From: a virus | Taxonomy: Duplodnaviria; Caudoviricetes | Virus record (IMG/VR): IMGVR_UViG_3300024270_000002 | Reading direction: 5' to 3' (one strand) | DNA: 64,000 bases | In this document: piece after piece, positions 1 to 64,000 of the stretch | Layout: every line of letters begins with the position of its first letter | How positions within the stretch are numbered: the stretch's first letter is position 1 | The notes under the pieces: generated by a model | What the model saw: the letters and a program-made list of their open reading frames with translations, nothing else | What the model was told of the DNA's origin: nothing | Database searches by the model: none | Made by a program: the position numbers and the translations under genes

Positions 1-2
1 GT

Positions 3-1565
3 GACGCCGTATTAGCAAACATTCAGTTTGGATCTGATTTAAATAATGTTCGAAGCAAGTCCATCTATGTTTTTGGTGACTCTTTTATGTCTGAGCTGAG
101 CTCTGATCGTAGTGTCGAACAAGAGCATCATATGTTTAAAACATTTAAGAGCGAATATGATTTAGATATTACTAACTATGCAGTAATTGGCGGTTGTGTA
201 GCGAATCATAGTAACAGAAGCATTCTATATCAGCAAATTGATGAAGCTAGCGCGGGTTCTCCTGATTTTGTAATCTTTAATGGCTTGATAAATGAAGTAG
301 TAAATAAAAATCAAGTTGTTGAACAAGGTAGCTCAATTTATTGTGGTCTTGGCTCTCTAACTGAAGGTTTTGAGACTCCTTTTGAAAGTTTTGATCGTAA
401 CACTTTCTTTGGAGGACTAGAATATGCCGCAAAGAGATTGAAAGAAAAATATCCAAATGCTATCAAGATGTATGTTACTCCTCACAATGCGTCACAAAAA
501 TCACCTGATGGCATGCTACAACTTATAGATGCTGCAAGAACAGTTTGTAAAAAGTGGGGCATTGTATTTATTGATATTTATAATTATAGTGAGCAGAATC
601 TATCTGAAGTTGGTTTAACACTTAGCGAAAGTGATTTCCATCCAACACAAGAGGGATACGATAAATGTTATATCCCATTTGTTCACAAAACAATGTCTGA
701 CATTATTGATAGATTCAATAAAGATGATGAGCTGTCTTCCCTAGACAAGAGAGTTGACACACTTGAAAGTGCTAAAGGTGAACGTGTAACAGCCGGTCAA
801 AAAACAGGTACAAAGCTAGGCTATAGAGCTACCGCTGAAGGATCTGATACAACTGCATCTAATAACTATGCGCATGCAGAAGGCTCTGGCACCGAAGCAT
901 CAGGAAACTCCTCTCACGCAGAGGGTAATAATACACACGCTACAGGAAAATGCTCGCACGCTGAGGGACAGAATTCTACGGCATCGAATGATTCTGCACA
1001 TGCAGAAGGTTTTAATACCACTGCTTCAGGATCTGTTGCTCACGCAGAAGGTAAAGATACAGTAGCATCTGGAAACAGATCTCATGCAGAAGGTGAAAGC
1101 ACTACTGCTAAAGGATTTACCTCTCACGCTGAAGGTCAAGGCACTGTAGCCGGTAGTGATCGTCAGCACGTTCAAGGAAGATATAATGTTGAAGATACTG
1201 CAGGTAAATATGCTCACATTGTTGGTGGAGGCTGGAGTGGATCTCCTAAAAATATTCATACTGTTGATTGGGATGGTAATGCTTGGTTTTCTGGAAACAT
1301 ATATGTTGGGAATAACTCAGACAGGCTTACAACTGAACAAGAATTACAGTTTATCAGGGACGGTATTTTTAACAAATTTGATGAGTTACTAAATAAAATT
1401 TCAGAGCTGGAACAGGAGCTTACTCAAATAAAGGCGCGTACATCTTGGAAGTCATTTTCTTCTACACCCGATATTCCTGAAGAACCTGATATTCCTGTAT
1501 CTAACTATGCTGTGTACAATAATGAAAATTTAATACATAATAACGAAAATGTTATTATTGAATAA
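3..1565 (+). CDS. Tail fibre/adhesin-like protein, 5'-truncated: SGNH/GDSL hydrolase domain plus YadA-head (Hep/Hag) repeats and a coiled coil
   Basis: The frame is open from base 3 and adds VFGDSF (GDS motif) before the annotated Met. SDFHP is the DxxH-like catalytic motif. About 9 repeats of 14 aa (xASGxxSHAEG) follow. Confidence 0.8.
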   Translation, partial: DAVLANIQFGSDLNNVRSKSIYVFGDSFMSELSSDRSVEQEHHMFKTFKSEYDLDITNYAVIGGCVANHSNRSILYQQIDEASAGSPDFVIFNGLINEVVNKNQVVEQGSSIYCGLGSLTEGFETPFESFDRNTFFGGLEYAAKRLKEKYPNAIKMYVTPHNASQKSPDGMLQLIDAARTVCKKWGIVFIDIYNYSEQNLSEVGLTLSESDFHPTQEGYDKCYIPFVHKTMSDIIDRFNKDDELSSLDKRVDTLESAKGERVTAGQKTGTKLGYRATAEGSDTTASNNYAHAEGSGTEASGNSSHAEGNNTHATGKCSHAEGQNSTASNDSAHAEGFNTTASGSVAHAEGKDTVASGNRSHAEGESTTAKGFTSHAEGQGTVAGSDRQHVQGRYNVEDTAGKYAHIVGGGWSGSPKNIHTVDWDGNAWFSGNIYVGNNSDRLTTEQELQFIRDGIFNKFDELLNKISELEQELTQIKARTSWKSFSSTPDIPEEPDIPVSNYAVYNNENLIHNNENVIIE

Positions 1566-1585
1566 TATACGGAGGATAAATATAA

Positions 1586-3475
1586 ATGGCAAATAACGTG
1601 ATTAATAAGTTAACTGGTGCTACTTCTGGCAAGGAGTATAAAATCAAAGGATACTCAAGTATGCCTTCGTTTGGGCCCATTGCAGGCTTTTCAAGAGGTT
1701 ATAGCAATCTATTTGAGGGATATGACGGTCAAGAATTTAAATATCAATACGATACGCATGGAAAGTATTTTCCTGAAGGACATTTTGCAGGAGTAGGTTT
1801 ATATATAGACTATTCTGAACAACAGTATTACTGGTATGTGGCGTCTCGTTATGTGATAGCATCCTACACTAACTACGAACATTTTTCTATCGATTTTTAT
1901 AGCTTTTCAGGAGAAAAGAAGCAGCCCACTTCAAAACCATATGTTTGTTATTTTGACGGAAGTCAGTATGACTGTTTTGAAGCGACTGGTGTTACAGAAG
2001 TTGGTAGGTGGGATTTCCCTTCTAGTGGGTTTTTTCTAACAGACGAATATGGTATGAAAGAGTTTATAAATGGTGTGCGTCCTGAAAGTGATGTATTGTT
2101 AGGATCTTCATTAGGTTTCTGGCTATTTGATAGTGGAACTGAATGGACATGCTTTATGGAAGGTACAAAGATTGCAATGGCAGATGGCACCACTAAGAAT
2201 ATTGAAGATGTTCAAGTTCATGATGAAGTTGCTTATTTAAATGATAACGGAGAGTTATTAAGTACTAAAGTTGTTCTTCCTGTTAATATTCACGAAGGAG
2301 AAACAGATAATTATGTAGAATACATCTTTAGTAATGGCACTTCTCTTAACATTTATGAGAAACAGCGTCTTTGGAATGAAGATGAAAAGAAGTATACTAT
2401 TGTTCAAAATTGGCCTATTGGAACAAGAACTAAAACAGTTCAAGGCGAAATTATTTCTTTGGTTAACAAGATTTCTCATAAGCTTGAAACACCTAAGAAG
2501 CACTATTTCTTACAAACATTCTCAGGTGTATATGCTGTAAACGATATTCTTACGTATACTTCTCAAGATACTATCTGGGATGAGTGGTCTAGGGAAGAGA
2601 ATAAACAGTATTGGCTTGATGAAAAGACAATGCAAAATCAGAAGAAGAAGGTTATTACAAGAAGATACGAAAATCATCCTAACTTATATAAATACTTTAG
2701 AGATGCTTTAAATAACTGGAATTCACTTCAGAGTGAACTGAGCGATCGTATCTTAGCCAACAAAAAGTATTTAAATGATACTGACTATCTTGTAATCAAG
2801 TATACAGAGGGCTTGATTGATGAAGCTTCTTACGAAACAGAAAGAGTTAAGCGTGCAGATGCAAGATCTCAGATCAATGAAGATCAAGAAACACTAACAA
2901 AGGAACAATCTTATATCGATGCTCTTAAAAATAAGTATGCACTTAAGAGTACTCATCCTCGTGCTTCCTCTCAGGGTGCTGAAAGCTTAGTTCTTATGGC
3001 TGATGGAACTACTAAGGCAATCAAAGATGTTGAGGCAGGAGATGTTATTTGTTATTTGAATGACAATCATGAGCTTGCTCAAACTCAAGTTATGTTACCT
3101 CCTGAGCCAGAGCTTATTTGGGATTATCATCTTGTATCTTTAGATAACGGAACTGAATTAAGAATGAGCGGTAAGAGAGAAATTTACAATGTTTCTCAAG
3201 ATAAATATTGCTATCAGCAAGATTGCTTAATTGGTGACGAAATTCTTCTAAGTGATGGAAGTAAAGCAAAAATTCTTAAAGTTACAAAAGTAAGACCTAA
3301 GAATGGAGAAGAGTTCTATAGATTGAATACTCGTTCTGGAAGATATATTCTAAACGGAATCTCTATCGGAGGTGACTCTAAGAGAAATTACAAGGATATG
3401 TTATGGGAAGAGCATGAATATTGGAGACCTTCTGACGAATTCATGTCAGAATGGAAGGCTGAATGCGGTCTATAA
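1586..3475 (+). CDS. Tail-associated protein with two tandem Hint (intein-like) domains flanking a tail-fibre-assembly-like helix
   Basis: CFMEGTKIAMADG...YAVNDIL (2150-2560) and SQGAESLVLMADG...YILNGI (2969-3373). The linker carries LNDTDYLVIKxxE...RADARSQINE. Confidence 0.75.
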   Translation: MANNVINKLTGATSGKEYKIKGYSSMPSFGPIAGFSRGYSNLFEGYDGQEFKYQYDTHGKYFPEGHFAGVGLYIDYSEQQYYWYVASRYVIASYTNYEHFSIDFYSFSGEKKQPTSKPYVCYFDGSQYDCFEATGVTEVGRWDFPSSGFFLTDEYGMKEFINGVRPESDVLLGSSLGFWLFDSGTEWTCFMEGTKIAMADGTTKNIEDVQVHDEVAYLNDNGELLSTKVVLPVNIHEGETDNYVEYIFSNGTSLNIYEKQRLWNEDEKKYTIVQNWPIGTRTKTVQGEIISLVNKISHKLETPKKHYFLQTFSGVYAVNDILTYTSQDTIWDEWSREENKQYWLDEKTMQNQKKKVITRRYENHPNLYKYFRDALNNWNSLQSELSDRILANKKYLNDTDYLVIKYTEGLIDEASYETERVKRADARSQINEDQETLTKEQSYIDALKNKYALKSTHPRASSQGAESLVLMADGTTKAIKDVEAGDVICYLNDNHELAQTQVMLPPEPELIWDYHLVSLDNGTELRMSGKREIYNVSQDKYCYQQDCLIGDEILLSDGSKAKILKVTKVRPKNGEEFYRLNTRSGRYILNGISIGGDSKRNYKDMLWEEHEYWRPSDEFMSEWKAECGL

Positions 3476-3487
3476 TTATGTATAATA

Positions 3488-3521
3488 TATTGACAGGTAG
3501 TTTATAAACTACCTGTCAATA
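3488..3521. repeat. Perfect 34-bp palindrome (terminator, processing hairpin or binding site)
   Basis: tattgacaggtagtttataaactacctgtcaata is its own reverse complement. Confidence 0.85.
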
Positions 3522-3579
3522 CAACATAATGAATTGTATCACAAACATAAAAATAAACTCATATTGAGGTAAAATTATA

Positions 3580-3993
3580 ATGAGCAATGAAAATAAAAGA
3601 TCATTAGATCTATATTACGGCAATCAATCAGAGCTACCTGAGCCAGACAAATGGCCAGAAGGTTCACTGTTACTCACAGATAAAGGTAGACTTTATGATG
3701 GTTCTTACAAAAAGTTAATCGGTGAAGATCTTGATAACTTAAATGTAACAGTGGCTATAACAACTGCTACTTTGAGGGTTGAAAATGATGCTAACATAAA
3801 GAATGTTACTGTAAACGGAAATATCAAGCTTGGTGGAAAGATAACAGACCTTAATGGAAACGTTATAAACATGAGTGGTGGAACAGATATAGAGACTCCT
3901 TCTGGTATCCTTGAGGGAGCAATTCCAGTTTGGAATGGATCTAAATTTGTAGCACAAAATATTGATGTCAATCCTGCGTTTGCTACTACCTAA
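3580..3993 (+). CDS. Hypothetical protein, probably virion/tail-associated
   Basis: ORF with a GAGGT RBS inside the fibre cluster; beta-rich composition. Confidence 0.6.
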   Translation: MSNENKRSLDLYYGNQSELPEPDKWPEGSLLLTDKGRLYDGSYKKLIGEDLDNLNVTVAITTATLRVENDANIKNVTVNGNIKLGGKITDLNGNVINMSGGTDIETPSGILEGAIPVWNGSKFVAQNIDVNPAFATT

Positions 3994-4019
3994 CAGTTGA
4001 GGAGGACATTTGAGATAAT

Positions 4020-5096
4020 ATGAGCATAAATCTTTCAGACTACTGTTTAGTTACTAAAGCGGATGCAAAGGCACTAGTAACTTCGGCGCTTAGTTTTTGT
4101 GACAAGTATACACGAGTGTATAGTTCTGATGAGTCGGACACATTTACTATGACAGACGTAACTGAGTGGTTACAGGAGATTGCAAGTAACCACTCAGAGT
4201 GTTTTAACAATGCGTGGACATCTGAAGAAATTCCTGAAAATTCAGGATCGGTTGATGCTGAATTTTGTTACGTTCTTAGAGAAGACATTCAATACATACG
4301 TAATTTCTTAGACAAATTTTCTGATAGTCCTGCAGAGAAGAAATTAACATGTTGGCAAATGTCTTACATTTTTGATCATCTTGTAGCTGAGGAGCCAGAA
4401 ATAACATACACGCTAACAATTGTTACTCCTACTCAAGACACAACTGTTGATGAAACAATAACAACCTTAACAGTTACAGAAGGACAGCCCTTGATTGTAT
4501 ATCAGAACCGGATCGACAATGCGTTTTCTAGATATGAAGAATTAACGCAATACAGCCGAGTATCTGCTACAGGGTATATATTCTATAATGGAAGCAGAAC
4601 AAGAATTGATGATGTTATTGTTTCTTCAGATGCCACGTTAACTTGGGATGTTGATTTCATGGGTACTACAACTGGAACGAAACTTACTGGTCCTACTTTG
4701 TTTGAGTGCTATTCAAGCGACTATGATCCCGTTACAAATCCTGTTAATCCCAGTATACAATTTGAATTGGATGACGGTGGCACAATACTTGGATATGTTT
4801 CTCTTGATAACAGTAGTAGTGCAACCATTTCAGGAACTCAGTACGAACAGACATTTAGTGTTGACTGCAATATATATGGATCTGATCACGGAGATACAGG
4901 CATAGAGTTGCACAATCCATACATTTATGATTATGGAACATCTCATAATAATCCCTGGACCAGTGTGAAAATAATAATAAGACCTTCAAATACTTCAGAC
5001 AGCTTTAGATATAGAGACACTTCGGGCCTTTGGGTAAGTGCCGATTATGCCGAAATATATATTGAAGGTGATGACTTTAGTCCAAGTATGAAATGA
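4020..5096 (+). CDS. Hypothetical protein, probably virion-associated (T/S/D-rich beta C-terminus)
   Basis: 358-aa ORF with a GGAGG RBS; fibre-cluster context. Confidence 0.6.
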   Translation: MSINLSDYCLVTKADAKALVTSALSFCDKYTRVYSSDESDTFTMTDVTEWLQEIASNHSECFNNAWTSEEIPENSGSVDAEFCYVLREDIQYIRNFLDKFSDSPAEKKLTCWQMSYIFDHLVAEEPEITYTLTIVTPTQDTTVDETITTLTVTEGQPLIVYQNRIDNAFSRYEELTQYSRVSATGYIFYNGSRTRIDDVIVSSDATLTWDVDFMGTTTGTKLTGPTLFECYSSDYDPVTNPVNPSIQFELDDGGTILGYVSLDNSSSATISGTQYEQTFSVDCNIYGSDHGDTGIELHNPYIYDYGTSHNNPWTSVKIIIRPSNTSDSFRYRDTSGLWVSADYAEIYIEGDDFSPSMK

Positions 5097-5277
5097 TAAG
5101 TAGCATAAACTAAATGCATATGATAACTTCCAGCTAAAATCGTCTGGCATGTGTATAATGTCATATAACATGCTAGGATATATAAACATATTAAAAAATA
5201 ATAATTATAAGTTCCCTTATAATACTATAGTATTTAATGAGGCACTTTAAATATATAAATTAAGGAGACGGTCTATT

Positions 5278-6339
5278 ATGGCTCAAACTAGTAAAATAAA
5301 GTTTTTAAAAGATATTTTTGATAGTAGAGACTCTGCGTATGTTACAGCTAACGAGATCAACTCAATAATTGATGGACTGCGAGCTGTACACCCAGACTTG
5401 TTTATCAATAATATAAGAGAAGTAGACACTATTACGTCAAATTTGGTTACTAATAAATTGATCAAGACTGCTATAATTCCTTTTGGTGTTACTAGCATTG
5501 GAGAGTCTGCGTTCGCAAACTGTACAAACCTTACAGATGTTGTGATCCCAGCAAGTGTGACGAGCATTGGAGAGAAAGCGTTCTACGGTTGCAACTCCTT
5601 GGCGAGCATCGAGATCCCCGACGGTGTGACGAGCATTGGAATCGGTGCGTTCTACGGTTGTAAAAAGTTAGAGAATATTTTATATAGCGGCACTACTAGC
5701 AGTTGGTATACTGGTATTGGAAAACATAGTAACGACCTCTGTGATATCACTGACGATATCTCCCGGAGCTGGTTGGTTGATTTAGTTGGCAAATCGGTAA
5801 TATGCACTGATGGCACTATACAGATTACTTGCTCACACAGCAAAATTACTGTGGATTATGACAATCCGACAGTACACGGCAGGTACTGTGACGGTTGCAA
5901 AACTTGGATAATACCAGAGGGTGACCATGAATTCGGTGGCGGTGAGCATTATGGCATTTATTGCACTAGAACGTGTGTAGTCTGCGGATATCACGTATCA
6001 GAACCTTATGACTGGGACTTCCAATCCAGCGATAGTGGATGCGGTAACTATTGCACTGTGTGTGGCGCGGAGTCATCTTGGCAATTTCATGACCCTGCGA
6101 GTGCGAGCGCTACTAGCTGCAAAGACGTTAATTATGGCACATATGAACACGTAGCATGCTGCGACATTTGCGGATATGAATATGGTGAACCACAGGTTTA
6201 TTATAGTTACGATGGTCCTGCATGGCATTATGTAAACTGCTGTATATGTGACAAGGAGCTAAAGCAGGACGGACATGGTAACATTTATACCGATGGCGGC
6301 ATTAAGTACTGTGGCTACTGCGGTGGAGAGGTTTATTAA
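5278..6339 (+). CDS. BspA-type leucine-rich-repeat (LRR_5) protein with Cys/His-rich C-terminal repeats
   Basis: Three IPxxVTSIGxxAFxxC repeats followed by many CxxC/H motifs. Confidence 0.85.
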   Translation: MAQTSKIKFLKDIFDSRDSAYVTANEINSIIDGLRAVHPDLFINNIREVDTITSNLVTNKLIKTAIIPFGVTSIGESAFANCTNLTDVVIPASVTSIGEKAFYGCNSLASIEIPDGVTSIGIGAFYGCKKLENILYSGTTSSWYTGIGKHSNDLCDITDDISRSWLVDLVGKSVICTDGTIQITCSHSKITVDYDNPTVHGRYCDGCKTWIIPEGDHEFGGGEHYGIYCTRTCVVCGYHVSEPYDWDFQSSDSGCGNYCTVCGAESSWQFHDPASASATSCKDVNYGTYEHVACCDICGYEYGEPQVYYSYDGPAWHYVNCCICDKELKQDGHGNIYTDGGIKYCGYCGGEVY

Positions 6340-6372
6340 AATAAGTCTGGCCAAATTGGCCAGACTTATTTT
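6338..6372 (+). terminator. Intrinsic terminator
   Basis: aaaataagtctggccaa-a-ttggccagacttatttt inverted repeat followed by a T tract. Confidence 0.8.
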
Positions 6373-6465
6373 ATTTGTTAATTATGTATATTTAGACTAT
6401 TTTTATTGTATATTAAAAATAAGGTTAATAATTTTTAGTCTAAATTTATAAGGAGTATTTTGGTT

Positions 6466-6888
6466 ATGTCATTAAAAGAAACAATTAATCAAAAATTTGT
6501 TGAAGAATTCAAAACAAGAATTGCATTAAGACGCTATCCTTACGAAGTAATGAAACAAAGAATTTTGATAGCAGAAAAGTCTGGTCAGTTTGAACTTCCT
6601 CTTACAGACGAACAGGTCACCAATCTTATTGCGAAAGAATGTAAAGAAAGAGAAGAACTTCTTACTATCTATAAACCTGAGGACGAACAGTATATTACTG
6701 CTAAATATACTATCGAAGAGCTGTCTCAGTATCTTCCAAAGCAGATGAGTGAAGAGGAAGTTATTGAGATCATCAAAAGACATAAAGAATTTGAATCTAA
6801 TTCTGGTAAGCTTATCGGATTAGTAGTAAAAGAAGTTGGTAATAGGTTTGATAAATCTAAGATTGCGGCTCTCGTACGGCAGGTTTAA
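6466..6888 (+). CDS. GatB/YqeY domain protein
   Basis: MSLKETI...LTDEQVTNLIAKECKEREE...YLPKQMSEEEV pattern typical of YqeY. Confidence 0.8.
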   Translation: MSLKETINQKFVEEFKTRIALRRYPYEVMKQRILIAEKSGQFELPLTDEQVTNLIAKECKEREELLTIYKPEDEQYITAKYTIEELSQYLPKQMSEEEVIEIIKRHKEFESNSGKLIGLVVKEVGNRFDKSKIAALVRQV

Positions 6889-6891
6889 TAA

Positions 6892-7167
6892 ATGGATAAT
6901 CGTCTTTTAGCAGAAGGCATGCTTCTAGGAATCAGCTCCCTCGGAGTTGTTATTGACAAGTGGGAAGAAAATATAATTTACATATCAGTACCCAAAGATA
7001 CTACTGATTACAATGCTGAATCAGAGAAACTTGCTGGCAAGAAATTAGCAGACAGACTGCAAACCAAGTTTAGAGATCTTGGCTGCTGCGGCTTGCAAGT
7101 AAAATATAGGATTAGAGATGAAATTTGGACAAAAGAAAAACGAGATAGAATAATCTCTCATAAATAA
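6892..7167 (+). CDS. Hypothetical protein
   Basis: ORF directly coupled to the YqeY gene. Confidence 0.6.
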   Translation: MDNRLLAEGMLLGISSLGVVIDKWEENIIYISVPKDTTDYNAESEKLAGKKLADRLQTKFRDLGCCGLQVKYRIRDEIWTKEKRDRIISHK

Positions 7168-7198
7168 ATATTTATACAAAAGAAAGGTAAAAAGAATT

Positions 7199-7579
7199 AT
7201 GAAGAAGATTTTTGCATTGTTGTTCGTTTTGGTAATTATTTGTACTTGCTTTGCATCATGCACTGCTGCTGATAATGTTAACCACAACTTGTCACAGGCC
7301 GCAGATAACTTCCAAGTACTCAGGAAAATTACAGTCTATAACGCAAGAACAGACCTTATTGTTATGGAAATGGAAGGTTATATGAGCCTTTCTAATTCTA
7401 GTACTAATGAACTTGTCGTTACTTGTATGACTGGAATTAACCAATATAAGAAAAATTATATCTATCTTAATGAATATGTTATTTATGTTGTAGAAGATAT
7501 TACAGGCGTTGCTACTGACCCTTATCACTATAAGGTACATTTTTACACGGCGCTGCCTGATATTGATGTAAATAACTAA
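7199..7579 (+). CDS. Phage lipoprotein
   Basis: Signal peptide with lipobox FASC; NLSxxADNFxVxRKITVYNARTD motif common in phage lipoproteins. Confidence 0.75.
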   Translation: MKKIFALLFVLVIICTCFASCTAADNVNHNLSQAADNFQVLRKITVYNARTDLIVMEMEGYMSLSNSSTNELVVTCMTGINQYKKNYIYLNEYVIYVVEDITGVATDPYHYKVHFYTALPDIDVNN

Positions 7580-7587
7580 TAAATATA

Positions 7588-7621
7588 AAAAGAAGCTTGA
7601 TAATAGTATCGAGCTTCTTTT
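7588..7621 (+). terminator. Intrinsic terminator
   Basis: aaaagaagcttgat...atcgagcttctttt. Confidence 0.75.
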
Positions 7622-7637
7622 CTTTATGCTATTTATT

Positions 7638-7646
7638 GCTAAATTA
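7638..7646 (+). promoter_or_regulatory. GCTAAATTA putative phage late promoter; other copies at 14204, 19094, 21943, 35065, 48653, 58772
   Basis: Seven exact copies seen, each about 28-115 nt upstream of a start codon and often just after a terminator. 7632-7650 and 48647-48665 are identical over 19 nt. Confidence 0.75.
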
Positions 7647-7754
7647 GGTAAGAGTATGAATATAAAATTATGCCAATGTTAAACCACTGTCAATGGCCAG
7701 CAGTGCGAGACTAGGCATATTTAAAATAATAAAATTTTAAAGGAGGCATATCAA

Positions 7755-8066
7755 ATGCAAAGAGTATACGGTGAGTTTGATATTAATGGAACTACAACTG
7801 AAAATGTAGTTTCTGCAATAAAAGAATATGAAATAAATCTCGGACTTAATGAAGTTCCTGATAATTTTGTATTAAGAAAATTAGGTATTAAAGTTAGTGC
7901 TGCCTGTGATGTAGCAATTAACGGAAGAGACTTTTCTATCAATGAAAAAGAACCCCTTGAATTTGGATACGATAGTATCAAAGTGGATAGTATTGTATTT
8001 AAAACAGCGGGACTAAACGCAATAGTAAGATACATGTATTTTAGAGAGGATAAGGTATATCAATAA
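7755..8066 (+). CDS. Hypothetical protein (late, possibly structural)
   Basis: AAAGGAGG RBS; follows GCTAAATTA; coupled to the collagen gene. Confidence 0.7.
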   Translation: MQRVYGEFDINGTTTENVVSAIKEYEINLGLNEVPDNFVLRKLGIKVSAACDVAINGRDFSINEKEPLEFGYDSIKVDSIVFKTAGLNAIVRYMYFREDKVYQ

Positions 8067-8698
8067 TGAACATGCAAGATCTTCCATTCTTCCCAGTAGC
8101 AGGAAGCGCCGGCGATACAGGTAAAGACGGTATTTCACCAACCGTGTCTGTAGAAGATATTTCTGGCGGGCATAGATTAATTATTGTAGATGCCACTGGC
8201 AGAAAAACAGTTGATATAATGAATGGCGTTGATGGTTTGCCTGGTGCGCAAGGCCCTATAGGAAATACTGGACCACAGGGTGAGCGCGGAGAAAAAGGCG
8301 ATAAGGGCGATAAGGGCGATAAAGGTGACCAAGGACTGACAGGCCATGATGGACCCAAAGGCGACCAAGGTGAGCCAGGAGAAAAAGGTGATACAGGAGA
8401 ACAGGGGCCACGAGGTGAACAAGGTCCAATAGGTCCTCAGGGACCTCAAGGAGAAAAAGGTGCTGATGGTCAACCTGGTAAAGACGGCGCCAATGGTATC
8501 AATGGTAAATCTGCCTATGAGTATGCAAAAGACGGTGGATATACTGAGACTGAAGCTACTTTTGCCGAGACTTTGGCTAATATTATCGATAAACGAAATA
8601 TTTCAATAGGTCTGCATACTGACGGCTTATTATATCTATTTATTAACGGCGAGCCGGCAGGAGCAGGCGTCACAATTAATACAGGTACCGAGGCTTAA
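8066..8698 (+). CDS. Collagen-like (Gly-X-Y) fibre protein
   Basis: About 30 G-X-Y triplets, then GKSAYEYAKDGGY, typical of phage collagen fibres. Confidence 0.9.
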   Translation: MNMQDLPFFPVAGSAGDTGKDGISPTVSVEDISGGHRLIIVDATGRKTVDIMNGVDGLPGAQGPIGNTGPQGERGEKGDKGDKGDKGDQGLTGHDGPKGDQGEPGEKGDTGEQGPRGEQGPIGPQGPQGEKGADGQPGKDGANGINGKSAYEYAKDGGYTETEATFAETLANIIDKRNISIGLHTDGLLYLFINGEPAGAGVTINTGTEA

Positions 8699-8755
8699 TT
8701 AAAAACAATAGAAAGAATAATACTGAAATTTTATTTTGGTATTATTCTTTTTTTT
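8696..8755 (+). terminator. Terminator; copy 1 of the direct repeat flanking nadR-pnuC
   Basis: aaagaataatac...gtattattcttttttt; near-identical to 10588-10646. Confidence 0.75.
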
Positions 8756-8776
8756 ATTAATTTAATAACCTACTTA

Positions 8777-8785
8777 TCGTATTAT
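8777..8785 (+). promoter_or_regulatory. YYGTATWAT -35-less promoter class, putative middle; other copies at 10660, 11337, 21107, 21830, 28014, 42971, 43228, 43482, 49389, 51759, 59542, 63114
   Basis: Recurrent TTG/TCG/CTG/CCG-TATWAT after terminators, with no TTGACA/TTTACA 17 nt upstream. Confidence 0.65.
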
Positions 8786-8813
8786 AGAATAGCAACTTAT
8801 TAAGGAGGAACTT

Positions 8814-9923
8814 ATGATTTATACTTATCAAAAACGCTTGAAAGGAAAAAAGGTAGGAGTTGTTTTCGGAACCTTTGCTCCACTGCATCAAGGACACCTC
8901 GATGTTATTATGCGAGCTAAGAAAGAATGCGACGGAGGATGTGTCGTTATCGTAGACGGTAGAGAAGGTGATAGAGGCGGAGAGCTTATGCCTCTTAAGC
9001 TTCGTTATCGTTATGTAAGAGAATTCTTTGCTGATGATGATCTCGTGGCTGTTTATCCTATTGATGAAACTGAGCTTGGCATTGAAGCCTATCCGAATGG
9101 CTGGGACAAGTTCATCGATAAAGTCGAAGAAATTCTTGGTCGCGCAGCTACTCTTTGTGATTCTGTGTTTTATGTAAGCGAAGAAGAATACGCAACGCAT
9201 CTTGAGAGCCTTGGATACGAAGTAGTAAAGCTCGACAGAACGCTTAATCCTATTTCGGCAACAATGATCAGACAGAATCCTATTAAGTACTGGGATAAAA
9301 TTACTTTTCCTTTTAGAAGAGTATTCAGTACTAATATTCTTATTTGCGGCACAGCGAGTGAGGGAAAGACAACCTTGGTAAAAGACCTTGGTAAATATTT
9401 CAATGCACCATACTCGCATGAGTACGCCAGAGATTATATGAAAGAGAGTTCTATTTCTGAGTGGGAACTTGATGGAGCAGACTATCTTGCCTTTCTCGAT
9501 GGTCAGTATCAGATGAATAAGAAACTTATTAACTCGCCGAGCAATCAGGGAATCTTTTTCGCTGACTCTGACAGCATGACAACTCGTATGTATGCTGAGT
9601 ACTATCACAAAGATCCCGAGCTTGATCTCACAGAAGAAGAGTTTAAAGATATTGCTGTTGCTGCAGACGCTATTACTAAGAAGTGTCGTTGGGATAAGAT
9701 TTATCTGCTCTGTCCTCACGGAACATTTGTAGACGATCATACTCGCTATATGGCTTTTAGCGGTGATGCTGAAAGACAAGAGCTCTTTACTATTCTTTGT
9801 AATAATATTAAAGCCTCAGGAAATTGGGATAAGGTAGTTATTCTTGACGGCGGATATTATAATAACTTTAAGAAAATTGTTGATGATGTAAAGGAGATTA
9901 TTGAAAATGGTAAGATGGCTTAA
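8814..9923 (+). CDS. nadR: NadR-like bifunctional NMN adenylyltransferase / ribosylnicotinamide kinase (no HTH)
   Basis: GTFAPLHQGH (HxGH), ISATMIR, Walker A GTASEGKT and EYAR motifs; adjacent to pnuC. Confidence 0.92.
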   Translation: MIYTYQKRLKGKKVGVVFGTFAPLHQGHLDVIMRAKKECDGGCVVIVDGREGDRGGELMPLKLRYRYVREFFADDDLVAVYPIDETELGIEAYPNGWDKFIDKVEEILGRAATLCDSVFYVSEEEYATHLESLGYEVVKLDRTLNPISATMIRQNPIKYWDKITFPFRRVFSTNILICGTASEGKTTLVKDLGKYFNAPYSHEYARDYMKESSISEWELDGADYLAFLDGQYQMNKKLINSPSNQGIFFADSDSMTTRMYAEYYHKDPELDLTEEEFKDIAVAADAITKKCRWDKIYLLCPHGTFVDDHTRYMAFSGDAERQELFTILCNNIKASGNWDKVVILDGGYYNNFKKIVDDVKEIIENGKMA

Positions 9924-10590
9924 GAATGAATTTTGGAACGGTTACAGCACTTTTGAGAAAATCTTTTTTGCTTCTCTGATTTTGCTTCAGGTAATTATGT
10001 ATTTCATTGTGCCTGACTCTGCTATCGGAATTGTCTGCGGACTCGCCGGCGTTGTCTGCGTCGCCCTTACCGCAAAAGGAAAGATTTCTTCGTACATCTT
10101 TAACTTCATTCAGATGATTACTTATATGATTATCTGTTGGGACTTCGCCCTTTACCTTGAGTTTGGTGAGCAGGTATTCTACTTTATCGTTTGTATCTTC
10201 GGTGTATTTATGTGGAAGAAGAATATGACTAAGAATGAAGACGGTTCTGAACAGGTTAAGGCAAAGAAGTTTAAACTTTGGCAGTGGCTTGTGTCTGCTG
10301 GTGTAGTTGCTCTTAGTACCTTCTTGCTCGGCTACTTTGGTGATGCAGTTCTTGGAAGTACTCTTCCTTATCTTGATGCTATGACTGTTGCTCTCGCTGT
10401 TATTGCCCAGCTTCTTATGGTTTGGAGATATAGAGAGCAGTGGGCTTGTTGGATTCTTATTGACGTAGTAAGTTTGATTATGTTTATTATTCTCAGTCAG
10501 TGGTCTATGGTAGCTATGTATATTGCTTGGACTGCTAATGCTTTCTATGGTTGGTATAACTGGAGCAAACTTGAGAAGGTTGCTAACTAA
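9907..10590 (+). CDS. pnuC: Nicotinamide riboside transporter PnuC
   Basis: Multi-TM protein with PYLDA...AQLLMVWRYREQWACWI...YGWYNW motifs; overlaps nadR. Confidence 0.92.
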   Translation: MVRWLKNEFWNGYSTFEKIFFASLILLQVIMYFIVPDSAIGIVCGLAGVVCVALTAKGKISSYIFNFIQMITYMIICWDFALYLEFGEQVFYFIVCIFGVFMWKKNMTKNEDGSEQVKAKKFKLWQWLVSAGVVALSTFLLGYFGDAVLGSTLPYLDAMTVALAVIAQLLMVWRYREQWACWILIDVVSLIMFIILSQWSMVAMYIAWTANAFYGWYNWSKLEKVAN

Positions 10591-10646
10591 TTAAAGAACA
10601 ATATAAAGAACAATACTAGACAAAAAGTTTAGTATTGTTCTTTTTT
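10588..10646 (+). terminator. Terminator; copy 2 of the direct repeat flanking nadR-pnuC
   Basis: aaagaacaatac...gtattgttctttttt. Confidence 0.75.
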
Positions 10647-10677
10647 ATCTATATTCATATTGTATTATTATATGTAC

Positions 10678-11232
10678 TTATGATAATTCTTGAATCTTTT
10701 TAATGGCTAAAGTGGCGAGTCTTTCTTTATCTGACTTACGATTTGAGTATCGAACAAAAGATCGCAAAACTGCGTAAAGATCTGTCATAGGACTTATCTC
10801 CGCCTCAAACTTCTTTAAGTTAGCATTTACTTCATCTAACTTTGCGCGGCTTTCTACAAACTTACGTTGTATAAGCTCTTCTACCTTGACCTCATATGCG
10901 AGTCCATCAGTTATTTTGTAAATAGGTACTGTGGACTTTGCTTTTTGAGATAGGAAAGAAAACTTAGCGGTTTCATTTTCAATGCTAATTCTGTAATGAC
11001 TGTTGCTGCGATTACTTGTAATTCCTGTCGTTTGAAGTATTATCTTGCCGGTTATTGTAGTACAGTCGCCATCGTCTAAATAGATACTGCCTCCATTTTC
11101 GAGAGCTTGCTTAATTAAAGTCTGCTTATAATTTTCTGCGTCTACTTTGTCTAAGTAAGATAAACTTATAAACAACTCGCAAGTAGATTTGTCAGAAAGC
11201 TTTGCTTGTTGATAAATAGTACAATAGAACAT
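10678..11232 (-). CDS. Hypothetical protein, the only credible minus-strand gene, with its own sigmaA promoter
   Basis: GGAGG RBS before ATG 11232; TTTACA(11295-11290)-N17-TATGAT(11272-11267) on the minus strand. Confidence 0.8.
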   Translation of the reverse strand: MFYCTIYQQAKLSDKSTCELFISLSYLDKVDAENYKQTLIKQALENGGSIYLDDGDCTTITGKIILQTTGITSNRSNSHYRISIENETAKFSFLSQKAKSTVPIYKITDGLAYEVKVEELIQRKFVESRAKLDEVNANLKKFEAEISPMTDLYAVLRSFVRYSNRKSDKERLATLAIKKIQELS

Positions 11233-11378
11233 ATGTAATCCTCCTTTTAATTTTTTATTTATTCTTATCATATCATAGAAGATTTGTTTTGTAAACAGCT
11301 AATTTTTATTTTTTGGTAATTCTTCTGCTCGCCGTATTGTATTATAAAATATAAAGTTTATTTAGGAGGACTTGGATA

Positions 11379-12422
11379 ATGGCAAATACTATAGATGAAC
11401 TGTTTAACGACCTTGTAATGAAAATTGCAAGTGATGCTACAAAAGCCGATAAGGAAACCATTGAAAGACTTGCTAAAGAAAATGTTGACCTTAAGAAAGC
11501 AAATGTTTTATTAACTAAGGCGGCAAATAGAGTTGCAGCTGCCGATGATAATTATACACTCTTTAATTTTCTTATGAACAGAATTAAGAGAAATATTGAA
11601 GGCCTTGACGGAGAAGAGAAAGCTAAAGCTGTTTATGATTTTCTTGATTGCTTCTTTGAAAGAGATTTTATAGAAAATACTTATGAGGCCCCTCTATGGC
11701 TAGGTTGTGGTACTCTTTATTATAATAACAGAAAAGAAGTCTTTGCAATTTTGAGAGCTCTTGGCTTTACGCTTCCTGAAGGCATTGAAAACTTTAGACT
11801 GCCGCATGACTGGACCGAAGATGAACTTGATGAAGTCTTTGAGCACATGTCAAACCATGTAAACTGTAACAGTTGCTATTTCAGAGATAATCTCAGATAC
11901 TGGAAGCCTAACGCTCTTGACGACCCAATTAAAGTCTGTAGCCAATCTTTTACTGAAATCCCGTGGCAGTTCCTGCTTAGAAATCCTCTGCTTAAGAAAG
12001 AAAAGTACTTGAAGGAAATCGGTAGAATGTTTTGTGTGCCTAACGGAAAGTACCACGCTTACCAGTGGTATCACTTTGCAAAGATTACTGAATATCTGGA
12101 ATTAACAGCTGAAGAAATTAAACTTATTATCGATAACATTGATTATTCTCATTACAATAATAAGGACGAGGACTTGAAGAGATTCTTATTAAATAACGTT
12201 AACCTTATCGATAATGAAGTTTTCTTGGATATACTTTATACATATAACAAAGGTTCTTATGATTTTAAGTATACCAACACAATTCTTAAAATGCCTCGTA
12301 GATATGTAAAGTATTATATGAGAGATACTCATGATCTTGAGTGGCTTAAGAAGAATAGTGATAAGTTCACTAAAGAACAGATTACCGAACTTACTTTGGT
12401 TGCTCTTGGCGTTGAGGAGTAA
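11379..12422 (+). CDS. Hypothetical protein
   Basis: 347 aa; AGGAGG RBS. Confidence 0.75.
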   Translation: MANTIDELFNDLVMKIASDATKADKETIERLAKENVDLKKANVLLTKAANRVAAADDNYTLFNFLMNRIKRNIEGLDGEEKAKAVYDFLDCFFERDFIENTYEAPLWLGCGTLYYNNRKEVFAILRALGFTLPEGIENFRLPHDWTEDELDEVFEHMSNHVNCNSCYFRDNLRYWKPNALDDPIKVCSQSFTEIPWQFLLRNPLLKKEKYLKEIGRMFCVPNGKYHAYQWYHFAKITEYLELTAEEIKLIIDNIDYSHYNNKDEDLKRFLLNNVNLIDNEVFLDILYTYNKGSYDFKYTNTILKMPRRYVKYYMRDTHDLEWLKKNSDKFTKEQITELTLVALGVEE

Positions 12423-12437
12423 TAAGGAGGCTGTGTT

Positions 12438-12854
12438 ATGAGAAAAGAATGGTTTGAAAAGCTTAGTGAAATTGATAAAGCTAATGAAACTATAATCGGC
12501 ATTCAGGAGCTGAGGCCTTATATCTACAATAGAACCCTGTTGTATGGCTATACTTGTGAACGAGAAACTTTTCACGTTTACTTAAAAGACCAAAAGACTT
12601 ATACAGTAGTTTATAAAACAGACTACTCACGAGGAGCTCCGATGCCTAAGAATATGCGGCAAATTGAAGTAAATTCAAATAGAGACTTTGTTCCCGATAA
12701 AAGACTTTATCCTGAAAGATGTGATTATCACTTCTGTCGAGCTCTTAAAGAAAGAGGAATTGATCTTCCTTTTACTCACTGGAGTGAAGAGATTGAGCCA
12801 AACGAAAAAGGCTATTGTGGCTTTACCTTAGAAGATATAGGAGATATACAATGA
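12438..12854 (+). CDS. Hypothetical protein
   Basis: AAGGAGG RBS. Confidence 0.7.
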   Translation: MRKEWFEKLSEIDKANETIIGIQELRPYIYNRTLLYGYTCERETFHVYLKDQKTYTVVYKTDYSRGAPMPKNMRQIEVNSNRDFVPDKRLYPERCDYHFCRALKERGIDLPFTHWSEEIEPNEKGYCGFTLEDIGDIQ

Positions 12855-13147
12855 AAACAAAACAAACGTATAATCCATGCGACGATTGCCAGTATTCTTA
12901 CTCTAAAAACGGTCAAGAAAGCGGAATGTGTAAAATCTGCGAATTTACTTATTTCAGAAATCGGGTACCAAAAGAAGGAAAGTGGCAGGTTGCTGATACA
13001 CTGCGTAAAGACGACGACGGTATTACTTGGAGTAGATACAGCTGTTCAGAATGTAAGTGTACAACAGAAGCTTATTATAGTGACCCACTAGATATTAGTA
13101 GGTTCTGTCCTAATTGCGGAGCGAAAATGAATGGAGGAAATAATTAA
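12851..13147 (+). CDS. Small Zn-ribbon protein (CSxC...FCPNCGAKM family)
   Basis: C-terminal module shared with 37670, 53078, 53928 and 54379. Confidence 0.7.
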   Translation: MKTKQTYNPCDDCQYSYSKNGQESGMCKICEFTYFRNRVPKEGKWQVADTLRKDDDGITWSRYSCSECKCTTEAYYSDPLDISRFCPNCGAKMNGGNN

Positions 13148-13294
13148 ATGGATAGATATGATTTTATGTCAATGGTTGACGATATTTTTAAAGAGTGCGA
13201 CTCTGTAGAAGACATAGCCAACAGATATATACAAATGAAAAAAGATTTAGATAGTCTGTTCCAACAAAATATTGCATTGAAGGGCGGATACTAA
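13148..13294 (+). CDS. 48-aa hypothetical protein, not in the ORF track
   Basis: GGAGG RBS; fills the gap between its neighbours. Confidence 0.6.
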   Translation: MDRYDFMSMVDDIFKECDSVEDIANRYIQMKKDLDSLFQQNIALKGGY

Positions 13295-13295
13295 T

Positions 13296-13679
13296 ATGGA
13301 TCATGTAAATATTATTTCTAAAGAAGCTATTACAATGATGGCACCTTGGATAAGTAATGTTATTTGTATCTTCGGATTTTCTATGATTATCTTTCTTATT
13401 GGCTGTTTAGCCTATTCTTCACTCAGTCACAATAAGAAGCTTTCTAATGAAAAGCTATTGAAAGTAATTCTTTGGACAGGCACTGTCGGCTTGTGTACAC
13501 TTCTTATTCTTGGGCTTATTGCTGGTATTTTCTTCAGAGTTCCTAGTGGAAGATATAAATACACAGCAACTATAGATGAAGAAAATATGACAGTAGCAGA
13601 GTATAACGAATTTATGAAGGCTTATAGTCACAGCTACTGTAAAGACGGAATTTATTATTTCGAGGACTGGGCTGAATAA
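13296..13679 (+). CDS. Two-TM membrane protein
   Basis: Two hydrophobic stretches. Confidence 0.7.
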   Translation: MDHVNIISKEAITMMAPWISNVICIFGFSMIIFLIGCLAYSSLSHNKKLSNEKLLKVILWTGTVGLCTLLILGLIAGIFFRVPSGRYKYTATIDEENMTVAEYNEFMKAYSHSYCKDGIYYFEDWAE

Positions 13680-13682
13680 GGT

Positions 13683-13922
13683 ATGGAAAATAATAATAAA
13701 CTTTGGTGTGAAGAATATAAGGACTACTACGGAAATTCTGATCAACAATACGGAGGCATACTAACAGATTTATATACACTTCCAGTAGGAACAAAATTTT
13801 CTGTCGCAAACGGTTGGTGGGAAGGAGAAAAACTAGAAGATGAGTATATCCTAGTTCACGCTCCAACCGGAGACAGAAGAGTAAAACTAACCGAGGAATA
13901 TCATTCCCTGTATCTACAATAA
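13683..13922 (+). CDS. Hypothetical protein
   Basis: Operon-coupled ORF followed by a terminator at about 13930-13962. Confidence 0.65.
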   Translation: MENNNKLWCEEYKDYYGNSDQQYGGILTDLYTLPVGTKFSVANGWWEGEKLEDEYILVHAPTGDRRVKLTEEYHSLYLQ

Positions 13923-14104
13923 TCCTATAAGACTATATCCGTAAGATATAGTCTTTCTCTTTTCTGCCGGCATGAAAAATATTAATTACAGATTTTACGT
14001 TTTTATTATATATAAATATATAGAAAATATATTATTACAATACTTTAAAAACGAAATAGACGTTTTTATTGATTAAGCTCTCAACTTTTAGTATATAGAT
14101 AATA

Positions 14105-14167
14105 TATCATATATGATAAATAAACTATCACTTTCTTCCTTAACCTATCATATTTGATAAATTATCA
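14105..14167. promoter_or_regulatory. Paired palindromic operator-like sites TATCATATATGATA / TATCATATTTGATA
   Basis: 14105-14118 and 14146-14159, plus an overlapping TGATAAATTATCA. Confidence 0.45.
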
Positions 14168-14326
14168 AGTTATTAAAATAATAAATTAAGTTAAAATATT
14201 TACGCTAAATTAATTGAATGGGAAAATAGAGTTGCGAGAAGTAGACTCTAAAATAAATAATAAAATTTTTTAGAGCTTCTGAGAATACGGACTTTCTCGG
14301 AGGCTTCCTTAATATAAGGAGAATAT

Positions 14327-15193
14327 ATGAGACTAAGAGAATGGCAAGATGCTAACGGAAAGAAAGTAAATACAGGTTCTTCTGCTCCGGTACAGAGTAC
14401 TTCAGGAACCTCTTCCGGCAGCTTTAAGAAAAGATTAGATAAATTAGTAACTTACTACGGACAACATCTTCCTGCAGGAATAGATTATATAGATGTTACA
14501 CTGCTTACTCCCGACACCTTAGTATTTACCGAGCACTACGACACAGGCTCTAAGGCAGTCTGTAGAATCTATATAGGTGCTACTACGGAAGCTTGGAGCT
14601 TTAGAGTGTCTGTAGACGGAAAGCCTACTGACGACCTTTCTGGTATGGGTTGGACAGAACTTCTAAAAACTCTTCGAGCTTATATAACTGTTCCGGTAGT
14701 AAGTACTCCAGAGTATAAGAGTTTACTTACTGAGTGGGTCGACTCTAAAGGAAATAAAATTTCTAAAGTTTCGCAGCCGGCTTCAAGTAGTTCTTCTACT
14801 CCTTCTAAAACTAATAAAGAAAAGTTTACTGATTTGATCGATTACATGATGAAACATAAAAGTTCTTTGGTAACTAAGGCAGAGATCATTAGATTAGACG
14901 ACGGTGGTTTTACTTATAAAGAACAGTGGCATAGTCCTTCTGCTGGACAAGATTATATTTTAACTTTATTAGTAGGCTATAGTAGATTTAATTCTTCTTG
15001 GCGATATGAACTTTATATGGATACTTCTTTAATTAAGGAAGCTCAAGGTTCCGGCTGGGAAGACCTACTTGAAGAACTTGAGAAATACTTCCATGTTCCT
15101 AAGGCGTGCATGAAAGAGTATAAAGATTTATGTGAGTCTCTTTCTATAGCCGATGACTTTAAGCTCTATGAAAACTTATGGGAGAGTATATGA
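14327..15193 (+). CDS. Putative internal head protein with two homologous domains, each preceded by L-x-E
   Basis: LRE|WQDANGKKV...GWTELL and LTE|WVDSKGNKI...GWEDLL; GCTAAATTA upstream. Confidence 0.6.
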   Translation: MRLREWQDANGKKVNTGSSAPVQSTSGTSSGSFKKRLDKLVTYYGQHLPAGIDYIDVTLLTPDTLVFTEHYDTGSKAVCRIYIGATTEAWSFRVSVDGKPTDDLSGMGWTELLKTLRAYITVPVVSTPEYKSLLTEWVDSKGNKISKVSQPASSSSSTPSKTNKEKFTDLIDYMMKHKSSLVTKAEIIRLDDGGFTYKEQWHSPSAGQDYILTLLVGYSRFNSSWRYELYMDTSLIKEAQGSGWEDLLEELEKYFHVPKACMKEYKDLCESLSIADDFKLYENLWESI

Positions 15194-15194
15194 T

Positions 15195-15734
15195 ATGAAT
15201 TTACTAAATGCCTTCGGGCTTCTTAATATGATAAATGAAAATCTTGATGGTTATCAGGAAGAATATAAGAACTATGTTATAGAACATAAAGAAAGAGTTA
15301 CTCAATTTTCTTCTTGGCTCCAGAAAGAATGTCCAGACCTTTTTGAGAATATAGATATAGAAGATTTTAATTCTCTTATAGCTGAGCACGACGAATCTAA
15401 ATTTTCTGAAGAAGAGTTCGAACCCTACGCTCAGAAGTGGTACGGCGACGGTAAAGAGACAAGAGAGTACGAGGCAGCTTGGGAACATCATTATATGAAT
15501 AATGAACATCACCCTGAGTACTGGGCCGGAGAAGATATGCCTTATATCTATATATTAGAAATGATTTGTGACTGGGGTTCCTTCTCTATAGCTTCAGGAG
15601 ATATGAAAGAACTTTCTGACTTTTATTTTAATAAAGCTAAAGCAGACCCAGAGAAAAATCTTTCTGAAGCCACTCAGGAAATTATAGAAGACATACTTTC
15701 TCGTATTGATTCCGTTCTCGCCGACGAAGAATAA
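15195..15734 (+). CDS. HD-superfamily (DUF5662-like) phosphohydrolase
   Basis: HK...HDESK...HHYxNNEHHPEYW...EMICDW motifs; N-terminal MINE. Confidence 0.7.
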   Translation: MNLLNAFGLLNMINENLDGYQEEYKNYVIEHKERVTQFSSWLQKECPDLFENIDIEDFNSLIAEHDESKFSEEEFEPYAQKWYGDGKETREYEAAWEHHYMNNEHHPEYWAGEDMPYIYILEMICDWGSFSIASGDMKELSDFYFNKAKADPEKNLSEATQEIIEDILSRIDSVLADEE

Positions 15735-16628
15735 AAAATAAAGACCTTCTTTTTAGTAGGTCTTTTTATAATAGTTCTAAAACTCTTTCTGTCGCCCTTT
15801 ATACTCTTTAGTATATAAGTTTATTGCTGCCGGTCTCTAAACGCGACAGAAAGAGAATTTGAGCTGCCTGAGCTGGTTCCGATAGCTCGACAGCTTCTTT
15901 TATATTATAACCGAAAATATCAATATTTATTCTGGCTCAATTTAAGGCACCTATTTCGCTTTTAATAGCCTTAGATATATAAGTACTAGGCCCTAGGTAT
16001 AAAAGCTCGATACAGTAGATTCTGGAGCCGCCTGTTAAGCTTTTGCTGTCCTGACCAGGCCTGTAATTAAAAAGTTTACGAAATATTCACAATTTCGTTA
16101 TTAAATTATTAACTTAATAAATTAATAGATAGTTAAATTTTTAACAAGCCCTAATAAAATAATATATTTTTTTCTAAAAATTTTTCATTAATTTATTAAA
16201 TTACTAAAGTTTATACTGTATTATATATTGTATATAACTATATATAAATAAAAAATACTATATAAATATACTTTATTGTATATCTATATAGCTCCCGAGA
16301 AATTTCTATATATTTTTAGCTACATACTTCTGCTTTCCTGAAGGTATAGTGGTAGCTAAAAATATATATTATAATATATTATATATATTTAAATACTTAT
16401 TTTATTTAACTTTACAATCAGCTTGCTGATTGTCTACGTTTCGAAAACCTAACGGTTTTCTCAACGTATTGAGTATCTAAGAAGTATTTTCAAATAAACT
16501 TATAAACTTATTAAGTTTAGCAGATTATTTTAATTAAAAAAATATTTTTTTAGAAAAATTATAAATTTATCGGCCGAGGAGGCCCAGCAACATTTGCGAA
16601 CATATTATATCAAGGAGCTAAAATTTAA
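15735..16628. other. About 0.9-kb AT-rich non-coding region with multiple inverted repeats; candidate replication origin or control region
   Basis: 13-bp IR ctctttctgtcgc/gcgacagaaagag; 17-bp IR tatatatttttagctac/gtagctaaaaatatata; very AT-rich core; next to the helicase operon. Confidence 0.45.
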
Positions 16629-16934
16629 ATGAAAACATTAGTTGCACATAAAACCCCTATAATTAGATGCCCACACTGTGGTGCAGAATATCTTCCTGGA
16701 GAAGTCTACATGCCTGGCTCTCTTATTGGTCAGCCGGAGGATCTTGTTAAGGACTCTTTGGGTAAAGTTATTTACGAGGATTACCGTGATGGTAAGGAGC
16801 CGGACATGATAGAGCATTTTACATGTGAATACTGTGATAAGCCTTTTATAGTAGAAGCTACTATTACATATAAGTCTAGAGAAGAAGCACCTGAGAACGA
16901 TTTTAGTACTCAGTACGTTTCGTTGCTCGACTAA
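16629..16934 (+). CDS. Zn-finger hypothetical protein
   Basis: CPHC...CEYC; AAGGAG RBS. Confidence 0.7.
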   Translation: MKTLVAHKTPIIRCPHCGAEYLPGEVYMPGSLIGQPEDLVKDSLGKVIYEDYRDGKEPDMIEHFTCEYCDKPFIVEATITYKSREEAPENDFSTQYVSLLD

Positions 16935-16958
16935 AAGGTAATTTAGGAGATTTCATAA

Positions 16959-18686
16959 TTGATAAGAATATTTGAAATATCTCCGGGAAAAAAGATTTCT
17001 GGGTTATCAACACTAATCATTGATTTTGACTTCAATCAATATATAGTAGATGCCCTAAAGACCCTCCCTACCTATCACTACCATAAACGTGAGAAATGTT
17101 GGGAAGTGCCTTTGTGTTACCTTGGCAGAGTTTTAGATAGTCTTACTTTCTTGGATGATATACAGCTTAAACTTTTAGATACACCGGAATCTGACGGATT
17201 TCGTTTACACAGAAAATATAATCTCGATGCTCTTTCCGAGATTGAGAAGATTTCGTTTAAGGCTTCCCCTTTCACTCATCAGTTAGAGGCAGTAGATTTC
17301 TTACTTAAACAGGAGAAGTCTTTATTGCTTGACGGCTGTGGAGTTGGTAAGAGTCTTGAGATGATCCTGTTCGCAGAAACTCTCAAGAAGCGAGGGATTA
17401 TAGATCATTGTCTCGTAATTACCGGAATTGCCGGGCTTAGGGGGAACTGGGAGAGGGAGATTCAGAAGTTTTCGACCGAGTCGGTCGTCACTATCGGAAA
17501 GTATGTTACTAGAACCGGAAGTACTAGGTATCGTTCTATGGTTAAGAGAGCGGAGCAGCTTAAGAACAAGATCGATGAGTTCTTCGTCCTCCTTAATGTT
17601 GAGTCTATTCGAGATCCTAAGATTGTCGAAGCAATTAAGACTTCAGAAAATAAATTTGGGTTAATAGCTTTCGATGAGTCTCATAAGATCGGAGCTCCGG
17701 ATACTACTCAGTATAATAATCTGATGAAGCTAGACGCCGACTTTAAGGTAGCTGCTACCGGCACTTTGATAGTTAATAGCCCACTCTCTGCTTATCCTAG
17801 TTTAAAGTTCACTGATAATGAAAGTGCAACACTTACTAATTTCAAATCTCAATATTGCGCTTTTGGTGGCTATGGAAATAAACAGATTATTGGGTCTAAG
17901 AACCTTGAAGTACTTCGAGAGGAAATAGCTAACTGCTCTATTCGCCGGACTCTCTATGATGTTCGTAAGGATATTCCCGAACTCACTATAGATGTAGAGT
18001 ATCTTGAGATGGAAGAGGATCAGCAGAAGTTCTACGAAGCTATTAAGGAAGGAGTCAAGGAAGAAGCAGATAAGATTGACCTTAAAGCCGGAAACCTTCT
18101 TGCTCTTACTACCAGACTTCGTCAGGCCACTGCTTGTCCGAGCGTTCTTACTACTCAAGCTATTGAATCTATAAAGGTTAATCGAGCTTTTGAGTATATT
18201 GAAGAGATCACTTCTCAAGGTGAGAAAGTAGTAGTATTCTCGATGTTTAAAGAACCTCTTCATCAACTCGCAGCGAAATTAGACGGATTTCGTTATAGTT
18301 TAAATACTGGTGACGTTCCAGATCCAGTAGCTTTCCAAAACATGGTTAGATTTCAAGAAGATCCTAATGAGCAAGTCTTCTTGGGAACTTTCGGTAAGGC
18401 CGGCACCGGATTCACCCTAAATGCTTCTATGTATTTAATATGTATTGATACACCTTATACTTTCTCACTATTTGAACAAGGGTACCAAAGAGTGCATAGA
18501 ATTTCTAATACTCGTCCTGCCTTTATTAAGGTACTCTGTTGTAGCGAGACCATAGATGAGAGAGTTCAGCAGATTATAGAAACTAAAAAGGAACTTGGTG
18601 AGTACTTAGTAGATGGCGTCGAGGGAGACGGAAACTATGACAACAGACTTACTGACGAGCTCAGAGCAATCATTAGAGACCTCTAA
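16959..18686 (+). CDS. SNF2-family (SF2) helicase/ATPase
   Basis: Walker A GVGKS, DESH, ATGT, RLRQAT, KVVVFS, GTGFTL and QRVHR motifs. Confidence 0.9.
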   Translation: MIRIFEISPGKKISGLSTLIIDFDFNQYIVDALKTLPTYHYHKREKCWEVPLCYLGRVLDSLTFLDDIQLKLLDTPESDGFRLHRKYNLDALSEIEKISFKASPFTHQLEAVDFLLKQEKSLLLDGCGVGKSLEMILFAETLKKRGIIDHCLVITGIAGLRGNWEREIQKFSTESVVTIGKYVTRTGSTRYRSMVKRAEQLKNKIDEFFVLLNVESIRDPKIVEAIKTSENKFGLIAFDESHKIGAPDTTQYNNLMKLDADFKVAATGTLIVNSPLSAYPSLKFTDNESATLTNFKSQYCAFGGYGNKQIIGSKNLEVLREEIANCSIRRTLYDVRKDIPELTIDVEYLEMEEDQQKFYEAIKEGVKEEADKIDLKAGNLLALTTRLRQATACPSVLTTQAIESIKVNRAFEYIEEITSQGEKVVVFSMFKEPLHQLAAKLDGFRYSLNTGDVPDPVAFQNMVRFQEDPNEQVFLGTFGKAGTGFTLNASMYLICIDTPYTFSLFEQGYQRVHRISNTRPAFIKVLCCSETIDERVQQIIETKKELGEYLVDGVEGDGNYDNRLTDELRAIIRDL

Positions 18687-19080
18687 AGAAGCAAAGCAGC
18701 TCGGGCTCGTAATTAGATATGATACTATAAGGTACAGGGGTTATGAGATCAATTTTCTCTCTGACCCCTCTGGTGTTCAATGCTTCGCACAATGGGAGGG
18801 GAAGCTCGTTGACCTAGGCCTTAACAATATATATTATAAGGAAGACATGTGTAAGTTCGTAGACCGCGAGCTAGACCTTATTACTGACTTCCGAGATTCG
18901 CCAAATTTCGTTGGTGCAAAGTTAGAGTATTTCCATAACGGCGACTTTAGAGATATTAAGCTTTCTTACAAAGGTAGGATACTTAAGATCTTCTTAGTCG
19001 CCGGACTGGTGAATGAAACTCGGATAATTTCAGAATCAGAAAGAATACTACGAACTTCTGGCTTATTAGATGAGATTTGA
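18613..19080 (+). CDS. Hypothetical protein (start uncertain)
   Basis: Fills the space between the helicase and the next gene. Confidence 0.6.
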   Translation: MASRETETMTTDLLTSSEQSLETSKEAKQLGLVIRYDTIRYRGYEINFLSDPSGVQCFAQWEGKLVDLGLNNIYYKEDMCKFVDRELDLITDFRDSPNFVGAKLEYFHNGDFRDIKLSYKGRILKIFLVAGLVNETRIISESERILRTSGLLDEI

Positions 19081-19129
19081 TCAATTTCAGTTTGCTAAAT
19101 TATATGATTACTTTTTAGGAGATACGAAA

Positions 19130-20434
19130 ATGATTCAATACATTTATTTTGTAAAGTGCCCAAACTGTGAAGACGAGCACTTTGATTTCTTTGACGAAGC
19201 AAAAGAGTTTGCTCTTAGTTGCTTAAGTAATAAACCTATTATCACTCAGACCGAAGTATGTCGCAATGACTTCGGTGAATGTACTGACTCCGCTGACCTC
19301 GGAACCGTCTGGTCTTGGGAAGATATGATGAAAGAGGCTGAGCCTGAAGATACAGTATTTTCTAAGGACGAAACTTTCGGAATTTCAGAAGGTCTCGATG
19401 ACTTCGACGATTTTGACATTGGTCCTCAGATTGACGAATTTGACAATTCCTTAGATTTTGATTTCGAGGACGATTCTACCGAGACTCTCTGGGTTGCCGA
19501 GAACCTTAATGGTGGTGAGATCGTAGCTGCTTGCTGGGCGGATTCCGAAGATCTCGCTCACAGACTTCTATCTCAGGCATTCCGTGAGAGAACCGGTGGA
19601 GACCTAAAAGATTGCTATATTCGTGAAGCAGAAGCTGATGAACCTGACTATATTACAGATAATCCTAACTTACTCGCAGAAGCTTGCTCTGAACGAAAGC
19701 CGATTCCTGAAGGCATGACTATCGAGCAGCTAGTAGAAGAGATGGAAGAGAACGAGGATACAGTAGAGTGTACTTGGTGTGAAGAACTCTTTGATAAGAG
19801 TGAGTGTCGTAAGGAAGTTAATCTCGGCTGGCTCTGTAGTAGATGCGAAGCTGCTATAAAGTCTAGAGGCGAAACTCTTACCTTTAGAGAGAACAACTAT
19901 TGGGATTTCTTGGACGAAGCTGCTACTGGTAAGCGGGTACGATTAGTTCATAATAGCTCAAAGTATCATAGTGATGGCGAGCCATATCAGTTATTTGATC
20001 TTAAAAAACTATTTAAGAGTAGTGACATTCGTGACCTTGACACTGGTAGTATTAATCTTATCGCAAAGTTTGATAACAACTGTAAGGTTATTCAGGAGAC
20101 TGATAAGGCTTACTTAGTGACGGTACCTTGCTATTATCGTAATCAACAGGACCGTTCGAAATTTGAAGAGCGTCCAAAGTATATTAGATGCTGGGTACCT
20201 AAAATACAGACAGAGCTTATTAATGAGTCTATTAGTGAGGACCCTAATGACGTAGAAACTCTTCTTGACCTCGGTAATGAATACGACGGTGGTTATCCTG
20301 CTGATAATAAGTTAGCAGAGCTTGAAGAAGCAGCTGACTACAGAAAGCATTTAGACCTTTGTCCTGAGTGCGGCGGAGAAAACGCATTTGACCACGAGAC
20401 AGGTTTCTGTCTTGACTGTGGATTTAATCTTTGA
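19130..20434 (+). CDS. Acidic multi-Zn-finger protein, putative internal head protein
   Basis: True start at ATG 19130 (AGGAG RBS, GCTAAATTA at 19094); CxxC pairs; LAE/LDE/INE/ISE/LEE motifs between modules. Confidence 0.6.
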   Translation: MIQYIYFVKCPNCEDEHFDFFDEAKEFALSCLSNKPIITQTEVCRNDFGECTDSADLGTVWSWEDMMKEAEPEDTVFSKDETFGISEGLDDFDDFDIGPQIDEFDNSLDFDFEDDSTETLWVAENLNGGEIVAACWADSEDLAHRLLSQAFRERTGGDLKDCYIREAEADEPDYITDNPNLLAEACSERKPIPEGMTIEQLVEEMEENEDTVECTWCEELFDKSECRKEVNLGWLCSRCEAAIKSRGETLTFRENNYWDFLDEAATGKRVRLVHNSSKYHSDGEPYQLFDLKKLFKSSDIRDLDTGSINLIAKFDNNCKVIQETDKAYLVTVPCYYRNQQDRSKFEERPKYIRCWVPKIQTELINESISEDPNDVETLLDLGNEYDGGYPADNKLAELEEAADYRKHLDLCPECGGENAFDHETGFCLDCGFNL

Positions 20435-20550
20435 TAAATTGAATAATCTAATAAGTCTCAGGTTAGAAGATTCATTTTAATATATTGTTTTATAGATGAG
20501 AGGACTTCTATATTACGAAAATAAAAATACTAATAGGATGGTAAATTAAA

Positions 20551-21057
20551 ATGACTAAGAATACTGAAAAGAATAATAACATTGGATACTCTTTTTATTC
20601 GAGAGTACTCGAGAAACCTTTTGATTCCTTGAGTGAGCTCACTGCTGCTGAAGCAAAGCATGCTGCAGAGCTTAAGGCTAAGGAAGATGCCGCTGCTAAA
20701 AAGAGAGCAGATGCTAAGGCAGTTGAGGATGCTTTTAAGGCACTCAATGCCGCACGTAAGACTTATAAGGAAGAGCTTACTCAGCTTACAAAAGAGTACG
20801 CTGAATCTCTTGAGAATCTTAAGAAAGCTTTTGAGCTTGGTAAGAAGGACATATCTAATAAGCTTGCTGCTGCGGAGACTACCTTTGATGAAGCTCTTAA
20901 GGCTTTTCAGACAAAGTACCCAGAGGGCTATCACCTTACTCTCAAAGATGGTGATTTCGAGACCACTATCAGTGGCAGCTCTAAAACTGGTTCCAACGTA
21001 CAGGTACCGAAGACCAGTAATATTTTTGACATCTTTGATTGGATGTTTAGTTTCTAA
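20551..21057 (+). CDS. Ala/Lys-rich coiled-coil protein
   Basis: Heptad-rich composition. Confidence 0.7.
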   Translation: MTKNTEKNNNIGYSFYSRVLEKPFDSLSELTAAEAKHAAELKAKEDAAAKKRADAKAVEDAFKALNAARKTYKEELTQLTKEYAESLENLKKAFELGKKDISNKLAAAETTFDEALKAFQTKYPEGYHLTLKDGDFETTISGSSKTGSNVQVPKTSNIFDIFDWMFSF

Positions 21058-21120
21058 TAAATACATAAAAAATTACTGAGACAATTTCAAAAATTTCAAT
21101 TTTTTATTGTATAATATAAC

Positions 21121-21195
21121 ATAAGATGAAAATCTTGTAAACAAGTTTCCTCCTTTGTTTCGTGCGCCGGATGTTTCCTCCCGTCCGGCGCTATT
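21121..21195 (+). ncRNA. Candidate sRNA or structured leader with two GUUUCCUCC anti-SD loops
   Basis: Promoter at 21107; hairpins aagat-GAAA-atctt, aaacaa-gtttcctcct-ttgttt and gcgccggat-gtttcctccc-gtccggcgc. Confidence 0.65.
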
Positions 21196-21219
21196 ATTAT
21201 AATTTAAGGATTTTACAAA

Positions 21220-21588
21220 ATGCAAAATGTAGAAGCACAAGAACTTTTATTACAAATATTAGAACAAGCTCAAGAAGGTAAGGTTACTGAATTTCACCTT
21301 ATCATGACTATGAGTGAATGTAAATTTTACTACCGTCGGTACAGAGCTGATAAGCTGATTATTAGGACACTAAAGTCTGCTGCAAAAAGACTCTATAAGA
21401 CTTACTGTAAAGAGGTAAGAATAGGAACGGCAGATGCTGGTAAGCTATTTGCTTACGTACAGCTACAGGAAGTTATTAATTTCTACACGCGAGATCTTAC
21501 AACAATAAAACAGATGTTATCAGAATATGATGAATATCTAGGTCAGGGAAATTTTTGGTATTCTTTTTTGGGTGGCGAGAGACGATAA
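21220..21588 (+). CDS. Hypothetical protein
   Basis: ORF with an AAGGA RBS. Confidence 0.65.
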   Translation: MQNVEAQELLLQILEQAQEGKVTEFHLIMTMSECKFYYRRYRADKLIIRTLKSAAKRLYKTYCKEVRIGTADAGKLFAYVQLQEVINFYTRDLTTIKQMLSEYDEYLGQGNFWYSFLGGERR

Positions 21589-21601
21589 CAGGAGTTATAT
21601 T

Positions 21602-21826
21602 ATGGAACATTCATTAACAACTTTATTTCATGCTTATGCAGATCAGGAAAAGCCGCCGGTAATAGAACTTCTTAGTATAGATAAAAAGCCGGTGGGGGCA
21701 ATTTATTTTGATAAGTTAAGATATAAAAACTTTATAGTATCCGAAACAAACAACTCTGAAAAATATTATTTATATGTTGATGGTTTAGGAATTTATTTCT
21801 CATTTTATCAAAAAATAACACCTTAA
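21602..21826 (+). CDS. Hypothetical protein
   Basis: AGGAG RBS before ATG 21602. Confidence 0.6.
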   Translation: MEHSLTTLFHAYADQEKPPVIELLSIDKKPVGAIYFDKLRYKNFIVSETNNSEKYYLYVDGLGIYFSFYQKITP

Positions 21827-21842
21827 TTATCGTATAATACTA

Positions 21843-21932
21843 TAGGTGAGTGCGAGTATGTGGTGTCATTGGCATCTGGGGCGATGAGGTAAAACTCGTC
21901 GTCCCACCTCCTTTTTAGGGCCTTAACCTATT
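21843..21932 (+). ncRNA. Candidate structured RNA upstream of nrdD with CACCUCCUUU
   Basis: Promoter at 21830; GC-rich hairpin ggggcgatgag/ctcgtcgtccc; closing taggt/accta. Confidence 0.5.
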
Positions 21933-22005
21933 ATCGTAATTGGCTAAATTAAGTACAAGAGTTTCTACTCTTTAGACATAATATTTTAAAAGAAAGGTTT
22001 AATTT

Positions 22006-24228
22006 ATGCAAAGAGTTATTAAGCGTGATGGTCGCGAAGTTGACTTTAATAAAGCTAAGATTATTGAAGCAATTTCATGTGCTAATCAAGAAATTATTAA
22101 ATCAAAGCAGATCGGTCCGCGTAAGATTAATCAGCTTGCAAACATTGTAGAAGAGAAGTGCGCCGAGTATAAGAGAGCAATTAAGGTCGAAGACATTAAC
22201 GATCTTATTGAAGACGAACTTATCTTCCGAAATTACAACGATCTCGTTCGTGCCTTTATTAAGTATAGACATAATAAAGAGTTAGTTAGAAAGTCTAATA
22301 CTACCGATGATTCAATACTCAGTTTGATTAACCTCAGCAATGAGGAACTAAAGCAGGAGAACTCGAATAAGAATCCGGTCGTTAATTCTACTCAGAGAGA
22401 CTACATGGCTGGCGAAGTATCCAAGGATCTTACTCGCAGACTTCTTCTACCTAAGGATGTAGTGAAGGCACACGATGAAGGAGTACTTCATTTCCATGAC
22501 TCAGATTACTTCGTTCAGAAGATGCATAATTGTGATCTAGTTAATCTGGAAGACATGCTTCAGAACGGTACCGTCGTCAGTGGTACTCTGATTGAGAAAC
22601 CACACAGTTTCTCTACTGCCTGTAATGTGGCTACACAGATCATCGCACAGGTTTCTAGTAACCAGTATGGTGGACAGAGCATCACTCTCTCTCACCTGGC
22701 TCCATTCGTAGACATTAGTAGACAGAAGATCCGTAAAGAAGTAGAGGAAGAGCAGAGACTTGCCTGTAATAAAACATATAATATGAACTTAGTAGAGTTC
22801 TCGGATACAATGAAAGCTGTAATTGAAGAAATTACAGAAAAGCGAGTTCGAGCAGAAGTAAAGCGCGGAGTACAGACGATCCAGTATCAGGTTAATACTC
22901 TACTTACTACTAACGGTCAAGCCCCATTTATTACCGTCTTCATGTATCTCAATGAAGTAGAAGATAAGCAAACCAAGAAAGACCTGGCGATGATCATTGA
23001 GGAAGTTCTTCTTCAGAGATATGAAGGAGTTAAGAATGAAAAGGGAGTTTGGATTACCCCGGCTTTCCCGAAGCTCATCTATGTTCTAGAAGAAGATAAT
23101 ATCTACGATACCTCTGAGTACTGGTACCTTACCAAGCTTGCTGCTAAATGCTCAGCTAAGCGTTTAGTACCTGACTACATAAGTGAGAAGATCATGAAGG
23201 AGCTTAAGGATGGATACTGCTTCCCGGTTATGGGATGTAGATCTGCTCTTAGCCCTTGGTACGATGAAAACGGAAAAGCGAAATTCTACGGTCGCTGGAA
23301 TAAAGGAGTAGTTACTGTTAACCTTGTAGACGTAGCATGTAGTGCTGCAGGAGAAAATTATGCTAAGGACATGAATAGTTTCTGGAAGAACTTTGATGAG
23401 GTTCTTGAGCTCTGTCATAAAGCCTTGCTTTGCCGCTATGAGAGACTCAAAGGAACTGTCAGTGATGTAGCTCCTATTCTGTGGCAGCACGGTGCTATTT
23501 CTAGACTTAAGAAAGGTGAGACCATTGATAAGATGCTTACTGGAGGATACTCTTCTATTAGCCTAGGGTATGCCGGTTTGTGGGAGTGTGTAGTAGAACT
23601 TATCGGTAAGGATCTACTAACTGACGAAGGCCAGAAACTCGGACTTGAGATCATGGAACACATGAATAAGAAGTGTGATGAGTGGAACGCTGAGCTTAAC
23701 CTCGGGTTCGGAATCTATGGAACTCCTCTCGAGAGTACTACATATAAGTTCGCCAGATGTTTGCAGAAGAGATATGGCGAAATCCCAAGAGTTACAGATC
23801 GAAACTATATTACCAATAGCTATCACGTACATGTAGAGGCTCCGGTAGATCCGTTTAGAAAACTCGAGATTGAAGGTAAGTTCCAAAGATTATCTAAGGG
23901 TGGAGCGATCAGTTATATCGAGAGTGCTAATTTGGAAAATAATCTTGCAGCAGCCTTGACTGTAATTCGTTACATCTATGATAACATCATGTATGCGGAA
24001 ATTAACACTAAATCTGATTACTGTCAGAAGTGCGGTTGGGATAAAGAAATTAAGATTGTAGAAGATGATTCAGGTAAGCTGGTTTGGGAGTGCCCTAACT
24101 GTGGTAACAGAGATCAGTCTACTATGAATGTTGCTAGGAGAACTTGCGGTTATATCGGAACTCAGTATTGGAACGCCGGAAGAACTGAAGAAATTAAATC
24201 AAGATATGTTCATCTTGGTGGTAACTAA
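22006..24228 (+). CDS. nrdD: Anaerobic (class III) ribonucleoside-triphosphate reductase
   Basis: ATP cone (VIKRDGR), MGCRS, YITNSYH, CxxC...CPNCG and glycyl-radical RRTCGYIG motifs. Confidence 0.97.
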   Translation: MQRVIKRDGREVDFNKAKIIEAISCANQEIIKSKQIGPRKINQLANIVEEKCAEYKRAIKVEDINDLIEDELIFRNYNDLVRAFIKYRHNKELVRKSNTTDDSILSLINLSNEELKQENSNKNPVVNSTQRDYMAGEVSKDLTRRLLLPKDVVKAHDEGVLHFHDSDYFVQKMHNCDLVNLEDMLQNGTVVSGTLIEKPHSFSTACNVATQIIAQVSSNQYGGQSITLSHLAPFVDISRQKIRKEVEEEQRLACNKTYNMNLVEFSDTMKAVIEEITEKRVRAEVKRGVQTIQYQVNTLLTTNGQAPFITVFMYLNEVEDKQTKKDLAMIIEEVLLQRYEGVKNEKGVWITPAFPKLIYVLEEDNIYDTSEYWYLTKLAAKCSAKRLVPDYISEKIMKELKDGYCFPVMGCRSALSPWYDENGKAKFYGRWNKGVVTVNLVDVACSAAGENYAKDMNSFWKNFDEVLELCHKALLCRYERLKGTVSDVAPILWQHGAISRLKKGETIDKMLTGGYSSISLGYAGLWECVVELIGKDLLTDEGQKLGLEIMEHMNKKCDEWNAELNLGFGIYGTPLESTTYKFARCLQKRYGEIPRVTDRNYITNSYHVHVEAPVDPFRKLEIEGKFQRLSKGGAISYIESANLENNLAAALTVIRYIYDNIMYAEINTKSDYCQKCGWDKEIKIVEDDSGKLVWECPNCGNRDQSTMNVARRTCGYIGTQYWNAGRTEEIKSRYVHLGGN

Positions 24229-24332
24229 TTAAATTGATAACGTTTGTAATTATAGACAAAACCTGACATTTTGTTTATTTTTACAAACGTTATTTTTTTT
24301 TATTAGCCTACTAATATTTATTACAAAGGCTA

Positions 24333-24361
24333 TTTACAAATCTTACCAATTGTGTTATACT
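24333..24361 (+). promoter_or_regulatory. SigmaA-type early promoter TTTACA-N17-TATAAT/TATACT; other copies at 24795, 25996, 26218, 27052, 30838, 31802, 40756, 41756, 43739, 44408, 45092, 48491
   Basis: Invariant TTTACA -35, exact 17-nt spacer and a frequent TG-n extension. Confidence 0.85.
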
Positions 24362-24398
24362 ATACTTATAAGGTTAATAATTTTAAGGAGGTAGCATT

Positions 24399-24749
24399 AT
24401 GAGTATAGTAAAGGATTTATTAACTAAGGAAGAACAGAGGTCAGTACATAGAATGTTAGAGATTCTACCAGAGGATGCTCCTTTATGTTATGAGGTGTGG
24501 GCTATAGGTTATTATAATAGAAGAGTTACTGATACTACTTTCTTGCTTCGAGTCTTTACAGACCCGGAAGATGCTATAGAATACGCGAAGCTTGAAGCAC
24601 CGCAGGAACTCAGAAGAATCTTATTAGAAGCTGACTTAAGTACTTTTAATGCTGTTGCCCTTGAAGTCGAGACAGTTATTGATGACAACGAAGAAGGCAC
24701 TATAAATATTTGTACATTATATAAAAAGATGTTTATTATTAAATCCTAG
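24399..24749 (+). CDS. Hypothetical protein, paralog of 25384
   Basis: Shared YEVWAIGY...FxxPxxA...EVETV motifs. Confidence 0.75.
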   Translation: MSIVKDLLTKEEQRSVHRMLEILPEDAPLCYEVWAIGYYNRRVTDTTFLLRVFTDPEDAIEYAKLEAPQELRRILLEADLSTFNAVALEVETVIDDNEEGTINICTLYKKMFIIKS

Positions 24750-24857
24750 CTGAAAATGCTAGGATTTTTTATTAAACTCTGTTAGTTTTGTCGGTTTACA
24801 AATTCATTAAAATATGTTATAATATAAATGTAAGAAAAACAATGGAGGAAACTAAAT

Positions 24858-25097
24858 ATGGAAATTAAGAATGTTACGGAAGATATGGACTGGAGCGGCT
24901 GGCTGGTAAGACCTAAGTCTGAATGGCTTAATCCCGGAGAGGAAGCTCACCCTTATGTAGTTCTTGAAGACAGAGGTCCGAGAGTACTGATTCAGCTTCT
25001 TCCTCAGTATCAGCCTAAGAATCTTACCTTCCCTTGTGTAGAGTCCGGGCTTAAAGACTGGTATGAAGTAATTGATAAGGAGATTCAAACGAGATGA
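24858..25097 (+). CDS. Early hypothetical protein (candidate target of the 21121 sRNA)
   Basis: Early promoter at 24795; GGAGGAAAC RBS. Confidence 0.75.
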   Translation: MEIKNVTEDMDWSGWLVRPKSEWLNPGEEAHPYVVLEDRGPRVLIQLLPQYQPKNLTFPCVESGLKDWYEVIDKEIQTR

Positions 25098-25276
25098 AAC
25101 AGAAAGTACATATTATTAAAATGAAGAAACCCGATAACATCATTCAGGTTAAGATCGATATTACGACTGTTCCTTCTAAGGACAGAAAGTATTCGAGGCT
25201 CAGAAATAAAGCTCAGGTCTTTGACGACCGCCGTTTTCGTAAACCCAAATATAAGAAAAATTATTTGGATGATTAA
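25094..25276 (+). CDS. Small basic hypothetical protein
   Basis: ATGA overlap with the upstream gene. Confidence 0.6.
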   Translation: MKQKVHIIKMKKPDNIIQVKIDITTVPSKDRKYSRLRNKAQVFDDRRFRKPKYKKNYLDD

Positions 25277-25383
25277 TAATTTGTTTACGATGTGTTAGCA
25301 CATTTCGTGTCGGAATACGTTATAATATATTTGTAAGTTTAATAAACAAACTAACTACTTAATAATTTTTGGAGGAAGCAAAA

Positions 25384-25992
25384 ATGAATGTAAAAGAATT
25401 GTTTGAGAATAAGGAACTTATGGAATCTATCGTTGAGGACATTGACGAGCTTCCTGAAGATACTGAGGTTGTCTATGAAGTGTGGGCCATTGGTTATGAC
25501 AGTGAGGATGACTGCACTGAGGCAGAAGTTCTTGTCGGCGAGTTTGATAATCCTGACGAAGCAGTTGCCTGCGCAGATAAAGTAACTATCGAGCAGCTCA
25601 ATGAGATTGGTTACGAGTGCCCTATTCCCGGCACAGCTTACTTCTCTATCGAGGTAGAAACTGTTGTCGAAGATCCTGAAGACGAATGCGGCGGTACTAT
25701 GAATATCGGTACTGTCTACTCGAGAGACCTTTGGATCGATGGTGAATATGGTACTGACGAAGATGCTCCTGACTATGGAGATCCTGTTGTAGCAGTTGCT
25801 GAAGGTGATTATGAGCTTCTTGAAGATGGTACTCTTAAGCTGAGTGCTAAGTTCTTGAAGGGCTTTAATAAGAACGATACGATCAGAGTTCAGTTTATTG
25901 TGGAGCCTGATGTTGACTTGCTTCCTTATAAGATTATGTCTAAGGTAGAATACGCTGATGGTGATTATTACCATTGCGAATTGATGCTCTAA
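25384..25992 (+). CDS. Acidic hypothetical protein, paralog of 24399
   Basis: YEVWAIGY and EVETV motifs. Confidence 0.75.
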   Translation: MNVKELFENKELMESIVEDIDELPEDTEVVYEVWAIGYDSEDDCTEAEVLVGEFDNPDEAVACADKVTIEQLNEIGYECPIPGTAYFSIEVETVVEDPEDECGGTMNIGTVYSRDLWIDGEYGTDEDAPDYGDPVVAVAEGDYELLEDGTLKLSAKFLKGFNKNDTIRVQFIVEPDVDLLPYKIMSKVEYADGDYYHCELML

Positions 25993-26029
25993 GGGTTTAC
26001 AAAGCAATTCCTTCATTATATAATAAGAG

Positions 26030-26165
26030 AGTGTTCCAAACACAACCTATTATATTCAAACGTTATTCAGTAGGCTCATAAGGAAGAGCAGTGGCAGCAT
26101 CCTCATACTAATTACCTTAACTCCTTCAATCCCCCGAGTTAGCTCTTCCTTATGCTGTCTTCTAC
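26030..26165 (+). ncRNA. Candidate early sRNA with a C-rich loop
   Basis: Promoter at 25996-26024 with no downstream gene; 13-bp stem cataaggaagagc/gctcttccttatg enclosing taactc-cttcaatccccc-gagtta. Confidence 0.6.
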
Positions 26166-26288
26166 ATATTGCATAAAAACAAATAAAATAATTTTGAAAC
26201 TTCGGTTGTTTTGTCAGTTTACAAATCGGCCTTTTTGTGATATAATTATATACGTAAGAAACACGTACATATTTAGGAGGAAAAGAAT

Positions 26289-27020
26289 ATGTTTTACAAA
26301 ACCGGTGTTGACATTTCGAACGTAAAATCCATGTGGGAGTTCTTGCACAGTCACCCTACATACTCTACGATGAACTCGTGGAACGGACACAAGTCCATAG
26401 CACATAATGTTAAACTCTATAACCTCAATCTCGAAGGAGACTGGACGAGAGTTCTTAACTTCCTGCACGATGAAGCAGACTGCGGGCAGCTTCAGATGTT
26501 TATTTCTGATGAGATTTCTGAATTCAATAGAGCTAATCCTTGTTATAGAGCATGTTTCAACGGTCGCTCTAGCGGCTATCTCGTACTTTATAATAAAGAT
26601 AACTATCACACCGTTCTTCCTGATTGCCTCGGCTATGACTGCTATGAAGATTTTAAGGAAGATTACACCGGCTATGGTTACTCTGTCTCAGACTGTATGT
26701 ACGAACTCAGAGAGACCACTAAGTTGGTAAGAGAGTTCGACAAACTTTGTGACCGACTTAGAGACCTCGTGAACGGTTACTCTAAGGAGGATACCTTCGA
26801 CAAATGTAAACTCGAAGACGCTGTAGATAGATTCAATTATAACTACGGAGATGACCTTGACTCTCTCGACCTCGAAGGCCCTGAGGTAGAAGATGACCAC
26901 GTTAATCTGAATGATATCGCGTATTATGCCGCATTTATGGAATGCTTTGAGAATTGTCTCGGTGATGATAAAAGAAGAGCTTATACTAACAGTGATAAGC
27001 TTTATCTTAAGAAGAACTGA
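26289..27020 (+). CDS. Early hypothetical protein
   Basis: Promoter at 26218; AGGAGG RBS. Confidence 0.75.
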   Translation: MFYKTGVDISNVKSMWEFLHSHPTYSTMNSWNGHKSIAHNVKLYNLNLEGDWTRVLNFLHDEADCGQLQMFISDEISEFNRANPCYRACFNGRSSGYLVLYNKDNYHTVLPDCLGYDCYEDFKEDYTGYGYSVSDCMYELRETTKLVREFDKLCDRLRDLVNGYSKEDTFDKCKLEDAVDRFNYNYGDDLDSLDLEGPEVEDDHVNLNDIAYYAAFMECFENCLGDDKRRAYTNSDKLYLKKN

Positions 27021-27117
27021 GATTATTAACAATTTGTTTACATAAGAAGTATTTACAAATGTCTAATTTTGTGTTATAATGTAATATACTAAAGATTTTT
27101 TTTGGGGGAATATACTA

Positions 27118-27978
27118 ATGCTGAATGAAACTAAGAGAGACCTTACGATGCAGGCTCGCAAACTTGTGAAGCCTTATGAACAGTACACTATCGATGAACT
27201 CGCAGATGCTTATTGCGATGCTGTCGATACCAATAACGAAACTCTTAAAGATATTTATATCTCGGCGCTTATTCTGCGCTTCTGGTATACTATTGATAAG
27301 ATGTACAAGGCGAATACTGTAGCACCTTGCCTTGATTACGAGGATTTCTTTGAGTGGCTCTATGAAGCAATCGAGTACGCTTGTAAGTACAGAGGTTGGA
27401 GAGATCCTTCTAAGAATCTCAATGCTCAGCAGTGTATCAATAAGTGCATTGATACCATCAAGCTTCAGAAGTACTACGACCTTCGTCTTGATAAGCGTAA
27501 GGCTGTAAACTACTGTACCAGTATGGATGCTCCTATCGGCGGCGAGGGCGACGATGCCTCTAAAACCTTGGGAGACATTCTTGAGGATGAAGACGGTGGC
27601 TATGATTCAAGCACTGATGATGTTATCATGCTCGTTCAGAGTTATATCAACCGCAATAAAATTATCGAAGCAATCTTGATTGACAACATTGCATTCAATG
27701 ATGTGCAGAAGCATTTTAAGAAGGTTGTTAAGTCTGAGACCGTGGACGGTGAGACGTTCAGATACACCGAGCATAGCTCTGAGTTCTGGCCGTATAAGCT
27801 GGTTCAGATCGTAAGTAAGCTTCCGGCTACATATAAGAAGTCCTTTATGAAGCGTTATAACATTTCCGAAGAGAAGCTGTCCGCCGTACTCGGCGTGATT
27901 GATAAGTCTACGAATCAGAAACTGTATCGCTATCTTGAGTCCTGCCTTACTGAACTCAGGACTTCTTATGCGATGTAA
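27118..27978 (+). CDS. Phage-encoded sigma-70-like factor (regions 2-3 recognisable)
   Basis: LILRF...DYEDFFEWLYEAIEYA (region 2-like) and SMDAPIGGEGDDASKTLGDILED (region 3.2-like). Confidence 0.65.
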   Translation: MLNETKRDLTMQARKLVKPYEQYTIDELADAYCDAVDTNNETLKDIYISALILRFWYTIDKMYKANTVAPCLDYEDFFEWLYEAIEYACKYRGWRDPSKNLNAQQCINKCIDTIKLQKYYDLRLDKRKAVNYCTSMDAPIGGEGDDASKTLGDILEDEDGGYDSSTDDVIMLVQSYINRNKIIEAILIDNIAFNDVQKHFKKVVKSETVDGETFRYTEHSSEFWPYKLVQIVSKLPATYKKSFMKRYNISEEKLSAVLGVIDKSTNQKLYRYLESCLTELRTSYAM

Positions 27979-28039
27979 AATTGTTAGGCCGGCTTAAACC
28001 CCGGCCTTTTCTATTGTATAATATAATAAGAAATGAAAC

Positions 28040-28753
28040 TTGGAGGATTTCAAATTGTACCTTGACCTATTTGATGAACTAAGATTAAATAAAAAATTGG
28101 TTAAACTTGCCGGCTTTGAGGTAGCCGCTTACTGGGCTGAGCTTCAGAGTATTCTTAAACAGGTAGTAAAGAAGCAAACAGCCGATGAGAAAGGATTCTT
28201 TACTCTGGACCGAGATTATGTAGAAAGAGAAACAACTCTTACAGTAATGAAGCAGCTCAAGTGCGAGGAGAAGCTTATTACTATGGGAGTAGTAATGAAA
28301 GATCCGGATAATCCTAATAGACTTGCTATCAGTGTTACTAACATGGTAGAGATCATTACCGATGAGGATACCACTAAGCTTAAGAAGAAGTCTGCTAATT
28401 CTGCTGACGCTAAAGCCGCTAAGGTTGCTGGTATTAAAGCAACTATGAAGAAAGCTATCTTGGAAGATGACCTAGAACTTCGAGCAGCCTACGAACGTTG
28501 GGTAGATGGTATGATAGATGCTGAGAACTGTAGGTTTACTAAAGCAGTTGTTCAGGTGTTTGAGAAGACAGTTACGCAGTATACCACGGATAAAGCTCTG
28601 CGACTTAAGATTATTGAGATTGCTACTACTAATAGCTACAAGGACGCAACTTGGGCAATTAACAGAATCTACAACCCCGGAAAGTTTACGCAGACTGCCA
28701 CTAAGCTTCCTGAGCAGAAGATTTGCACCGGCGTTTCTAACGAAGTATTTTAA
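28040..28753 (+). CDS. wHTH replication-initiator/replisome-organiser-like protein
   Basis: GFFTLDRDYVERETTLTVMKQLKCEEKLITMGVV resembles the N-termini of phage initiators. Confidence 0.5.
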   Translation: MEDFKLYLDLFDELRLNKKLVKLAGFEVAAYWAELQSILKQVVKKQTADEKGFFTLDRDYVERETTLTVMKQLKCEEKLITMGVVMKDPDNPNRLAISVTNMVEIITDEDTTKLKKKSANSADAKAAKVAGIKATMKKAILEDDLELRAAYERWVDGMIDAENCRFTKAVVQVFEKTVTQYTTDKALRLKIIEIATTNSYKDATWAINRIYNPGKFTQTATKLPEQKICTGVSNEVF

Positions 28754-28765
28754 GGAGGACCTAAT

Positions 28766-29059
28766 ATGGAAAACTACGTATCGATTAAACTTTGTCCTAT
28801 CTGTGGCGAAGTGCCGGAGAAAACCACTCAGAGCCTTGAGGGGCCGAATGGCAGAGGTTACCGTGGCTGTTATGCTTACCAGTATAAGTGTGAGTGCTGT
28901 AAGTTGATCAAAGGGACAGAGGTTACTGACATCTATGAGTCCGCTCAAGCGGCACAGAACCGTGCTAAAGTTGAGTGGAATGTAGAAGTAGAAAGAGTAC
29001 AGGGTTTCCTTGACCGCCAGTATGTGCTCAGAACCCTCGTTGAAAATAACGTAATTTAA
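28766..29059 (+). CDS. Lar-like (restriction alleviation) Zn-finger protein
   Basis: KLCPICG...CxCC...AKVEWN pattern. Confidence 0.5.
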   Translation: MENYVSIKLCPICGEVPEKTTQSLEGPNGRGYRGCYAYQYKCECCKLIKGTEVTDIYESAQAAQNRAKVEWNVEVERVQGFLDRQYVLRTLVENNVI

Positions 29060-29149
29060 TTATTTACAATTTCGTAATAATTTTATAATATCCAGTTAAT
29101 ATCTTCCCGGTATAATATATATGTCAGAAAAACTTAGGAGGATTTAGTT

Positions 29150-32100
29150 ATGGATACCGAACTTATGATGATTCAGATTACTCAGGACATGAATGAACTT
29201 GCAGAACAGTATGCTGGTGCAGCAAGTAATGAAAGACTTTGGGCAAAGGGCGCTCCTGATGCTGAGTCTGCTCAGATGCACGAACAGAACGCACTTCATA
29301 ATCATACTATGGCGCTGTTCTATGGTTACCTCGCAAGCAGAGCTCTCGACCTTGTAGAATCTTACATGGAGGACTGATTATGCCGACTATTACTGGAATT
29401 ACCTCAAGAGACCTGAGCCGTGAGCTTCTGTGCGAAGGCTATACTGCTAAAGTAGACTGCATGAACTTCTGGGACTCGCATGGTAAGCGTATTGAATACG
29501 CACCGACTCAGCATAAGTTCGACTCGCCTAAGAAATTCGAAATTTGGAAAGTTACCGGCGAGACTCATTACTCTACTCTTGACTATGTACATCAGTGGGA
29601 ATACTGGAAACTCTACATCGACGGCGAGCAACTCGACGTTGGTGAGATCATGAGCTATCGAATTCTTAAAACAAAAATTAAACTTGACGTCTGTGTAGGT
29701 GCAGGCTAATAATTGAACGGAGGAACACACTAATGAAGAAATCTAAATTTGTAGGTATGCAGGATGATCTGTGGGAGTGCGTACGTTGCGCAGTAGCTAC
29801 TGTACAAGGCACTCGCTGTAAGCGTAAGCGCACTGAGAATGGTAAGATGGCTAAGGCAAAGTCTCCCGGATCCAGACAGTACGAGTACGACTGGCGCCGT
29901 CCTACATCTGATGGTAAGGCATTTAAGTACATTACCTTGAATGCGCAGCAGACTGCGAGAGTGCGTAACGGCCTCGCTACGGTAGAAGAGTACGCGCAGA
30001 AGAAGGAAGCAAAGCGCTCTTTCAGACACCTCGAGAGAATCGACTACAGCTTTTGTGATTAATACATGAGAAAAGAAGAATTTCAGAAAATTATGTATGT
30101 GCTCGCGAAGCGTACTGAACTTTGCGAGCTTCACCTCGGAGACATACATACTACAGATGATCTGAGTAAACTCACTATTGCGACAGCTGCAGACCTGAAG
30201 AACTTCTGTATCGCAGAAGAAGAAGTCATGACTAAGATAGTTATGGTTGACCTTTATCATATAATTGGTATGGGAGAGCTTACCCCTCCGCAGATGATGA
30301 AGTTTACTTATGCTATTCAGAAGTACCTCCAGTATCGTCCTACTATCAAAGCGATTGCTAAATATCTTGATAGTATCTTCGAGTTGCCGAAGATTCCTGT
30401 AGCAACACAGTATAAGCTTATGGGACTCGGAGACCTTACTCTGACTTCAGGGGTTGGAGAGACCGTAGTTGACGCGGCATCTGTAGAAGATTATAAGCCG
30501 GCAAATGGACGGACTCTTGGACAATCCCTTCTACCTTTCCGAGTTGAGGGAAGACAGATTAGAGTAGACATGACTCAGTTCGATTTCTTCGTGACCCTCA
30601 TGACAAACCTCTTCAAGTCTCCGCTCTCAGTAGATAACTTCAGAAAGAAGATTACTACTAAGGGAGAGTATCTTGGAATTGAGTGGACTACTTATGACGG
30701 GTACGAAGCAGTCGGTCAGATTAAGTCTGCTGAGTCTTTTGCAAAGCTTTCCGGGTATTATAACAATCGAAAATAATATTATATAAAACAGCCAGAGCGA
30801 GGATGAAAAATTTCCAAAACTCTGGCTGTTTTGTCAATTTACAAATGGACGATTTTGTGATATAATATATATGTAATCAAGAGTACATAATTTGGAGGAA
30901 AGAAAATGATTAAGGTTGAAGGTTACAAAGCATTTCACGGTGATATGAGGATTACCCCTAAGAACGGACTTTATCCTGCTTTCTACATCTGTAATAAGGA
31001 CTGGCTCTACAAGCCGGACACTGATTGCTGGTATGGCAATGGGCAGTCTTTCCCTGCTGAAATTTGCGAAGTTATTTCTATGAAGATTTAAGGAGGCTAC
31101 AAAAGATGAAAAAGATTATGATGACTAAGTACGGATTCGTTCGTTGCCCTGAAGAGGACTTCTCTGACGACGGTAACAGATTTCAGGCTTATAAAGTAGG
31201 TAGAGTGCGAGTAACTAAACTCGTATCTGACGGTGAAGCATATATCGACGGCGATATTAATGACGGTAAGCTTCCCTATGAAGTTTATTCCAAGCTTCCT
31301 CACTATGTATTTTGTGGTAAGCTGAACGGAGTACCCGCTGCTGCTCTCACTGACGAGGACCTTCAGGAACTCTATGAAAGTTGTCAGGCTTATGATAAGG
31401 AGTACACTGATGCTGAGAACTCTATTCAGTATCCTACTGAGCTCGAGCTTCAGCGCAAGTGCAACCATATTCAAGCAAAGCTTATTAAGGAAATGAATGA
31501 GCTTGAGCAGCTGTTGGGCAACTATGCTATCGAGGCAGCTACTAAGTTTGCTAAATGGGAGTGGCAGCAACTTCAGGAGTATCTTAAGAATATGCTTCAG
31601 AAGCTTAGCCAGTATAATCCTGATAAGTTTATTCCTGCTATTCTCGGAACTGCTATAAGCTTTACCTTCCTTGCAAATAAAGAGGACACTGAGCCTACAT
31701 ATTATTATTCGTATATCAAAGAAATGTTTAAGAAGCATTCGATTATTTAATCCGCAGGCAAAGTACACAGAAAAATAAATAAACTCTGTGTGCTTTGTCA
31801 GTTTACAAATCAATCAAAACGTGGTATAATATATATGTAAGTTAATGATACGGAGGATAAAAATATGAGAAAAGACGTCACAGGCTATGCCGCATTTGAA
31901 AAAGAAACAGGTAAAGCAATTACTATTTCTTTTGGAATTACAAACCGGCTTTCCCTTACAGATGACCCTCTCAAGGTAGAACTTGCACCTACCAAGGAGC
32001 AGGCAGAGATCTATGTAATCTGGTTTAACAATAGCCACAAGAACAAGAAGGAATTTGAAATCAAGCCTGCAGTGAGAGTTATTGAGCTCTCGGCACTCGA

Positions 32101-32805
32101 AGACTAAGGAGGATAAAAATATGCGTTGTGCAAACTGTGAAAAAACCGGAGGAGAATTCCTTAAGACTGCTTACGGGGACTTTCTCTGTGAAGACTGCTG
32201 GGACGACTACATCTGTTCAGACGCCGGCAGACTTGAATACTTGATCGGCATCTGTTATGGTGAGCTTCCGCTGGAAGAGTTCGATGCAGACTTTCTTTAT
32301 GAAGTAGCGAAGAGCTACAGACTCAATTACGAGAAGCTTGACCTTACTGCTGAGCAGCTTACTGAGATCGAACAGAAGGCTATGGCCCTTGGAATTCTTT
32401 GAGGAGGAGCTTATGTCTACTAATAGCGGAATTGCTCTCAGAGCCGGTGAAACTTTTACTACTATCTATTGTCATTGGAATGGACATCCTAAGGATATGC
32501 TTCCCATTCTGATGGAGCACTATAATTCCTTTGAGCTCGCAAACAAACTCATCAGTATGGGAGATGCTTCTATCATTGAAGCAAAGATTGATCCTGATCC
32601 TGCGAAGCCCCACGACTTCGACAACTATCAAGAAGATGTATGTGTCTTCTATCATAGAGACAGAGGAGACGACTGGCTTAGTTGCCAACCTGCCTGCTAC
32701 ACAAAATCAGAATTGTTTAAGGTTCCGGCTTTTGATTACGTCTATATCTTCGAAGATGGAACTTGGAATGCATATAATATGAACGGAGGAAAAATTAAGG
32801 TATGA
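29150..32805 (+). other. Cluster of small, mostly early hypothetical CDSs (29150, 29380, 29733, 30066, 30906, 31106, 31865, 32121, 32413)
   Basis: Tightly packed + strand ORFs, most with a GGAGG RBS. 32413 carries the widespread phage IYCHWxGxP motif. Confidence 0.7.
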
Positions 32806-34109
32806 GAACGCTTCAGCACTTTAACGAATTCGTAAAGGAGATTACCTCCAGCGGCTCTAAGAAGTTTAAGCAGTCGGTGCTGCAGAAATATAAGGATGAT
32901 GAGGTAATTCAGAAGTACCTCAAGATCGCTTTTGACCCTTATACTGTCTATGGAATTAGCTATAAGAAGCTGTCTACTCAGATTAGGTCGGCGTCTAATT
33001 ATATCCCTAGAACAAAGTCTGTCTTCGAGTTGTTTGATTACCTTGCAGTACATAACACCGGCACTTTTGATGATATTCTGGAGTGCTGTAATGCTTTGGA
33101 GGCAGTTGCTACAGTAGACCAGGAGTCGTCATTTCTTCTTACTAAGCTTATCTGTAAAGATTTGAGTATCGGCGTCGAGGCAAAGACTATCAATAGCGTA
33201 ATTCCTTGTTTGATTCCTACTTTCGATGTACAGCTGGCGAATAAGTACTTCGATAAGCCGGAGTATGTAGAAGGAAAGGATTTCGCTATCACAACTAAGA
33301 TTGACGGCGGTCGTATTATTGCTCTTAAGGAAAACGGGCAAGTTTCGTTTTATACTCGTGCTGGTCAGAGATATGAAGGTCTTGTTGATCTTGAGCATGA
33401 GATGCTTGAGAAACTTCCTAACGGACTTTGTCTTGACGGCGAGATTACTATCTTTGATAACAAGGGCATCCCTTCTAAGGAAGCATATAAGAGAGCAATG
33501 AAGATTACGAGATCAGATGGTGAAAAGCATGGACTTAAGATGATCTGTTTTGACTGCATGCTCGCTGAGGAGTTTAGAGCACAAAGATGCGAAAGAACTT
33601 GGGAGGAGCGTAGACAGATGCTGAGTAATGTTATGGCTAGTGCATCTGGTGGTCTTATGTACTTCGAGCCTCTTCCTGTTCTCTATATGGGGCAGGATAC
33701 TTCTAAGATTACCGAACTTCTTGATGAAGCAATCGCTAACAAGGAAGAAGGCATTATGATCAATATTGCTCTCGCACCCTATGAGTTTAAGAGAACTAAC
33801 TTCCTCCTTAAGGTTAAGAAGATGTCCACTCTTGATCTCGAGATCGTTGGATACGAGGAAGGTAGTGGCAGACTTGCCGGTACTCTCGGTGCAATCCACG
33901 TAAGATACAAAGATGGCAATATCGTTAAGGTCGGTTCCGGTTTCTCTGATGAGCTCAGAGCACTCATCTGGCTCGAGCCTTCTGACTTCGTCGGAAAGGT
34001 AGCGGAAATTTCCTATTTTGAAGAAACCACAAATGCAAATGGTGGAATTTCGCTTCGCTTCCCGATCTTCAAAGATTTCAGACCCGATAAGCTTGAGGCT
34101 GATTTCTAA
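32802..34109 (+). CDS. lig: ATP-dependent DNA ligase
   Basis: KIDGGR (motif I), LDGEI, EGIMI, LLKVK, VGSGFS and LRFP motifs. Confidence 0.95.
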   Translation: MRTLQHFNEFVKEITSSGSKKFKQSVLQKYKDDEVIQKYLKIAFDPYTVYGISYKKLSTQIRSASNYIPRTKSVFELFDYLAVHNTGTFDDILECCNALEAVATVDQESSFLLTKLICKDLSIGVEAKTINSVIPCLIPTFDVQLANKYFDKPEYVEGKDFAITTKIDGGRIIALKENGQVSFYTRAGQRYEGLVDLEHEMLEKLPNGLCLDGEITIFDNKGIPSKEAYKRAMKITRSDGEKHGLKMICFDCMLAEEFRAQRCERTWEERRQMLSNVMASASGGLMYFEPLPVLYMGQDTSKITELLDEAIANKEEGIMINIALAPYEFKRTNFLLKVKKMSTLDLEIVGYEEGSGRLAGTLGAIHVRYKDGNIVKVGSGFSDELRALIWLEPSDFVGKVAEISYFEETTNANGGISLRFPIFKDFRPDKLEADF

Positions 34110-34177
34110 TAAATTATCAATTTAATAAATTATTAAATAACTGTACATTTATATATTTTACGAAAGAGGAACTTGCT

Positions 34178-35038
34178 ATGACTACTTATGAGACCCTTGG
34201 CTATGAAACTTCTGAAGCACTTCGCAATGCTATCAACTCCGATCTCGCTGCACTTGCTTACCCTTATGCTGTTAAGCATAGAACTTACGGAGAAGGTCAG
34301 CTTACCTTTGTTAAGGCACCTTTGACTGGTGGAAGCTTGTATGCTACTATCGATTTCGCTGCCGGCACGAAGACCATTTCTCTTGATATGGCATTTGCGA
34401 ACAATCTTCTCGAGATGCCTGAAATTCTTTTTGACACTCTTCTCGAACTCCAGACTACGTTTAAGTCAGACTTTATCGAACGTGAGCAGGCTCAGCGGCT
34501 TGCAGACCGCCAAGCACGTGAGCAGGCGCACGAAGCTGAGAAGAAAGCAGCTGAAGAAAAGAAAGTTGAGAAGAAGTATGAAGCTACAAAAGCAAAGGCG
34601 ATCAAAGACTTCGAAGACCTCTCTAAGACTGTGATGCCTACGAGCACTACCAACGAGTTCTATTACTCTCTCGGTTACATTGTAAAGCATGCAGGTACTG
34701 TGAGTGCTGCTCTGCCTGACTATCTCGAAGGTGCCTTTAAGAAGTACTTTGGTTCGGAAGCACCTTGTCGCGTGGTTGACTCTAAGAAGAAAGGACCTGC
34801 CGGTTACACTTCTCAGTGGACTTGGTCGTTTGGTATTTCGCTTAAGAAGCCTGAGCTTATTCCTGCCTTTCTTCAGGACAAGCTTAATCCTACCGGAAAG
34901 TCTATCACGGATACTTCTTTCGTCTGGGACCTCGTAGATAACTACGGTTTTCAGTTCGGTAAGAAGCAGGACGTAAAAAAGATCAGAAGCCACGTACCTG
35001 CTGACTGCCTTGCATCTTTCGAAGCTGGTCTCGCATAA
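34178..35038 (+). CDS. Hypothetical protein with a central coiled coil
   Basis: 286 aa; GAGGA RBS. Confidence 0.7.
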   Translation: MTTYETLGYETSEALRNAINSDLAALAYPYAVKHRTYGEGQLTFVKAPLTGGSLYATIDFAAGTKTISLDMAFANNLLEMPEILFDTLLELQTTFKSDFIEREQAQRLADRQAREQAHEAEKKAAEEKKVEKKYEATKAKAIKDFEDLSKTVMPTSTTNEFYYSLGYIVKHAGTVSAALPDYLEGAFKKYFGSEAPCRVVDSKKKGPAGYTSQWTWSFGISLKKPELIPAFLQDKLNPTGKSITDTSFVWDLVDNYGFQFGKKQDVKKIRSHVPADCLASFEAGLA

Positions 35039-35125
35039 TTAGAAAACTAACGGGTAAATTTAATGCTAAATTATTTAGTATTAAATTTACCCAAATTTTA
35101 ATAATAACGTAAGGAGATTATACTT

Positions 35126-35704
35126 ATGTCAGTAATAGAGAATTTTAATGTTTTATCAGAAACAGAGCTTGAGCAGTTTGCTGTAAAACTTTTGGAAAAG
35201 ATTAACTCTGAAAGTATCTTTATTTCAGATACAAAGTTTGAGTTATCTTTCGTGGAAACAAGTGACCTTACTGGTAACTTGTATATTGGTGTTGAATACG
35301 CTAAGTTTATTGATGTTCCGCGTGATGCATCTTGGCAAGTCGGAGATGAGGATGAAGCATATTCACCCGACCTTTCATACGTAGACTACTATGACACTAT
35401 CTCTGAGGACGCAAAGAAAGTATTTAAGACTCTTTCTACTGTTATCGATGGATACAAGGTTTCGGTAGAAATCGATGATGTATATGCAGAGGATGTCGTT
35501 GACATTGACGTTGATACAACTAGTCACGAAGATGGCGGTATTGGACATTATGAGTACTGGGGGGAATTTGGCTACGATTCACGTCCGTACGTAGAAGTCG
35601 AAGGTACTATAACTGCTGCGTGCAATATTATGTTTTCTTTTGTAGTTGAGCCTGAAACTACTGCACCTGAATCAGTAATTGACGACGAAACCGAAGAAAA
35701 CTAA
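35126..35704 (+). CDS. Acidic late protein, putative internal head protein
   Basis: GCTAAATTA at 35065; N-terminal VIE/LSE motifs. Confidence 0.55.
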   Translation: MSVIENFNVLSETELEQFAVKLLEKINSESIFISDTKFELSFVETSDLTGNLYIGVEYAKFIDVPRDASWQVGDEDEAYSPDLSYVDYYDTISEDAKKVFKTLSTVIDGYKVSVEIDDVYAEDVVDIDVDTTSHEDGGIGHYEYWGEFGYDSRPYVEVEGTITAACNIMFSFVVEPETTAPESVIDDETEEN

Positions 35705-35879
35705 ATAATAATAGAAGAGCTTTGAAACATCAAAAATTTCATAGCTCTTTTTTATTTGCAGTTTGTTTACAAAATATAACAAATTTCGTAACACATTATT
35801 TTTTAAGTGTGATATAATATATAATGTAAGAACGAATGAGTCTTACGTAATATTTATTTTACGAAAGAAGAAAAGGACA

Positions 35880-38800
35880 ATGAAAGATACTATTAACCTT
35901 ACCAAAGTAAACGGCTGCTACACTAAGATGCTCATCGAAAACATTGAGACTATCTACAAGTACGCTAACGACGACTACACTACCAAAGACGAACTTGAGT
36001 CTTGGATCCTTGAGCTCATTAAGCCTGCGTTCTTTAATAAAGATGCAAAGCCCCGGTTCATCCACCATCTTCGTAACTGCAGAACTAAGAAAGCGATTCT
36101 TCAACTTTGTTTGAACGCAATCGCAAACGCAGTAGAATACGAAGTGGCCTAAGTGCCACTTCTCAAATTAAGGAGGACAGCTAATATGGACGTAAGAAAG
36201 GCAACTAATAAAATTCTCGAGATGATCGATGAGTGCGTTCTCGATCCTAAAGACGTTGTGATGATGTGTCTTAAGCGGATGTCTGAAGATGAAGTTGAAG
36301 AAATGCTTGATGCCAATGGAATTGAGTTTGACTATGAAGAAGAGGAGTATGAAAAACCCGAAGAGCTTGATCCTTGGCATGTTCTTGTACGTTATTCTAA
36401 TGAGGAAGCTTGGAGACTTTATGCCAGCTGCCCCACAGAAGAATATGCTCAACAAATGGAGGCTACTCTTGTGAAGTGCTCCAAAGTAGTTATCTATACT
36501 CAGATCTTCTATAGCCCAGAAACGCCAAACTACAAAAGTATTAGCGTTGAAGAAATTATAGAAATTGAAAGGAGAATGAGAAGATGACTGAGAAGTTTGA
36601 TTACCTTTTGTTCGCCGGCAAAACTAAAGATGACCTCCAGCCTGCTTGTGCGTACAAGAACAAAGAAGATGCTATCGAAGCCGCGAAAAGACTTGAGGCA
36701 GAGAAGATTTCTGGTATGAAGTGCATTGAAGTAACCTTTATGCCTGAAGACGACGATGATATCAACGAAGTAGTTTGGTCTAACTGCGGACGTAAATAAT
36801 TTTACATATTCACAATTCGTTTACATTTATATAATACCCACGTAATAATTGTGTTGTATAATATAAATGTAAACGAAACTTGGAGGATTACAAAAGATGC
36901 TTAATTATAAGTATAAGGTAGGAAACTACGTAAAATTCAAATCTAAGTTCACTAATCCTTCCTGCGGACTCGTGGAGAAAGCAGGAACAGTTGCGAGAAT
37001 TACAGGCTTCGCTCCGCCCTATAACGACAAGCCTCATTATTATATTAACGGAGTCAAGGATGAAGTCTTCCCTGAAACTGTATTCGAGAGGCTCGCCACG
37101 ATGGCTGACCTTCGTGCAGAGGCAGGTGGAGACCCTGAGGTAGCTACTATACTTTATATGGCCTTGAATTCATAATTAACATCAGAGAGGAATTAAAGAG
37201 ATGAGAAACATCACATATAAGTATAACGTAGGCGATACTGTAGAACTTAAGCCTAAGCATTATCATTGGGCTGATGTTATGGGTACTAAGGTACTTATAA
37301 CTGCTGCAGAGATTGTTGAGAGAAGGGATTACAACGGTCCTGCCTATGCTCTTGGCGGTTGTGCAGGCTTCTATAAAGAGAACTGTTTTGTAGGTCTCGC
37401 TTCTGAGGCTTCCAAAAACTCGCTGTGCCGCGACGAAGTAGTAGGGGTTGATACTTTGCAGGGCCCTGAGACAAAATGCGATACAGGAGATTCTGGTGAG
37501 TCTGAGCTTGAGGTTCTTCCTCTTGAGGAAGCCAAGTGGTACAGAATTTCTTTCTCTGCTAAGCTTACCCCTGATGACCTGAGAGCAATGAAGAAATGTT
37601 TCTTCGATGCTATGAACACGAGTATGGAAATTTATGATCTTGAAAATCTTGTAATCGAGGAGGCTTAAGATGAAGACTAAAGGAAATTGGGTAATCAAAA
37701 CTTCTGGTGGGCTTTACTGGTGTGGTGCTAACCTCTTCGATGAGCAGATCAGAAAAGCGCAGATTTACCACTGGAAAGAAAAGGCAGAAGAACAGGCTAC
37801 TTGGATCTGGAAGAGAAATAAGATTTCAGAAGACGTAACTTGGGAAGTTATCGCAGTAGTCGAACCTAAGGAACTCAAGGATACTGAAGCTGAGTGGATC
37901 TTCCACGAAGATAACTTCTTTTATACTTGTTCTAACTGCGAGTATGCCGCCTTGAACGATTACTCTGGAACGAGTACGGATTCTAAGTTCTGCCCACATT
38001 GTGGAAAAAGAATGATTAACTCTACTATGCCGGAGGACGAATAATGAAAGACAAAGATCTTCGTAAATTAGAGTTGGCTGCGGTTAATAAGTTTGCAGAT
38101 AAGATTCGTAATTATTTATTTGAGCGGATAGATGAGTGCGACAACATGACTGCTGAAGATCCAATTTGGGTGAACAGACTTAAGTGGTCAAGGGAAGCCA
38201 CTGTTATATTTATAAATGAATGTTTATCTGAATTAGCAGATGAGATGACTGAGGAGGACGACGAATGATGACAGCAAAAGAAGCGAGAGCCGCAACTAAC
38301 GACAGACTCGTAGTTATGGCTAAAGAGTTTATTATCAACAATACCGGAATCCCAATTCAAGATGCAATCAACAACGGACACTTCAATACTACAGTAAGTT
38401 TCGAGGGAGTTCCTAATCCTGAGAAAGCCGGAGCTGAAGTAGTAAGACAGCTTGAGGAGCAGGGCTTCGAAGCAGAGCACGTTTACTATGACGGACCTAA
38501 CGGTTACGACAACTACATTCTGATTAAGTGGGAGGACTAATAATGAAAGTTAAAGTTTATAAAGTAAGTTTAAAGAAAGACCACAGCATCTGGTACCTCG
38601 TAGATGCTCCCAGCAAGAGAATAGCAAAATGGTGCGGAGCCGCGTTGTATAATAATGAGTACATGGGCTTTCGTACTAATAAAGATATGGAAGTAGAAAG
38701 ATTTACATACGAGGAGAACTAATATGAAAAAGAAAGTAACGATGACTTGTATCCTCAAGTCCGGGGTTGTAGTAAAGGATACAGTAAAGATAGATAAGAA

Positions 38801-41800
38801 GAATAACAGAGCATTCGCCGCAATCAATGAAATGCGCCGAGGTATCGAAAACAGTCTTGGTTACAAAGAGCCTAGATTGCAGAACATCACTTTCGGTAAG
38901 ATGACTGTCTCAGTTGCTGAGATTGCTGCAGTTACGTTTAAGGAGTATTGATATGGTAAGTTATTGGAAAACACAGTGGTTTAATCTGGCTATGGCTCTC
39001 GGAGCTATAATTATCGTGATAGTTAATATGGTTCAGGGCGACGAGCTTATGGTAGTAGCTTGGACAGTTTCTTTTGTCTATTGGATGATCCTGTCTTATG
39101 TAGATTACAACGCAGAAAAAATCAAGTTGCTCGAAAAGAAACAGGAGAGAGATGATCAGATGTATGAACTCGTGCAGGAACTCGTAGCAGCAAACAAGAT
39201 CGACCGCGAGATCATGAAGAAGTATGAAGAAAGACTTAAGAAGTTGGAGGGAAAGAAAGATGTATTATACAGATAAGTATGTATTTCCGAATAAGTGGAC
39301 GGAAGAAGATTTCGAAAAGCTTCAAGCTTTGTGCGAGGAGTGTAAGAAAGAAAGGGCCAAGAAAAAGACTGTAGAACCTTGTCCGCAGTTTGAACCTAAG
39401 AAAGGAAACTAAAGATGAAACAGTTTCTTAAGAACTTGGGAACCGGCTTTCTGTTTTTCCTGCTCTCGTGCTGCAGCTCTTGTTTTGGCATAGCCGCGTA
39501 CTACGGGTTCGTCGCTATCTCAGAAACTTCAGGTTGGACAGCTATAGGTCTTTGCCTTGTAGCAGTAGTTATGACACTCACAATGGGATTCCTTATCTAC
39601 TGCATGGGACTCATTCCTAATGATACTGTAGAAAGACTCAAGTGTAAGATTACAGAGCTGGAGGAAAAAGAAAATGATTAAGTATGAATTCCCCTGTTAT
39701 CCCGGAGATGACGTATGGTACATAGAGCTCTACAATGGAAAGGCCCTCACCTTGGGAAAAGATAAGGTACAGATGGTTGGCTTCTCCACTCGAAGTGTGC
39801 AGATTAAGCTTCGAGGTCACCAGAGCTTTAACAAGACTCATACTTGGGGCAAGACTGTCTTCGCTACTGAGGAAGAGTGTCGAGCCGCTTATGAAAAGCT
39901 TAAAGCAGAAAAAGGAGAACTGCGATGATTAAACCCACTGCTCAGCTTCTTGAGGAAGCTAAAGAAGATCTACAAGAGATTATAGACTACGTAGCAGCAG
40001 AGACTGCTGATGTAAGTCTTTTGCTCTGGCTGCAAGATCTGGAACTTAAGTTCGGTACTATCTATCGCAGACTCTCTAATCCTATTACACAACAGAAAGG
40101 AAATTAAGATGGAATTTATTGGAGCAGCAAGAAATGTTAGAGAACTTAAGGCACTTCTCATGAAGGTAGAGCCGACTGCTACTATTACTTTCAGTGGGAC
40201 TGATGAAAACTCTTCTAATGTAGAACTCTGGTATGATGAAGAAACAAATGATTTAACTTTGCTGTAAGGAGACAAACTATGAAATACTTTAAGGTAACTA
40301 ATGTTGATGACACTGAAGACGAGTTCTACGTTAGCTCGACTCTACCTAACGAAACTCCGTGCCATCTCGCTATGACTCTTAATCTCGGAGAGGGAGACGG
40401 AAGATACGATATTGTCGAGGTAGACAAAGAAGAGTTTGATCGTGAAACAGAAGAAGATGAGTCAGATTTATATGATCACTTTCGTGAAGTACAAGAAGCG
40501 ATTCCTTTCTTTTCTCGCTATGATGAGGAAGGCGACTGGTATGACTATGATGGTGATGACAGTGATTGTTACTAATAAAAGTATTTAACATAGAACAATC
40601 TAGAATCTTCTCTATCATACATAGTTATTAGGCTTATAAAACATATTAGAAGTTTATTTAAATATGATACAGATAAACCTTGGCTGGCTACGGTCAGCCT
40701 TATTTTATTAGTAGATTTGTTTAGATAATTAAGTAATCTTTGTGCAGTATTACTGTTTACAAAATAAAATAAACTTTGTATAATGTATTCATAATATAAA
40801 TAAGGAGGACTACATATTATGAATGTAAAGCTTCGTCAGGTTATTACATCACCAATGAGAACTATCCTTGCAGTTCGCGCGGCATTTGATTACTGTGAGA
40901 ATGTAGATGATATTAAAGAAGTTATTAAAAAGATTCCACCTAAGTTTGGTGCGTTCAAACTTCTGACAGTATATGAAGATGAGCATTACTTCATTATACA
41001 GAATCTTTTTGAAAAGAACGGTGAGATGCATTCTCAAGTAGTATCTCATGATTTCTATGATGTAAAGGAGGATTACTATTATGACTTCGGAAGAAAAGCT
41101 TAACATGTATCGAGAGAAGAAACAGTTTATTGAAAACCTAGGCTACGCATTTCAAGTAAGACCCGGCTGTGCTTCCGTAGAAGGTGTCGAATATGAAGTC
41201 TATCAAAAACTTTATATTGATGTTATGGACTTTCGTGAATGGATTATTGTACACTATACTGGTGGCGGTAGAGCTATGAAGATCGTAAGCGGTAATAGTA
41301 ATGCTGCTAACTTTGTAGTAATCGGTTCTATGCTGCATGGCGGCTGCTACGAACAAGTGCGTATATATGAAGAGCAGTCTGAGCATGGTTATGAAAAGGT
41401 GAAGCTATGATACTAGAAGAAGATAGACTTATATTACATGATCTAAAAGGAGTCAACTTACGGGTTGGCTTCTTCTTAGGTACGCGGCAGGAACTGCTAA
41501 AGGATACTAAGTGCATACACTACTCTATCTGCTGGGATACTGTAGATGTTAGGGTGGATCAGATCACCCTCTCTGAAGAACTACTGGAGCTAGACTTCTT
41601 CCACGTTACGCAGCAACTAGTAATAGACGATCATGTGATTGCCGGAGAGGTAATTGATTTCAGATGTGAGAAGGTTAATGGGCTTCTTACAGCTTCTTGT
41701 ACAATACTACTAGGACGAGACTATTAAATTTCTGAAACTTTGTGTAATTTGTCAGTTTACAAAATGAATAAAATGTGTTATAATATATATGTAATAAAGA

Positions 41801-43187
41801 TTAAGGAGGACAGAAAGAATGTCTGAAAATGAGAAGTATCCTATTAAAGAAGAGTGGGAAGAATACTACAAAGTGCTCGAAGGTATCAGAAGAACCGGAG
41901 TCTGTAATATGTTCGGCGCTTCGCCTTACCTGAAGGAGTTCTGCCCTGAACTTTCTGAGAAAGAGTCTCAGGAGATTCTTTGCAACTGGATTCATAACTA
42001 TGATGCCTTGAACGAAAAGTACGGCTGGAGGAATTAAGCTATGAAGGTTATCTCTACTACTGATCTTTCTCGACCTGGAAATGATTGTTATATCTACGAA
42101 TCAGTTTCTTTGGTAGAGCAATTCGAGCTCTTCTCTGTGATTCGTTACTGGAGAGTTACAGGCTGGTCAGACCGAGAAGAAGTTTCTGTGCTATATACTT
42201 CGCTTTCACGAAGCTCAGCAGCAGAAAGATATAAAAGCTACGGCGGAAAAATTTAAATAAAAGAAAGGATTACATATACAAATGAATACTACTAATAATA
42301 CTATCAAGAACCTCGCTGAATGGATCGAAAGCTTGAAGCAGTTTGCAGAAGGTGATCACGAACTTCTTATCTCTTGGTTTAAGGATACTAAAGACAAACC
42401 TTTCTCTATCGTCGGTGGTTGGCAGAAGATGTTTAAGGAAGACTACTCAGATCTCTTCTGCTGTAGTAAGTCTCAGCCTGAGTATGTGATGTGTGTTAAG
42501 ATCGTAAAGAACGAAGGACCTTACGCTTACACAGACTTTGATACTATGAACATGCCGACAGATTCTTTCGGCAATGTAGACGACACCTGCATCCCTCTCG
42601 AGTGGGACGACTCTGCAGATGCTGCCGCTGCCTTCTTTCTTTGTGAGTGGGAAAGAATCATGGCGGAGTACGAGGAGGACAGAGAATGAGCAATTGGCTT
42701 ACTGAAGCAGTTGCACGCGAAGCCGCTTATGATGAAGGCTACGAAGCCGGTAAGCTTTGCGCTGCACAACAGATCTTAGATGACCTCGAAGAAGTTATTA
42801 AGGAGAAACGAGAAGGGTATAGACAGACTCGGGAAAAGCATAAGTCAATAGATTACCACGAGAGCTATAGCTATTGGCTTGGTCGTGGACTAACCTGTGG
42901 CGAGATCCTTATGCTGCTGACTGAGCTTAAAAAGAAATATGGAATAGACTAAGAGTCTAAGTAATTGATATCGTATAATAAAATATAAAAACAAAAGGAG
43001 AATAAAAATTATGTTTGGAAAATATGAAACTTGGAAGATTGTTTACGTTCCTACTATTATGAATAATGGAGCAAGAGGTGTTGCTCTTGTAGAAGCCGTA
43101 GATAGACAACATGCAATGAATCAGTTTCAGCAGCAATACACCGGGCAGTTCCATACAGTAGAGTCCTGCACTAAGCTGCTCGGCTAA
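35880..43187 (+). other. Dense array of about 25 small hypothetical CDSs (e.g. 35880, 36186, 36584, 36897, 37201, 37670, 38044, 38265, 38724, 39415, 39674, 39925, 40109, 40279, 40819, 41081, 41407, 41819, 42041, 42282, 43011)
   Basis: Abutting or overlapping + strand ORFs with RBSs, punctuated by early promoters. Confidence 0.7.
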
Positions 43188-43241
43188 AAAGAATTTAGGG
43201 AGTAGTATCAAAATTTAGAAAATAATGCCGTATAATATTAT

Positions 43242-43476
43242 AGAACAGAACGTTGCGAGGGTTACGGTGCGTTTGATACTTAGGTATATTTCTTTTCTTT
43301 CTTCTCTTTTCACCTCCCTCCTTTTTCGAAAAATAAGTGTGTTCATATAAGACCACTCGCAGCGTTCGTTCGCCTCCTTCGTTTGTCATAATAAAAGTAA
43401 ATAAGTTCGGATGCCTCCTTTCTAAAGTTAATTTTATCTTATTTCTTTTAAGACCGTTGCTGCGGTCTTTTTCTTT
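43242..43476 (+). ncRNA. Candidate sRNA of about 230 nt with three anti-SD tracts and its own terminator
   Basis: Promoter at 43228; stem gaacgttgcgag/ctcgcagcgttc; CACCUCCCUCCUUU, GCCUCCUUC and GGAUGCCUCCUUUCUA tracts; terminator aagaccg-ttgctg-cggtctt plus T tract. Confidence 0.7.
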
Positions 43477-43509
43477 TTATATCGTATAATATAATAAAGG
43501 AGAATACTA

Positions 43510-46500
43510 ATGAGTAGATACGTTATTTATTACAGTACCAGGAAGTGTATGTTCAGAGACCTCGCGAGTACCTGGAAAGCTTGGGCAGAAGAAGCTCACT
43601 TAGATGAAAGCCAGCTAAGAGGAATGTCGCTCTTCTTCCGGCATATAGGAAGAAGATTCGGGTTAATAAATGAATTCAAAGATATTGGTGTTATCTAAAT
43701 GTTTACAATTTGGTAATAACTTTTTTTTGAAAAAGGGTTTTACAAATTATGGAAAACATGTTATAATAAATACATAAGAAATAAGAACGACAAACTAAAA
43801 AAATTAGAAGGAGATTGAATTATGTTTAACACAAAACTTATCGACAAGTTCTACGAAGCTTTATTCTGTACTGACTTTAAAGATTATACGAGCGCAACAC
43901 AAAATGAAAAAACGGACTGTCTCTCCGAATGTAAAGATTTTGATGAGTGGCTTGATAGACTTATTAATGTCTTTGCAGATGAAGAAGAAGTTAATGCTGT
44001 AGAGGTTAGAACCGCAGCACTCGCAGACAAGAAGTTTATTGAGACAATGAAAGCTGAGTATGAAGAGCTTCTTGAACTCTGTGACGATGAAGATGATGAA
44101 GAAGATTTCAACGATGAAGATTAAGGAGAACAACATATGTTTTATTACACAGTAGAATCCAGTCACTGGCCGATGAACCTCGAGTTCAAATCCACTATTG
44201 AGATGAAGGAAGGACAATGCTTCAGAATCCTTTCTCACAGTAATCTCATTAAGAACTATCCTACTAGATTTAAGGTATTGAGTGTTTCGGATACTCCTAC
44301 CTTCTCTGGTCCGATAGTAGAGATTACCGATGTAGACTTTAATGTCGAAACCTTTTAATTAAATAAGAGTGCACGGGAAACTATTAAAATCCAGTGCACT
44401 TTTTCTATTTACAAATATCGGTAAATGGAGTATAATATAAATATAAAATAAAAGAATGTGAGGCATTTAATATGGAAAGAAATGGAAAGACTTTTATTAT
44501 TGTAACAGATGATTTCTTAACTAAAGATGTTTTCTTAACCTTTAAGGATTCTGACCTAGGCTGCACGACAGTAGATTGGTTAGAAGAAATGATAGAGTAT
44601 GATTTCTCGGATACCATCGAAGAGGCTCTACATAAAGCAGAGCAGGCGAATAGCATGACTCTCGGCGGCTGGCCAAGTCCTATGAAGATCACTGAAGTAC
44701 TTAACTTTAACTCTGCTTTCACCGGCGACGAAGAACCTGAACTTAAAACAGTTAGAACCCTTACTTTCCATAGATAATTTGCTTAGATACAAAAGATAAA
44801 GTATAAAATAAAAAGTGAGGTATATAATATGAAGACGGGAAGACTTAAAGAATTATGTTTATTGGTTTGGGCTCTATTAACTGATGAGGAAAAGGAAGCC
44901 TACTTCTACGGAACCGGAACTATCGAGTTTATAGAAGATGTCGCTAAACTATTTAGTATAGAAGCTGGTGAGCTTTCAGAAGAATTTATTGACGAAGTAG
45001 CAGAACAGCTTTAATAGCTACATAAGAGTCGTATAATATTATGCGGCTCTTTTTTATTTGTAAACAATTTATTAACAACTCATCAAAGGGGTTTACAAAA
45101 TAAGAAATGTATGGTATAATATAAATAGAATAAATCAGGGAGGATTACATAATGCTTAAGATAATCAGAGAAAGAAGACCCCTTAAGTTCAGAGACTATA
45201 CAATCGAATATAGATACAAGGATGATCCTGAAGCTGGCTTCACCTTTCCTGCTACTTGCCACGGTGACCCAGATTTCTCCTGTATGGGCCGAGAGATGTT
45301 GGCTAACTACGAAGCTTGCCTCACTGATAAACGGCTGACAGAGGGAGAATTTACTAAGCACGAATGGACCTATATGGAACCGGCTCTTGGTATCTGCTCT
45401 TGTGGTAAGGAACTTACCCTCGACTGTGACCATGCCGGAGCTGTACAGTGCGAGTGCGGAAAGTGGTACAACCTGTTCGGTCAGTCACTTATTGATCCTA
45501 AGTACTGGTACAGAGATGAAGATGACTACTACTCTGATATGGAGGATTAACTAATGACTTACTATCACGGAACATCGATAGCGGGACTTACTGAAATTCT
45601 TCCTCCAGTGGATACAGCTGTACTGAGAGAAGATTTTAGAAAGAAGTTTTTAGATTGTGTATTTGTTACACCTCTCAAAAAGTCTGCAGAAGCTTATGCT
45701 AGAAAGTGTGCTTCTAAATTCGGTGGCAAGCCTGTAGTATATGAAGTAAAACCAATTAATCCAATTGAGATAAATGTGTCTCAGTACATTTGTGATAAAG
45801 CTTTGGTAATACGGGAGGTTTAAATGTATAAGCTAGAACTTACAGAAGAAGAACTACAGTTTCTGCATGATAGATGTGTCAGCAAGATTGCAAGACTAGA
45901 AGAAGCACACCTTGAGGATGTCCCTTGCTATCGTTTATCTTGGCAGGTGTTGCATAAGATTTATGAAGCTCGTGGTTTAAAGAATACTACAGAGGAGAAG
46001 TTTTAAGATGAAGATTAAGTTTATAACCTTTAGACCTTGCTATGGCGGAGTATATGGTGTTGTAGTTAAGGATACTGCTACAGTGTTAAATGAGTGGTTA
46101 GAAGAAAATCCTGATGTAGAAATCGTCAGCTGGCAAACTACTCCGGTAGGAGCAGAAAACGAACTTTATATTACTATTCAGTACAAGGAGCAGGAGGACT
46201 GACTATGGATACTAAGCAGATGTTAAAAGACGGCTTTAAAAAGAAGCAGGTAGCTTTACTTATCTATAAGGATAGCTACAACGGAAAAGAACATATCGTA
46301 GTAGTTGATACTCCGGAGCATGCGAAAGAATATAAGACCTCAGAAACTATGAGGCTTGCTACTATGTATATTAAGGAGAATTGATATGAGAGCAAATGAA
46401 AAGAAGATGATTCTACACTATCTACATGTCGCTCATAATGATTGGTTAGCCGCAAAGCTACTGGGTAAACAGCAACCCAGATCTTCTCAGTTTCCTACCA

Positions 46501-48482
46501 TTAGTCAGGAAGAGGTGGCAGCCTATCGTGAGTTTAATACTCTGCGTCACCTAGCTGATGACCTTGGGATTTCCCATCCCTATGACTTTTGTGAAGGAGA
46601 TTAACTTATGGCTTATGTCTTGAAACTTACTGACCAGCAGTATTCCGGTTTTACTTATATAAGTAAAGGAAGTATCTTGAGTCATGGAAGACACGGCTTC
46701 TTTCTCGAGGACTCTGTATTTGAAACTGCCGGAGAGGCAGTAGACCATATTCAGACTTGTCTGGAGAGCGGTTGGTACCGGACTGATATCACCCCCGCGA
46801 ACTTTGAAGTAGTTGAGGTTAATCTGTATCCTGAGATTGACCCTTACTTCTATTACACAAAAGATGAGGCTGAAAGATTTAAGAATCTTAATTAAGGAGT
46901 TTTACAAATGACATTTGAATTTATGTATGGAGATACCTGGTATAAGTATGAAGATGGAAAGATCATTCAGCAGTGCTCAGATGGAACCTATAGCGAGTGG
47001 GCTGAACCTGTATGTCCGGTAGTTATAGAACTTCAGAATCAGATGGGAGCTATTCCAGAAGATGTAAGACCTGTAGTTATGCAGGGGCTTCTGCACGCTT
47101 ATGGCTACGGTATCATAGACGGAAAGAATAAAAAGATTGCTGAGTTTAAAAGAGTATTTAAGTTAGACTAAGGAGGAAGCGATGTATCCAAGAAGAGTAA
47201 CTTTTAGCTTTGAGCTAGATAAGAAAGCAATGACCCATCTGAAAGAAAGATCGAGTTATAATCATAATTACTATGAGCTTGACCTAAATGCTTACGGGGA
47301 TTATATCCTTGCAGAGAAGTGTAATATCCTGTACGAGGAATGTAATGACAGCGACTTCTATGCTTACTATTCCCTGGGATACTTCGAAGGAGATAAGTTC
47401 CAGCCTATGTTTACTTGGCTCGATGAATGTAAGAACTTAGATTTTATTATGGAGTAACCTATTATGAATATGAATTATGCACAACTTAAGTTCCCGCCAT
47501 ATGAGTGGCTTAAGAAGCTTTCTCTTACTGAGAAGTATACTTATGTAGACAGAGCTACAGGAGAGGGGCATGAAGAAGAAACATATAAAGAATATGAGTT
47601 TACTCTCTTCACAACCCCGACAGATGTATATGGCAGATTTACTTATAATGAAGATGACTCTCATATGATCTACTTCGATGTTATGGAAGATGGATACTGT
47701 GATCATAATAACCTAGGTAAGCGATTTAAGTTTAATAAGAAGGATTATAAAGCAGCTTGCGAGTATGCTCAGAAGATCTATAATGAATTCCAGAGATACT
47801 TGTTTGCAGATCAGTCCTGGCAGTGGGCTGTTACGCCGGAAGAATACTACAGGGAGCATACTAACTAATATGAATATCTCAGAAGAGCTTAAGCAGGAAC
47901 TCGGTAATGCTATCGCAGCTTACGGTAAGATTCTACACTCTGCTTTCTTAGGTGCTCAAGTGTCACCTGAGTTTGAGAAGCTACATAATTGTTCTGAGGA
48001 AGAGCTGAAACATAAGATGCAAATTCTTAAGGACTTTTATAATCAGTTATAATTAGGAGGATACGTCTATGGATAAGATGGAACAAAAGGAACTCGCAGT
48101 AAGGTGTCTGGAGATGCTTGATATCTACAAACCCTATATCAGAAAGTTTAAGTCTAAGGTAGGAACCCCTTGCTTCTTTGAACAGTTCGCCGGCTTCTGG
48201 GTAGATCAGGAACCTGAGATTTATAATAAGATGAAGGAAGTAGAAGAGGAGTATGGCTGTCTTGTTTATGCGCTAACTCATGAGATTACTGACTTAGGCG
48301 AAACCTGGTCTATGCTCTGTGTACCTGAGAGTGCAGAGAGTATTGAAGATGTTATCGGATCATTTAATCAGCGTGAGTTCTATGCTTTCTCTTATACCTG
48401 GAATAAGACTAATCCTATGTTCTCTGAGTTCGGTGATATAGTAGTCATGGCTCGGTTCGGTGGCATTAAGAGAGTACACTAA
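43510..48482 (+). other. Array of small hypothetical CDSs (43510, 43822, 44137, 44472, 44829, 45152, 45824, 46008, 46205, 46386, 46608, 46908, 47182, 47464, 48069 and others)
   Basis: Packed + strand ORFs with RBSs and early promoters. Confidence 0.7.
45554..45823 (+). CDS. Small ADP-ribosyltransferase-fold protein (Arr-like)
   Basis: YYHGTS...VFVT...AxAYA...VYEVxP motif order. Confidence 0.55.
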   Translation: MTYYHGTSIAGLTEILPPVDTAVLREDFRKKFLDCVFVTPLKKSAEAYARKCASKFGGKPVVYEVKPINPIEINVSQYICDKALVIREV

Positions 48483-48522
48483 AAAATATATTTACAAACC
48501 TTTCTTACTGTGATATAATAAC

Positions 48523-48650
48523 TCTGGACTAATGCTTATCCAGATCATATTAATGTCGCATTGAGAAGGGAGGTAGGTACTTTTATATTAATAATTGAAT
48601 AGCTGTCTTTTGTTTATTACCGGTCAACTAAAAGTGGCCGGTAATTTTTA
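48523..48650 (+). ncRNA. Candidate early sRNA with an orphan SD-like AAGGGAGGU
   Basis: Promoter at 48491-48519; 5' hairpin tctgga/tccaga; terminator taccggtca/tggccggta; no properly spaced start codon. Confidence 0.5.
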
Positions 48651-48693
48651 TTGCTAAATTAGGTAGCATATATATTATTGCGAGGTATAATAA

Positions 48694-49308
48694 ATGGTTG
48701 AAACTAGCTTTATGAAATTATATGAAAGACTCGGTAGCATTAACGAGAATAGCAGTCTTAATGAAAAATGGTATAAGTCTGAAGACTACGACGGACGCGT
48801 TTGGTTCTCGGACTCGGCAGTACAATTTAAAAACTTTATGAAGAATCTAAGTTCTTCTGGTATGAAAGGCGTACGTTTAGTTGTTGCTCCGAATTTCTAC
48901 TTAGTAGCTAACGCAGCAGATTTTAATCACGATATGATGATAGAAATTGCAGAGGACGAACTTTACATAGAGTCTCCCGCTGAGTACGAATTAACTACCT
49001 GCGGAATTCCGAAGTGTACAGACTTCGAGTTAGAAAACTATGAACTTGAAGATCTCAAGCAAGAAGCCGAAGATGACCCTGAAGATGAAACCTTTGCAAT
49101 GTACAGAAACTACGACCCAGAAAAAGACTATCGGGGACTATTGATTGCAGACTACGGAACATTCGAATTATCACTTTATAACTTCCTTTCCAAAGCGCAC
49201 CCTAATCATGTTCCAAAATATAAAGGTAGAACTCACTACTTTGAAGACTCAGAAACGTATAGAGTACTAAAGCCCTTGCTTAAGCGTATTTATGTATATG
49301 GCGAATAA
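48694..49308 (+). CDS. Late protein, putative internal head protein
   Basis: GCTAAATTA at 48653; N-terminus LYE..INE..LNE. Confidence 0.6.
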   Translation: MVETSFMKLYERLGSINENSSLNEKWYKSEDYDGRVWFSDSAVQFKNFMKNLSSSGMKGVRLVVAPNFYLVANAADFNHDMMIEIAEDELYIESPAEYELTTCGIPKCTDFELENYELEDLKQEAEDDPEDETFAMYRNYDPEKDYRGLLIADYGTFELSLYNFLSKAHPNHVPKYKGRTHYFEDSETYRVLKPLLKRIYVYGE

Positions 49309-49424
49309 GATACTTTGATAATATATTTAGAAAGCTCATTAAAAAGATGGGCTTTCTTTTTTTTACTTCTAAATTTTATTCGCTGAGATTGTATTATATA
49401 ATATAAGATTTTTACTAAGGAGAA

Positions 49425-49814
49425 ATGATTATGGATAAGCAGTGTAAAAACATTAGATTAAATGATGATGGTTCTATTACTTTTAAAACCGGTCGCAGGG
49501 AAGTGCCTAAGAATAAAGTAGTAAAGCTTACTCGCAAGGAGGTTCACTTTGAGATTCAGGAGTATGCAATGCCTAAGCCTTTGGTAGTTAGAATGAACTG
49601 CGAGGATTACTTTGATGAATCCGTGTGGGCTACAAGACAGACTCTTGATCATCCGTATCCAAGAGGAGTTGTCGCCTATGATACTGGTAGTAAGCATAAG
49701 TCTCTTCCTGCAAAGATTATGAGAACTGTCCGTGGACAGCGAGTTACTTATAAAGATGGAGACCACCTCAATTTGTGTCGCAGCAACCTTAGAGTAGTAG
49801 GTGCTTCTATATAA
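49425..49814 (+). CDS. Degenerate HNH-like (HNH_3) protein
   Basis: VTYKDGDHLNLCRSNLR aligns with VDHINGxxLDNRRSNLR but lacks the catalytic His. Confidence 0.5.
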   Translation: MIMDKQCKNIRLNDDGSITFKTGRREVPKNKVVKLTRKEVHFEIQEYAMPKPLVVRMNCEDYFDESVWATRQTLDHPYPRGVVAYDTGSKHKSLPAKIMRTVRGQRVTYKDGDHLNLCRSNLRVVGASI

Positions 49815-49833
49815 TATCTAAGAGAGAACCTAT

Positions 49834-52800
49834 ATGACAAGAGAGAAAGCGCTTCAGGTATCTAGCTTACTTTATAAGATAGAAACCTATGAAGCTTTAA
49901 TAGATGATATCACAGGTCTACAGACATTAGAAGAAATAGCTCAGGCCTATGGAGAACCTATTGAAGAAGAACTAATTGCTGTTGTTCAGCTTAGGCTTGA
50001 TAAACTACTTAAAGAGTTAGAGGAGATATAATGAAGAAAGAAACTTTAGATAGAGCAAGAGAGCTTGAACATCAGATAGGTACTTATAGGACGATAGCTT
50101 TTGCAATGTCCTTTCCTTGGCAGAAGTTTAAGCTATTCAGAAGACATGCTTATATTGGATCTGGTGGAAACTATGGTACAGAAATCAGTCTTTCTGATCC
50201 GGAGCTTGCGAAGCTTATAGAGGATTATTGCAGAGATAAGATTAAGAAACTTAATAAAGAATTAGAGGAGCTTTAATGAAAGAGTTTATTAGATACACGC
50301 ATAATCCGGATAACCTTGAATTCGCAAGCCCATGTTATCTCTGTAAGCATCCAGAAGAAAGACCTGTACGAAACAAGCATAAGTGTTCTGCAACGGATTG
50401 TGATTACCTGAGGTGCTATGAGTTATTTGCTGAGCTGGAAGATACTATAGAAAACGCAGCTAAAGTAGAAGTTCATTACAAGCCACCATATGAAACAAAG
50501 TATGCCATAGTAGAATACTTCGCTCGTAAAAAGAAACCTCTTATGCTAGCTAGCTATTATATCTATGGCGAAGAACTTAAAACAGGAAAGCAGCTTATCT
50601 GTTGGCATTGGCTTCCTTCCACTAACTTTGTAATTTTAGAAGACGGCTTTGAAACCGAGGCCGAAGCAGACGCTAGAATGAAAGAACTGAGGAGCTTTAG
50701 AAAGGGTAAAGAGGTTATTATAACTAATTATTAAGGAGTAGACTATGAGGGTTACTATGAAATATGCATATCCGGAAAAAGGTACCAGGAACGGTAGAAT
50801 CTACTCGCCGGAAGTTATTGAGAAAGCCTTTAATGAACCTGCCTTTAAAGAACGTTGCTTGGCTAATGCAGTGCCTATAAAAGATGAAGCTGGTGAGTTT
50901 ATTGGTATGGGGACCGCTCACCTTGAAGATGGTAGAGTGGTTACTATAGATGCTGAAGTATTCTCGCCGGCTCATATTAACGCTCTAAAGATTGCAGACC
51001 GTACCGTTGGACTTACTCTAGTCGGCTATGGAAATGTTATACATAGAAATGGAGTTAATATTGTTACTGACTTTACCAGTGATTCTGCTCTGCTTTGTGA
51101 ACACCCGGCAGTAGATTGTTCTATGGAAATACAGCAGGAAGACTGATTAAATTAACAAATTATTATTAATAAAGGAGATATTTAAATATGGGTTGGTTTG
51201 ATGCATCAGCTACATATAGTAGTGGTAAAACACCAAAGTATAAGGTAGGAGATAAGGTATATAGACTACTTGTTATTCCGCCGAAGTTTAATAAAAGAAA
51301 GCTACAGAAGTTTTGTGTTCCTTGTGAGGTTACAGGAGTATCCACAAAGAAGAGTGGCTTTATCTTTAGAGAGTTTACTTATACAGTTAAGTCCGCGACT
51401 GGTGAAACTGTAGAAAACGTTTATGAGTCTGAACTCTATGCTGAATATCAGAACGTGCCGGAAACTAAGAATCCGGATATTACTTTTAAAGAAGCAGTAG
51501 AAGAAGCTCTAGAACAAATGACAGAGGATTCATTATAAGGAGATATAATATGACCAGAGGCGAAGAAGCTATTATTAAAGGATTTTTGATGGGTGCTTAT
51601 AAAGCAGTCCAAGATGCACAAGATGCTGAGAAACTTGCCCGTGCAGAGAGTGCCTATGATATTATTAGTAGACTTGCTAAACAGCTTAAAGTAGAAAATC
51701 CTTGTGAAAAGTAAATTATAAAATCTTACGGGATAGCTTAATTTTAGGCTATCCCCTATTGTATTATATTATAAAGAAACTATTTTTTGGAGGAAGAAGC
51801 TTGTGGCTAAGTGTTATGTATTAAAAGAAGATGTTTCTATTACCTTTACCCCGGATGAAATCTGGGAGCTGATAGTTATTTGTGAAGGTGATAAAGTATT
51901 TAATAAGAATGCCATGCGGCAGTATCGTGAAGGCAGCAGAGCTTATAATGAGTATAAGGAACTTTATGACTTGGCAGAAAAGATGCAGCAGAAGATTATT
52001 GATATTCGCAATACTCATGGTGTTTTGGAGGAGATTTAATATGAAAGTATATGTTGTTACAGATGGGTCTTATTCTGATTATGCTATTGAAAAGGTTTTC
52101 TCTAATAGACCCGCGGCAGAAGAATTTAAGAAGTGGCGTAGAATTCAAAATGACATAGAGGAATGGGAAGTGTACGATAAGCCTTTTGAAACTGATGATG
52201 GTGAGAAGGTTATGTTTATCAGAGTGTCTGGTTATGTATATCCGGAAGCTGTAGTAGATATTAAGTTTGAAATTAGACCTGACTTGCTTAGACAGGAGTC
52301 TCTGTCAAGAGGAGCAGGTATTCATTCTGTTCCAAAGCCTGGTGTATTTAATCTTTATTGTTATAGATACGTTCCTGCTGATAAGTGGGACGAAGAGAAA
52401 TATAAAGACTTGCTAACTAAGGTTCTTTATGACTATGCAGGTATCGTTAAGGCTATGCTTGCTGAAGGCGCCTCTATTAGAGATATTGAAATGGCTCTTA
52501 GAGGTAGAGAAGTGGAGGCTGCCATATGATTAGTGCTGCAGAAGCAAGACAGTTTAAAGAGCATGCTTGGCAGTATCAATTAGAACAGATTGACAGAGCT
52601 GTTAAGGAGACTATTATTGCAGGAGGCCACGAATGTGGCTATAGAGCAGACCTTCTTGATGAACGGACGATTGAGCAGTTAAGACTTCTCGGATATAAGG
52701 TAGAAGTCGCAGATTATCACTTCACTAAGATTTATTGGGAGGATTAATTAATGGAATTTTATGATGCTTGGGAATTTCTATTGGAGCATAAAATGTTTCA

Positions 52801-55597
52801 ACGTCACTTCAGAGATCTTTTGTATATTATGGTGGTTAAAGTAAACCCACTTACCAACGAAGTCGATGATGATCAGACAAAAAATACTAAGACACAAGTT
52901 TGGCTTGAAGTAGGTCCTTGGAGTGAACAATACCATACACACGATTGGGACCTTGACTGTGGTGGAGATACTTTTGAGGAAGCTATTATTAAGCTTGCAG
53001 ACTTGGTTAAGCAGTATTATGGCGACGATGGTATAAAGAAGTCTGAGAAGTATACTGCTGTTACGGAGGATTGATTTATGGAGAAGTATTATAGAGTAAG
53101 TGATATTAATGAGATACTTAATAAGCTCGCTAAAGAGCCTACTTATTATCATGAAGGAGAGGACTTCTATAATGGCGTCTGTGCTGTTGAAGGTGCGCTT
53201 ATGTGCTTGGAGCCTGTAGAGCTCGAGGAACCTAAGGTAGGAGAATGGCTTTCATTTACACGTCCTCAGCAACGGTGGGTACTTGCCTGCTCTATATGTG
53301 ATGCTGCTAGCAATGTTAGGACAAAGTATTGTCCAAACTGCGGAGCAAAGATGAATAAGGAGAATTAAGATGAAGGTAGAACTTACTATCCAAGATATGT
53401 TTGATCGTTATCCAGGTCTATTCAAAGAACGCGCCGACTGCTTGGATCATTTATTTATTTGTATAGGTAATGGTTTTAAGTGGAAAAATGGTGAGCTTGT
53501 AGACGATGATTATAAGTACACAAGAGAATATCAAAAGGTTTTGAAATCTCATCTAGTAGATGGAAAGGCTTTTCAGCATAATAAACTCTCTCTGCGTGCG
53601 GAGTCCATCTATTATGACGAACTTAGAAAAGCTGATGGAAGGAGAAATCTCTTTGCAGACATTTATACTCCAGAAGAGATCGAAGAAATGCATCAAAAGC
53701 ATTTGGCTTCTCTCCCTGATGATGTATATTATAAGCATCCGAGAGTGGAACGATGGTACGATTCTCATGTAGACTCTGAAGGAAAACCCTACATAAGATT
53801 TTGTAGGGCCTATGCTAAGCTTTTTAATTATCCAGAAGATATAAAGCCAGATTGGCTTGCAGCTATAGAAGAAACTAAACAGCTTCTTATTGAAGATTTT
53901 GGACCTGATGTGTTTAAGGAGTAAGATATGACTAAAGAATATATTGAACGCGAGGCAGCGCTTAAAGCATTGGATAAGGCTATGGATGATCGGACCTGGT
54001 CTATGGATGATCATGATACCATATGCCAGATGATTGACTACTTGGAAAAGGTTCCGGTAGTAGAGGCAGACATTGACGAGCTTAAGAAAGAAGTTGCTGA
54101 TCTAAGAAATCGTTTACATCTTATCTGGGCACTTGGTTTTGATTATGACGGCTGTAATACAGTAGAGAGCTTAAAGGAGCTTATTGATGAGCTTGTTTCT
54201 TATACTCAGTTGCCTAGGGAGCATGTTCCTGATATTACTTCCAGAACTGGAACTTGGGTTAATGCAGAATGTTCTGAGAAAAATGGTGATGCTACATGTT
54301 CTCTTTGCGGACATTGGGATTGGTCTGACTGTAAGTATTGTTCTAATTGTGGAGCTAAGATGAGTAAGAGGCCGACCAATGATTAACTCAGCAGAAGAAC
54401 TTAAAGAACAGCAGATTAACGAAATAGCTAAAGATCTTTGCAGTAGATATTCTATTTGTACTTGCGTAGATAGAGGCGGACATTGTTCGACACCGCAGCA
54501 ACATGCTAGAATTATCTACGGCTTAGGCTATAAGAAACAGGTAAAAGGAACTTGGAAGAATTATTCTTCTACTATGATGGAATGCAGTGAGTGCAAGAAA
54601 CATGTTCCGTATCATAGATATGAGTTCTGCCCGCATTGTGGAGCTAAGATGGAGAAGGAGATTTTACTATGAAAGTATATATAGTTTGGGAATATGCAGT
54701 AATAGAGTATGAAGAGCGTGTACGAAATATGGGAGTATTTTCTTCTATAGAAAAAGCTGAGGCTGCTATTAAAGAATATGCGGAAATTGCAGAGTGCTAT
54801 AAGGAACACTTCGAATATAATTATGAAGAATTTGAATTAGACACTGTTTGGGAAAGCACAGAGGACGAAGATGAGTAAGGATAATGAGACTTATAATGTT
54901 GGCTTAATTTGGCCTGGTGATGAGCATTCTGTTGAGATAATGCAGGATGCCGAAGGTAATTTTATTACTGATGAGAAGCATATTAAAGATTGGGTTTATT
55001 GTTTAAATAATCCTTGGTCGGGCACTTCTATGGAATATGAGATTTATCCTAACTATCAGAAGGCAGATGAATGGATAGCTCGCAAGAAAGTTATCGTATA
55101 TGATTCTCTTGATGCTTGTATTGCAGCAAGGGGTTCTACACCAAAGGAAGCGTTAGAGAACCTTGAGGATTTTATACTGGAAGTAACTGAGCAGTACTAT
55201 GAGGAGACAGAAGATGAGTAACGGAACAGTAACAATTATTAATACAACACCTTATAACCTACAGTCAGTTCCGGAAGTAGGAAAAGAATATCATATCTTT
55301 GATGATGGTAAGATAAGTATGAGCAGACATTATACTGCTAAGATAGTAGAGGTTATTCCTTTTGAGAAATGTGAAGACCTTGAGCTTATGTCTAAGTGGG
55401 CAGAGGAAGTTATTGAATGCTATTGGCTTTTTGCTACAGCTACAGATTACTTTGTTAAGGCAGTATCAGACTATGATAAGAACCCTTTATACTTTGTAAG
55501 AACAACTGACGGAGGCTGGTTCTCGATAGACTACCCTAGTGTCTGGATGGGAGCCAGACTTGATATCGATGGTCGGCTTTATAATAAGATGATTTAG
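49834..55597 (+). other. Array of small hypothetical CDSs (49834, 50031, 50276, 51188, 51550, 51803, 52041, 52526, 52751, 53078, 53370, 53928, 54379, 54669, 54871, 55199)
   Basis: Packed ORFs; three end in the CPxCGAKM-type Zn ribbon. Confidence 0.7.
50745..51146 (+). CDS. Short protein with a T4 gp21-like prohead-protease N-terminal motif
   Basis: TRNGRIYSPEVIEKAF resembles NRNGRIYPxEVLEKAV. Confidence 0.4.
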   Translation: MRVTMKYAYPEKGTRNGRIYSPEVIEKAFNEPAFKERCLANAVPIKDEAGEFIGMGTAHLEDGRVVTIDAEVFSPAHINALKIADRTVGLTLVGYGNVIHRNGVNIVTDFTSDSALLCEHPAVDCSMEIQQED

Positions 55598-55620
55598 AAC
55601 TATGGAGATGAAAATTAATT

Positions 55621-57000
55621 ATGTATGATGTCGTAATTATAGGCGGAGGCATTGGAGGTCTGATGTCTGCCTATAGACTTGTTACTAATAATAAGAATCT
55701 TAAGATTGCAGTTATAGAACAAGGCAGTGAATTAACTAAAAGAACGTGTCCGATGCATTCCTCTAAAGGTGCCTGCAGACACTGCAAGACCTGCGCTATC
55801 ACCCATGGTATTGCAGGAGCTGGTGCTTTCTCAGATGGTAAGTTTAACATGGGCACTGCTTATGGCGGTACTTTAGGAGAAGAGCTCGGTGAAGAACTTA
55901 CTATGAAGTATATTAATATGTTAGACAGTATCTTGAGTAGTTATGCTTCTGACTACCCTGATATGTATGAATCTGATGATGACCTAAAATTAGAGTGCCT
56001 TCAGAATAATCTTACATTATTAGATATGAATGTTCGACACCTTGGCACAGATAAGAACTACGATACTATGCTAGCTATCTACAATGATCTTCAAGAGAAC
56101 TACGGAGTAGCGTTTATGACGAATCTTGCTTGTACAAATATTTCTAAGAGTGACACTGCCTATGAAGTAGTAGTACAGCGCGGAAATGTTTCTTGGAGTT
56201 ATGGAGCTAAAAGAGTTATAGTAGCTACTGGCAGAAGTGGAGCAGACTTTGTTAAGAAGCTATGCAAGGATTTTAATGTAAGTGTAGAAGCCAGAGCTGT
56301 AGATATCGGTGTGAGAGTAGAGATGCCTGATCTTATTTGGAAGAAATTTTCAGATAAGATTTATGAACCTAAGATTCATTATAGAACTACTACCTACGGA
56401 GATTCTTGCAGAATGTTTTGCTTTAATCAGGGTGGCATTGTATCCGCAGAAAATAATAATGGAGTTATTACTGCAAACGGACATAGCTATGCAGATAAGG
56501 CTAAGAAGACAAAGAACTGCAATTTTGCCGTACTGTCAAGTACACACTTTACTGAGCCGTTTAATCAACCTACCGAGTATGCTGAGAATATCGCTAAGCT
56601 GGCCAACATGATCGGAAAAGATAACGTGATCGTACAGAGGCTTGGAGATCTAAAGCTCGGTAGACGTACTACTACACACCGGCTTTCTCAGTGTACCACT
56701 GTACCTACTCTGACGGCCACGCCTGGAGACCTAGCGCTTGTTCTTCCTCACAGAGTACTTACTAATATTATTGAAACTCTCGAGGCTTTGGATAAGGTAG
56801 CTCCTGGAACAGCGAATCCTGATACACTTCTATATGGAGTAGAGAGTAAATATTATTCCTTAAAGCCTGCTCATAGTGAATCTTTTGAATTGGTACCTGG
56901 TCTTTATCTTATTGGTGATGGTTCAGGTATCTGTAGAGGCTTAAGCCAGTCTGGCGCTATGGGTCTTTATGTAGCTGACTGTATAACAGATAATAAATAA
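55621..57000 (+). CDS. FAD-dependent oxidoreductase (COG2509-like) with a Cys cluster
   Basis: GGGIGG, CP...CxxCxxC, GxAGAGAFSDGK, ATGRSG, DIGVRVE and GDGSG motifs. Confidence 0.85.
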   Translation: MYDVVIIGGGIGGLMSAYRLVTNNKNLKIAVIEQGSELTKRTCPMHSSKGACRHCKTCAITHGIAGAGAFSDGKFNMGTAYGGTLGEELGEELTMKYINMLDSILSSYASDYPDMYESDDDLKLECLQNNLTLLDMNVRHLGTDKNYDTMLAIYNDLQENYGVAFMTNLACTNISKSDTAYEVVVQRGNVSWSYGAKRVIVATGRSGADFVKKLCKDFNVSVEARAVDIGVRVEMPDLIWKKFSDKIYEPKIHYRTTTYGDSCRMFCFNQGGIVSAENNNGVITANGHSYADKAKKTKNCNFAVLSSTHFTEPFNQPTEYAENIAKLANMIGKDNVIVQRLGDLKLGRRTTTHRLSQCTTVPTLTATPGDLALVLPHRVLTNIIETLEALDKVAPGTANPDTLLYGVESKYYSLKPAHSESFELVPGLYLIGDGSGICRGLSQSGAMGLYVADCITDNK

Positions 57001-57014
57001 GGAGGACTAATGGT

Positions 57015-58154
57015 ATGAATAAAGTATTAATTGTAGGTGGAACATTTGATAAAGAAGGTGGCAGACCTTCTAAGCTTATTAATAGTATCTATGAAGAGAC
57101 AGCTAAGCAGTATGCTGATATTGATTTTTATGAAGTTACTTGTATCAACGGTGGTACAGTAGATAGACTACATAACGAAGTGCTGCCTTCTGCAGTAGAC
57201 TATCAGATTGTTATGTGGTTTGCTAATGTAAGTAATGATGAAGATAAGCTCAGAGATGTTAAGGCTCTTAATCCTAAGTGTATGCTTGTTACGTCTAAGA
57301 GAAATGATGATAGCAAGTATACATTCGCAGAGTTGATTAGCCGAGCTCTGGCAATTAAAGCAAATCTTACTATTGAGTTTTCTAAGCAAGAAGATAAGTT
57401 TAATATGATGCTCTTTGACCCGCTCGGTAATGTATTCTACGATGGGCTTAGTGTGGCAGAGCTCTGTGATGCTCTTACTACCAGACTTTGGAAGCTGGTT
57501 CAGTTTACTAGAGTGCCTACTATTCAGGAGACTGAGCTTCCTGTGCCAGAGGTGCCGGAAGAAACTGAGTTCTTCGAGTTTGCTCATGACTGTGCTGATA
57601 TCTTCCATAACCTTATTAGACCAGCGAAAGGAACAGAAAGATTCCTTGGTAATATGAGTTTTAGATGCCAGAACGGTTTTCCTTCTTTCAGAGGCGAGAA
57701 CGGTATTATTTATGTAAGTAGAAGAAATGTGGATAAGTCCGATATCAATGCCAGCAGCTTTGTACCTACCTATATAGATAATAATAAAGTAAAGTATTTC
57801 GGAGATTATAAACCTTCGGTAGATACACCTGTACAGCTTAGACTTTATAGGCTTTTCCCTTGGGCTAACTACATGCTGCATGCTCATTGCTATGTAGATA
57901 CCTTTGGAATGCCCGAGACGGTTATGCTACATACTGAGAATCCTATCCCTTGTGGCGCTCTTGAAGAAGTAAACGAGATTTATAAGTTGGCTTCTGAGTA
58001 TACTTTTAAGTATAGTCTTACTCCAAGACTTCTTGCTATTAATCTTAAAGGTCACGGCTGTATCCTTATTGCTAAAGATGTAGAAATATTTAAGGAACTT
58101 CAGAAGCATAAGGATAACTGCTTCGTACAGCGACCTATCCCAGAAGTAGTTTAA
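57015..58154 (+). CDS. Class II aldolase/adducin-family protein with an extra N-terminal domain
   Basis: GNMSFR, KPSVDT, LHAHC, PCG and LKGHG metal-binding motifs. Confidence 0.7.
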   Translation: MNKVLIVGGTFDKEGGRPSKLINSIYEETAKQYADIDFYEVTCINGGTVDRLHNEVLPSAVDYQIVMWFANVSNDEDKLRDVKALNPKCMLVTSKRNDDSKYTFAELISRALAIKANLTIEFSKQEDKFNMMLFDPLGNVFYDGLSVAELCDALTTRLWKLVQFTRVPTIQETELPVPEVPEETEFFEFAHDCADIFHNLIRPAKGTERFLGNMSFRCQNGFPSFRGENGIIYVSRRNVDKSDINASSFVPTYIDNNKVKYFGDYKPSVDTPVQLRLYRLFPWANYMLHAHCYVDTFGMPETVMLHTENPIPCGALEEVNEIYKLASEYTFKYSLTPRLLAINLKGHGCILIAKDVEIFKELQKHKDNCFVQRPIPEVV

Positions 58155-58173
58155 TTATTGAAAGGAAGTACAG

Positions 58174-58722
58174 ATGAAGAAACCTATTGTTGTTAATTTA
58201 ACAGGCAGTCCTGGCGCCGGTAAGTCGACTGGTGCTGCAAAAATCTTTAGCGAGCTTAAGATGCTTGGTATTAACTGCGAGCTAGTAGGCGAGTTTGCTA
58301 AGGATAAGACTTGGGAGCATAATCGTACCGCACTCAACTGTCAAGAGTATGTCTTTGGTAAACAGTCTTATCGACTAGCGAGGTGCCGAGACGAGGTAGA
58401 TGTTATTGTTACCGATAGTCCGCTCCCGCTTACAATTATCTATACTAAAAATGAAAAGATTAAAGAGCCGCTTACTAAACTTGTTATGGCTATCTACGAT
58501 TCTTATGATAATATTAATTTCTTTATTAATAGAACCAAGCCTTATAATCCTAAGGGTCGCAATCAGACTGCCGAGGAAAGCGATGCCCTGAGTCTTGATA
58601 TTAAGGAACTATACCAGAGACTAAATATTCCGTATACTGAGATCACCGGAGATGATGAAGGATACCAGAAAGCTATCGCTAAGGTAGTAACTAAACTTAA
58701 TACTGCTAAGCTAAATGGCTAA
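58174..58722 (+). CDS. P-loop nucleotide kinase (AAA_28 / NadR-kinase-like)
   Basis: GSPGAGKST, EFAKD, VTDSPL and GRNQ motifs. Confidence 0.8.
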   Translation: MKKPIVVNLTGSPGAGKSTGAAKIFSELKMLGINCELVGEFAKDKTWEHNRTALNCQEYVFGKQSYRLARCRDEVDVIVTDSPLPLTIIYTKNEKIKEPLTKLVMAIYDSYDNINFFINRTKPYNPKGRNQTAEESDALSLDIKELYQRLNIPYTEITGDDEGYQKAIAKVVTKLNTAKLNG

Positions 58723-58730
58723 AATTTATT

Positions 58731-58768
58731 TAACAGTTACTCTTTTTCGAGGGTAGCTGTTATTTTTT
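58731..58768 (+). terminator. Terminator, repeated at 59494-59530
   Basis: taacagttactc...gggtagctgtta versus taacagctactc...gagtagctgtta. Confidence 0.75.
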
Positions 58769-58817
58769 ATTGCTAAATTATACATAAAATAAATATATTA
58801 TTAAAGGAGATAGATAA

Positions 58818-59468
58818 ATGATTAACACTATACGTTTACGTTGTATCTTAGGCTGGCTCGGTATGGCCTTACCATTACTTGTGCTTGTACTGTGCTTAAT
58901 ATTTGGGTATGGTGTGCCAGATTCAATTTCTGCTACATATTATATTCCTACTTGTATAACGCCTTTTATGATTATTCTCGGCTCGGCAGGTATTCTACTA
59001 ATTAGTTATAAAGGATATGATCAGCAGGATGATATTATTTGCACTATTGCTGGCGCATTTGCATTAGGCATTTGCATATTCCCGTGTGCTACTAAAGACC
59101 TCATAACGAGATGGCCTGAGCTTGCTACATTAGGCCAAGTAGGCACTTTTCAAATTGTACCAGTTATTAGTGGTATCCTACATAACATTTGTGCACTAAG
59201 TTTCTTTGCTTTACTGTCTTATAACTCTATATTTTTGTTTACTAAAACAAACGGTAATATTACGAAAAATAAGAAGATACGAAATGTTATTTTCAGAGTA
59301 TGTGGTATCGGTATGGCAGTATCATTTATAGCAATTATCCCAGTTAGCATTTTTAATCTGTGGGGTGGCATTTGGCTAATCGAAACTATTGCTCTTGCAC
59401 TATTTGGTATATCATGGCTAACTAAAGCTAACTACTTCCGGTGGTTATTTGCGGATCCTAAACAATAA
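58818..59468 (+). CDS. Six-TM membrane protein (DUF998-like), GCTAAATTA promoter
   Basis: Multiple TM segments; SISATYY and LHNICA motifs; GCTAAATTA at 58772. Confidence 0.65.
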   Translation: MINTIRLRCILGWLGMALPLLVLVLCLIFGYGVPDSISATYYIPTCITPFMIILGSAGILLISYKGYDQQDDIICTIAGAFALGICIFPCATKDLITRWPELATLGQVGTFQIVPVISGILHNICALSFFALLSYNSIFLFTKTNGNITKNKKIRNVIFRVCGIGMAVSFIAIIPVSIFNLWGGIWLIETIALALFGISWLTKANYFRWLFADPKQ

Positions 59469-59581
59469 AGTTAATATTTATTTTAAACAAAAATAACAGC
59501 TACTCTTTTTATGAGTAGCTGTTAAATTTTTACACTCTAAGCTGTATTATATAATATAATAAAACTATGAGGTGACAAGAT

Positions 59582-59947
59582 ATGCCAGAAATCAAGATTA
59601 AAACTCATACTACTTATACATATGAAACGTCCGACGGCAGAGAGTTTGATCTTGCTGAGGAAGCGCAGGAGTGGCAGGACCATTTAGAAAACATTAAAGG
59701 TATTACTATGCTCGATAGTAAGTTTCAGAATACAAAAGATCATAGCGAAGCTTTTTATGTACATATTAAAACTTGGCAGCAACAGGAAGCATTTGAGGCC
59801 ATGCAGTATTATGAAGGTATGGGCGCACATATCCCAAAGCCTGGCTACTGGTACTATGATGACTGCACCGATTCATATGTAGACATTGTTAAGGAAAGAG
59901 ATAGACTTCAGAGCATTATTGAAACTCTTGATGTTTTAGGAAAGTGA
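59582..59947 (+). CDS. Hypothetical protein
   Basis: GAGGTG RBS after the 59542 promoter. Confidence 0.7.
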   Translation: MPEIKIKTHTTYTYETSDGREFDLAEEAQEWQDHLENIKGITMLDSKFQNTKDHSEAFYVHIKTWQQQEAFEAMQYYEGMGAHIPKPGYWYYDDCTDSYVDIVKERDRLQSIIETLDVLGK

Positions 59948-59956
59948 GTATAACTT

Positions 59957-61129
59957 ATGTATAATACTAATATTGGTGCTTTCTGTGCGGAGCATGAAGA
60001 TTATCTTGAACTTCTTGCAGCAGAGCCTTATTATATTAAGATTAAAGAAGACGGACCTTATATTATCTTTAACTATGATCAAATCAGATCAGATTTTTCT
60101 AATACCATAGTACAGGAAGCGAGAGGAATTATCTTTAGCAAGGGTCATTGGGAGCACCCTGTATGTTGGGCATTTAATAAGTTCGGAAACTACGGCGAGT
60201 CTTATGTACCTGACCTTGATTGGGATACCGCTTTTGTATCTGAGAAGGTAGATGGCTCTTTGATTAAGGTCTGGTATTATAGAGGTAGTTGGCATATATC
60301 TACTAATGGAACTATTGATGCCTTTAAGGCAGAAATTGGCGATGCTAGAATGCCTGATTTCGGAACTTACTTTGAGTATGTTCTTAATCGTCTGTATCCA
60401 CCTCGAATCTATCGTAAGGCTTTTGATGATTTCACTATCGACCTCGATGAGAATCTTACTTATATGTTCGAGCTCGTCGGACCTTACAATAGAGTAGTTG
60501 TTCCGTATGAGGAGCCTGCTATCTATTTCCTTGGCGCACGTAATAAATATACTGGAGAAGAGTTTAATTGTTCGTCTGAGGTAGCAGGTGCTTTGGACAT
60601 GGGAAGATTTAAGCTGCCTAAGCAATATCCTCTTAACTCTCTTGAGCATTGTATTAAGATTACTGAGAACTTCCCTTGGGATGCAGAAGGAGTTGTAGCA
60701 TGCGATGCTCAGTTCAATAGAGTAAAGATTAAGTCGCCTGCTTACGTTCTCGCTCACTTCGCCCGCAATAATAATGTAATCAATAGAAAGCGTCTTATCA
60801 ACGTAATCCTTATTAATGAGGTAGAAGAGTTTCTTTGCTATGCTGCCGATTATAAGGAAGAGCTTGAGAAGGTACAGGGGCTTATGAAGGCTTACTGTAA
60901 GGTAGGCGATCAGATTGCTAAGTCATGTCAAAGACTCTATGATATACCTAAGAAGACTTTTGCTGCTTGGGTACAGACTCTTCCTAAGATTTATCAGGAC
61001 CTTGCTTTTAGAAATTATAATAATGTAATGTCCGCTAATGATTATACTGCTGGCTGGAATGAGAATAAGTGGGAGACTTATCTCGAAGAATTTGAAAAGC
61101 TTATGAAAGATTTATATATAAAGGAGTAA
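59957..61129 (+). CDS. T4 Rnl1-like RNA ligase
   Basis: EARGII, FNKFGN, EKVDGS, FEL, EGVV and RVKIK motifs. Confidence 0.9.
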   Translation: MYNTNIGAFCAEHEDYLELLAAEPYYIKIKEDGPYIIFNYDQIRSDFSNTIVQEARGIIFSKGHWEHPVCWAFNKFGNYGESYVPDLDWDTAFVSEKVDGSLIKVWYYRGSWHISTNGTIDAFKAEIGDARMPDFGTYFEYVLNRLYPPRIYRKAFDDFTIDLDENLTYMFELVGPYNRVVVPYEEPAIYFLGARNKYTGEEFNCSSEVAGALDMGRFKLPKQYPLNSLEHCIKITENFPWDAEGVVACDAQFNRVKIKSPAYVLAHFARNNNVINRKRLINVILINEVEEFLCYAADYKEELEKVQGLMKAYCKVGDQIAKSCQRLYDIPKKTFAAWVQTLPKIYQDLAFRNYNNVMSANDYTAGWNENKWETYLEEFEKLMKDLYIKE

Positions 61130-61133
61130 AACT

Positions 61134-63326
61134 ATGAAGTGTGTAATTTGTGGTAAGGAAATTGAGAAGTCTAGCTACTCTAATAAAGTTCTTTGTTCTT
61201 CTGAATGTTTTAGTGTAGATTTCTGGAATGACTGTTTGGATGATACTGCCATAATCATTGACGGCGAATGTTATCATGATGGAGGCATGAAGCCTAAAAC
61301 TTACACAGGTTTCCTCGGTTTCGGCGGAGCGCTCCACAAAATTAAGCTGAATGATGGAAGAGTTATTGAAACTAATAACTTGTGGTATAATGGAGTAGTT
61401 CCTAAAGAAAGAGGCATTGAAGATAATGCATGTTTTATTAAGCCAGAACCTGTGCATACAGAGGACTTGTTTTAATGACTAGACTTGATAGAGTATTAGA
61501 CCTGATAGATAATTATGATACTTTTGCAGAAGCTTGTATAAGAAGTTTCGGTATTCCTTCTATGATAGAATTTATTACCGAACTTCGAGAAGAAAAAGAA
61601 AAGCTTACTAAAGAACTTATTGAACATGGATGTAGGAGACGAGATTGATGACAAAAACTATTTGTATTAAAAGTAAACGTGAATTTTTGAGTAGAACACC
61701 GGAAGAAATTATTTTTGGTGCCTATAAATTTTCTCCTGCATCTAACGCTGCAACCGTATTTGCTAAGGCTGCTACTATGTATAACAGCAGTAGGGACCAA
61801 GACTTTGCCGTTAAAGTTATTATTAAGCGCACTGACGAAATGGACGCGAAGATTAAAGTGAGTGGTGATAAGCTTTCTGTTCAGGATTTCATTAATCGAG
61901 TAATTACGGAAACAGACTTATTTAAACATTTTGACATAAAAATTTAAGGATGCAGAACTGATGAGAGGATCTACTGGAGTACATGCTGCGCACTGTTGTA
62001 AGTGGCATGGTTGTAAGTACGGCGACCCGGATTGTCCTGTGGTAAATGGAGAAGTTGAGCAGGAATATCCTTGTGAATACTGTAGCGAGCTTCTTAGAGA
62101 AGAGGAGTACTATATAAGGACAGCTCATGAGATAACTGAAATTAAAGAATGGTGGAAGGTTAAGAAGGAGACAAAATGAAAGTTTATTCAATGAAGTATG
62201 ACGACCTAGAGTGCTGGGTTAAGAATAAAGCTAAGCCTGGCGACATCGCCACCCATTATTCTAACAATGGTGAATTTGGTGAGTTCATGTATACTTACTA
62301 TTATACTAAACCTGATGATAACCCTAGATGGCGGATGTGGTCGGACATGAAAAAACTTCAGCAATGGCTTGATGCACTATCTTGCGCTGAGACAGCAATA
62401 AAAAATCTTACATCTATTGATGTTGATATTGACGTAGATAAGTATATAAAAGAAATAAATAAACTAAAAGTAGAGGAAACTAAGATGAACAATAGATGTG
62501 AGAATTGTAAGTACTTTAAGAACGTATCTGGAAGCTTTTCTTGGTGTTCTCATAAAGAGCACGCTGGAGTGTTAGTTCCTGTCTTTACTTCTTGTGCAGA
62601 CCACGAGCCTAAGCAGAAGAGCGAGGCACCTTTCGATAATCTTAAGTTTTTTATTAAGGACAAAAATACTGGAGAGCTTGAGATTAAATACCTTTGTGAA
62701 GATTGTGGCAAGGTAATGGAAGCGCCTTTTCATTGGCAATTTAGAGTGCCTTTTGGACCTAATAAGGATCCTGATAAGAGACCTGGCTATTTGTATTGGT
62801 GCGAGTACTGCTGGGAAAAGGAAAATAAAAAGTAATGAGTAAAGCATTTCAATGTGATAATTGTGGAGACCTTTTTCCAGGCGATGCGCATAAAGTACTT
62901 GAGAATGGCGCCGAGGTTTGCTCAGGTTGTTTTAGAGCAGGTGAAGCATTAGGCTATTTTGCTATGGTAAAGCTTCGTAAAGATAGGCCTGGAGATTGGG
63001 AGCCAAAAGAGTTTCCTCTACATACTGGTTGGCATAGTCAGTGATAAATAAATGTGAATGATCTTTATTAACAGATTGTTCACATTTTATTTTTATATCG
63101 TCCGGCAATAATATTGTATTATATAATAATGAAATTTATTTTGGAGGATATAATGAGCGAGCGAGAGAAGTACGAGAGAGCCTGCCCTTTCTGTGGGGCA
63201 AAGTGTTGGAACTTTGTACCGTGTAATTTGTTCTGTAACTGTAATGCTAAATACTACTACTTTGATAAGGTCTGGCTTGATAGAAACACTGGTAAAGAGG
63301 TCTGGGATAAGGAGACCGAGAAATGA
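61134..63326 (+). other. Small hypothetical CDSs, many Cys-rich (61134, 61475, 61645, 61961, 62176, 62835, about 63152)
   Basis: Packed ORFs with RBSs. Confidence 0.65.
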
Positions 63327-63476
63327 GTGAATGGTGTAAATTTTGTAAGCATGGATATCATCATTTTGAAAAAGGAAAGTGTGTAGTTTATTGTAATTTA
63401 TCAGTTCTTAATTATCCGGTTCCGAAAGACCCGTTTGATACCTGTAAAGACTTTGAAAGTGAGGACGAGGAAGACG

Positions 63477-63743
63477 ATGAGACTGTTTAAGAATCAGGTT
63501 AAGTTTTCTACCGCTCGAAGCTGTCCTTTTTGTGGCGGCATACCTAAGCTATCGAGATGTGGTGATCAGAGAGACCTTTGGTACGTTCGATGTACTGAGT
63601 GTTTTGAGACGCCTATTGACTGGGGCGAAGCAAAAGTAACCCCTGATAAAGCAGTAAAGATTTATAATAAAAGAGCTGATTTTGCTGAGCATCTTATTAG
63701 AATATATAACCGAGTTAAGGAGAAGGAAAATGAAGTACAGTAA
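63477..63743 (+). CDS. Lar-family restriction alleviation-like protein
   Basis: SCPFCGG...WYVRCTEC...AVKIYNKR pattern. Confidence 0.6.
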   Translation: MRLFKNQVKFSTARSCPFCGGIPKLSRCGDQRDLWYVRCTECFETPIDWGEAKVTPDKAVKIYNKRADFAEHLIRIYNRVKEKENEVQ

Positions 63744-64000
63744 AGATGATATTATTGAAGCTCTTAGGTGCTGCAGCCTTAACGGACGTAATTCTTGTGA
63801 AACCTGTCCGCTTAAAGAAGAGTGCGAAGAAAGCCCGCTTGAGAGCGTTCTTGCTAAATATACTTTTGAGGTAGTTGATAAGTTTATGCATGAGAATAGA
63901 GTACTTACCGAGCAGAGAAATACTTATAGAGAATATGCTCTTCAAATGCATGCTATGGTAGAGGATATTAAGGTTAAAGTAGATGAAGGCTATGAGTTTT
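63730..64000 (+). CDS. Hypothetical protein, 3'-truncated
   Basis: MKYSKDDIIEALRCC...CETCP; the frame stays open to the window end. Confidence 0.6.
   Translation, partial: MKYSKDDIIEALRCCSLNGRNSCETCPLKEECEESPLESVLAKYTFEVVDKFMHENRVLTEQRNTYREYALQMHAMVEDIKVKVDEGYEF

Follow-up and report, generated by a model that had tools for sequence, protein, structure and literature searches.

The window analyzed here (64,000 nucleotides of a 127.8-kb phage genome) carries five intergenic units for which a preliminary description had proposed an RNA function. All five were found at the places indicated and each has a promoter-like -10 box. However, conserved CCUCC-bearing RNAs are limited to two of them, units 1 and 4. 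The strong hairpins attributed to all five are terminator-like in units 1, 2, 4 and 5 (21164-21191, 21877-21906, 43450-43469 and 48616-48645, + strand, terminator scan) but not in unit 3. Units 1 and 4 are alike in that both start with a promoter of a class devoid of -35 box and end with an intrinsic terminator. In both, the stems drift by compensatory change while the CCUCC copies (two in unit 1 and four in unit 4) are fixed and single-stranded.

Unit 1 (21121-21205, + strand) is a conserved structured RNA made of three hairpins, with 25 variants in related phage contigs. These homologues were reached independently through the helicase, with the first motif alone, with both motifs in metagenomes and through the downstream protein; for the metagenome homologues, retrieved by the two-motif pattern, motif conservation is partly by construction. 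The unit is preceded by a class M promoter (TTGTATAATAT, 21107-21116, + strand, no -35 box, -10 box at 21110-21115), and the motif T[TC]GTAT[AT]ATATAA is found upstream of all homologues (25/25). Hairpin 1 (21121-21138, 7 bp in the MFE folds of five variants) has 96% of its cells paired over the 25 sequences and both-sided changes in four of its seven pairs. Hairpin 2 (21139-21160) is predicted to be a weak A-U stem carrying the loop UUUCCUCC (21146-21153); it is 91% paired with little covariation. Its flanking sequence, ACAAGUUUCCUCCUUU, is shared without change by G001, a genome found independently via its helicase. Hairpin 3 (21164-21205 with its U-rich tail) is the intrinsic terminator detected by the scan (stem 21164-21191); it carries the same loop, UUUCCUCC (21174-21181), and shows compensatory changes in 9 of 10 stem pairs. 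Over the whole unit, 94.7% of the cells are paired, compared to 39-55% in slid controls, and both-sided changes affect 14 pairs (versus 0/500 shuffles). Two UUCCUCC loops (CCTCC at 21149 and 21177 on the + strand) are present in every variant, and the one of hairpin 3 was recovered in the eight viral contigs (8/8) retrieved with the first motif only. When five variants were folded individually, one CCUCC lay in the terminator loop in all of them, the other being in the loop of hairpin 2 in three and single-stranded in two. The presence of two CCUCC is unexpected from dinucleotide shuffles (P = 0.007). A covariance model of unit 1 detects exactly one copy per genome.

Unit 1 is always followed by a gene (21220-21588, + strand) encoding a conserved 122-aa all-helical protein (122-128 aa among homologues). 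The AlphaFold model (pLDDT 91) consists of three long helices, and the 21 homologues share 34-61% identity with the protein from the window; no match was found in Pfam, PHROG or PDB. The ORF is present wherever a unit 1 homologue has enough flanking sequence and, reciprocally, the seven contigs found via the protein (7/7) also carry the unit 1 RNA. The SD of this gene is always weak and AGGA-like (GGAGG in 0/22). Since no separate promoter lies between the terminator of unit 1 and the ATG, expression of the gene depends on read-through, and unit 1 may double as its 5′ leader.

Unit 4 (43242-43478, + strand) appears from MFE folds and the terminator scan to be a stand-alone sRNA running from promoter to terminator. 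Its class M -10 box (43231-43236) is conserved in the G002- and G004-type homologues. The loop closed by the P1 stem (about 43248-43263 with 43351-43371) is rich in pyrimidines and contains CACCUCCCUCC (43311-43321); a linker carrying a CCUCC (43373) separates P1 from a P2 stem (AAAAGUAAAUAAG with CUUAUUUCUUUU) that encloses CCUCCUUUCUAAA (43414-43426). The terminator (43450-43469) is followed by a fresh promoter. Three CCUCC copies had been reported in this unit, while our count is four (CCTCC at 43313, 43317, 43373 and 43414 on the + strand). Four are found in each of the three diverged lineages from which the unit is known (P <= 0.0002 for each homologue, dinucleotide shuffles). Independent MFE folds of the three variants gave the same architecture, with CCUCC fully unpaired in 11 of 12 copies and three bases paired in the remaining one (G004). 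The P1 and terminator stems covary, the arms of P1 being wholly different yet complementary across lineages. The invariant CCUCCUUUCUAAA matches, over 12 nt, the 3′ tail of Bacillus-type 16S rRNA (sequence taken from PMC5732282) and the rDNA after it. Unit 4 has no Rfam match and was not found in the 42% of the G001 genome that is available. On comparative sequence evidence, units 1 and 4 are genuine conserved genes for small RNAs, belonging to a clade of uncultured phages with large genomes (about 220 kb) whose host is probably a member of the Bacillota.

The other units do not fit the coherent five-member system proposed initially. Unit 2 (21833-21916, + strand) is a terminated leader before nrdD: the terminator scan and the alignment of relatives reveal a class M promoter, a short leader and a conserved GC-rich hairpin (21877-21906) followed by a U tract, upstream of the gene. 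The hairpin covaries among 14 relatives; its tail CCUCCUUUUU is the U tract of the terminator, which is merely U-rich and variable in sequence in other relatives, and its CCUCC (CCTCC at 21907) is found in the window phage only (1/14). Between this terminator and nrdD lies a class L motif, GCTAAATTAAGTAC (21943-21956, + strand), which is probably a second promoter and whose GCTAAATT is invariant in the 14 relatives. The class L motif reappears behind terminators at other places of the genome. In unit 3, an early leader carries a covarying hairpin of the processing type. Its class E promoter (TTTACA-17-TATAAT, 25996-26024, + strand) precedes a long hairpin (26077-26154, + strand) with 13-bp arms (26077-26089 and 26142-26154) that are entirely different but still complementary in four lineages; the scan detected no terminator. 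The variable pyrimidine-rich interior contains CUCCU/CCCCC, which is only partly conserved and absent in G002. Unit 5 (48491-48655, + strand) corresponds to a short, poorly conserved transcript in which an SD-like tract is found: a class E promoter (48491-48519), present in the window and G002 but absent from G001, about 100 nt of variable transcript and a terminator (48616-48645, terminator scan). Conservation among relatives is restricted to this terminator and the following TTGCTAAATTA motif, the interior not being conserved. It contains GGGAGG (48568-48573) and not CCUCC, in agreement with the earlier statement that this unit has no anti-SD tract.

In the whole 127.8-kb genome, 9 of the 23 CCTCC of the + strand are intergenic: seven are located in units 1, 2 and 4 and two belong to the SD of the one minus-strand gene (10678-11232). 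In G002, a 220-kb relative, intergenic CCTCC are found only in the homologues of units 1 and 4 and in tRNA genes, except for one (210177), in a stretch that a crude gene caller left without a gene but that resembles coding sequence. The units bearing CCUCC share one promoter class (class M, no -35 box) whereas units 3 and 5 have sigma-A-like class E promoters; the temporal staging proposed earlier is merely hinted at by this partition. A GGAGG SD precedes 61 of the 186 phage genes. Its frequency reaches 50-56% behind class E promoters compared to 25-27% elsewhere (Fisher p = 0.009 and 3e-5).

In Staphylococcus aureus RNAIII (H7/H13/H14) and in RsaE/RoxS, unpaired C-rich loop motifs bind SD regions and thereby prevent initiation (summarized in PMC4615179). 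These Firmicutes sRNAs resemble units 1 and 4 in that C-rich motifs stay unpaired in the loops of hairpins, the terminator hairpin included. However, they are host-encoded regulators and not phage genes, and their motifs are UCCC or CCCC instead of a full CCUCC tail mimic; neither gave an Rfam match at gathering level in the window or at E <= 5 in the regions searched. The alphaproteobacterial cuckoo RNAs (CcsR1-4/RSs0680a-d, alpha-r14/NfeR1) are defined by an aSD-like motif in hairpin loops; motifs of this kind, e.g., in RNAIII, are discussed as repressing through RBS pairing (PMC4615179). Like units 1 and 4, they consist of adjacent hairpins (two to four in cuckoo RNAs) with covarying stems in which the loop motif alone is conserved (PMC4615179). 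CcsR RNAs share their transcript with a small protein gene (PMC8034643), and unit 1 is likewise tied to one. However, unit 1 lies 5′ of its gene whereas the cuckoo RNA is in a 3′ UTR, and the protein encoded after unit 1 does not belong to DUF1127. The loop motifs also differ: (N)UUCCUCC(C/A/U) in unit 1, CACCUCC, CCUCCUU and CCUCCUUUCUAAA in unit 4, and CCUCCUCCC in cuckoo RNAs, which are located on alphaproteobacterial chromosomes while units 1 and 4 belong to phages with Bacillota-like signals. The whole window gave no Rfam match at gathering level, the best one for unit 1 being ar14 (RF02344), far below threshold (19.8 bits, E = 1.7, versus a gathering score of 58.8). Membership of units 1 and 4 in the cuckoo family was rejected because of this score of unit 1 and of loops devoid of CCUCCUCCC in both units.

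By analogy, a folded RNA in which CCUCC is the only fixed single-stranded element has the design of known SD-occluding sRNAs. The best reading of units 1 and 4 is that their CCUCC would block GGAGG SDs in trans, so that mRNAs with a strong SD would be translated less; we give this reading a probability of roughly 0.45. What stands of the initial SD-occlusion proposal thus concerns these two units, which are conserved, non-coding and structured and whose CCUCC are their only strongly conserved single-stranded elements, and not units 2, 3 and 5. Two points on which that proposal was said to turn do not refute it for these units: the CCUCC loops of units 1 and 4 are kept in relatives, and no minus-strand ORF that could account for the tracts is conserved. 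As expected for an accessible seed, almost all independent folds leave CCUCC unpaired, and it is complementary to GGAGG RBSs. The RNAs would pair with GGAGG SDs and compete with the 30S subunit. The likeliest targets would be mRNAs of the host and those genes of the phage itself that are of the sigma-A type (class E, presumably early); full GGAGG SDs are about twice as frequent in the latter as in the rest of the genome. The silencing of defence genes that had also been suggested found no support. Whole-RNA duplex energies against the 186 phage start regions were no better than those of shuffled RNAs, and the best specific match (16/17 nt, RBS of gene 24858) was not significant compared to composition-matched templates (P about 0.13). 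It should also be emphasized that a generic CCUCC would strike the phage's own late genes and that an anti-SD RNA must outcompete abundant ribosomes, both of which count against occlusion in trans.

The fact that unit 1 is never found apart from its downstream gene also counts against a role in trans, and a purely cis role would fit as well. Unit 1 could be only a cis-acting 5′ leader or transcription attenuator of the helical-protein gene, its CCUCC loops being the surface through which a signal is sensed or a protein is bound to adjust terminator read-through or translation, and unit 4 a decayed or duplicated version of the same element. This explanation, to which we give about half the credence of occlusion in trans, would account for the strict linkage of RNA and ORF and for a gene without promoter after the terminator; moreover, the AGGA-like SD could pair with UCCU of hairpin 2, as seen in an alternative fold. 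However, the variants do not preserve this complementarity, which covers just 4-5 nt, two identical invariant loops exceed the needs of an attenuator, and unit 4 cannot be a leader since it has its own terminator with a fresh promoter after it. It is rather unlikely that the two RNAs mimic the 16S rRNA 3′ tail as decoys for a protein and not for mRNAs, several copies per RNA titrating, for instance, a host toxin or defence RNase cutting the anti-SD, an rRNA 3′-end maturation nuclease or a ribosomal protein binding pyrimidine-rich RNA. Toxins that remove the anti-SD exist, such as mycobacterial MazF and RelE. Conservation beyond what SD pairing needs would also be explained (CCUCCUUUCUAAA and UCACCUCC of unit 4 match the Bacillus-type tail GAUCACCUCCUUUCU and the following rDNA), as would the multiple repeated sites and long pyrimidine tract of unit 4. 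However, no candidate partner protein was identified, the loops of unit 1 match just the 5-7 nt core, and the extended conservation in unit 4 concerns three variants from few lineages.

It is still less probable that terminators, insulators and leaders without shared function make up the five units, with CCUCC inherited by chance within one narrow clade. Such a description is true of units 2, 3 and 5, and all homologues do come from one phage clade and are hence related sequences. However, the stems around the motifs of units 1 and 4 have fully turned over and the motifs have not, the shuffle statistics given above for both units disagree with chance, and the motif is found nowhere else in the intergenic + strand DNA of two genomes, apart from tRNAs, the SD of a minus-strand gene and one likely coding site. 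That the tracts are GGAGG SDs of translated minus-strand small ORFs, e.g., type I toxin-like peptides, is excluded because start and SD are not conserved among homologues. Minus-strand ORFs do overlap units 1 and 4 in the window (21073-21240, 43195-43389 and 43215-43346), but no ORF of at least 18 aa is common to the homologues of either unit on either strand, no start codon in relatives is suitably spaced from the minus-strand GGAGGs, substitutions keep RNA stems and not codons, and promoters and terminators are on the + strand.

A broader and more tentative proposal, which we consider possible but doubtful, is that this phage clade reprograms translation by means of 16S-tail-mimic RNAs that mask GGAGG on host and early mRNAs or titrate a factor recognizing the tail. 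Multi-site mimics expressed from a non-early promoter class would then move initiation to middle and late genes with weak SDs. Phage T4 encodes the RegB endoribonuclease, which inactivates early mRNAs through GGAG SD sequences. The same logic underlies the proposed silencing of strong-SD early genes, and under occlusion in trans units 1 and 4 would be the RNA counterpart of this shut-off. However, RegB is a protein nuclease, whereas units 1 and 4 would act as RNA by pairing. If the broader proposal is true, they would provide an RNA-only equivalent of RegB and be the first sRNAs of the anti-SD mimic type to be described in a virulent phage. Phage RNAs with loop-exposed pairing sequences have a precedent in the c4 antisense RNA of phages P1 and P7, which pairs around a ribosome-binding site and blocks translation (PMC12197685). 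Unlike units 1 and 4, c4 has one specific target (ant), carries no generic anti-SD motif and comes from temperate enterobacterial phages.

Our analysis revealed two new and well-supported families of phage RNAs with exposed anti-SD motifs (CCUCC), unit 1 (21121-21205) and unit 4 (43242-43478). The window is one half, on the reverse strand, of an IMG/VR record of 127.8 kb whose completeness is 55% (CheckV). Almost all genes lie on the + strand, most of the proteins could not be assigned to a PHROG or Pfam family, and nearly all of the 20 neighbouring proteins are unknown. Since the nearest matches of NrdD (22006-24228) are gut phages of Clostridia-type hosts, we infer a Bacillota host. A megablast search of GenBank phages gave no match and no close relatives there. 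The 51 loci anchored on NrdD were too distant (~59% identical) and devoid of synteny upstream of nrdD, and they were discarded from the comparison. Relatives were reached via the helicase (G001, 91 kb, ~78% nucleotide identity) and via the RNA motifs (among them G002, a 220-kb genome that is 96% complete), and about 20 further contigs came from a scan of metagenomes. No Rfam family reached the gathering level anywhere in the window, and the matches around units 1, 2 and 4 were only at chance level. In several distant gut phages (L042-L047), the NrdD match spans ~3.2 kb, not 2.2 kb; this extra length suggests that their nrdD gene is interrupted by an intron or intein. Furthermore, the long ORF-poor stretches 13923-14326, 15735-16628 and 18687-19069 show no credible ORF on our crude gene map, no Rfam match and no tRNA.

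All five variants of unit 1, folded individually, present the same order: hairpin 1, UUUCCUCC, a terminator hairpin and a U-rich tail. UUUCCUCC forms the loop of a weak A-U hairpin 2 in three variants and is single-stranded in two, and the GC-rich terminator hairpin has an 8-nt loop, (N)UUCCUCC. Among 25 distinct sequences, pairing reaches 94.7% of cells compared to 39-55% for slid controls, and 14 of the 24 stem pairs are changed on both sides, a result matched by none of 500 shuffles; nine of the 10 terminator pairs covary. The covariance model detects exactly one copy per genome. Since the metagenome members were retrieved by a pattern containing both motifs, motif conservation among them is partly by construction. 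Free of this bias, unit 1 was found in G001 via the helicase, and an alignment of the neighbouring protein used as query recovered the same seven contigs (as a single-sequence query, this protein found no relatives); the eight viral contigs retrieved by the first motif alone all carry the second one as well. The scan of bacterial genomes gave only chance matches in unrelated MAGs and therefore neither a host clue nor a chromosomal homologue.

Unit 4 is known as three diverged variants (window, G004 type and G002 type), whose independent folds agree on a common architecture. A 5′ stem of 11-13 bp, with arms completely different among variants, encloses a long pyrimidine loop bearing CACCUCC; a linker bears a further CCUCC; an invariant stem of AAAAGUAAAUAAG with CUUAUUUCUUUU encloses CCUCCUUUCUAAA; and a covarying terminator forms the 3′ end. 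CCUCC occurs four times in every variant; of these 12 copies, 11 are fully unpaired. Since a fresh promoter comes next, unit 4 stands alone as a gene; G001 lacks it at the syntenic place. For units 1 and 4, these counts bear out the conservation of anti-SD loops in relatives on which the preliminary description depended.

In the whole 127.8-kb genome, nine of the 23 CCTCC of the + strand are intergenic. Seven of these nine lie inside units 1, 2 and 4 (21149, 21177, 21907, 43313, 43317, 43373 and 43414, + strand), and two belong to the sole nearby minus-strand gene. The intergenic CCTCC of G002 are those of the unit 1 and unit 4 homologues and of tRNA genes, with a single exception at 210177, in coding-like sequence within a gap left by the crude gene caller. 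Tested by dinucleotide shuffles, the copy number of CCTCC is significant in unit 1 (P = 0.007) and in each unit 4 homologue (P <= 0.0002). The tracts had also been considered as possible RBSs of translated minus-strand ORFs. This reading was rejected: no ORF of at least 18 aa is common to the homologues of units 1, 3 and 4 on either strand, and substitutions in the units keep stems, not codons.

The three other units are of different kinds. In 14 relatives, unit 2 (~21833-21916) comprises a promoter without -35 box (class M) and a short leader of variable sequence that runs into a terminator hairpin with a covarying stem; the tail after this hairpin is rich in U and reads CCUCC in the window only. 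Between this tail and nrdD lie the conserved motif GCTAAATTA and another hairpin. We classify unit 2 as a leader-terminator and not as an anti-SD RNA. In unit 3 (~26077-26154), the promoter is sigma-A-like, a 13-bp stem covaries fully in four lineages, the interior is variable, its C-rich tract being absent in G002, and no terminator is present, whereas terminator-like hairpins end the four other units; this unit resembles a hairpin for processing or stability within an early leader. Unit 5 (~48491-48655) has a promoter in the window and G002 alone and conserves nothing but its terminator; its interior is not conserved and holds GGGAGG instead of CCUCC. The five-member staged system of the preliminary description finds no support, and its proposal of conserved anti-SD RNAs stands for units 1 and 4, in which CCUCC is kept and nearly always unpaired, but not for units 2 and 3.

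Units 1 and 4 would occlude SDs in trans, which is the best explanation for these RNAs, with a probability of about 0.45. Their design is similar to that of the Firmicutes C-rich-loop sRNAs. As in cuckoo RNAs, the stems vary and the aSD-like loop motif is conserved; however, both the model score and the motif place them outside this group. A role of unit 1 as a cis leader is a live rival. A gene encoding a conserved protein of 122-128 aa (21220-21588) always lies 3′ of the unit 1 RNA and, since no promoter separates the two, it needs read-through. We ruled out that the unit 1 loops pair in cis with a GGAGG of their own mRNA because this site does not exist: the SD of the gene is GGAGG in 0 of 22 cases, and the mRNA contains no internal GGAGG. 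AlphaFold predicts three long helices for the protein (pLDDT 91), a generic helical bundle outside any known family, with no Pfam match and no informative PDB match, which could, by analogy with CcaF1 and the CcsR RNAs, be a partner of the unit 1 RNA. The other live rival is a decoy role by mimicry of the 16S tail: CCUCCUUUCUAA of unit 4 is identical to the Bacillus subtilis 16S 3′ tail and the next rDNA bases (PMC5732282).

Promoter usage is relevant to SD occlusion in trans. Units 1, 2 and 4 use class M (T[TC]GTAT[AT]ATATAAT without -35 box), and units 3 and 5 use class E (TTTACA-17-TATAAT), which is presumably early and clustered in the small-ORF region (24-49 kb). Full GGAGG SDs precede 50-56% of the genes located <=2.5 kb downstream of class E versus 25-27% elsewhere in this genome and in G002 (Fisher p = 0.009 and 3e-5, respectively), and they are enriched in genes behind the cassette GTTTTGTCAGTTTACAAA-N17-TATAAT-ATAnATGTAAGAAA. 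The class E enrichment fits, but does not prove, a silencing of strong-SD early mRNAs by later-class RNAs. In the search for specific targets, whole-RNA duplex energies against start regions were uninformative, being no better than for shuffled RNAs. Hairpin 2 of unit 1 matches the RBS of gene 24858 at 16 of 17 positions, a candidate rejected as not significant (composition-matched templates equal this match in 13% of trials); the comparable leaders of G002 and G004 precede another gene.

The phage regulatory RNAs known so far are almost all target-specific antisense RNAs of temperate phages (PMC12197685), and neither this review nor our literature searches revealed anything comparable; the searches found no phage RNA made up of exposed anti-SD motifs. 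If units 1 and 4 work as we infer, they would provide a new and simple viral way to discriminate mRNA classes by SD strength, and would serve as a compact and portable means of controlling translation globally in Gram-positive hosts. Whatever their function, both are suited to Rfam and to metatranscriptome mining, one family already comprising 25 sequences with strong covariation.

Other intergenic elements were also observed. The early-promoter cassette is present in about 12 copies in the window between 24795 and 48519 (for example at 24795, 26218, 30840, 31800, 41760, 43739, 44408, 45092 and 48491) and at the ends of G002. A third conserved motif, TTGCTAAATTA, usually follows closely on a terminator, with a start codon 40-60 nt further downstream (21943-21956, 48650-48662, ~7640, ~14200 and ~58770, and also in the other half of the record); in 14 relatives, the copy ahead of nrdD keeps an invariant GCTAAATT core. 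This motif probably represents a third class of promoter, perhaps one for a phage sigma factor, and a sigma-like gene is located at 27118-27978. A terminator-like hairpin (45024-45051) holds the class M promoter core (CGTATAATAT) in its loop. Finally, AGGGAGGU of unit 5 (48568-48575) is complementary over 8 nt to ACCUCCCU of unit 4 (43312-43319), and the homologous stretches of G002 also look complementary; this may reflect a sponge pair or chance.

Follow-up and report, generated by a model that had tools for sequence, protein, structure and literature searches.

Comparative analysis of a 64,000-nt stretch of viral DNA (the window) indicated that the leader of gene 21220-21588 contains a compact, conserved RNA unit, and the reading that we favor, at a probability of roughly 0.45, is that this locus encodes an RsaE/RoxS-like trans-acting anti-Shine-Dalgarno (anti-SD) riboregulator embedded in the leader. 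According to this proposal, a phage-specific promoter of the YYGTATWAT class would give rise to an RNA of ~75-85 nt that begins with a hairpin at its 5' end and stops at the hairpin of an intrinsic terminator. The RNA would display the anti-SD sequence UUCCUCC twice, once in a tract with little or no pairing and once in the loop of the terminator hairpin. Either copy could pair in trans with an SD-plus-spacer region of the GGAGGAAA type and thereby block initiation. Such targets would be typical of the sigmaA-type, presumed early, leaders of this phage group, with the leader of gene 24858 matching best in this genome. Transcription past the terminator would yield the mRNA for the 122-aa gene and its operon (the 21220 operon), and the weak, noncomplementary SD of this gene would let it escape. 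The proposal starts from what was observed of the structure, conservation, and accessibility of the unit, of its complementarity statistics, and of the avoidance of complementarity at the downstream ribosome-binding site (RBS).

Genome context and promoter classes

The window corresponds, in reverse complement, to the first 63.8 kb of an IMG/VR virus record that is 127.8 kb long and has an estimated completeness of 55%. It differs from the stored record at four bases (15698, 30573, 31370, and 34929), and its last 152 bases (63849-64000) lie past the end of the stored contig. The 122-aa protein of the window is also present on a 243.5-kb contig. Since nearly all genes in the window are on the + strand and carry strong GGAGG-type SDs, the host is presumably Firmicutes-like.

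Two sharply distinct promoter classes were apparent across the whole record (window and G000). The first, of sigmaA type, comprises TTTACAAAT-N17-TATAAT sites in a conserved cassette (GTTTTGTCGG upstream and ATGTAAG at the start), which are located upstream of small genes at 24.8-45 kb; gene 27118, with a weak match to a sigma-factor PHROG, sits behind a promoter of this class. The second class comprises ~25 intergenic TTA-YYGTATWAT-ATAAT sites in this genome, which have no -35 element and are followed by leaders of mostly 22-40 nt. The labels early and middle, as applied to these classes throughout, are based on promoter form and on the weak sigma-like match of gene 27118.

Architecture of the RNA unit

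The features of the locus and of its best candidate target are listed in Table 1.

Table 1. Features of the RNA locus, its downstream gene, and the best candidate target in the window
Feature	Position	Strand	Description
Conserved upstream element	~21076-21099	+	TGAGACAATTT-N-AAATTTCAA; just 5' of the RNA's promoter
YYGTATWAT-class promoter	21086-21115	+	TTGTATAAT at 21107-21115; weak TTCAAA 18 nt upstream; consensus scan
HP1	21121-21138	+	5'-terminal 7-bp hairpin with GAAA loop; begins at the inferred transcription start
Motif 1	21144-21160	+	Exposed anti-SD tract AGUUUCCUCCUUUGUUU; family-wide core UUCCUCCUUU (21147-21156)
HP3	21164-21191	+	10-bp GC-rich, terminator-like hairpin; 8-nt loop (21174-21181) is motif 2, UUUCCUCC
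U-rich tail	21192-21205	+	UAUUAUUAUAAUUU; interrupted in this window
Weak SD and co-transcribed gene	21206-21588	+	SD AAGGA (21206-21210); gene 21220-21588, 122-aa product
Best in-genome candidate target	24795-24857	+	sigmaA-type promoter (24795-24823) and short leader of gene 24858

The original prediction had placed three hairpins, two of them with the same loop core, behind a YYGTATWAT promoter at 21107. The promoter was recovered by our consensus scan, and both it and the upstream element were found across the homologues; the upstream element, kept in most of them, is a candidate regulator-binding site. The twin GUUUCCUCC motifs are also genuine, with GTTTCCTCC occurring on the + strand only at 21145-21153 and 21173-21181. 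Two of the three hairpins proved robust. HP1 showed 96.4% of cells paired in the homologues and one pair with compensatory changes, and it was missing in a single homologue (L187). HP3, with an energy of -18.9 kcal/mol and detection by the terminator scan, showed 98.9% of cells paired in the relatives and compensatory double changes in 5 of 11 aligned pairs. The middle hairpin (21139-21160), formed by the flanks of motif 1, is weak (-1.9 to -2.7 kcal/mol); it appears in the minimum free energy structure of the 82-nt RNA and is gone in the fold of a longer leader. Pair counting across the relatives gave 83.7% paired cells and no compensatory change for it, and RNAalifold recovered HP1 and HP3 only, so it was rejected as a conserved structure. 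The leader as a whole folds at -28.5 kcal/mol (z = -4.6), and both motifs are accessible, the probability of being unpaired reaching 0.89 for 21145-21153 in motif 1.

The absence of a strong U tract behind the hairpins, which the original prediction had raised in favor of a simple leader, holds for this window (UAUUAUUAUAAUUU) but not for most relatives, whose UUUUAUUUU- or GCGCUUUUAUUUU-type tails make HP3 a textbook intrinsic terminator; this window is the exception. Alternation between U-G and U-A pairs in the stems of HP1 and HP3 fits the + strand only, and a minus-strand RNA was rejected because this alternation would turn into C-A mismatches there. A promoter-like site on the minus strand (21141-21113) is not kept in the relatives, and a mini-ORF of 4 codons within HP1 (AUG-AAA-AUC-UUG-UAA) was set aside, its AUG not being conserved. 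Indels among the homologues are not multiples of three, which fits a short noncoding unit, and the scans delimit such a unit by its own promoter and Rho-independent terminator, an architecture kept in 26 loci.

Conservation among homologous loci

Homologues were retrieved from viral and metagenome contigs by scanning with a strict pattern, and also by a protein-based route via the downstream gene. The homologous loci (n = 26) carry one RNA copy per genome; the loci concerned are L074, L171-L176, L178, L180-L187, L190-L194, and L246-L254. They share the order of YYGTATWAT promoter, 5' hairpin, exposed tract with UUCCUCCUUU, HP3 (9-11 bp, GC-rich, with UUCCUCC in the loop), U-rich tail, and gene. 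In the relatives ascertained through the protein, and hence unbiased by the DNA pattern, the UUCCUCCUUU and UUCCUCC cores are invariant, and they stay so while linkers, stems, and the neighboring protein (34-60% identity) diverge. Variants of the RNA motif were seen in L246 (AUUCCUCCUUUCG), L247 and L254 (UUUUCCUCC), and L250 (GUUCCUCCUUUU).

A covariance model search of four genomes returned exactly one copy in each, with no second copy, and representative bacterial genomes contained none, the two matches there being coding repeats. No Rfam 15 family was found at the RNA when window positions 20000-26000 were searched, and the two matches elsewhere in this range were at chance level. BLAST of a phage collection with 20500-22000 and a single-protein locus search with the 122-aa protein gave no match. 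Among the candidates that were discarded, the NrdD-based loci L005-L055 have NrdD in common (58-65% identity) but none of the neighboring genes, a loose twin-motif scan found mostly coding repeats with L074 as the sole homologue, and L177 and L179 were dropped as unrelated. On this comparative evidence, the RNA element is real and conserved, and the searches indicate that it represents a new RNA family, well delimited and previously undescribed, with a clear testable seed in its two exposed anti-SD motifs. To our knowledge, regulatory RNAs of lytic or jumbo-type phages of Gram-positive-like hosts are almost unexplored.

The same conservation bears on the account that HP3 is a mere terminator of the upstream operon, in which case the anti-SD likeness and the 16/17 match to the leader of gene 24858 (see below) would be coincidental. 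There is no other terminator between the stop codon of gene 20551-21057 and HP3, and the RBSs of AT-rich phages do resemble one another. However, every relative has a dedicated promoter between that stop codon and the hairpin, and stems and linkers vary freely around an unchanged loop and upstream tract. Such constraint is unusual for the loop of a terminator, and we consider this account highly improbable.

The downstream gene and control in cis

As expected of a cis leader, the RNA is invariably tied to one downstream gene: in every homologue it is followed by a member of this gene family, encoding 122-128 aa behind a weak SD (AGGA) located 15-35 nt past the terminator. At least 277 members of the family occur in metagenomes. 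The 122-aa protein was modeled as a three-helix coiled coil (pLDDT 91); a fold search with this model gave no significant match, only generic coiled coils and UvsY-like rows with E ~1, and Pfam and PHROGs searches with the protein returned nothing. By complementarity to motif 1, the TIR of the downstream gene ranks 180 of 183 in this genome and 268 of 270, 85 of 96, and 99 of 103 in the others of the four genomes. That the downstream RBS is among the least complementary is evidence against sequestration of its SD in cis, and the RNAalifold consensus structure shows no pairing between the motifs and this SD. Long-range cis pairing with the downstream SD was ruled out by these TIR ranks and the consensus structure, and control of the next gene in the manner of P1 c4 was excluded by the low complementarity of its TIR. 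The poor complementarity is what one would expect of a co-transcribed gene that escapes an anti-SD RNA.

A cis-acting element of another kind, a transcription attenuator, would make different use of the leader: transcription would stop early at the hairpin and U tract, a trans factor (protein or RNA) recognizing the two UUCCUCC motifs would modulate read-through into the 21220 operon, and the short RNA would be a by-product. The position of the unit suits such a device, since at all 26 loci it directly precedes a member of one gene family, leaves no space for a second promoter, and places a terminator 15-35 nt upstream of the SD; the long leader is also special here because other leaders of the YYGTATWAT class (class M) measure only 22-40 nt. 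Against it, no conserved alternative antiterminator pairing was found, RNAalifold identifying only HP1 and HP3, and the arms of HP3 covary freely without matched changes elsewhere. There is also no Rfam riboswitch or leader match, and the downstream protein is a plain coiled coil without an RNA-binding signature. We regard attenuation as a somewhat unlikely explanation of the locus.

Several other features were noted around this operon and in similar units. At 21572-21605, and in homologues (e.g., L171, 915-940), the strong SD of the next small gene (UUAGGAGGU) lies within the coding sequence of the 122-aa protein, in its conserved C-terminal LGG codons. Farther downstream (21830-22005), nrdD is preceded by a structured leader of 168 nt under a second YYGTATWAT promoter (21830); in this leader, a 12-bp hairpin (21877-21906) is directly followed by CCUCCUUUUU, an anti-SD-like tract that doubles as terminator tail; this unit is conserved in L171 (1160-1260), and a comparison with Rfam gave no match except a chance-level tfoR. 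The nrdD-nrdG region of the relatives has been invaded by homing-endonuclease-like genes (L254, 2258-5507; L246, 9555-10364; L253, 9474-10205). The nrdD gene of L254 is split by a 270-aa ORF into parts of 425 and 383 aa, and GIY-YIG genes lie between nrdD and nrdG in L246 and L253. A promoter-led unit of ~250 nt without an ORF (43228-43476) carries UCACCUCCCUCCUUUUU, CGCCUCCUUCG, and GAUGCCUCCUUUCUA and accounts for four of the eight intergenic + strand CCTCC sites of the genome, against ~2 expected in 11.9 kb of intergenic DNA.

Complementarity to the leader of gene 24858

The original prediction singled out gene 24858, 3.7 kb away, as the target. This gene does lie behind a sigmaA-type promoter (TTTACA-17-TATAAT with TG, matching 11 of 12 consensus positions), and the reverse complement of 21144-21160 does match 24837-24853, which covers the SD and spacer of the 24858 leader, at 16 of 17 positions; no other site within three mismatches was found in the rest of the window. 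The complement of GTTTCCTCC has a single site, at 24844-24852, against 0.45 matches expected by chance. The predicted occurrences of GGAGGAAA at the RBSs of genes 26289 (at 26276) and 30906 (at 30894) were verified as well. Under a null model built from the position frequencies of this genome's own GGAGG-centered RBSs, a match of at least 16/17 has a probability of 2.7e-5 per RBS, or 0.0017 expected over 63 RBSs. Six of the 63 real RBS 17-mers (~10%) have a 16/17 twin among the other RBSs, and because leader cassettes are repeated, such similarities are less rare than an independence model implies. The 16/17 match is thus no artefact of composition, though P values based on independence are optimistic.

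These figures would suit a narrower interpretation, in which the RNA exists to silence gene 24858, and a few early genes like it, at the level of translation by means of the 16/17 duplex (~0.002 such matches expected). For each phage, the duplex energy was calculated for its motif-1 region paired with its own p24858-family leader, and the genome means were ~-11.4 to -12.7 kcal/mol (standard deviation, ~3.5). The duplex ranked first of 183 TIRs in this window (G000; -22.4 kcal/mol) and first of 96 in G004 (-22.1 kcal/mol), remained strong in L252 (-20.4 kcal/mol, not ranked) and G001 (-19.1 kcal/mol, rank 8 of 270), and the p24858 family was the top ortholog group in a CopraRNA-like comparative target ranking. 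Two target substitutions in the relatives, A to G and C to U, would still allow pairing as G-U. The 24858 TIR is nevertheless no energetic outlier in this genome, the next values being -22.2 and then -19.8 kcal/mol, and the duplexes of the other loci, none of them ranked, were weaker: -16.8 kcal/mol in L251 and only -15.4, -14.2, -14.0, and -14.0 kcal/mol in L172, L178, L248, and L254, respectively.

The orthologous leaders show how the pairing varies. Most keep the core GGAGGAAA(Y)U, and the seed is near-invariant, with energies of the extended pairing that span -22.4 to -14.0 kcal/mol; the position adjoining GGAGG is always mismatched. In L248, the target protein is 82% identical and the motif 1 core (AAGUUUCCUCCUUUGUU) is identical, yet the RBS reads GGAGGACGCU. 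The L172 target protein is 98.8% identical to that of G001, and despite this the upstream arm of its leader differs. The lineage of L074 and G003 has kept the promoter cassette with GGAGAAAUUU as its RBS and a different gene downstream. No 24858 orthologue is present in G003/L074 or in the windows of L246, L247, L249, L250, and L253, all of which retain the RNA, and where the RNA carries one U more or one fewer (L247, L254, and L250), the target shows no matching change. A check for covariation between loop and target found none, nor was any possible, because the RNA motif hardly varies across the relatives and its seed is nearly invariant. The extended pairing proposed for the 24858 leader does not appear to be conserved, with energies dropping to -14.0 kcal/mol in orthologues and the gene missing from several relatives. 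Since the extended pairing varies and relatives lack the gene, the 16/17 duplex appears to be a lineage-specific maximum and not a conserved interaction, and an RNA dedicated to gene 24858 is quite unlikely.

A signature of presumed-early leaders

A broader signal emerged when promoter-proximal leaders, pooled from four genomes and 14 loci, were sorted by promoter class. GGAGG is followed by AAA in 24 of 36 sigmaA-type (TTTACA-N17-TATAAT) leaders and by AAA[CT] in 16 of them; the corresponding counts are 2 and 0 among 34 YYGTATWAT-class leaders and 40 and 20 among 313 other RBSs. The Fisher test between the sigmaA-type and YYGTATWAT classes gave 7e-8, on counts in which orthology and the repetition of promoter cassettes cause pseudo-replication. 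The same trend was seen inside each of the four genomes. In this genome (G000), the AAA signature was present in 3/7 early leaders, 0/7 class-M leaders, and 6/65 other RBSs, and in G001 the respective values were 3/4, 0/11, and 12/107. By manual grouping, the early leaders with this signature belong to at least eight different gene families. The effect of class on duplex energy was small (z ~-0.3, p ~0.04). By sequence, then, the 8-nt loop UUUCCUCC is complementary to the signature of presumed-early leaders, and the promoter class of the RNA itself avoids that signature.

The predicted shut-off of early mRNAs in trans fared unevenly against these data: the conserved anti-SD RNA and the enrichment of GGAGGAAA in early leaders agree with it, and specificity for gene 24858 does not, falling short of the prediction's own criterion of pairing kept in homologues. 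The short RNA would accumulate, act in trans, and repress translation, presumably at a middle stage. Since nearly all strong SDs could pair with CCUCC, any specificity of the RNA is putative. A bolder version holds that the RNA is a temporal-class switch, in which the product of a middle-type promoter reads the SD-plus-AAA signature of early leaders and shuts off early translation globally; middle-class leaders (2/34 with the signature) and the co-transcribed gene would be left untouched. We consider this version unlikely. If it were true, one small RNA would separate early from middle phage translation, which would constitute a novel implementation of temporal control and provide a small natural device for SD-specific translational repression.

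The motifs might instead be protein-binding sites, or make the RNA a decoy that imitates the CCUCC end of 16S rRNA, with their likeness to an SD complement unused for pairing with mRNA. An invariant core without a covarying RNA partner would be compatible with this, a duplicated identical motif would suit a dimeric binder, and other promoter-led units of the genome also carry CCUCCUU tracts. Yet no candidate binding protein was identified, and the motif reads UUUCCUCC and not CACCUCCUUUCU, which is the order at the 3' end of 16S rRNA. Pairing also explains the enrichment of GGAGGAAA in early leaders more simply, and we judge a protein-binding or decoy role to be very unlikely.

Comparison with known systems

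The design of the putative riboregulator is closest to that of RsaE/RoxS, in which a C-rich motif is present in two identical copies, one located in a loop and the other left unpaired between two stem-loops, and pairs with G-rich SD regions to block initiation (PMC6158497). RsaE/RoxS (RF01820), a conserved sRNA of Firmicutes, is likewise a short RNA with its own promoter and terminator, and its design feature of two SD-complementary C-rich motifs, one in a loop and one unpaired, is present here. The motif is CCCCUU in RsaE/RoxS and UUCCUCC here, and the RNA described here differs in being phage encoded, in having one motif in the terminator loop, and in being fused to the leader of a protein gene. 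The RsaE covariance model, which detected the B. subtilis RNA over the cut-off as a control, found no match at E<=1 in window positions 20000-26000 or in the whole 128-kb record. With this negative result and no homology in sequence or structure, membership in RsaE/RoxS was rejected, and the analogy is one of design only.

The c4 RNA of phages P1 and P7 is a small phage RNA upstream of genes in the same unit, and two short exposed sequences in it occlude an RBS. The leader position, the two exposed sequences, and the proposed RBS occlusion are shared with our RNA. However, c4 targets the RBS of the next gene, whereas the downstream RBS here is among the least complementary in the genome, and c4 is released by processing, whereas the 3' end of our RNA would be set by a terminator hairpin. 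RNAIII of S. aureus binds the SD regions of its target mRNAs through C-rich hairpin loops, one of which belongs to the terminator hairpin, and the C-rich loops, their presence in the terminator hairpin, and the proposed SD pairing recall the present case. RNAIII is, by contrast, a multidomain RNA of 514 nt that serves bacterial quorum sensing, and it shares no homology with the phage RNA. Both the c4 antisense RNA of P1/P7 and the 13th stem-loop of RNAIII are mentioned in PMC12197685.

The outcome proposed for the riboregulator, namely the inactivation of early mRNAs via their SD region at the next temporal class, is the same as that of the T4 RegB/RegA system. RegB is an endoribonuclease that cuts GGAG, and RegA is a translational repressor. 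Both are proteins, whereas the phage unit described here would achieve this outcome by RNA pairing. Phage sRNAs that occlude RBSs are already known, and a switch acting on a whole temporal class would be considerably more novel than another RNA of that kind.

Follow-up and report, generated by a model that had tools for sequence, protein, structure and literature searches.

Between the genes for a 58-aa and a 62-aa protein, the phage DNA analyzed here (a stretch of 64,000 nt, referred to as the window) holds a predicted RNA unit on the + strand (Table 1). Reading of the window confirmed the promoter box, inverted repeat, pyrimidine tract, and terminator that an earlier sequence-only reading had described. 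The RNA is predicted to fold at -51.4 kcal/mol (z = -2.7). The 12-nt inverted repeat (43248-43259 and 43356-43367) proved to be the core of a longer stem, P1, of about 20 bp. Within the P1 loop, TCACCTCC occupies 43310-43317, and the two overlapping CCUCC motifs have predicted unpaired probabilities of 0.74 (43313) and 0.90 (43317). The CCUCC motif of the linker recurs at the equivalent place in two distinct viral versions of the RNA (L004 and L005). The P2 loop displays GCCUCCUUUCUAAA; its CCUCC (43414-43418) lies in a 10-nt identity with the 3' tail of 16S rRNA, and GGATGCCTCCTTTCTA (as RNA, GGAUGCCUCCUUUCUA) spans 43409-43424.

Table 1. Predicted RNA unit and its elements (window positions)
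Feature	Position	Strand	Basis and remarks
Predicted RNA, about 237 nt	43242-43478	+	Fold and homologous units; 5' end uncertain by about 5 nt, 3' end inside the U tract
Upstream box AAAATTTAGAAAA, conserved	43211-43223	+	Most family members, at the same spacing to the -10 box
Promoter -10 element, YG plus TATAAT, here CGTATAAT	43229-43236	+	Same place in all 14 members
P1, 5' arm	43243-43263	+	Pairs with 43351-43371; covariation
C/U-rich tract in the P1 loop, with UCACCUCCCUCC at 43310-43321	43290-43326	+	Two overlapping CCUCC motifs, at 43313 and 43317
P1, 3' arm	43351-43371	+	Pairs with 43243-43263; covariation
Single-stranded linker, with the third CCUCC at 43373-43377 within CGCCUCCUUCGUUUG	43372-43391	+	Unpaired probability, 0.98
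P2 hairpin, stem AAAAGUAAAUAAG / CUUAUUUCUUUU	43392-43450	+	Inverted repeat and fold
Intrinsic terminator, 8-bp GC-rich hairpin (43450-43469) followed by UUUUUCUUUUU	43450-43478	+	U run; kept in all members

The window corresponds to the reverse strand of a 127.8-kb IMG/VR record with an estimated completeness of 55%. Because a protein identical to the 58-aa neighbor of the RNA is found on contigs of up to 243.5 kb, and because a relative (G001, 96% complete) measures 220 kb, we regard the source as a jumbo phage. Its GC content is about 38%, and almost all of its genes lie on the + strand and have strong Shine-Dalgarno (SD) sites. The host is likely an anaerobic Firmicute of the gut: the phage encodes an anaerobic ribonucleotide reductase, and two relatives were binned in Clostridia metagenome-assembled genomes (MAGs), one of them from water buffalo cecum. 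The phage is present in ruminant and other gut samples. A search for the 16S tail in the Clostridia MAG that holds L065, which probably lacks the rRNA end, gave no match. No tRNA or tmRNA gene was found in a search for such genes. Elsewhere in the window (1586-3472), a 629-aa protein with a Hint/homing-endonuclease-associated Hint domain suggests an intein inside a large phage gene.

The promoter of the RNA has no -35 hexamer at the canonical spacing of 16 to 18 nt. At the equivalent position, YGTAT(A/T)(A/C)T is present in 14 of 14 family members. Between the TTTAGA of the upstream box AAAATTTAGAAAA and the first -10 hexamer there are only 11 nt; for a second, overlapping hexamer, the distance is 16 nt. 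P1 pairing starts about 7 nt past the first hexamer, at alignment column 9, and the upstream hexamer is favored for this reason. In the window, CGTATAAT occurs 7 times against 2.3 expected; six of these copies are on the + strand, several of them just 5' of genes. Three promoter-like classes recur in the window and in G001, namely, TTTACA-N17-TATAAT, YGTATAAT without a -35 hexamer at canonical spacing, and GCTAAATTA.

Relatives of the 58-aa gene directly upstream of the RNA were found in five viral contigs and 64 protein clusters, and the 58-aa protein is present on 26 contigs. We read 15 relatives: two distinct viral versions (L004 and L005), 12 further contigs, and one GTDB contig. With the window included, the RNA is present in 14 of 16 distinct loci that carry the 58-aa gene, i.e., in 13 of 15 relatives, and each of the 14 RNAs has a -10 box and a hairpin/U-run terminator. 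L061 and L065 have the 58-aa gene and lack the RNA, which therefore appears to be dispensable in some lineages. The homologous units of the 13 other loci measure 178 to 330 nt, and there is one copy per genome. In all members, the RNA starts about 6 to 7 nt past the YGTATAAT-type box with (A)GAGCGCUGCGGAG or a variant of it, and a long-range closing stem and a final GC-rich hairpin with a U run are common to all.

Covariation was assessed for P1. Over the 13 outer pairs of the alignment, 91% of the cells pair, compared with 29 to 56% when the 3' partner is slid by 1 to 3 columns. Changes on both sides occur in 11 of these pairs, and the covariation score was reached by none of 500 column shuffles, a count that is not a probability because the sequences share kinship. 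In L004, L005, and L060, the helix sequence has been almost wholly replaced. Given this near-total replacement and the slid controls, a conserved P1 helix is the only reasonable reading. Terminator stems likewise differ in sequence among members, with pairing always retained. Because the P2 stem hardly varies among the members in which it occurs, P2 is neither supported nor opposed by covariation, and the 3' domains are too divergent between subtypes for a single alignment.

Searches by other routes added no members. No Rfam family reached its gathering score over the whole window, and a permissive scan of 43150-43550 returned only unrelated families as best matches (E ≥ 2.7) and no small-subunit (SSU) rRNA match. 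A blastn search of 43000-43700 against deposited phage genomes gave no match. DNA pattern scans of viral contigs recovered only the two lineages already reached via the 58-aa protein; two matches in the single metagenome that was scanned were rejected as chance. For the 62-aa downstream protein, a search of viral contigs by the pattern route returned no relatives. With a defined fold and 14 members, the family can be entered in RNA family collections and used in searches of gut metatranscriptomes.

The comparison supports a non-coding, independent transcription unit on the + strand, as judged from sequence. The corresponding stretches of the 13 relatives are ORF-free (gap of 280 to 430 nt where the flanking genes were called); the longest frames that can be read in them are short, lie on either strand, and are mutually unrelated, and L005 has no ORF of at least 25 aa. 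No conserved ORF was found on either strand of the 14 members. It might be argued that the locus is no RNA gene and that its tracts are the SD sites of small minus-strand genes, or what is left of such genes in decay. In favor of this view, the minus-strand sequences of the tracts are AAAGGAGG, GAAGGAGG, and AAAGGAGGGAGGTG; ORFs of 64 and 43 aa are present on that strand of the window; and, among 99 copies of the 14-nt tail TCACCTCCTTTCTA in other viral contigs, at least 75 are the SD site of an opposite-strand gene. However, no minus-strand start codon lies at working distance from the three SD-like sites, the terminator reads as functional on the + strand only, both the source genome and G001 are read nearly entirely from one strand, and the P1 covariation points to an RNA fold. 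The 64-aa ORF, whose translation and conservation the sequence-only reading had named as one danger to its own proposal, is confined to the window, being absent or unrelated in the 13 relatives. We therefore reject a coding reading of the unit, and minus-strand genes are a highly improbable explanation of the tracts.

The position of the unit raises the question of whether it acts in cis, as the 3' untranslated region (UTR) of the 58-aa transcript or as a read-through leader of the 62-aa gene that folds onto a neighboring ribosome-binding site. No terminator separates the 58-aa gene from the RNA, the order 58-aa gene, RNA, 62-aa gene is kept in 11 of 12 gene-catalogue loci (including those retained in the family), and 43415-43430 shows a weak complement (75%) to the downstream SD region at 43487-43502. 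Nevertheless, a conserved promoter lies directly upstream of the RNA, and its strong, conserved terminator is directly followed by a fresh promoter. L004 and L005 keep the RNA next to a different or distant downstream gene. Moreover, the flanking SD sites are ordinary and show no covariation with the nearest motif. A cis element is thus very unlikely, and the independent unit named above is the reading that we carry forward.

As to the neighbors themselves, the 58-aa protein (43011-43187) is predicted to form a three-stranded sheet and one helix (pLDDT 91). Its best Foldseek matches, both weak, are T7 Gp2 and the RNA polymerase epsilon subunit YkzG (E values of 0.4 to 0.6, TM scores of 0.58 to 0.73), so that, on the modeled fold, it may be a small polymerase-binding early protein; because the fold matches are weak, we claim no link between this protein and the RNA. 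In related phages, an HPr kinase/phosphorylase-like gene lies just 3' of the 62-aa gene, and Lar-type restriction-alleviation genes lie upstream (L057, 2314-3183; L055, 340-573; L056, 381-791). These neighbors fit a host-takeover region.

The three anti-SD tracts reported from the window alone proved to hold four CCTCC pentamers (43313, 43317, 43373, and 43414) and to be a conserved, exposed feature across the 14 members. The complete 127.8-kb record contains only 23 CCTCC pentamers on its sense strand, and 4 of them fall inside 106 nt of this RNA; dinucleotide shuffles of the RNA contain 0.19 on average. Altogether, the 14 RNAs contain 42 CCUCC motifs, compared with 3.7 ± 1.9 in dinucleotide-preserving shuffles (maximum of 10 in 1,000). 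Each RNA exposes two to four of them. The P1 loop holds one or two in every member; otherwise the location shifts between P1 loop, linker, P2 loop, and terminator loop, the last of which carries CCUCC in five members. The mean predicted unpaired probability of the motifs is 0.84 against a whole-RNA background of 0.52, and 35 of the 42 exceed 0.7; burial of the tracts in stems, which the sequence-only reading had considered, is thus not what the folds predict. With a G content of just 8 to 18%, the RNAs have almost no means of masking their own motifs. We conclude that the CCUCC motif is a selected feature of the RNA family.

Every member shares 8 to 13 nt with the Firmicute 16S tail GAUCACCUCCUUUCU, as found in Bacillus subtilis (PMC5732282) and, in the form AUCACCUCCUUUCU, in Clostridium acetobutylicum (PMC1904277). 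The motif is often extended to CACCUCCUUUCU; identity reaches 13 of 15 nt in L055, L059, L062, and L064 and is 10 nt in the window. The likeness to the 16S end that had been noticed at 43409-43424 therefore holds family-wide. The RNAs make no use of the E. coli-type ending (CCUCCUUA, with UUA). In the source genome, only two places have a sense-strand match to the tail of at least 10 nt, namely, this RNA (43414) and a second small RNA (21905). In G001, all three such matches lie inside this RNA. A lone tail motif is not diagnostic, since most copies in viral contigs are the ordinary opposite-strand SD sites mentioned above. The special feature is the combination of sense orientation, several copies, no ORF, a promoter and terminator, and a conserved fold.

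On either side of CCUCC, the bases agree with the 16S tail (A on the 5' side, UUUCU on the 3' side) and not with the complement of the typical SD site of the phage, UAAGGAGGA; they thus fit a tail mimic or host targets as well as SD pairing. One might accordingly see in the exposed CACCUCCUUUCU copies a decoy for a protein that recognizes the free 3' tail of the small subunit, such as a host or defense endoribonuclease with its cleavage site in the anti-SD region, a 3' exonuclease, or a factor that binds the tail, e.g., Era, so that ribosomes would be protected or re-programmed during infection. Cleavage of 16S rRNA within the anti-SD region is a property of some MazF-type toxins, and the sequence bound by Era is GAUCACCUCC. 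In addition to the flanks, the extent of identity with the Firmicute tail and the presence of several copies per RNA, which is typical of sponges, speak for such a decoy. On the other hand, the phage motif, unlike the 16S tail, is internal, repeated, and placed in loops; it is never a free 3' end after helix 45, no helix-45-like context surrounds it, and SSU rRNA was not matched in Rfam. The GAUCA part recognized by Era is absent or unconserved. Degenerate copies of the motif retain the pairing core (CUCCUUUCU and UCCUUUCU), not a fixed protein site, and no candidate partner protein was identified. A protein decoy is, in our estimation, quite unlikely, and the term "16S-tail mimic," introduced by the sequence-only reading, is valid for the sequence alone. 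Nor does the RNA resemble a type III antitoxin-like decoy array with tandem repeats of about 30 to 40 nt: its direct repeats are short and dispersed (for example, a 16-nt pair with 81% identity around two CCUCC motifs), and the spacing and flanks of the motifs vary among members.

With two to four exposed copies of the sequence with which the ribosome docks, the RNA most likely blocks ribosome-binding sites. Predicted duplexes between its motifs and SD sites have energies of about -8 to -12.7 kcal/mol for most SD-bearing leaders, and the use of strong SD sites throughout the phage is a further point in favor of SD masking. Neither duplex folding against all initiation regions nor a search for exact complements singled out a target above the low-complexity background. 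Duplex folding does not discriminate here because C/U-rich sequence pairs with purine-rich sequence everywhere; exact complements of at least 10 nt are 2.8 standard deviations above shuffles and lie mostly in A/G-rich coding sequence.

Could the RNA serve to regulate just one phage message, or a few? An example would be late gene 7755, the leader of which had been noted to resemble the complement of the third tract; translation of such a message would be held until the RNA decays or is titrated. The resemblance is real as far as it goes: positions 43411-43421 have a perfect 11-nt complement in AAAGGAGGCAT (7739-7749), which spans the SD site, 5 nt upstream of the start codon (the extended complement is AUGCCUCCUUU plus AAUUUUAU). 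It is the sole complement of at least 11 nt that includes GGAGG in an initiation region. Gene 7755 comes first after a late-type GCTAAATTA, and GGAGG is found in only one other gene in such a position. However, owing to low sequence complexity, the match is one of about 20 complements of 11 to 12 nt and is unexceptional. The AUG that extends it is peculiar to the copy of this phage. The GGAU before the third tract is likewise seen in this phage only (relatives show UGUA or UAUA). For every segment of the RNA, gene 7755 falls outside the best 10 predicted duplexes. The 96%-complete G001 has the RNA but gave no homolog of the gene, and gene 7755 was rejected as a conserved target for this reason. 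In addition, the variation in motif number and position suits many targets better than one. We consider a dedicated regulator unlikely.

A class of targets is suggested by SD usage instead. In the source genome, GGAGG is present in 7 of 10 first genes after early-type promoters (TTTACA-N17-TATAAT) and in 2 of 18 first genes after the late-type motif GCTAAATTA (P = 0.003, in a test picked after seeing the data). G001 shows the same trend, weak and not significant (4 of 11 early versus 4 of 22 late; P = 0.39). As the leaders of late genes mostly lack GGAGG, a timer that holds back late genes, which the sequence-only reading had proposed as one possibility, is not favored. The counts are only suggestive, and what they suggest is that host and early messages are shut off, not that late genes are held back. 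SD type also varies by region of the window, GGAGG being found in 50 to 69% of genes at 24 to 40 kb and in 0 to 17% in large-gene regions.

Four further RNAs or RNA-like units were noticed in the window. (i) A second promoter-driven RNA of about 80 nt (21118-21200; fold z = -6.2) has UUUCCUCC in each of two hairpin loops, and its homolog in G001 lies at about 212442-212473 on the sense strand. This twin-loop RNA has the same promoter type as the RNA at 43242-43478 and its own terminator-like hairpin, and it shares CCUCCUUUGU with the linker motif of L004; it differs in having two motifs and no long-range stem and in showing no overall alignment with the larger RNA. Being directly upstream of a gene, it possibly has a leader role. 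Its presence in G001 implies that the phage clade keeps at least two anti-SD RNAs. (ii) A structured RNA at 21843-21945 (z = -3.7) follows an CGTATAAT box 5' of the anaerobic ribonucleotide reductase gene and carries CACCUCCUUU, which, apart from the RNA at 43242-43478, is the sole sense-strand sequence of the genome to match 10 nt of the 16S tail. (iii) At 48491-48650, a canonical early promoter is followed by a strong terminator with no usable ORF. This RNA carries AGGGAGGU, which is exactly complementary to ACCUCCCU (43312-43319). As a candidate partner of the RNA at 43242-43478 it was set aside, since the four related records in which it was sought contain no homolog. (iv) At 25996-26165, an early promoter precedes an RNA devoid of ORFs, in which a perfect stem of 13 bp is accompanied by single-stranded segments rich in C (z = -4.4).

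Taken on balance, the RNA at 43242-43478 is probably a phage-encoded, trans-acting, multivalent small regulatory RNA that masks SD sites, since its design matches that of the C-rich, SD-blocking RNAs of low-GC Gram-positive bacteria. The pairing to SD sites, the target class, and the timing are what we infer from this design. Sequence and comparison support transcription of the RNA from its own -10-type promoter, an end at its own terminator, and a structure in which P1, the second hairpin, and the terminator hairpin hold two to four anti-SD copies in loops and linkers. Each exposed copy could pair with the GGAGG-type ribosome-binding site of an mRNA, so that one RNA could silence several messages; pairing would exclude the 30S subunit and perhaps mark the duplex for RNase III. 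As the strength of pairing would obey the rule of the ribosome itself, messages with a long GGAGG should be hit hardest, i.e., host messages and many phage early genes, and those with short GGAG or AGGA sites, including most late-operon leaders, should largely escape. AAGGAGG, a long site, is found, for example, at genes 41819 and 7755, and AGGAGA, a short one, at gene 35126. The likely role would be a shut-off of host and early-gene translation at the switch to later stages of infection. Since phage genes share SD sites, a strong general competitor would harm the phage too, unless timing or SD length protects it.

More tentatively, it is possible, although we think it doubtful, that free-floating copies of the ribosome tail allow a virulent jumbo phage to re-programme translation class-wide or, in a bolder variant, that these copies are decoys that shield ribosomes from a host anti-SD nuclease. 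If the class-wide reading is true, messages with a long GGAGG (host and phage early) would be masked while late messages with short sites would still be read. SD masking as proposed above would, if it takes place, be a simple and general viral way of sorting messages by ribosome-binding-site strength. It would also explain why the clade keeps at least two such RNAs and would provide a compact, naturally occurring element with which translation in Gram-positive bacteria could be tuned. In phage T4, the endoribonuclease RegB inactivates early messages by attacking GGAG in ribosome-binding sites. The shut-off logic is the same as that proposed for the phage RNA, which in the class-wide reading would be an RNA-only counterpart of RegB; RegB, however, is a protein nuclease of a phage with a Gram-negative host, whereas here an RNA would mask the site.

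The closest parallels are found among small RNAs of Gram-positive bacteria. LhrC1 to LhrC5 of Listeria monocytogenes have redundant C/U-rich sites in a hairpin loop, a single-stranded linker, and a terminator loop; by pairing with a target at its G-rich ribosome-binding region, any one of these sites can block translation, and a single LhrC RNA may bind several messages (Sievers et al. 2014; PMC4132741). UCCC motifs are used likewise by RNAIII, RsaE, SprD, and FsrA (PMC4132741). The placement of motifs across loops, linker, and terminator loop equals that in the phage family, in which each member exposes two to four CCUCC motifs. The differences are considerable. LhrC RNAs are about 100 nt long, chromosomal and multicopy, under LisRK control, and induced by envelope stress, and their core is UCCC, whereas the phage RNA is 178 to 330 nt long, encoded by a large phage in one copy per genome, and has a long-range closing stem and the full CCUCC, often within 10 to 13 nt of the 16S tail. 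Rfam scans of the window detected no sequence or model similarity to LhrC. RsaE/RoxS, RNAIII, SprD, and FsrA also pair with SD sequences through exposed C-rich loop motifs, block initiation, and act largely without Hfq in low-GC Gram-positive bacteria. They differ from the phage RNA in being host-encoded regulators of metabolism or virulence with defined regulons and in having partial anti-SD motifs with target-specific flanks. Because the motif of the phage RNA equals the tail of the ribosome, its specificity should mirror that of the ribosome. Of the traits that mark the SD-blocking C-rich class, the phage RNA has an independent non-coding unit, seen in its sequence, and a motif predicted to be single-stranded in a conserved fold.

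Phage small RNAs described in the literature that we covered are mostly prophage regulators in Gram-negative hosts, with a few prophage-borne staphylococcal ones such as SprY, and a review of them contains nothing of the anti-SD type (PMC12197685). In our literature search, no large Firmicute phage of lytic type was reported to have a small RNA built from anti-SD sequence. By analogy, the phage RNA most likely works like LhrC, RsaE, and RNAIII while standing outside those families, and its use of the full anti-SD sequence and its phage-borne nature are most likely new.
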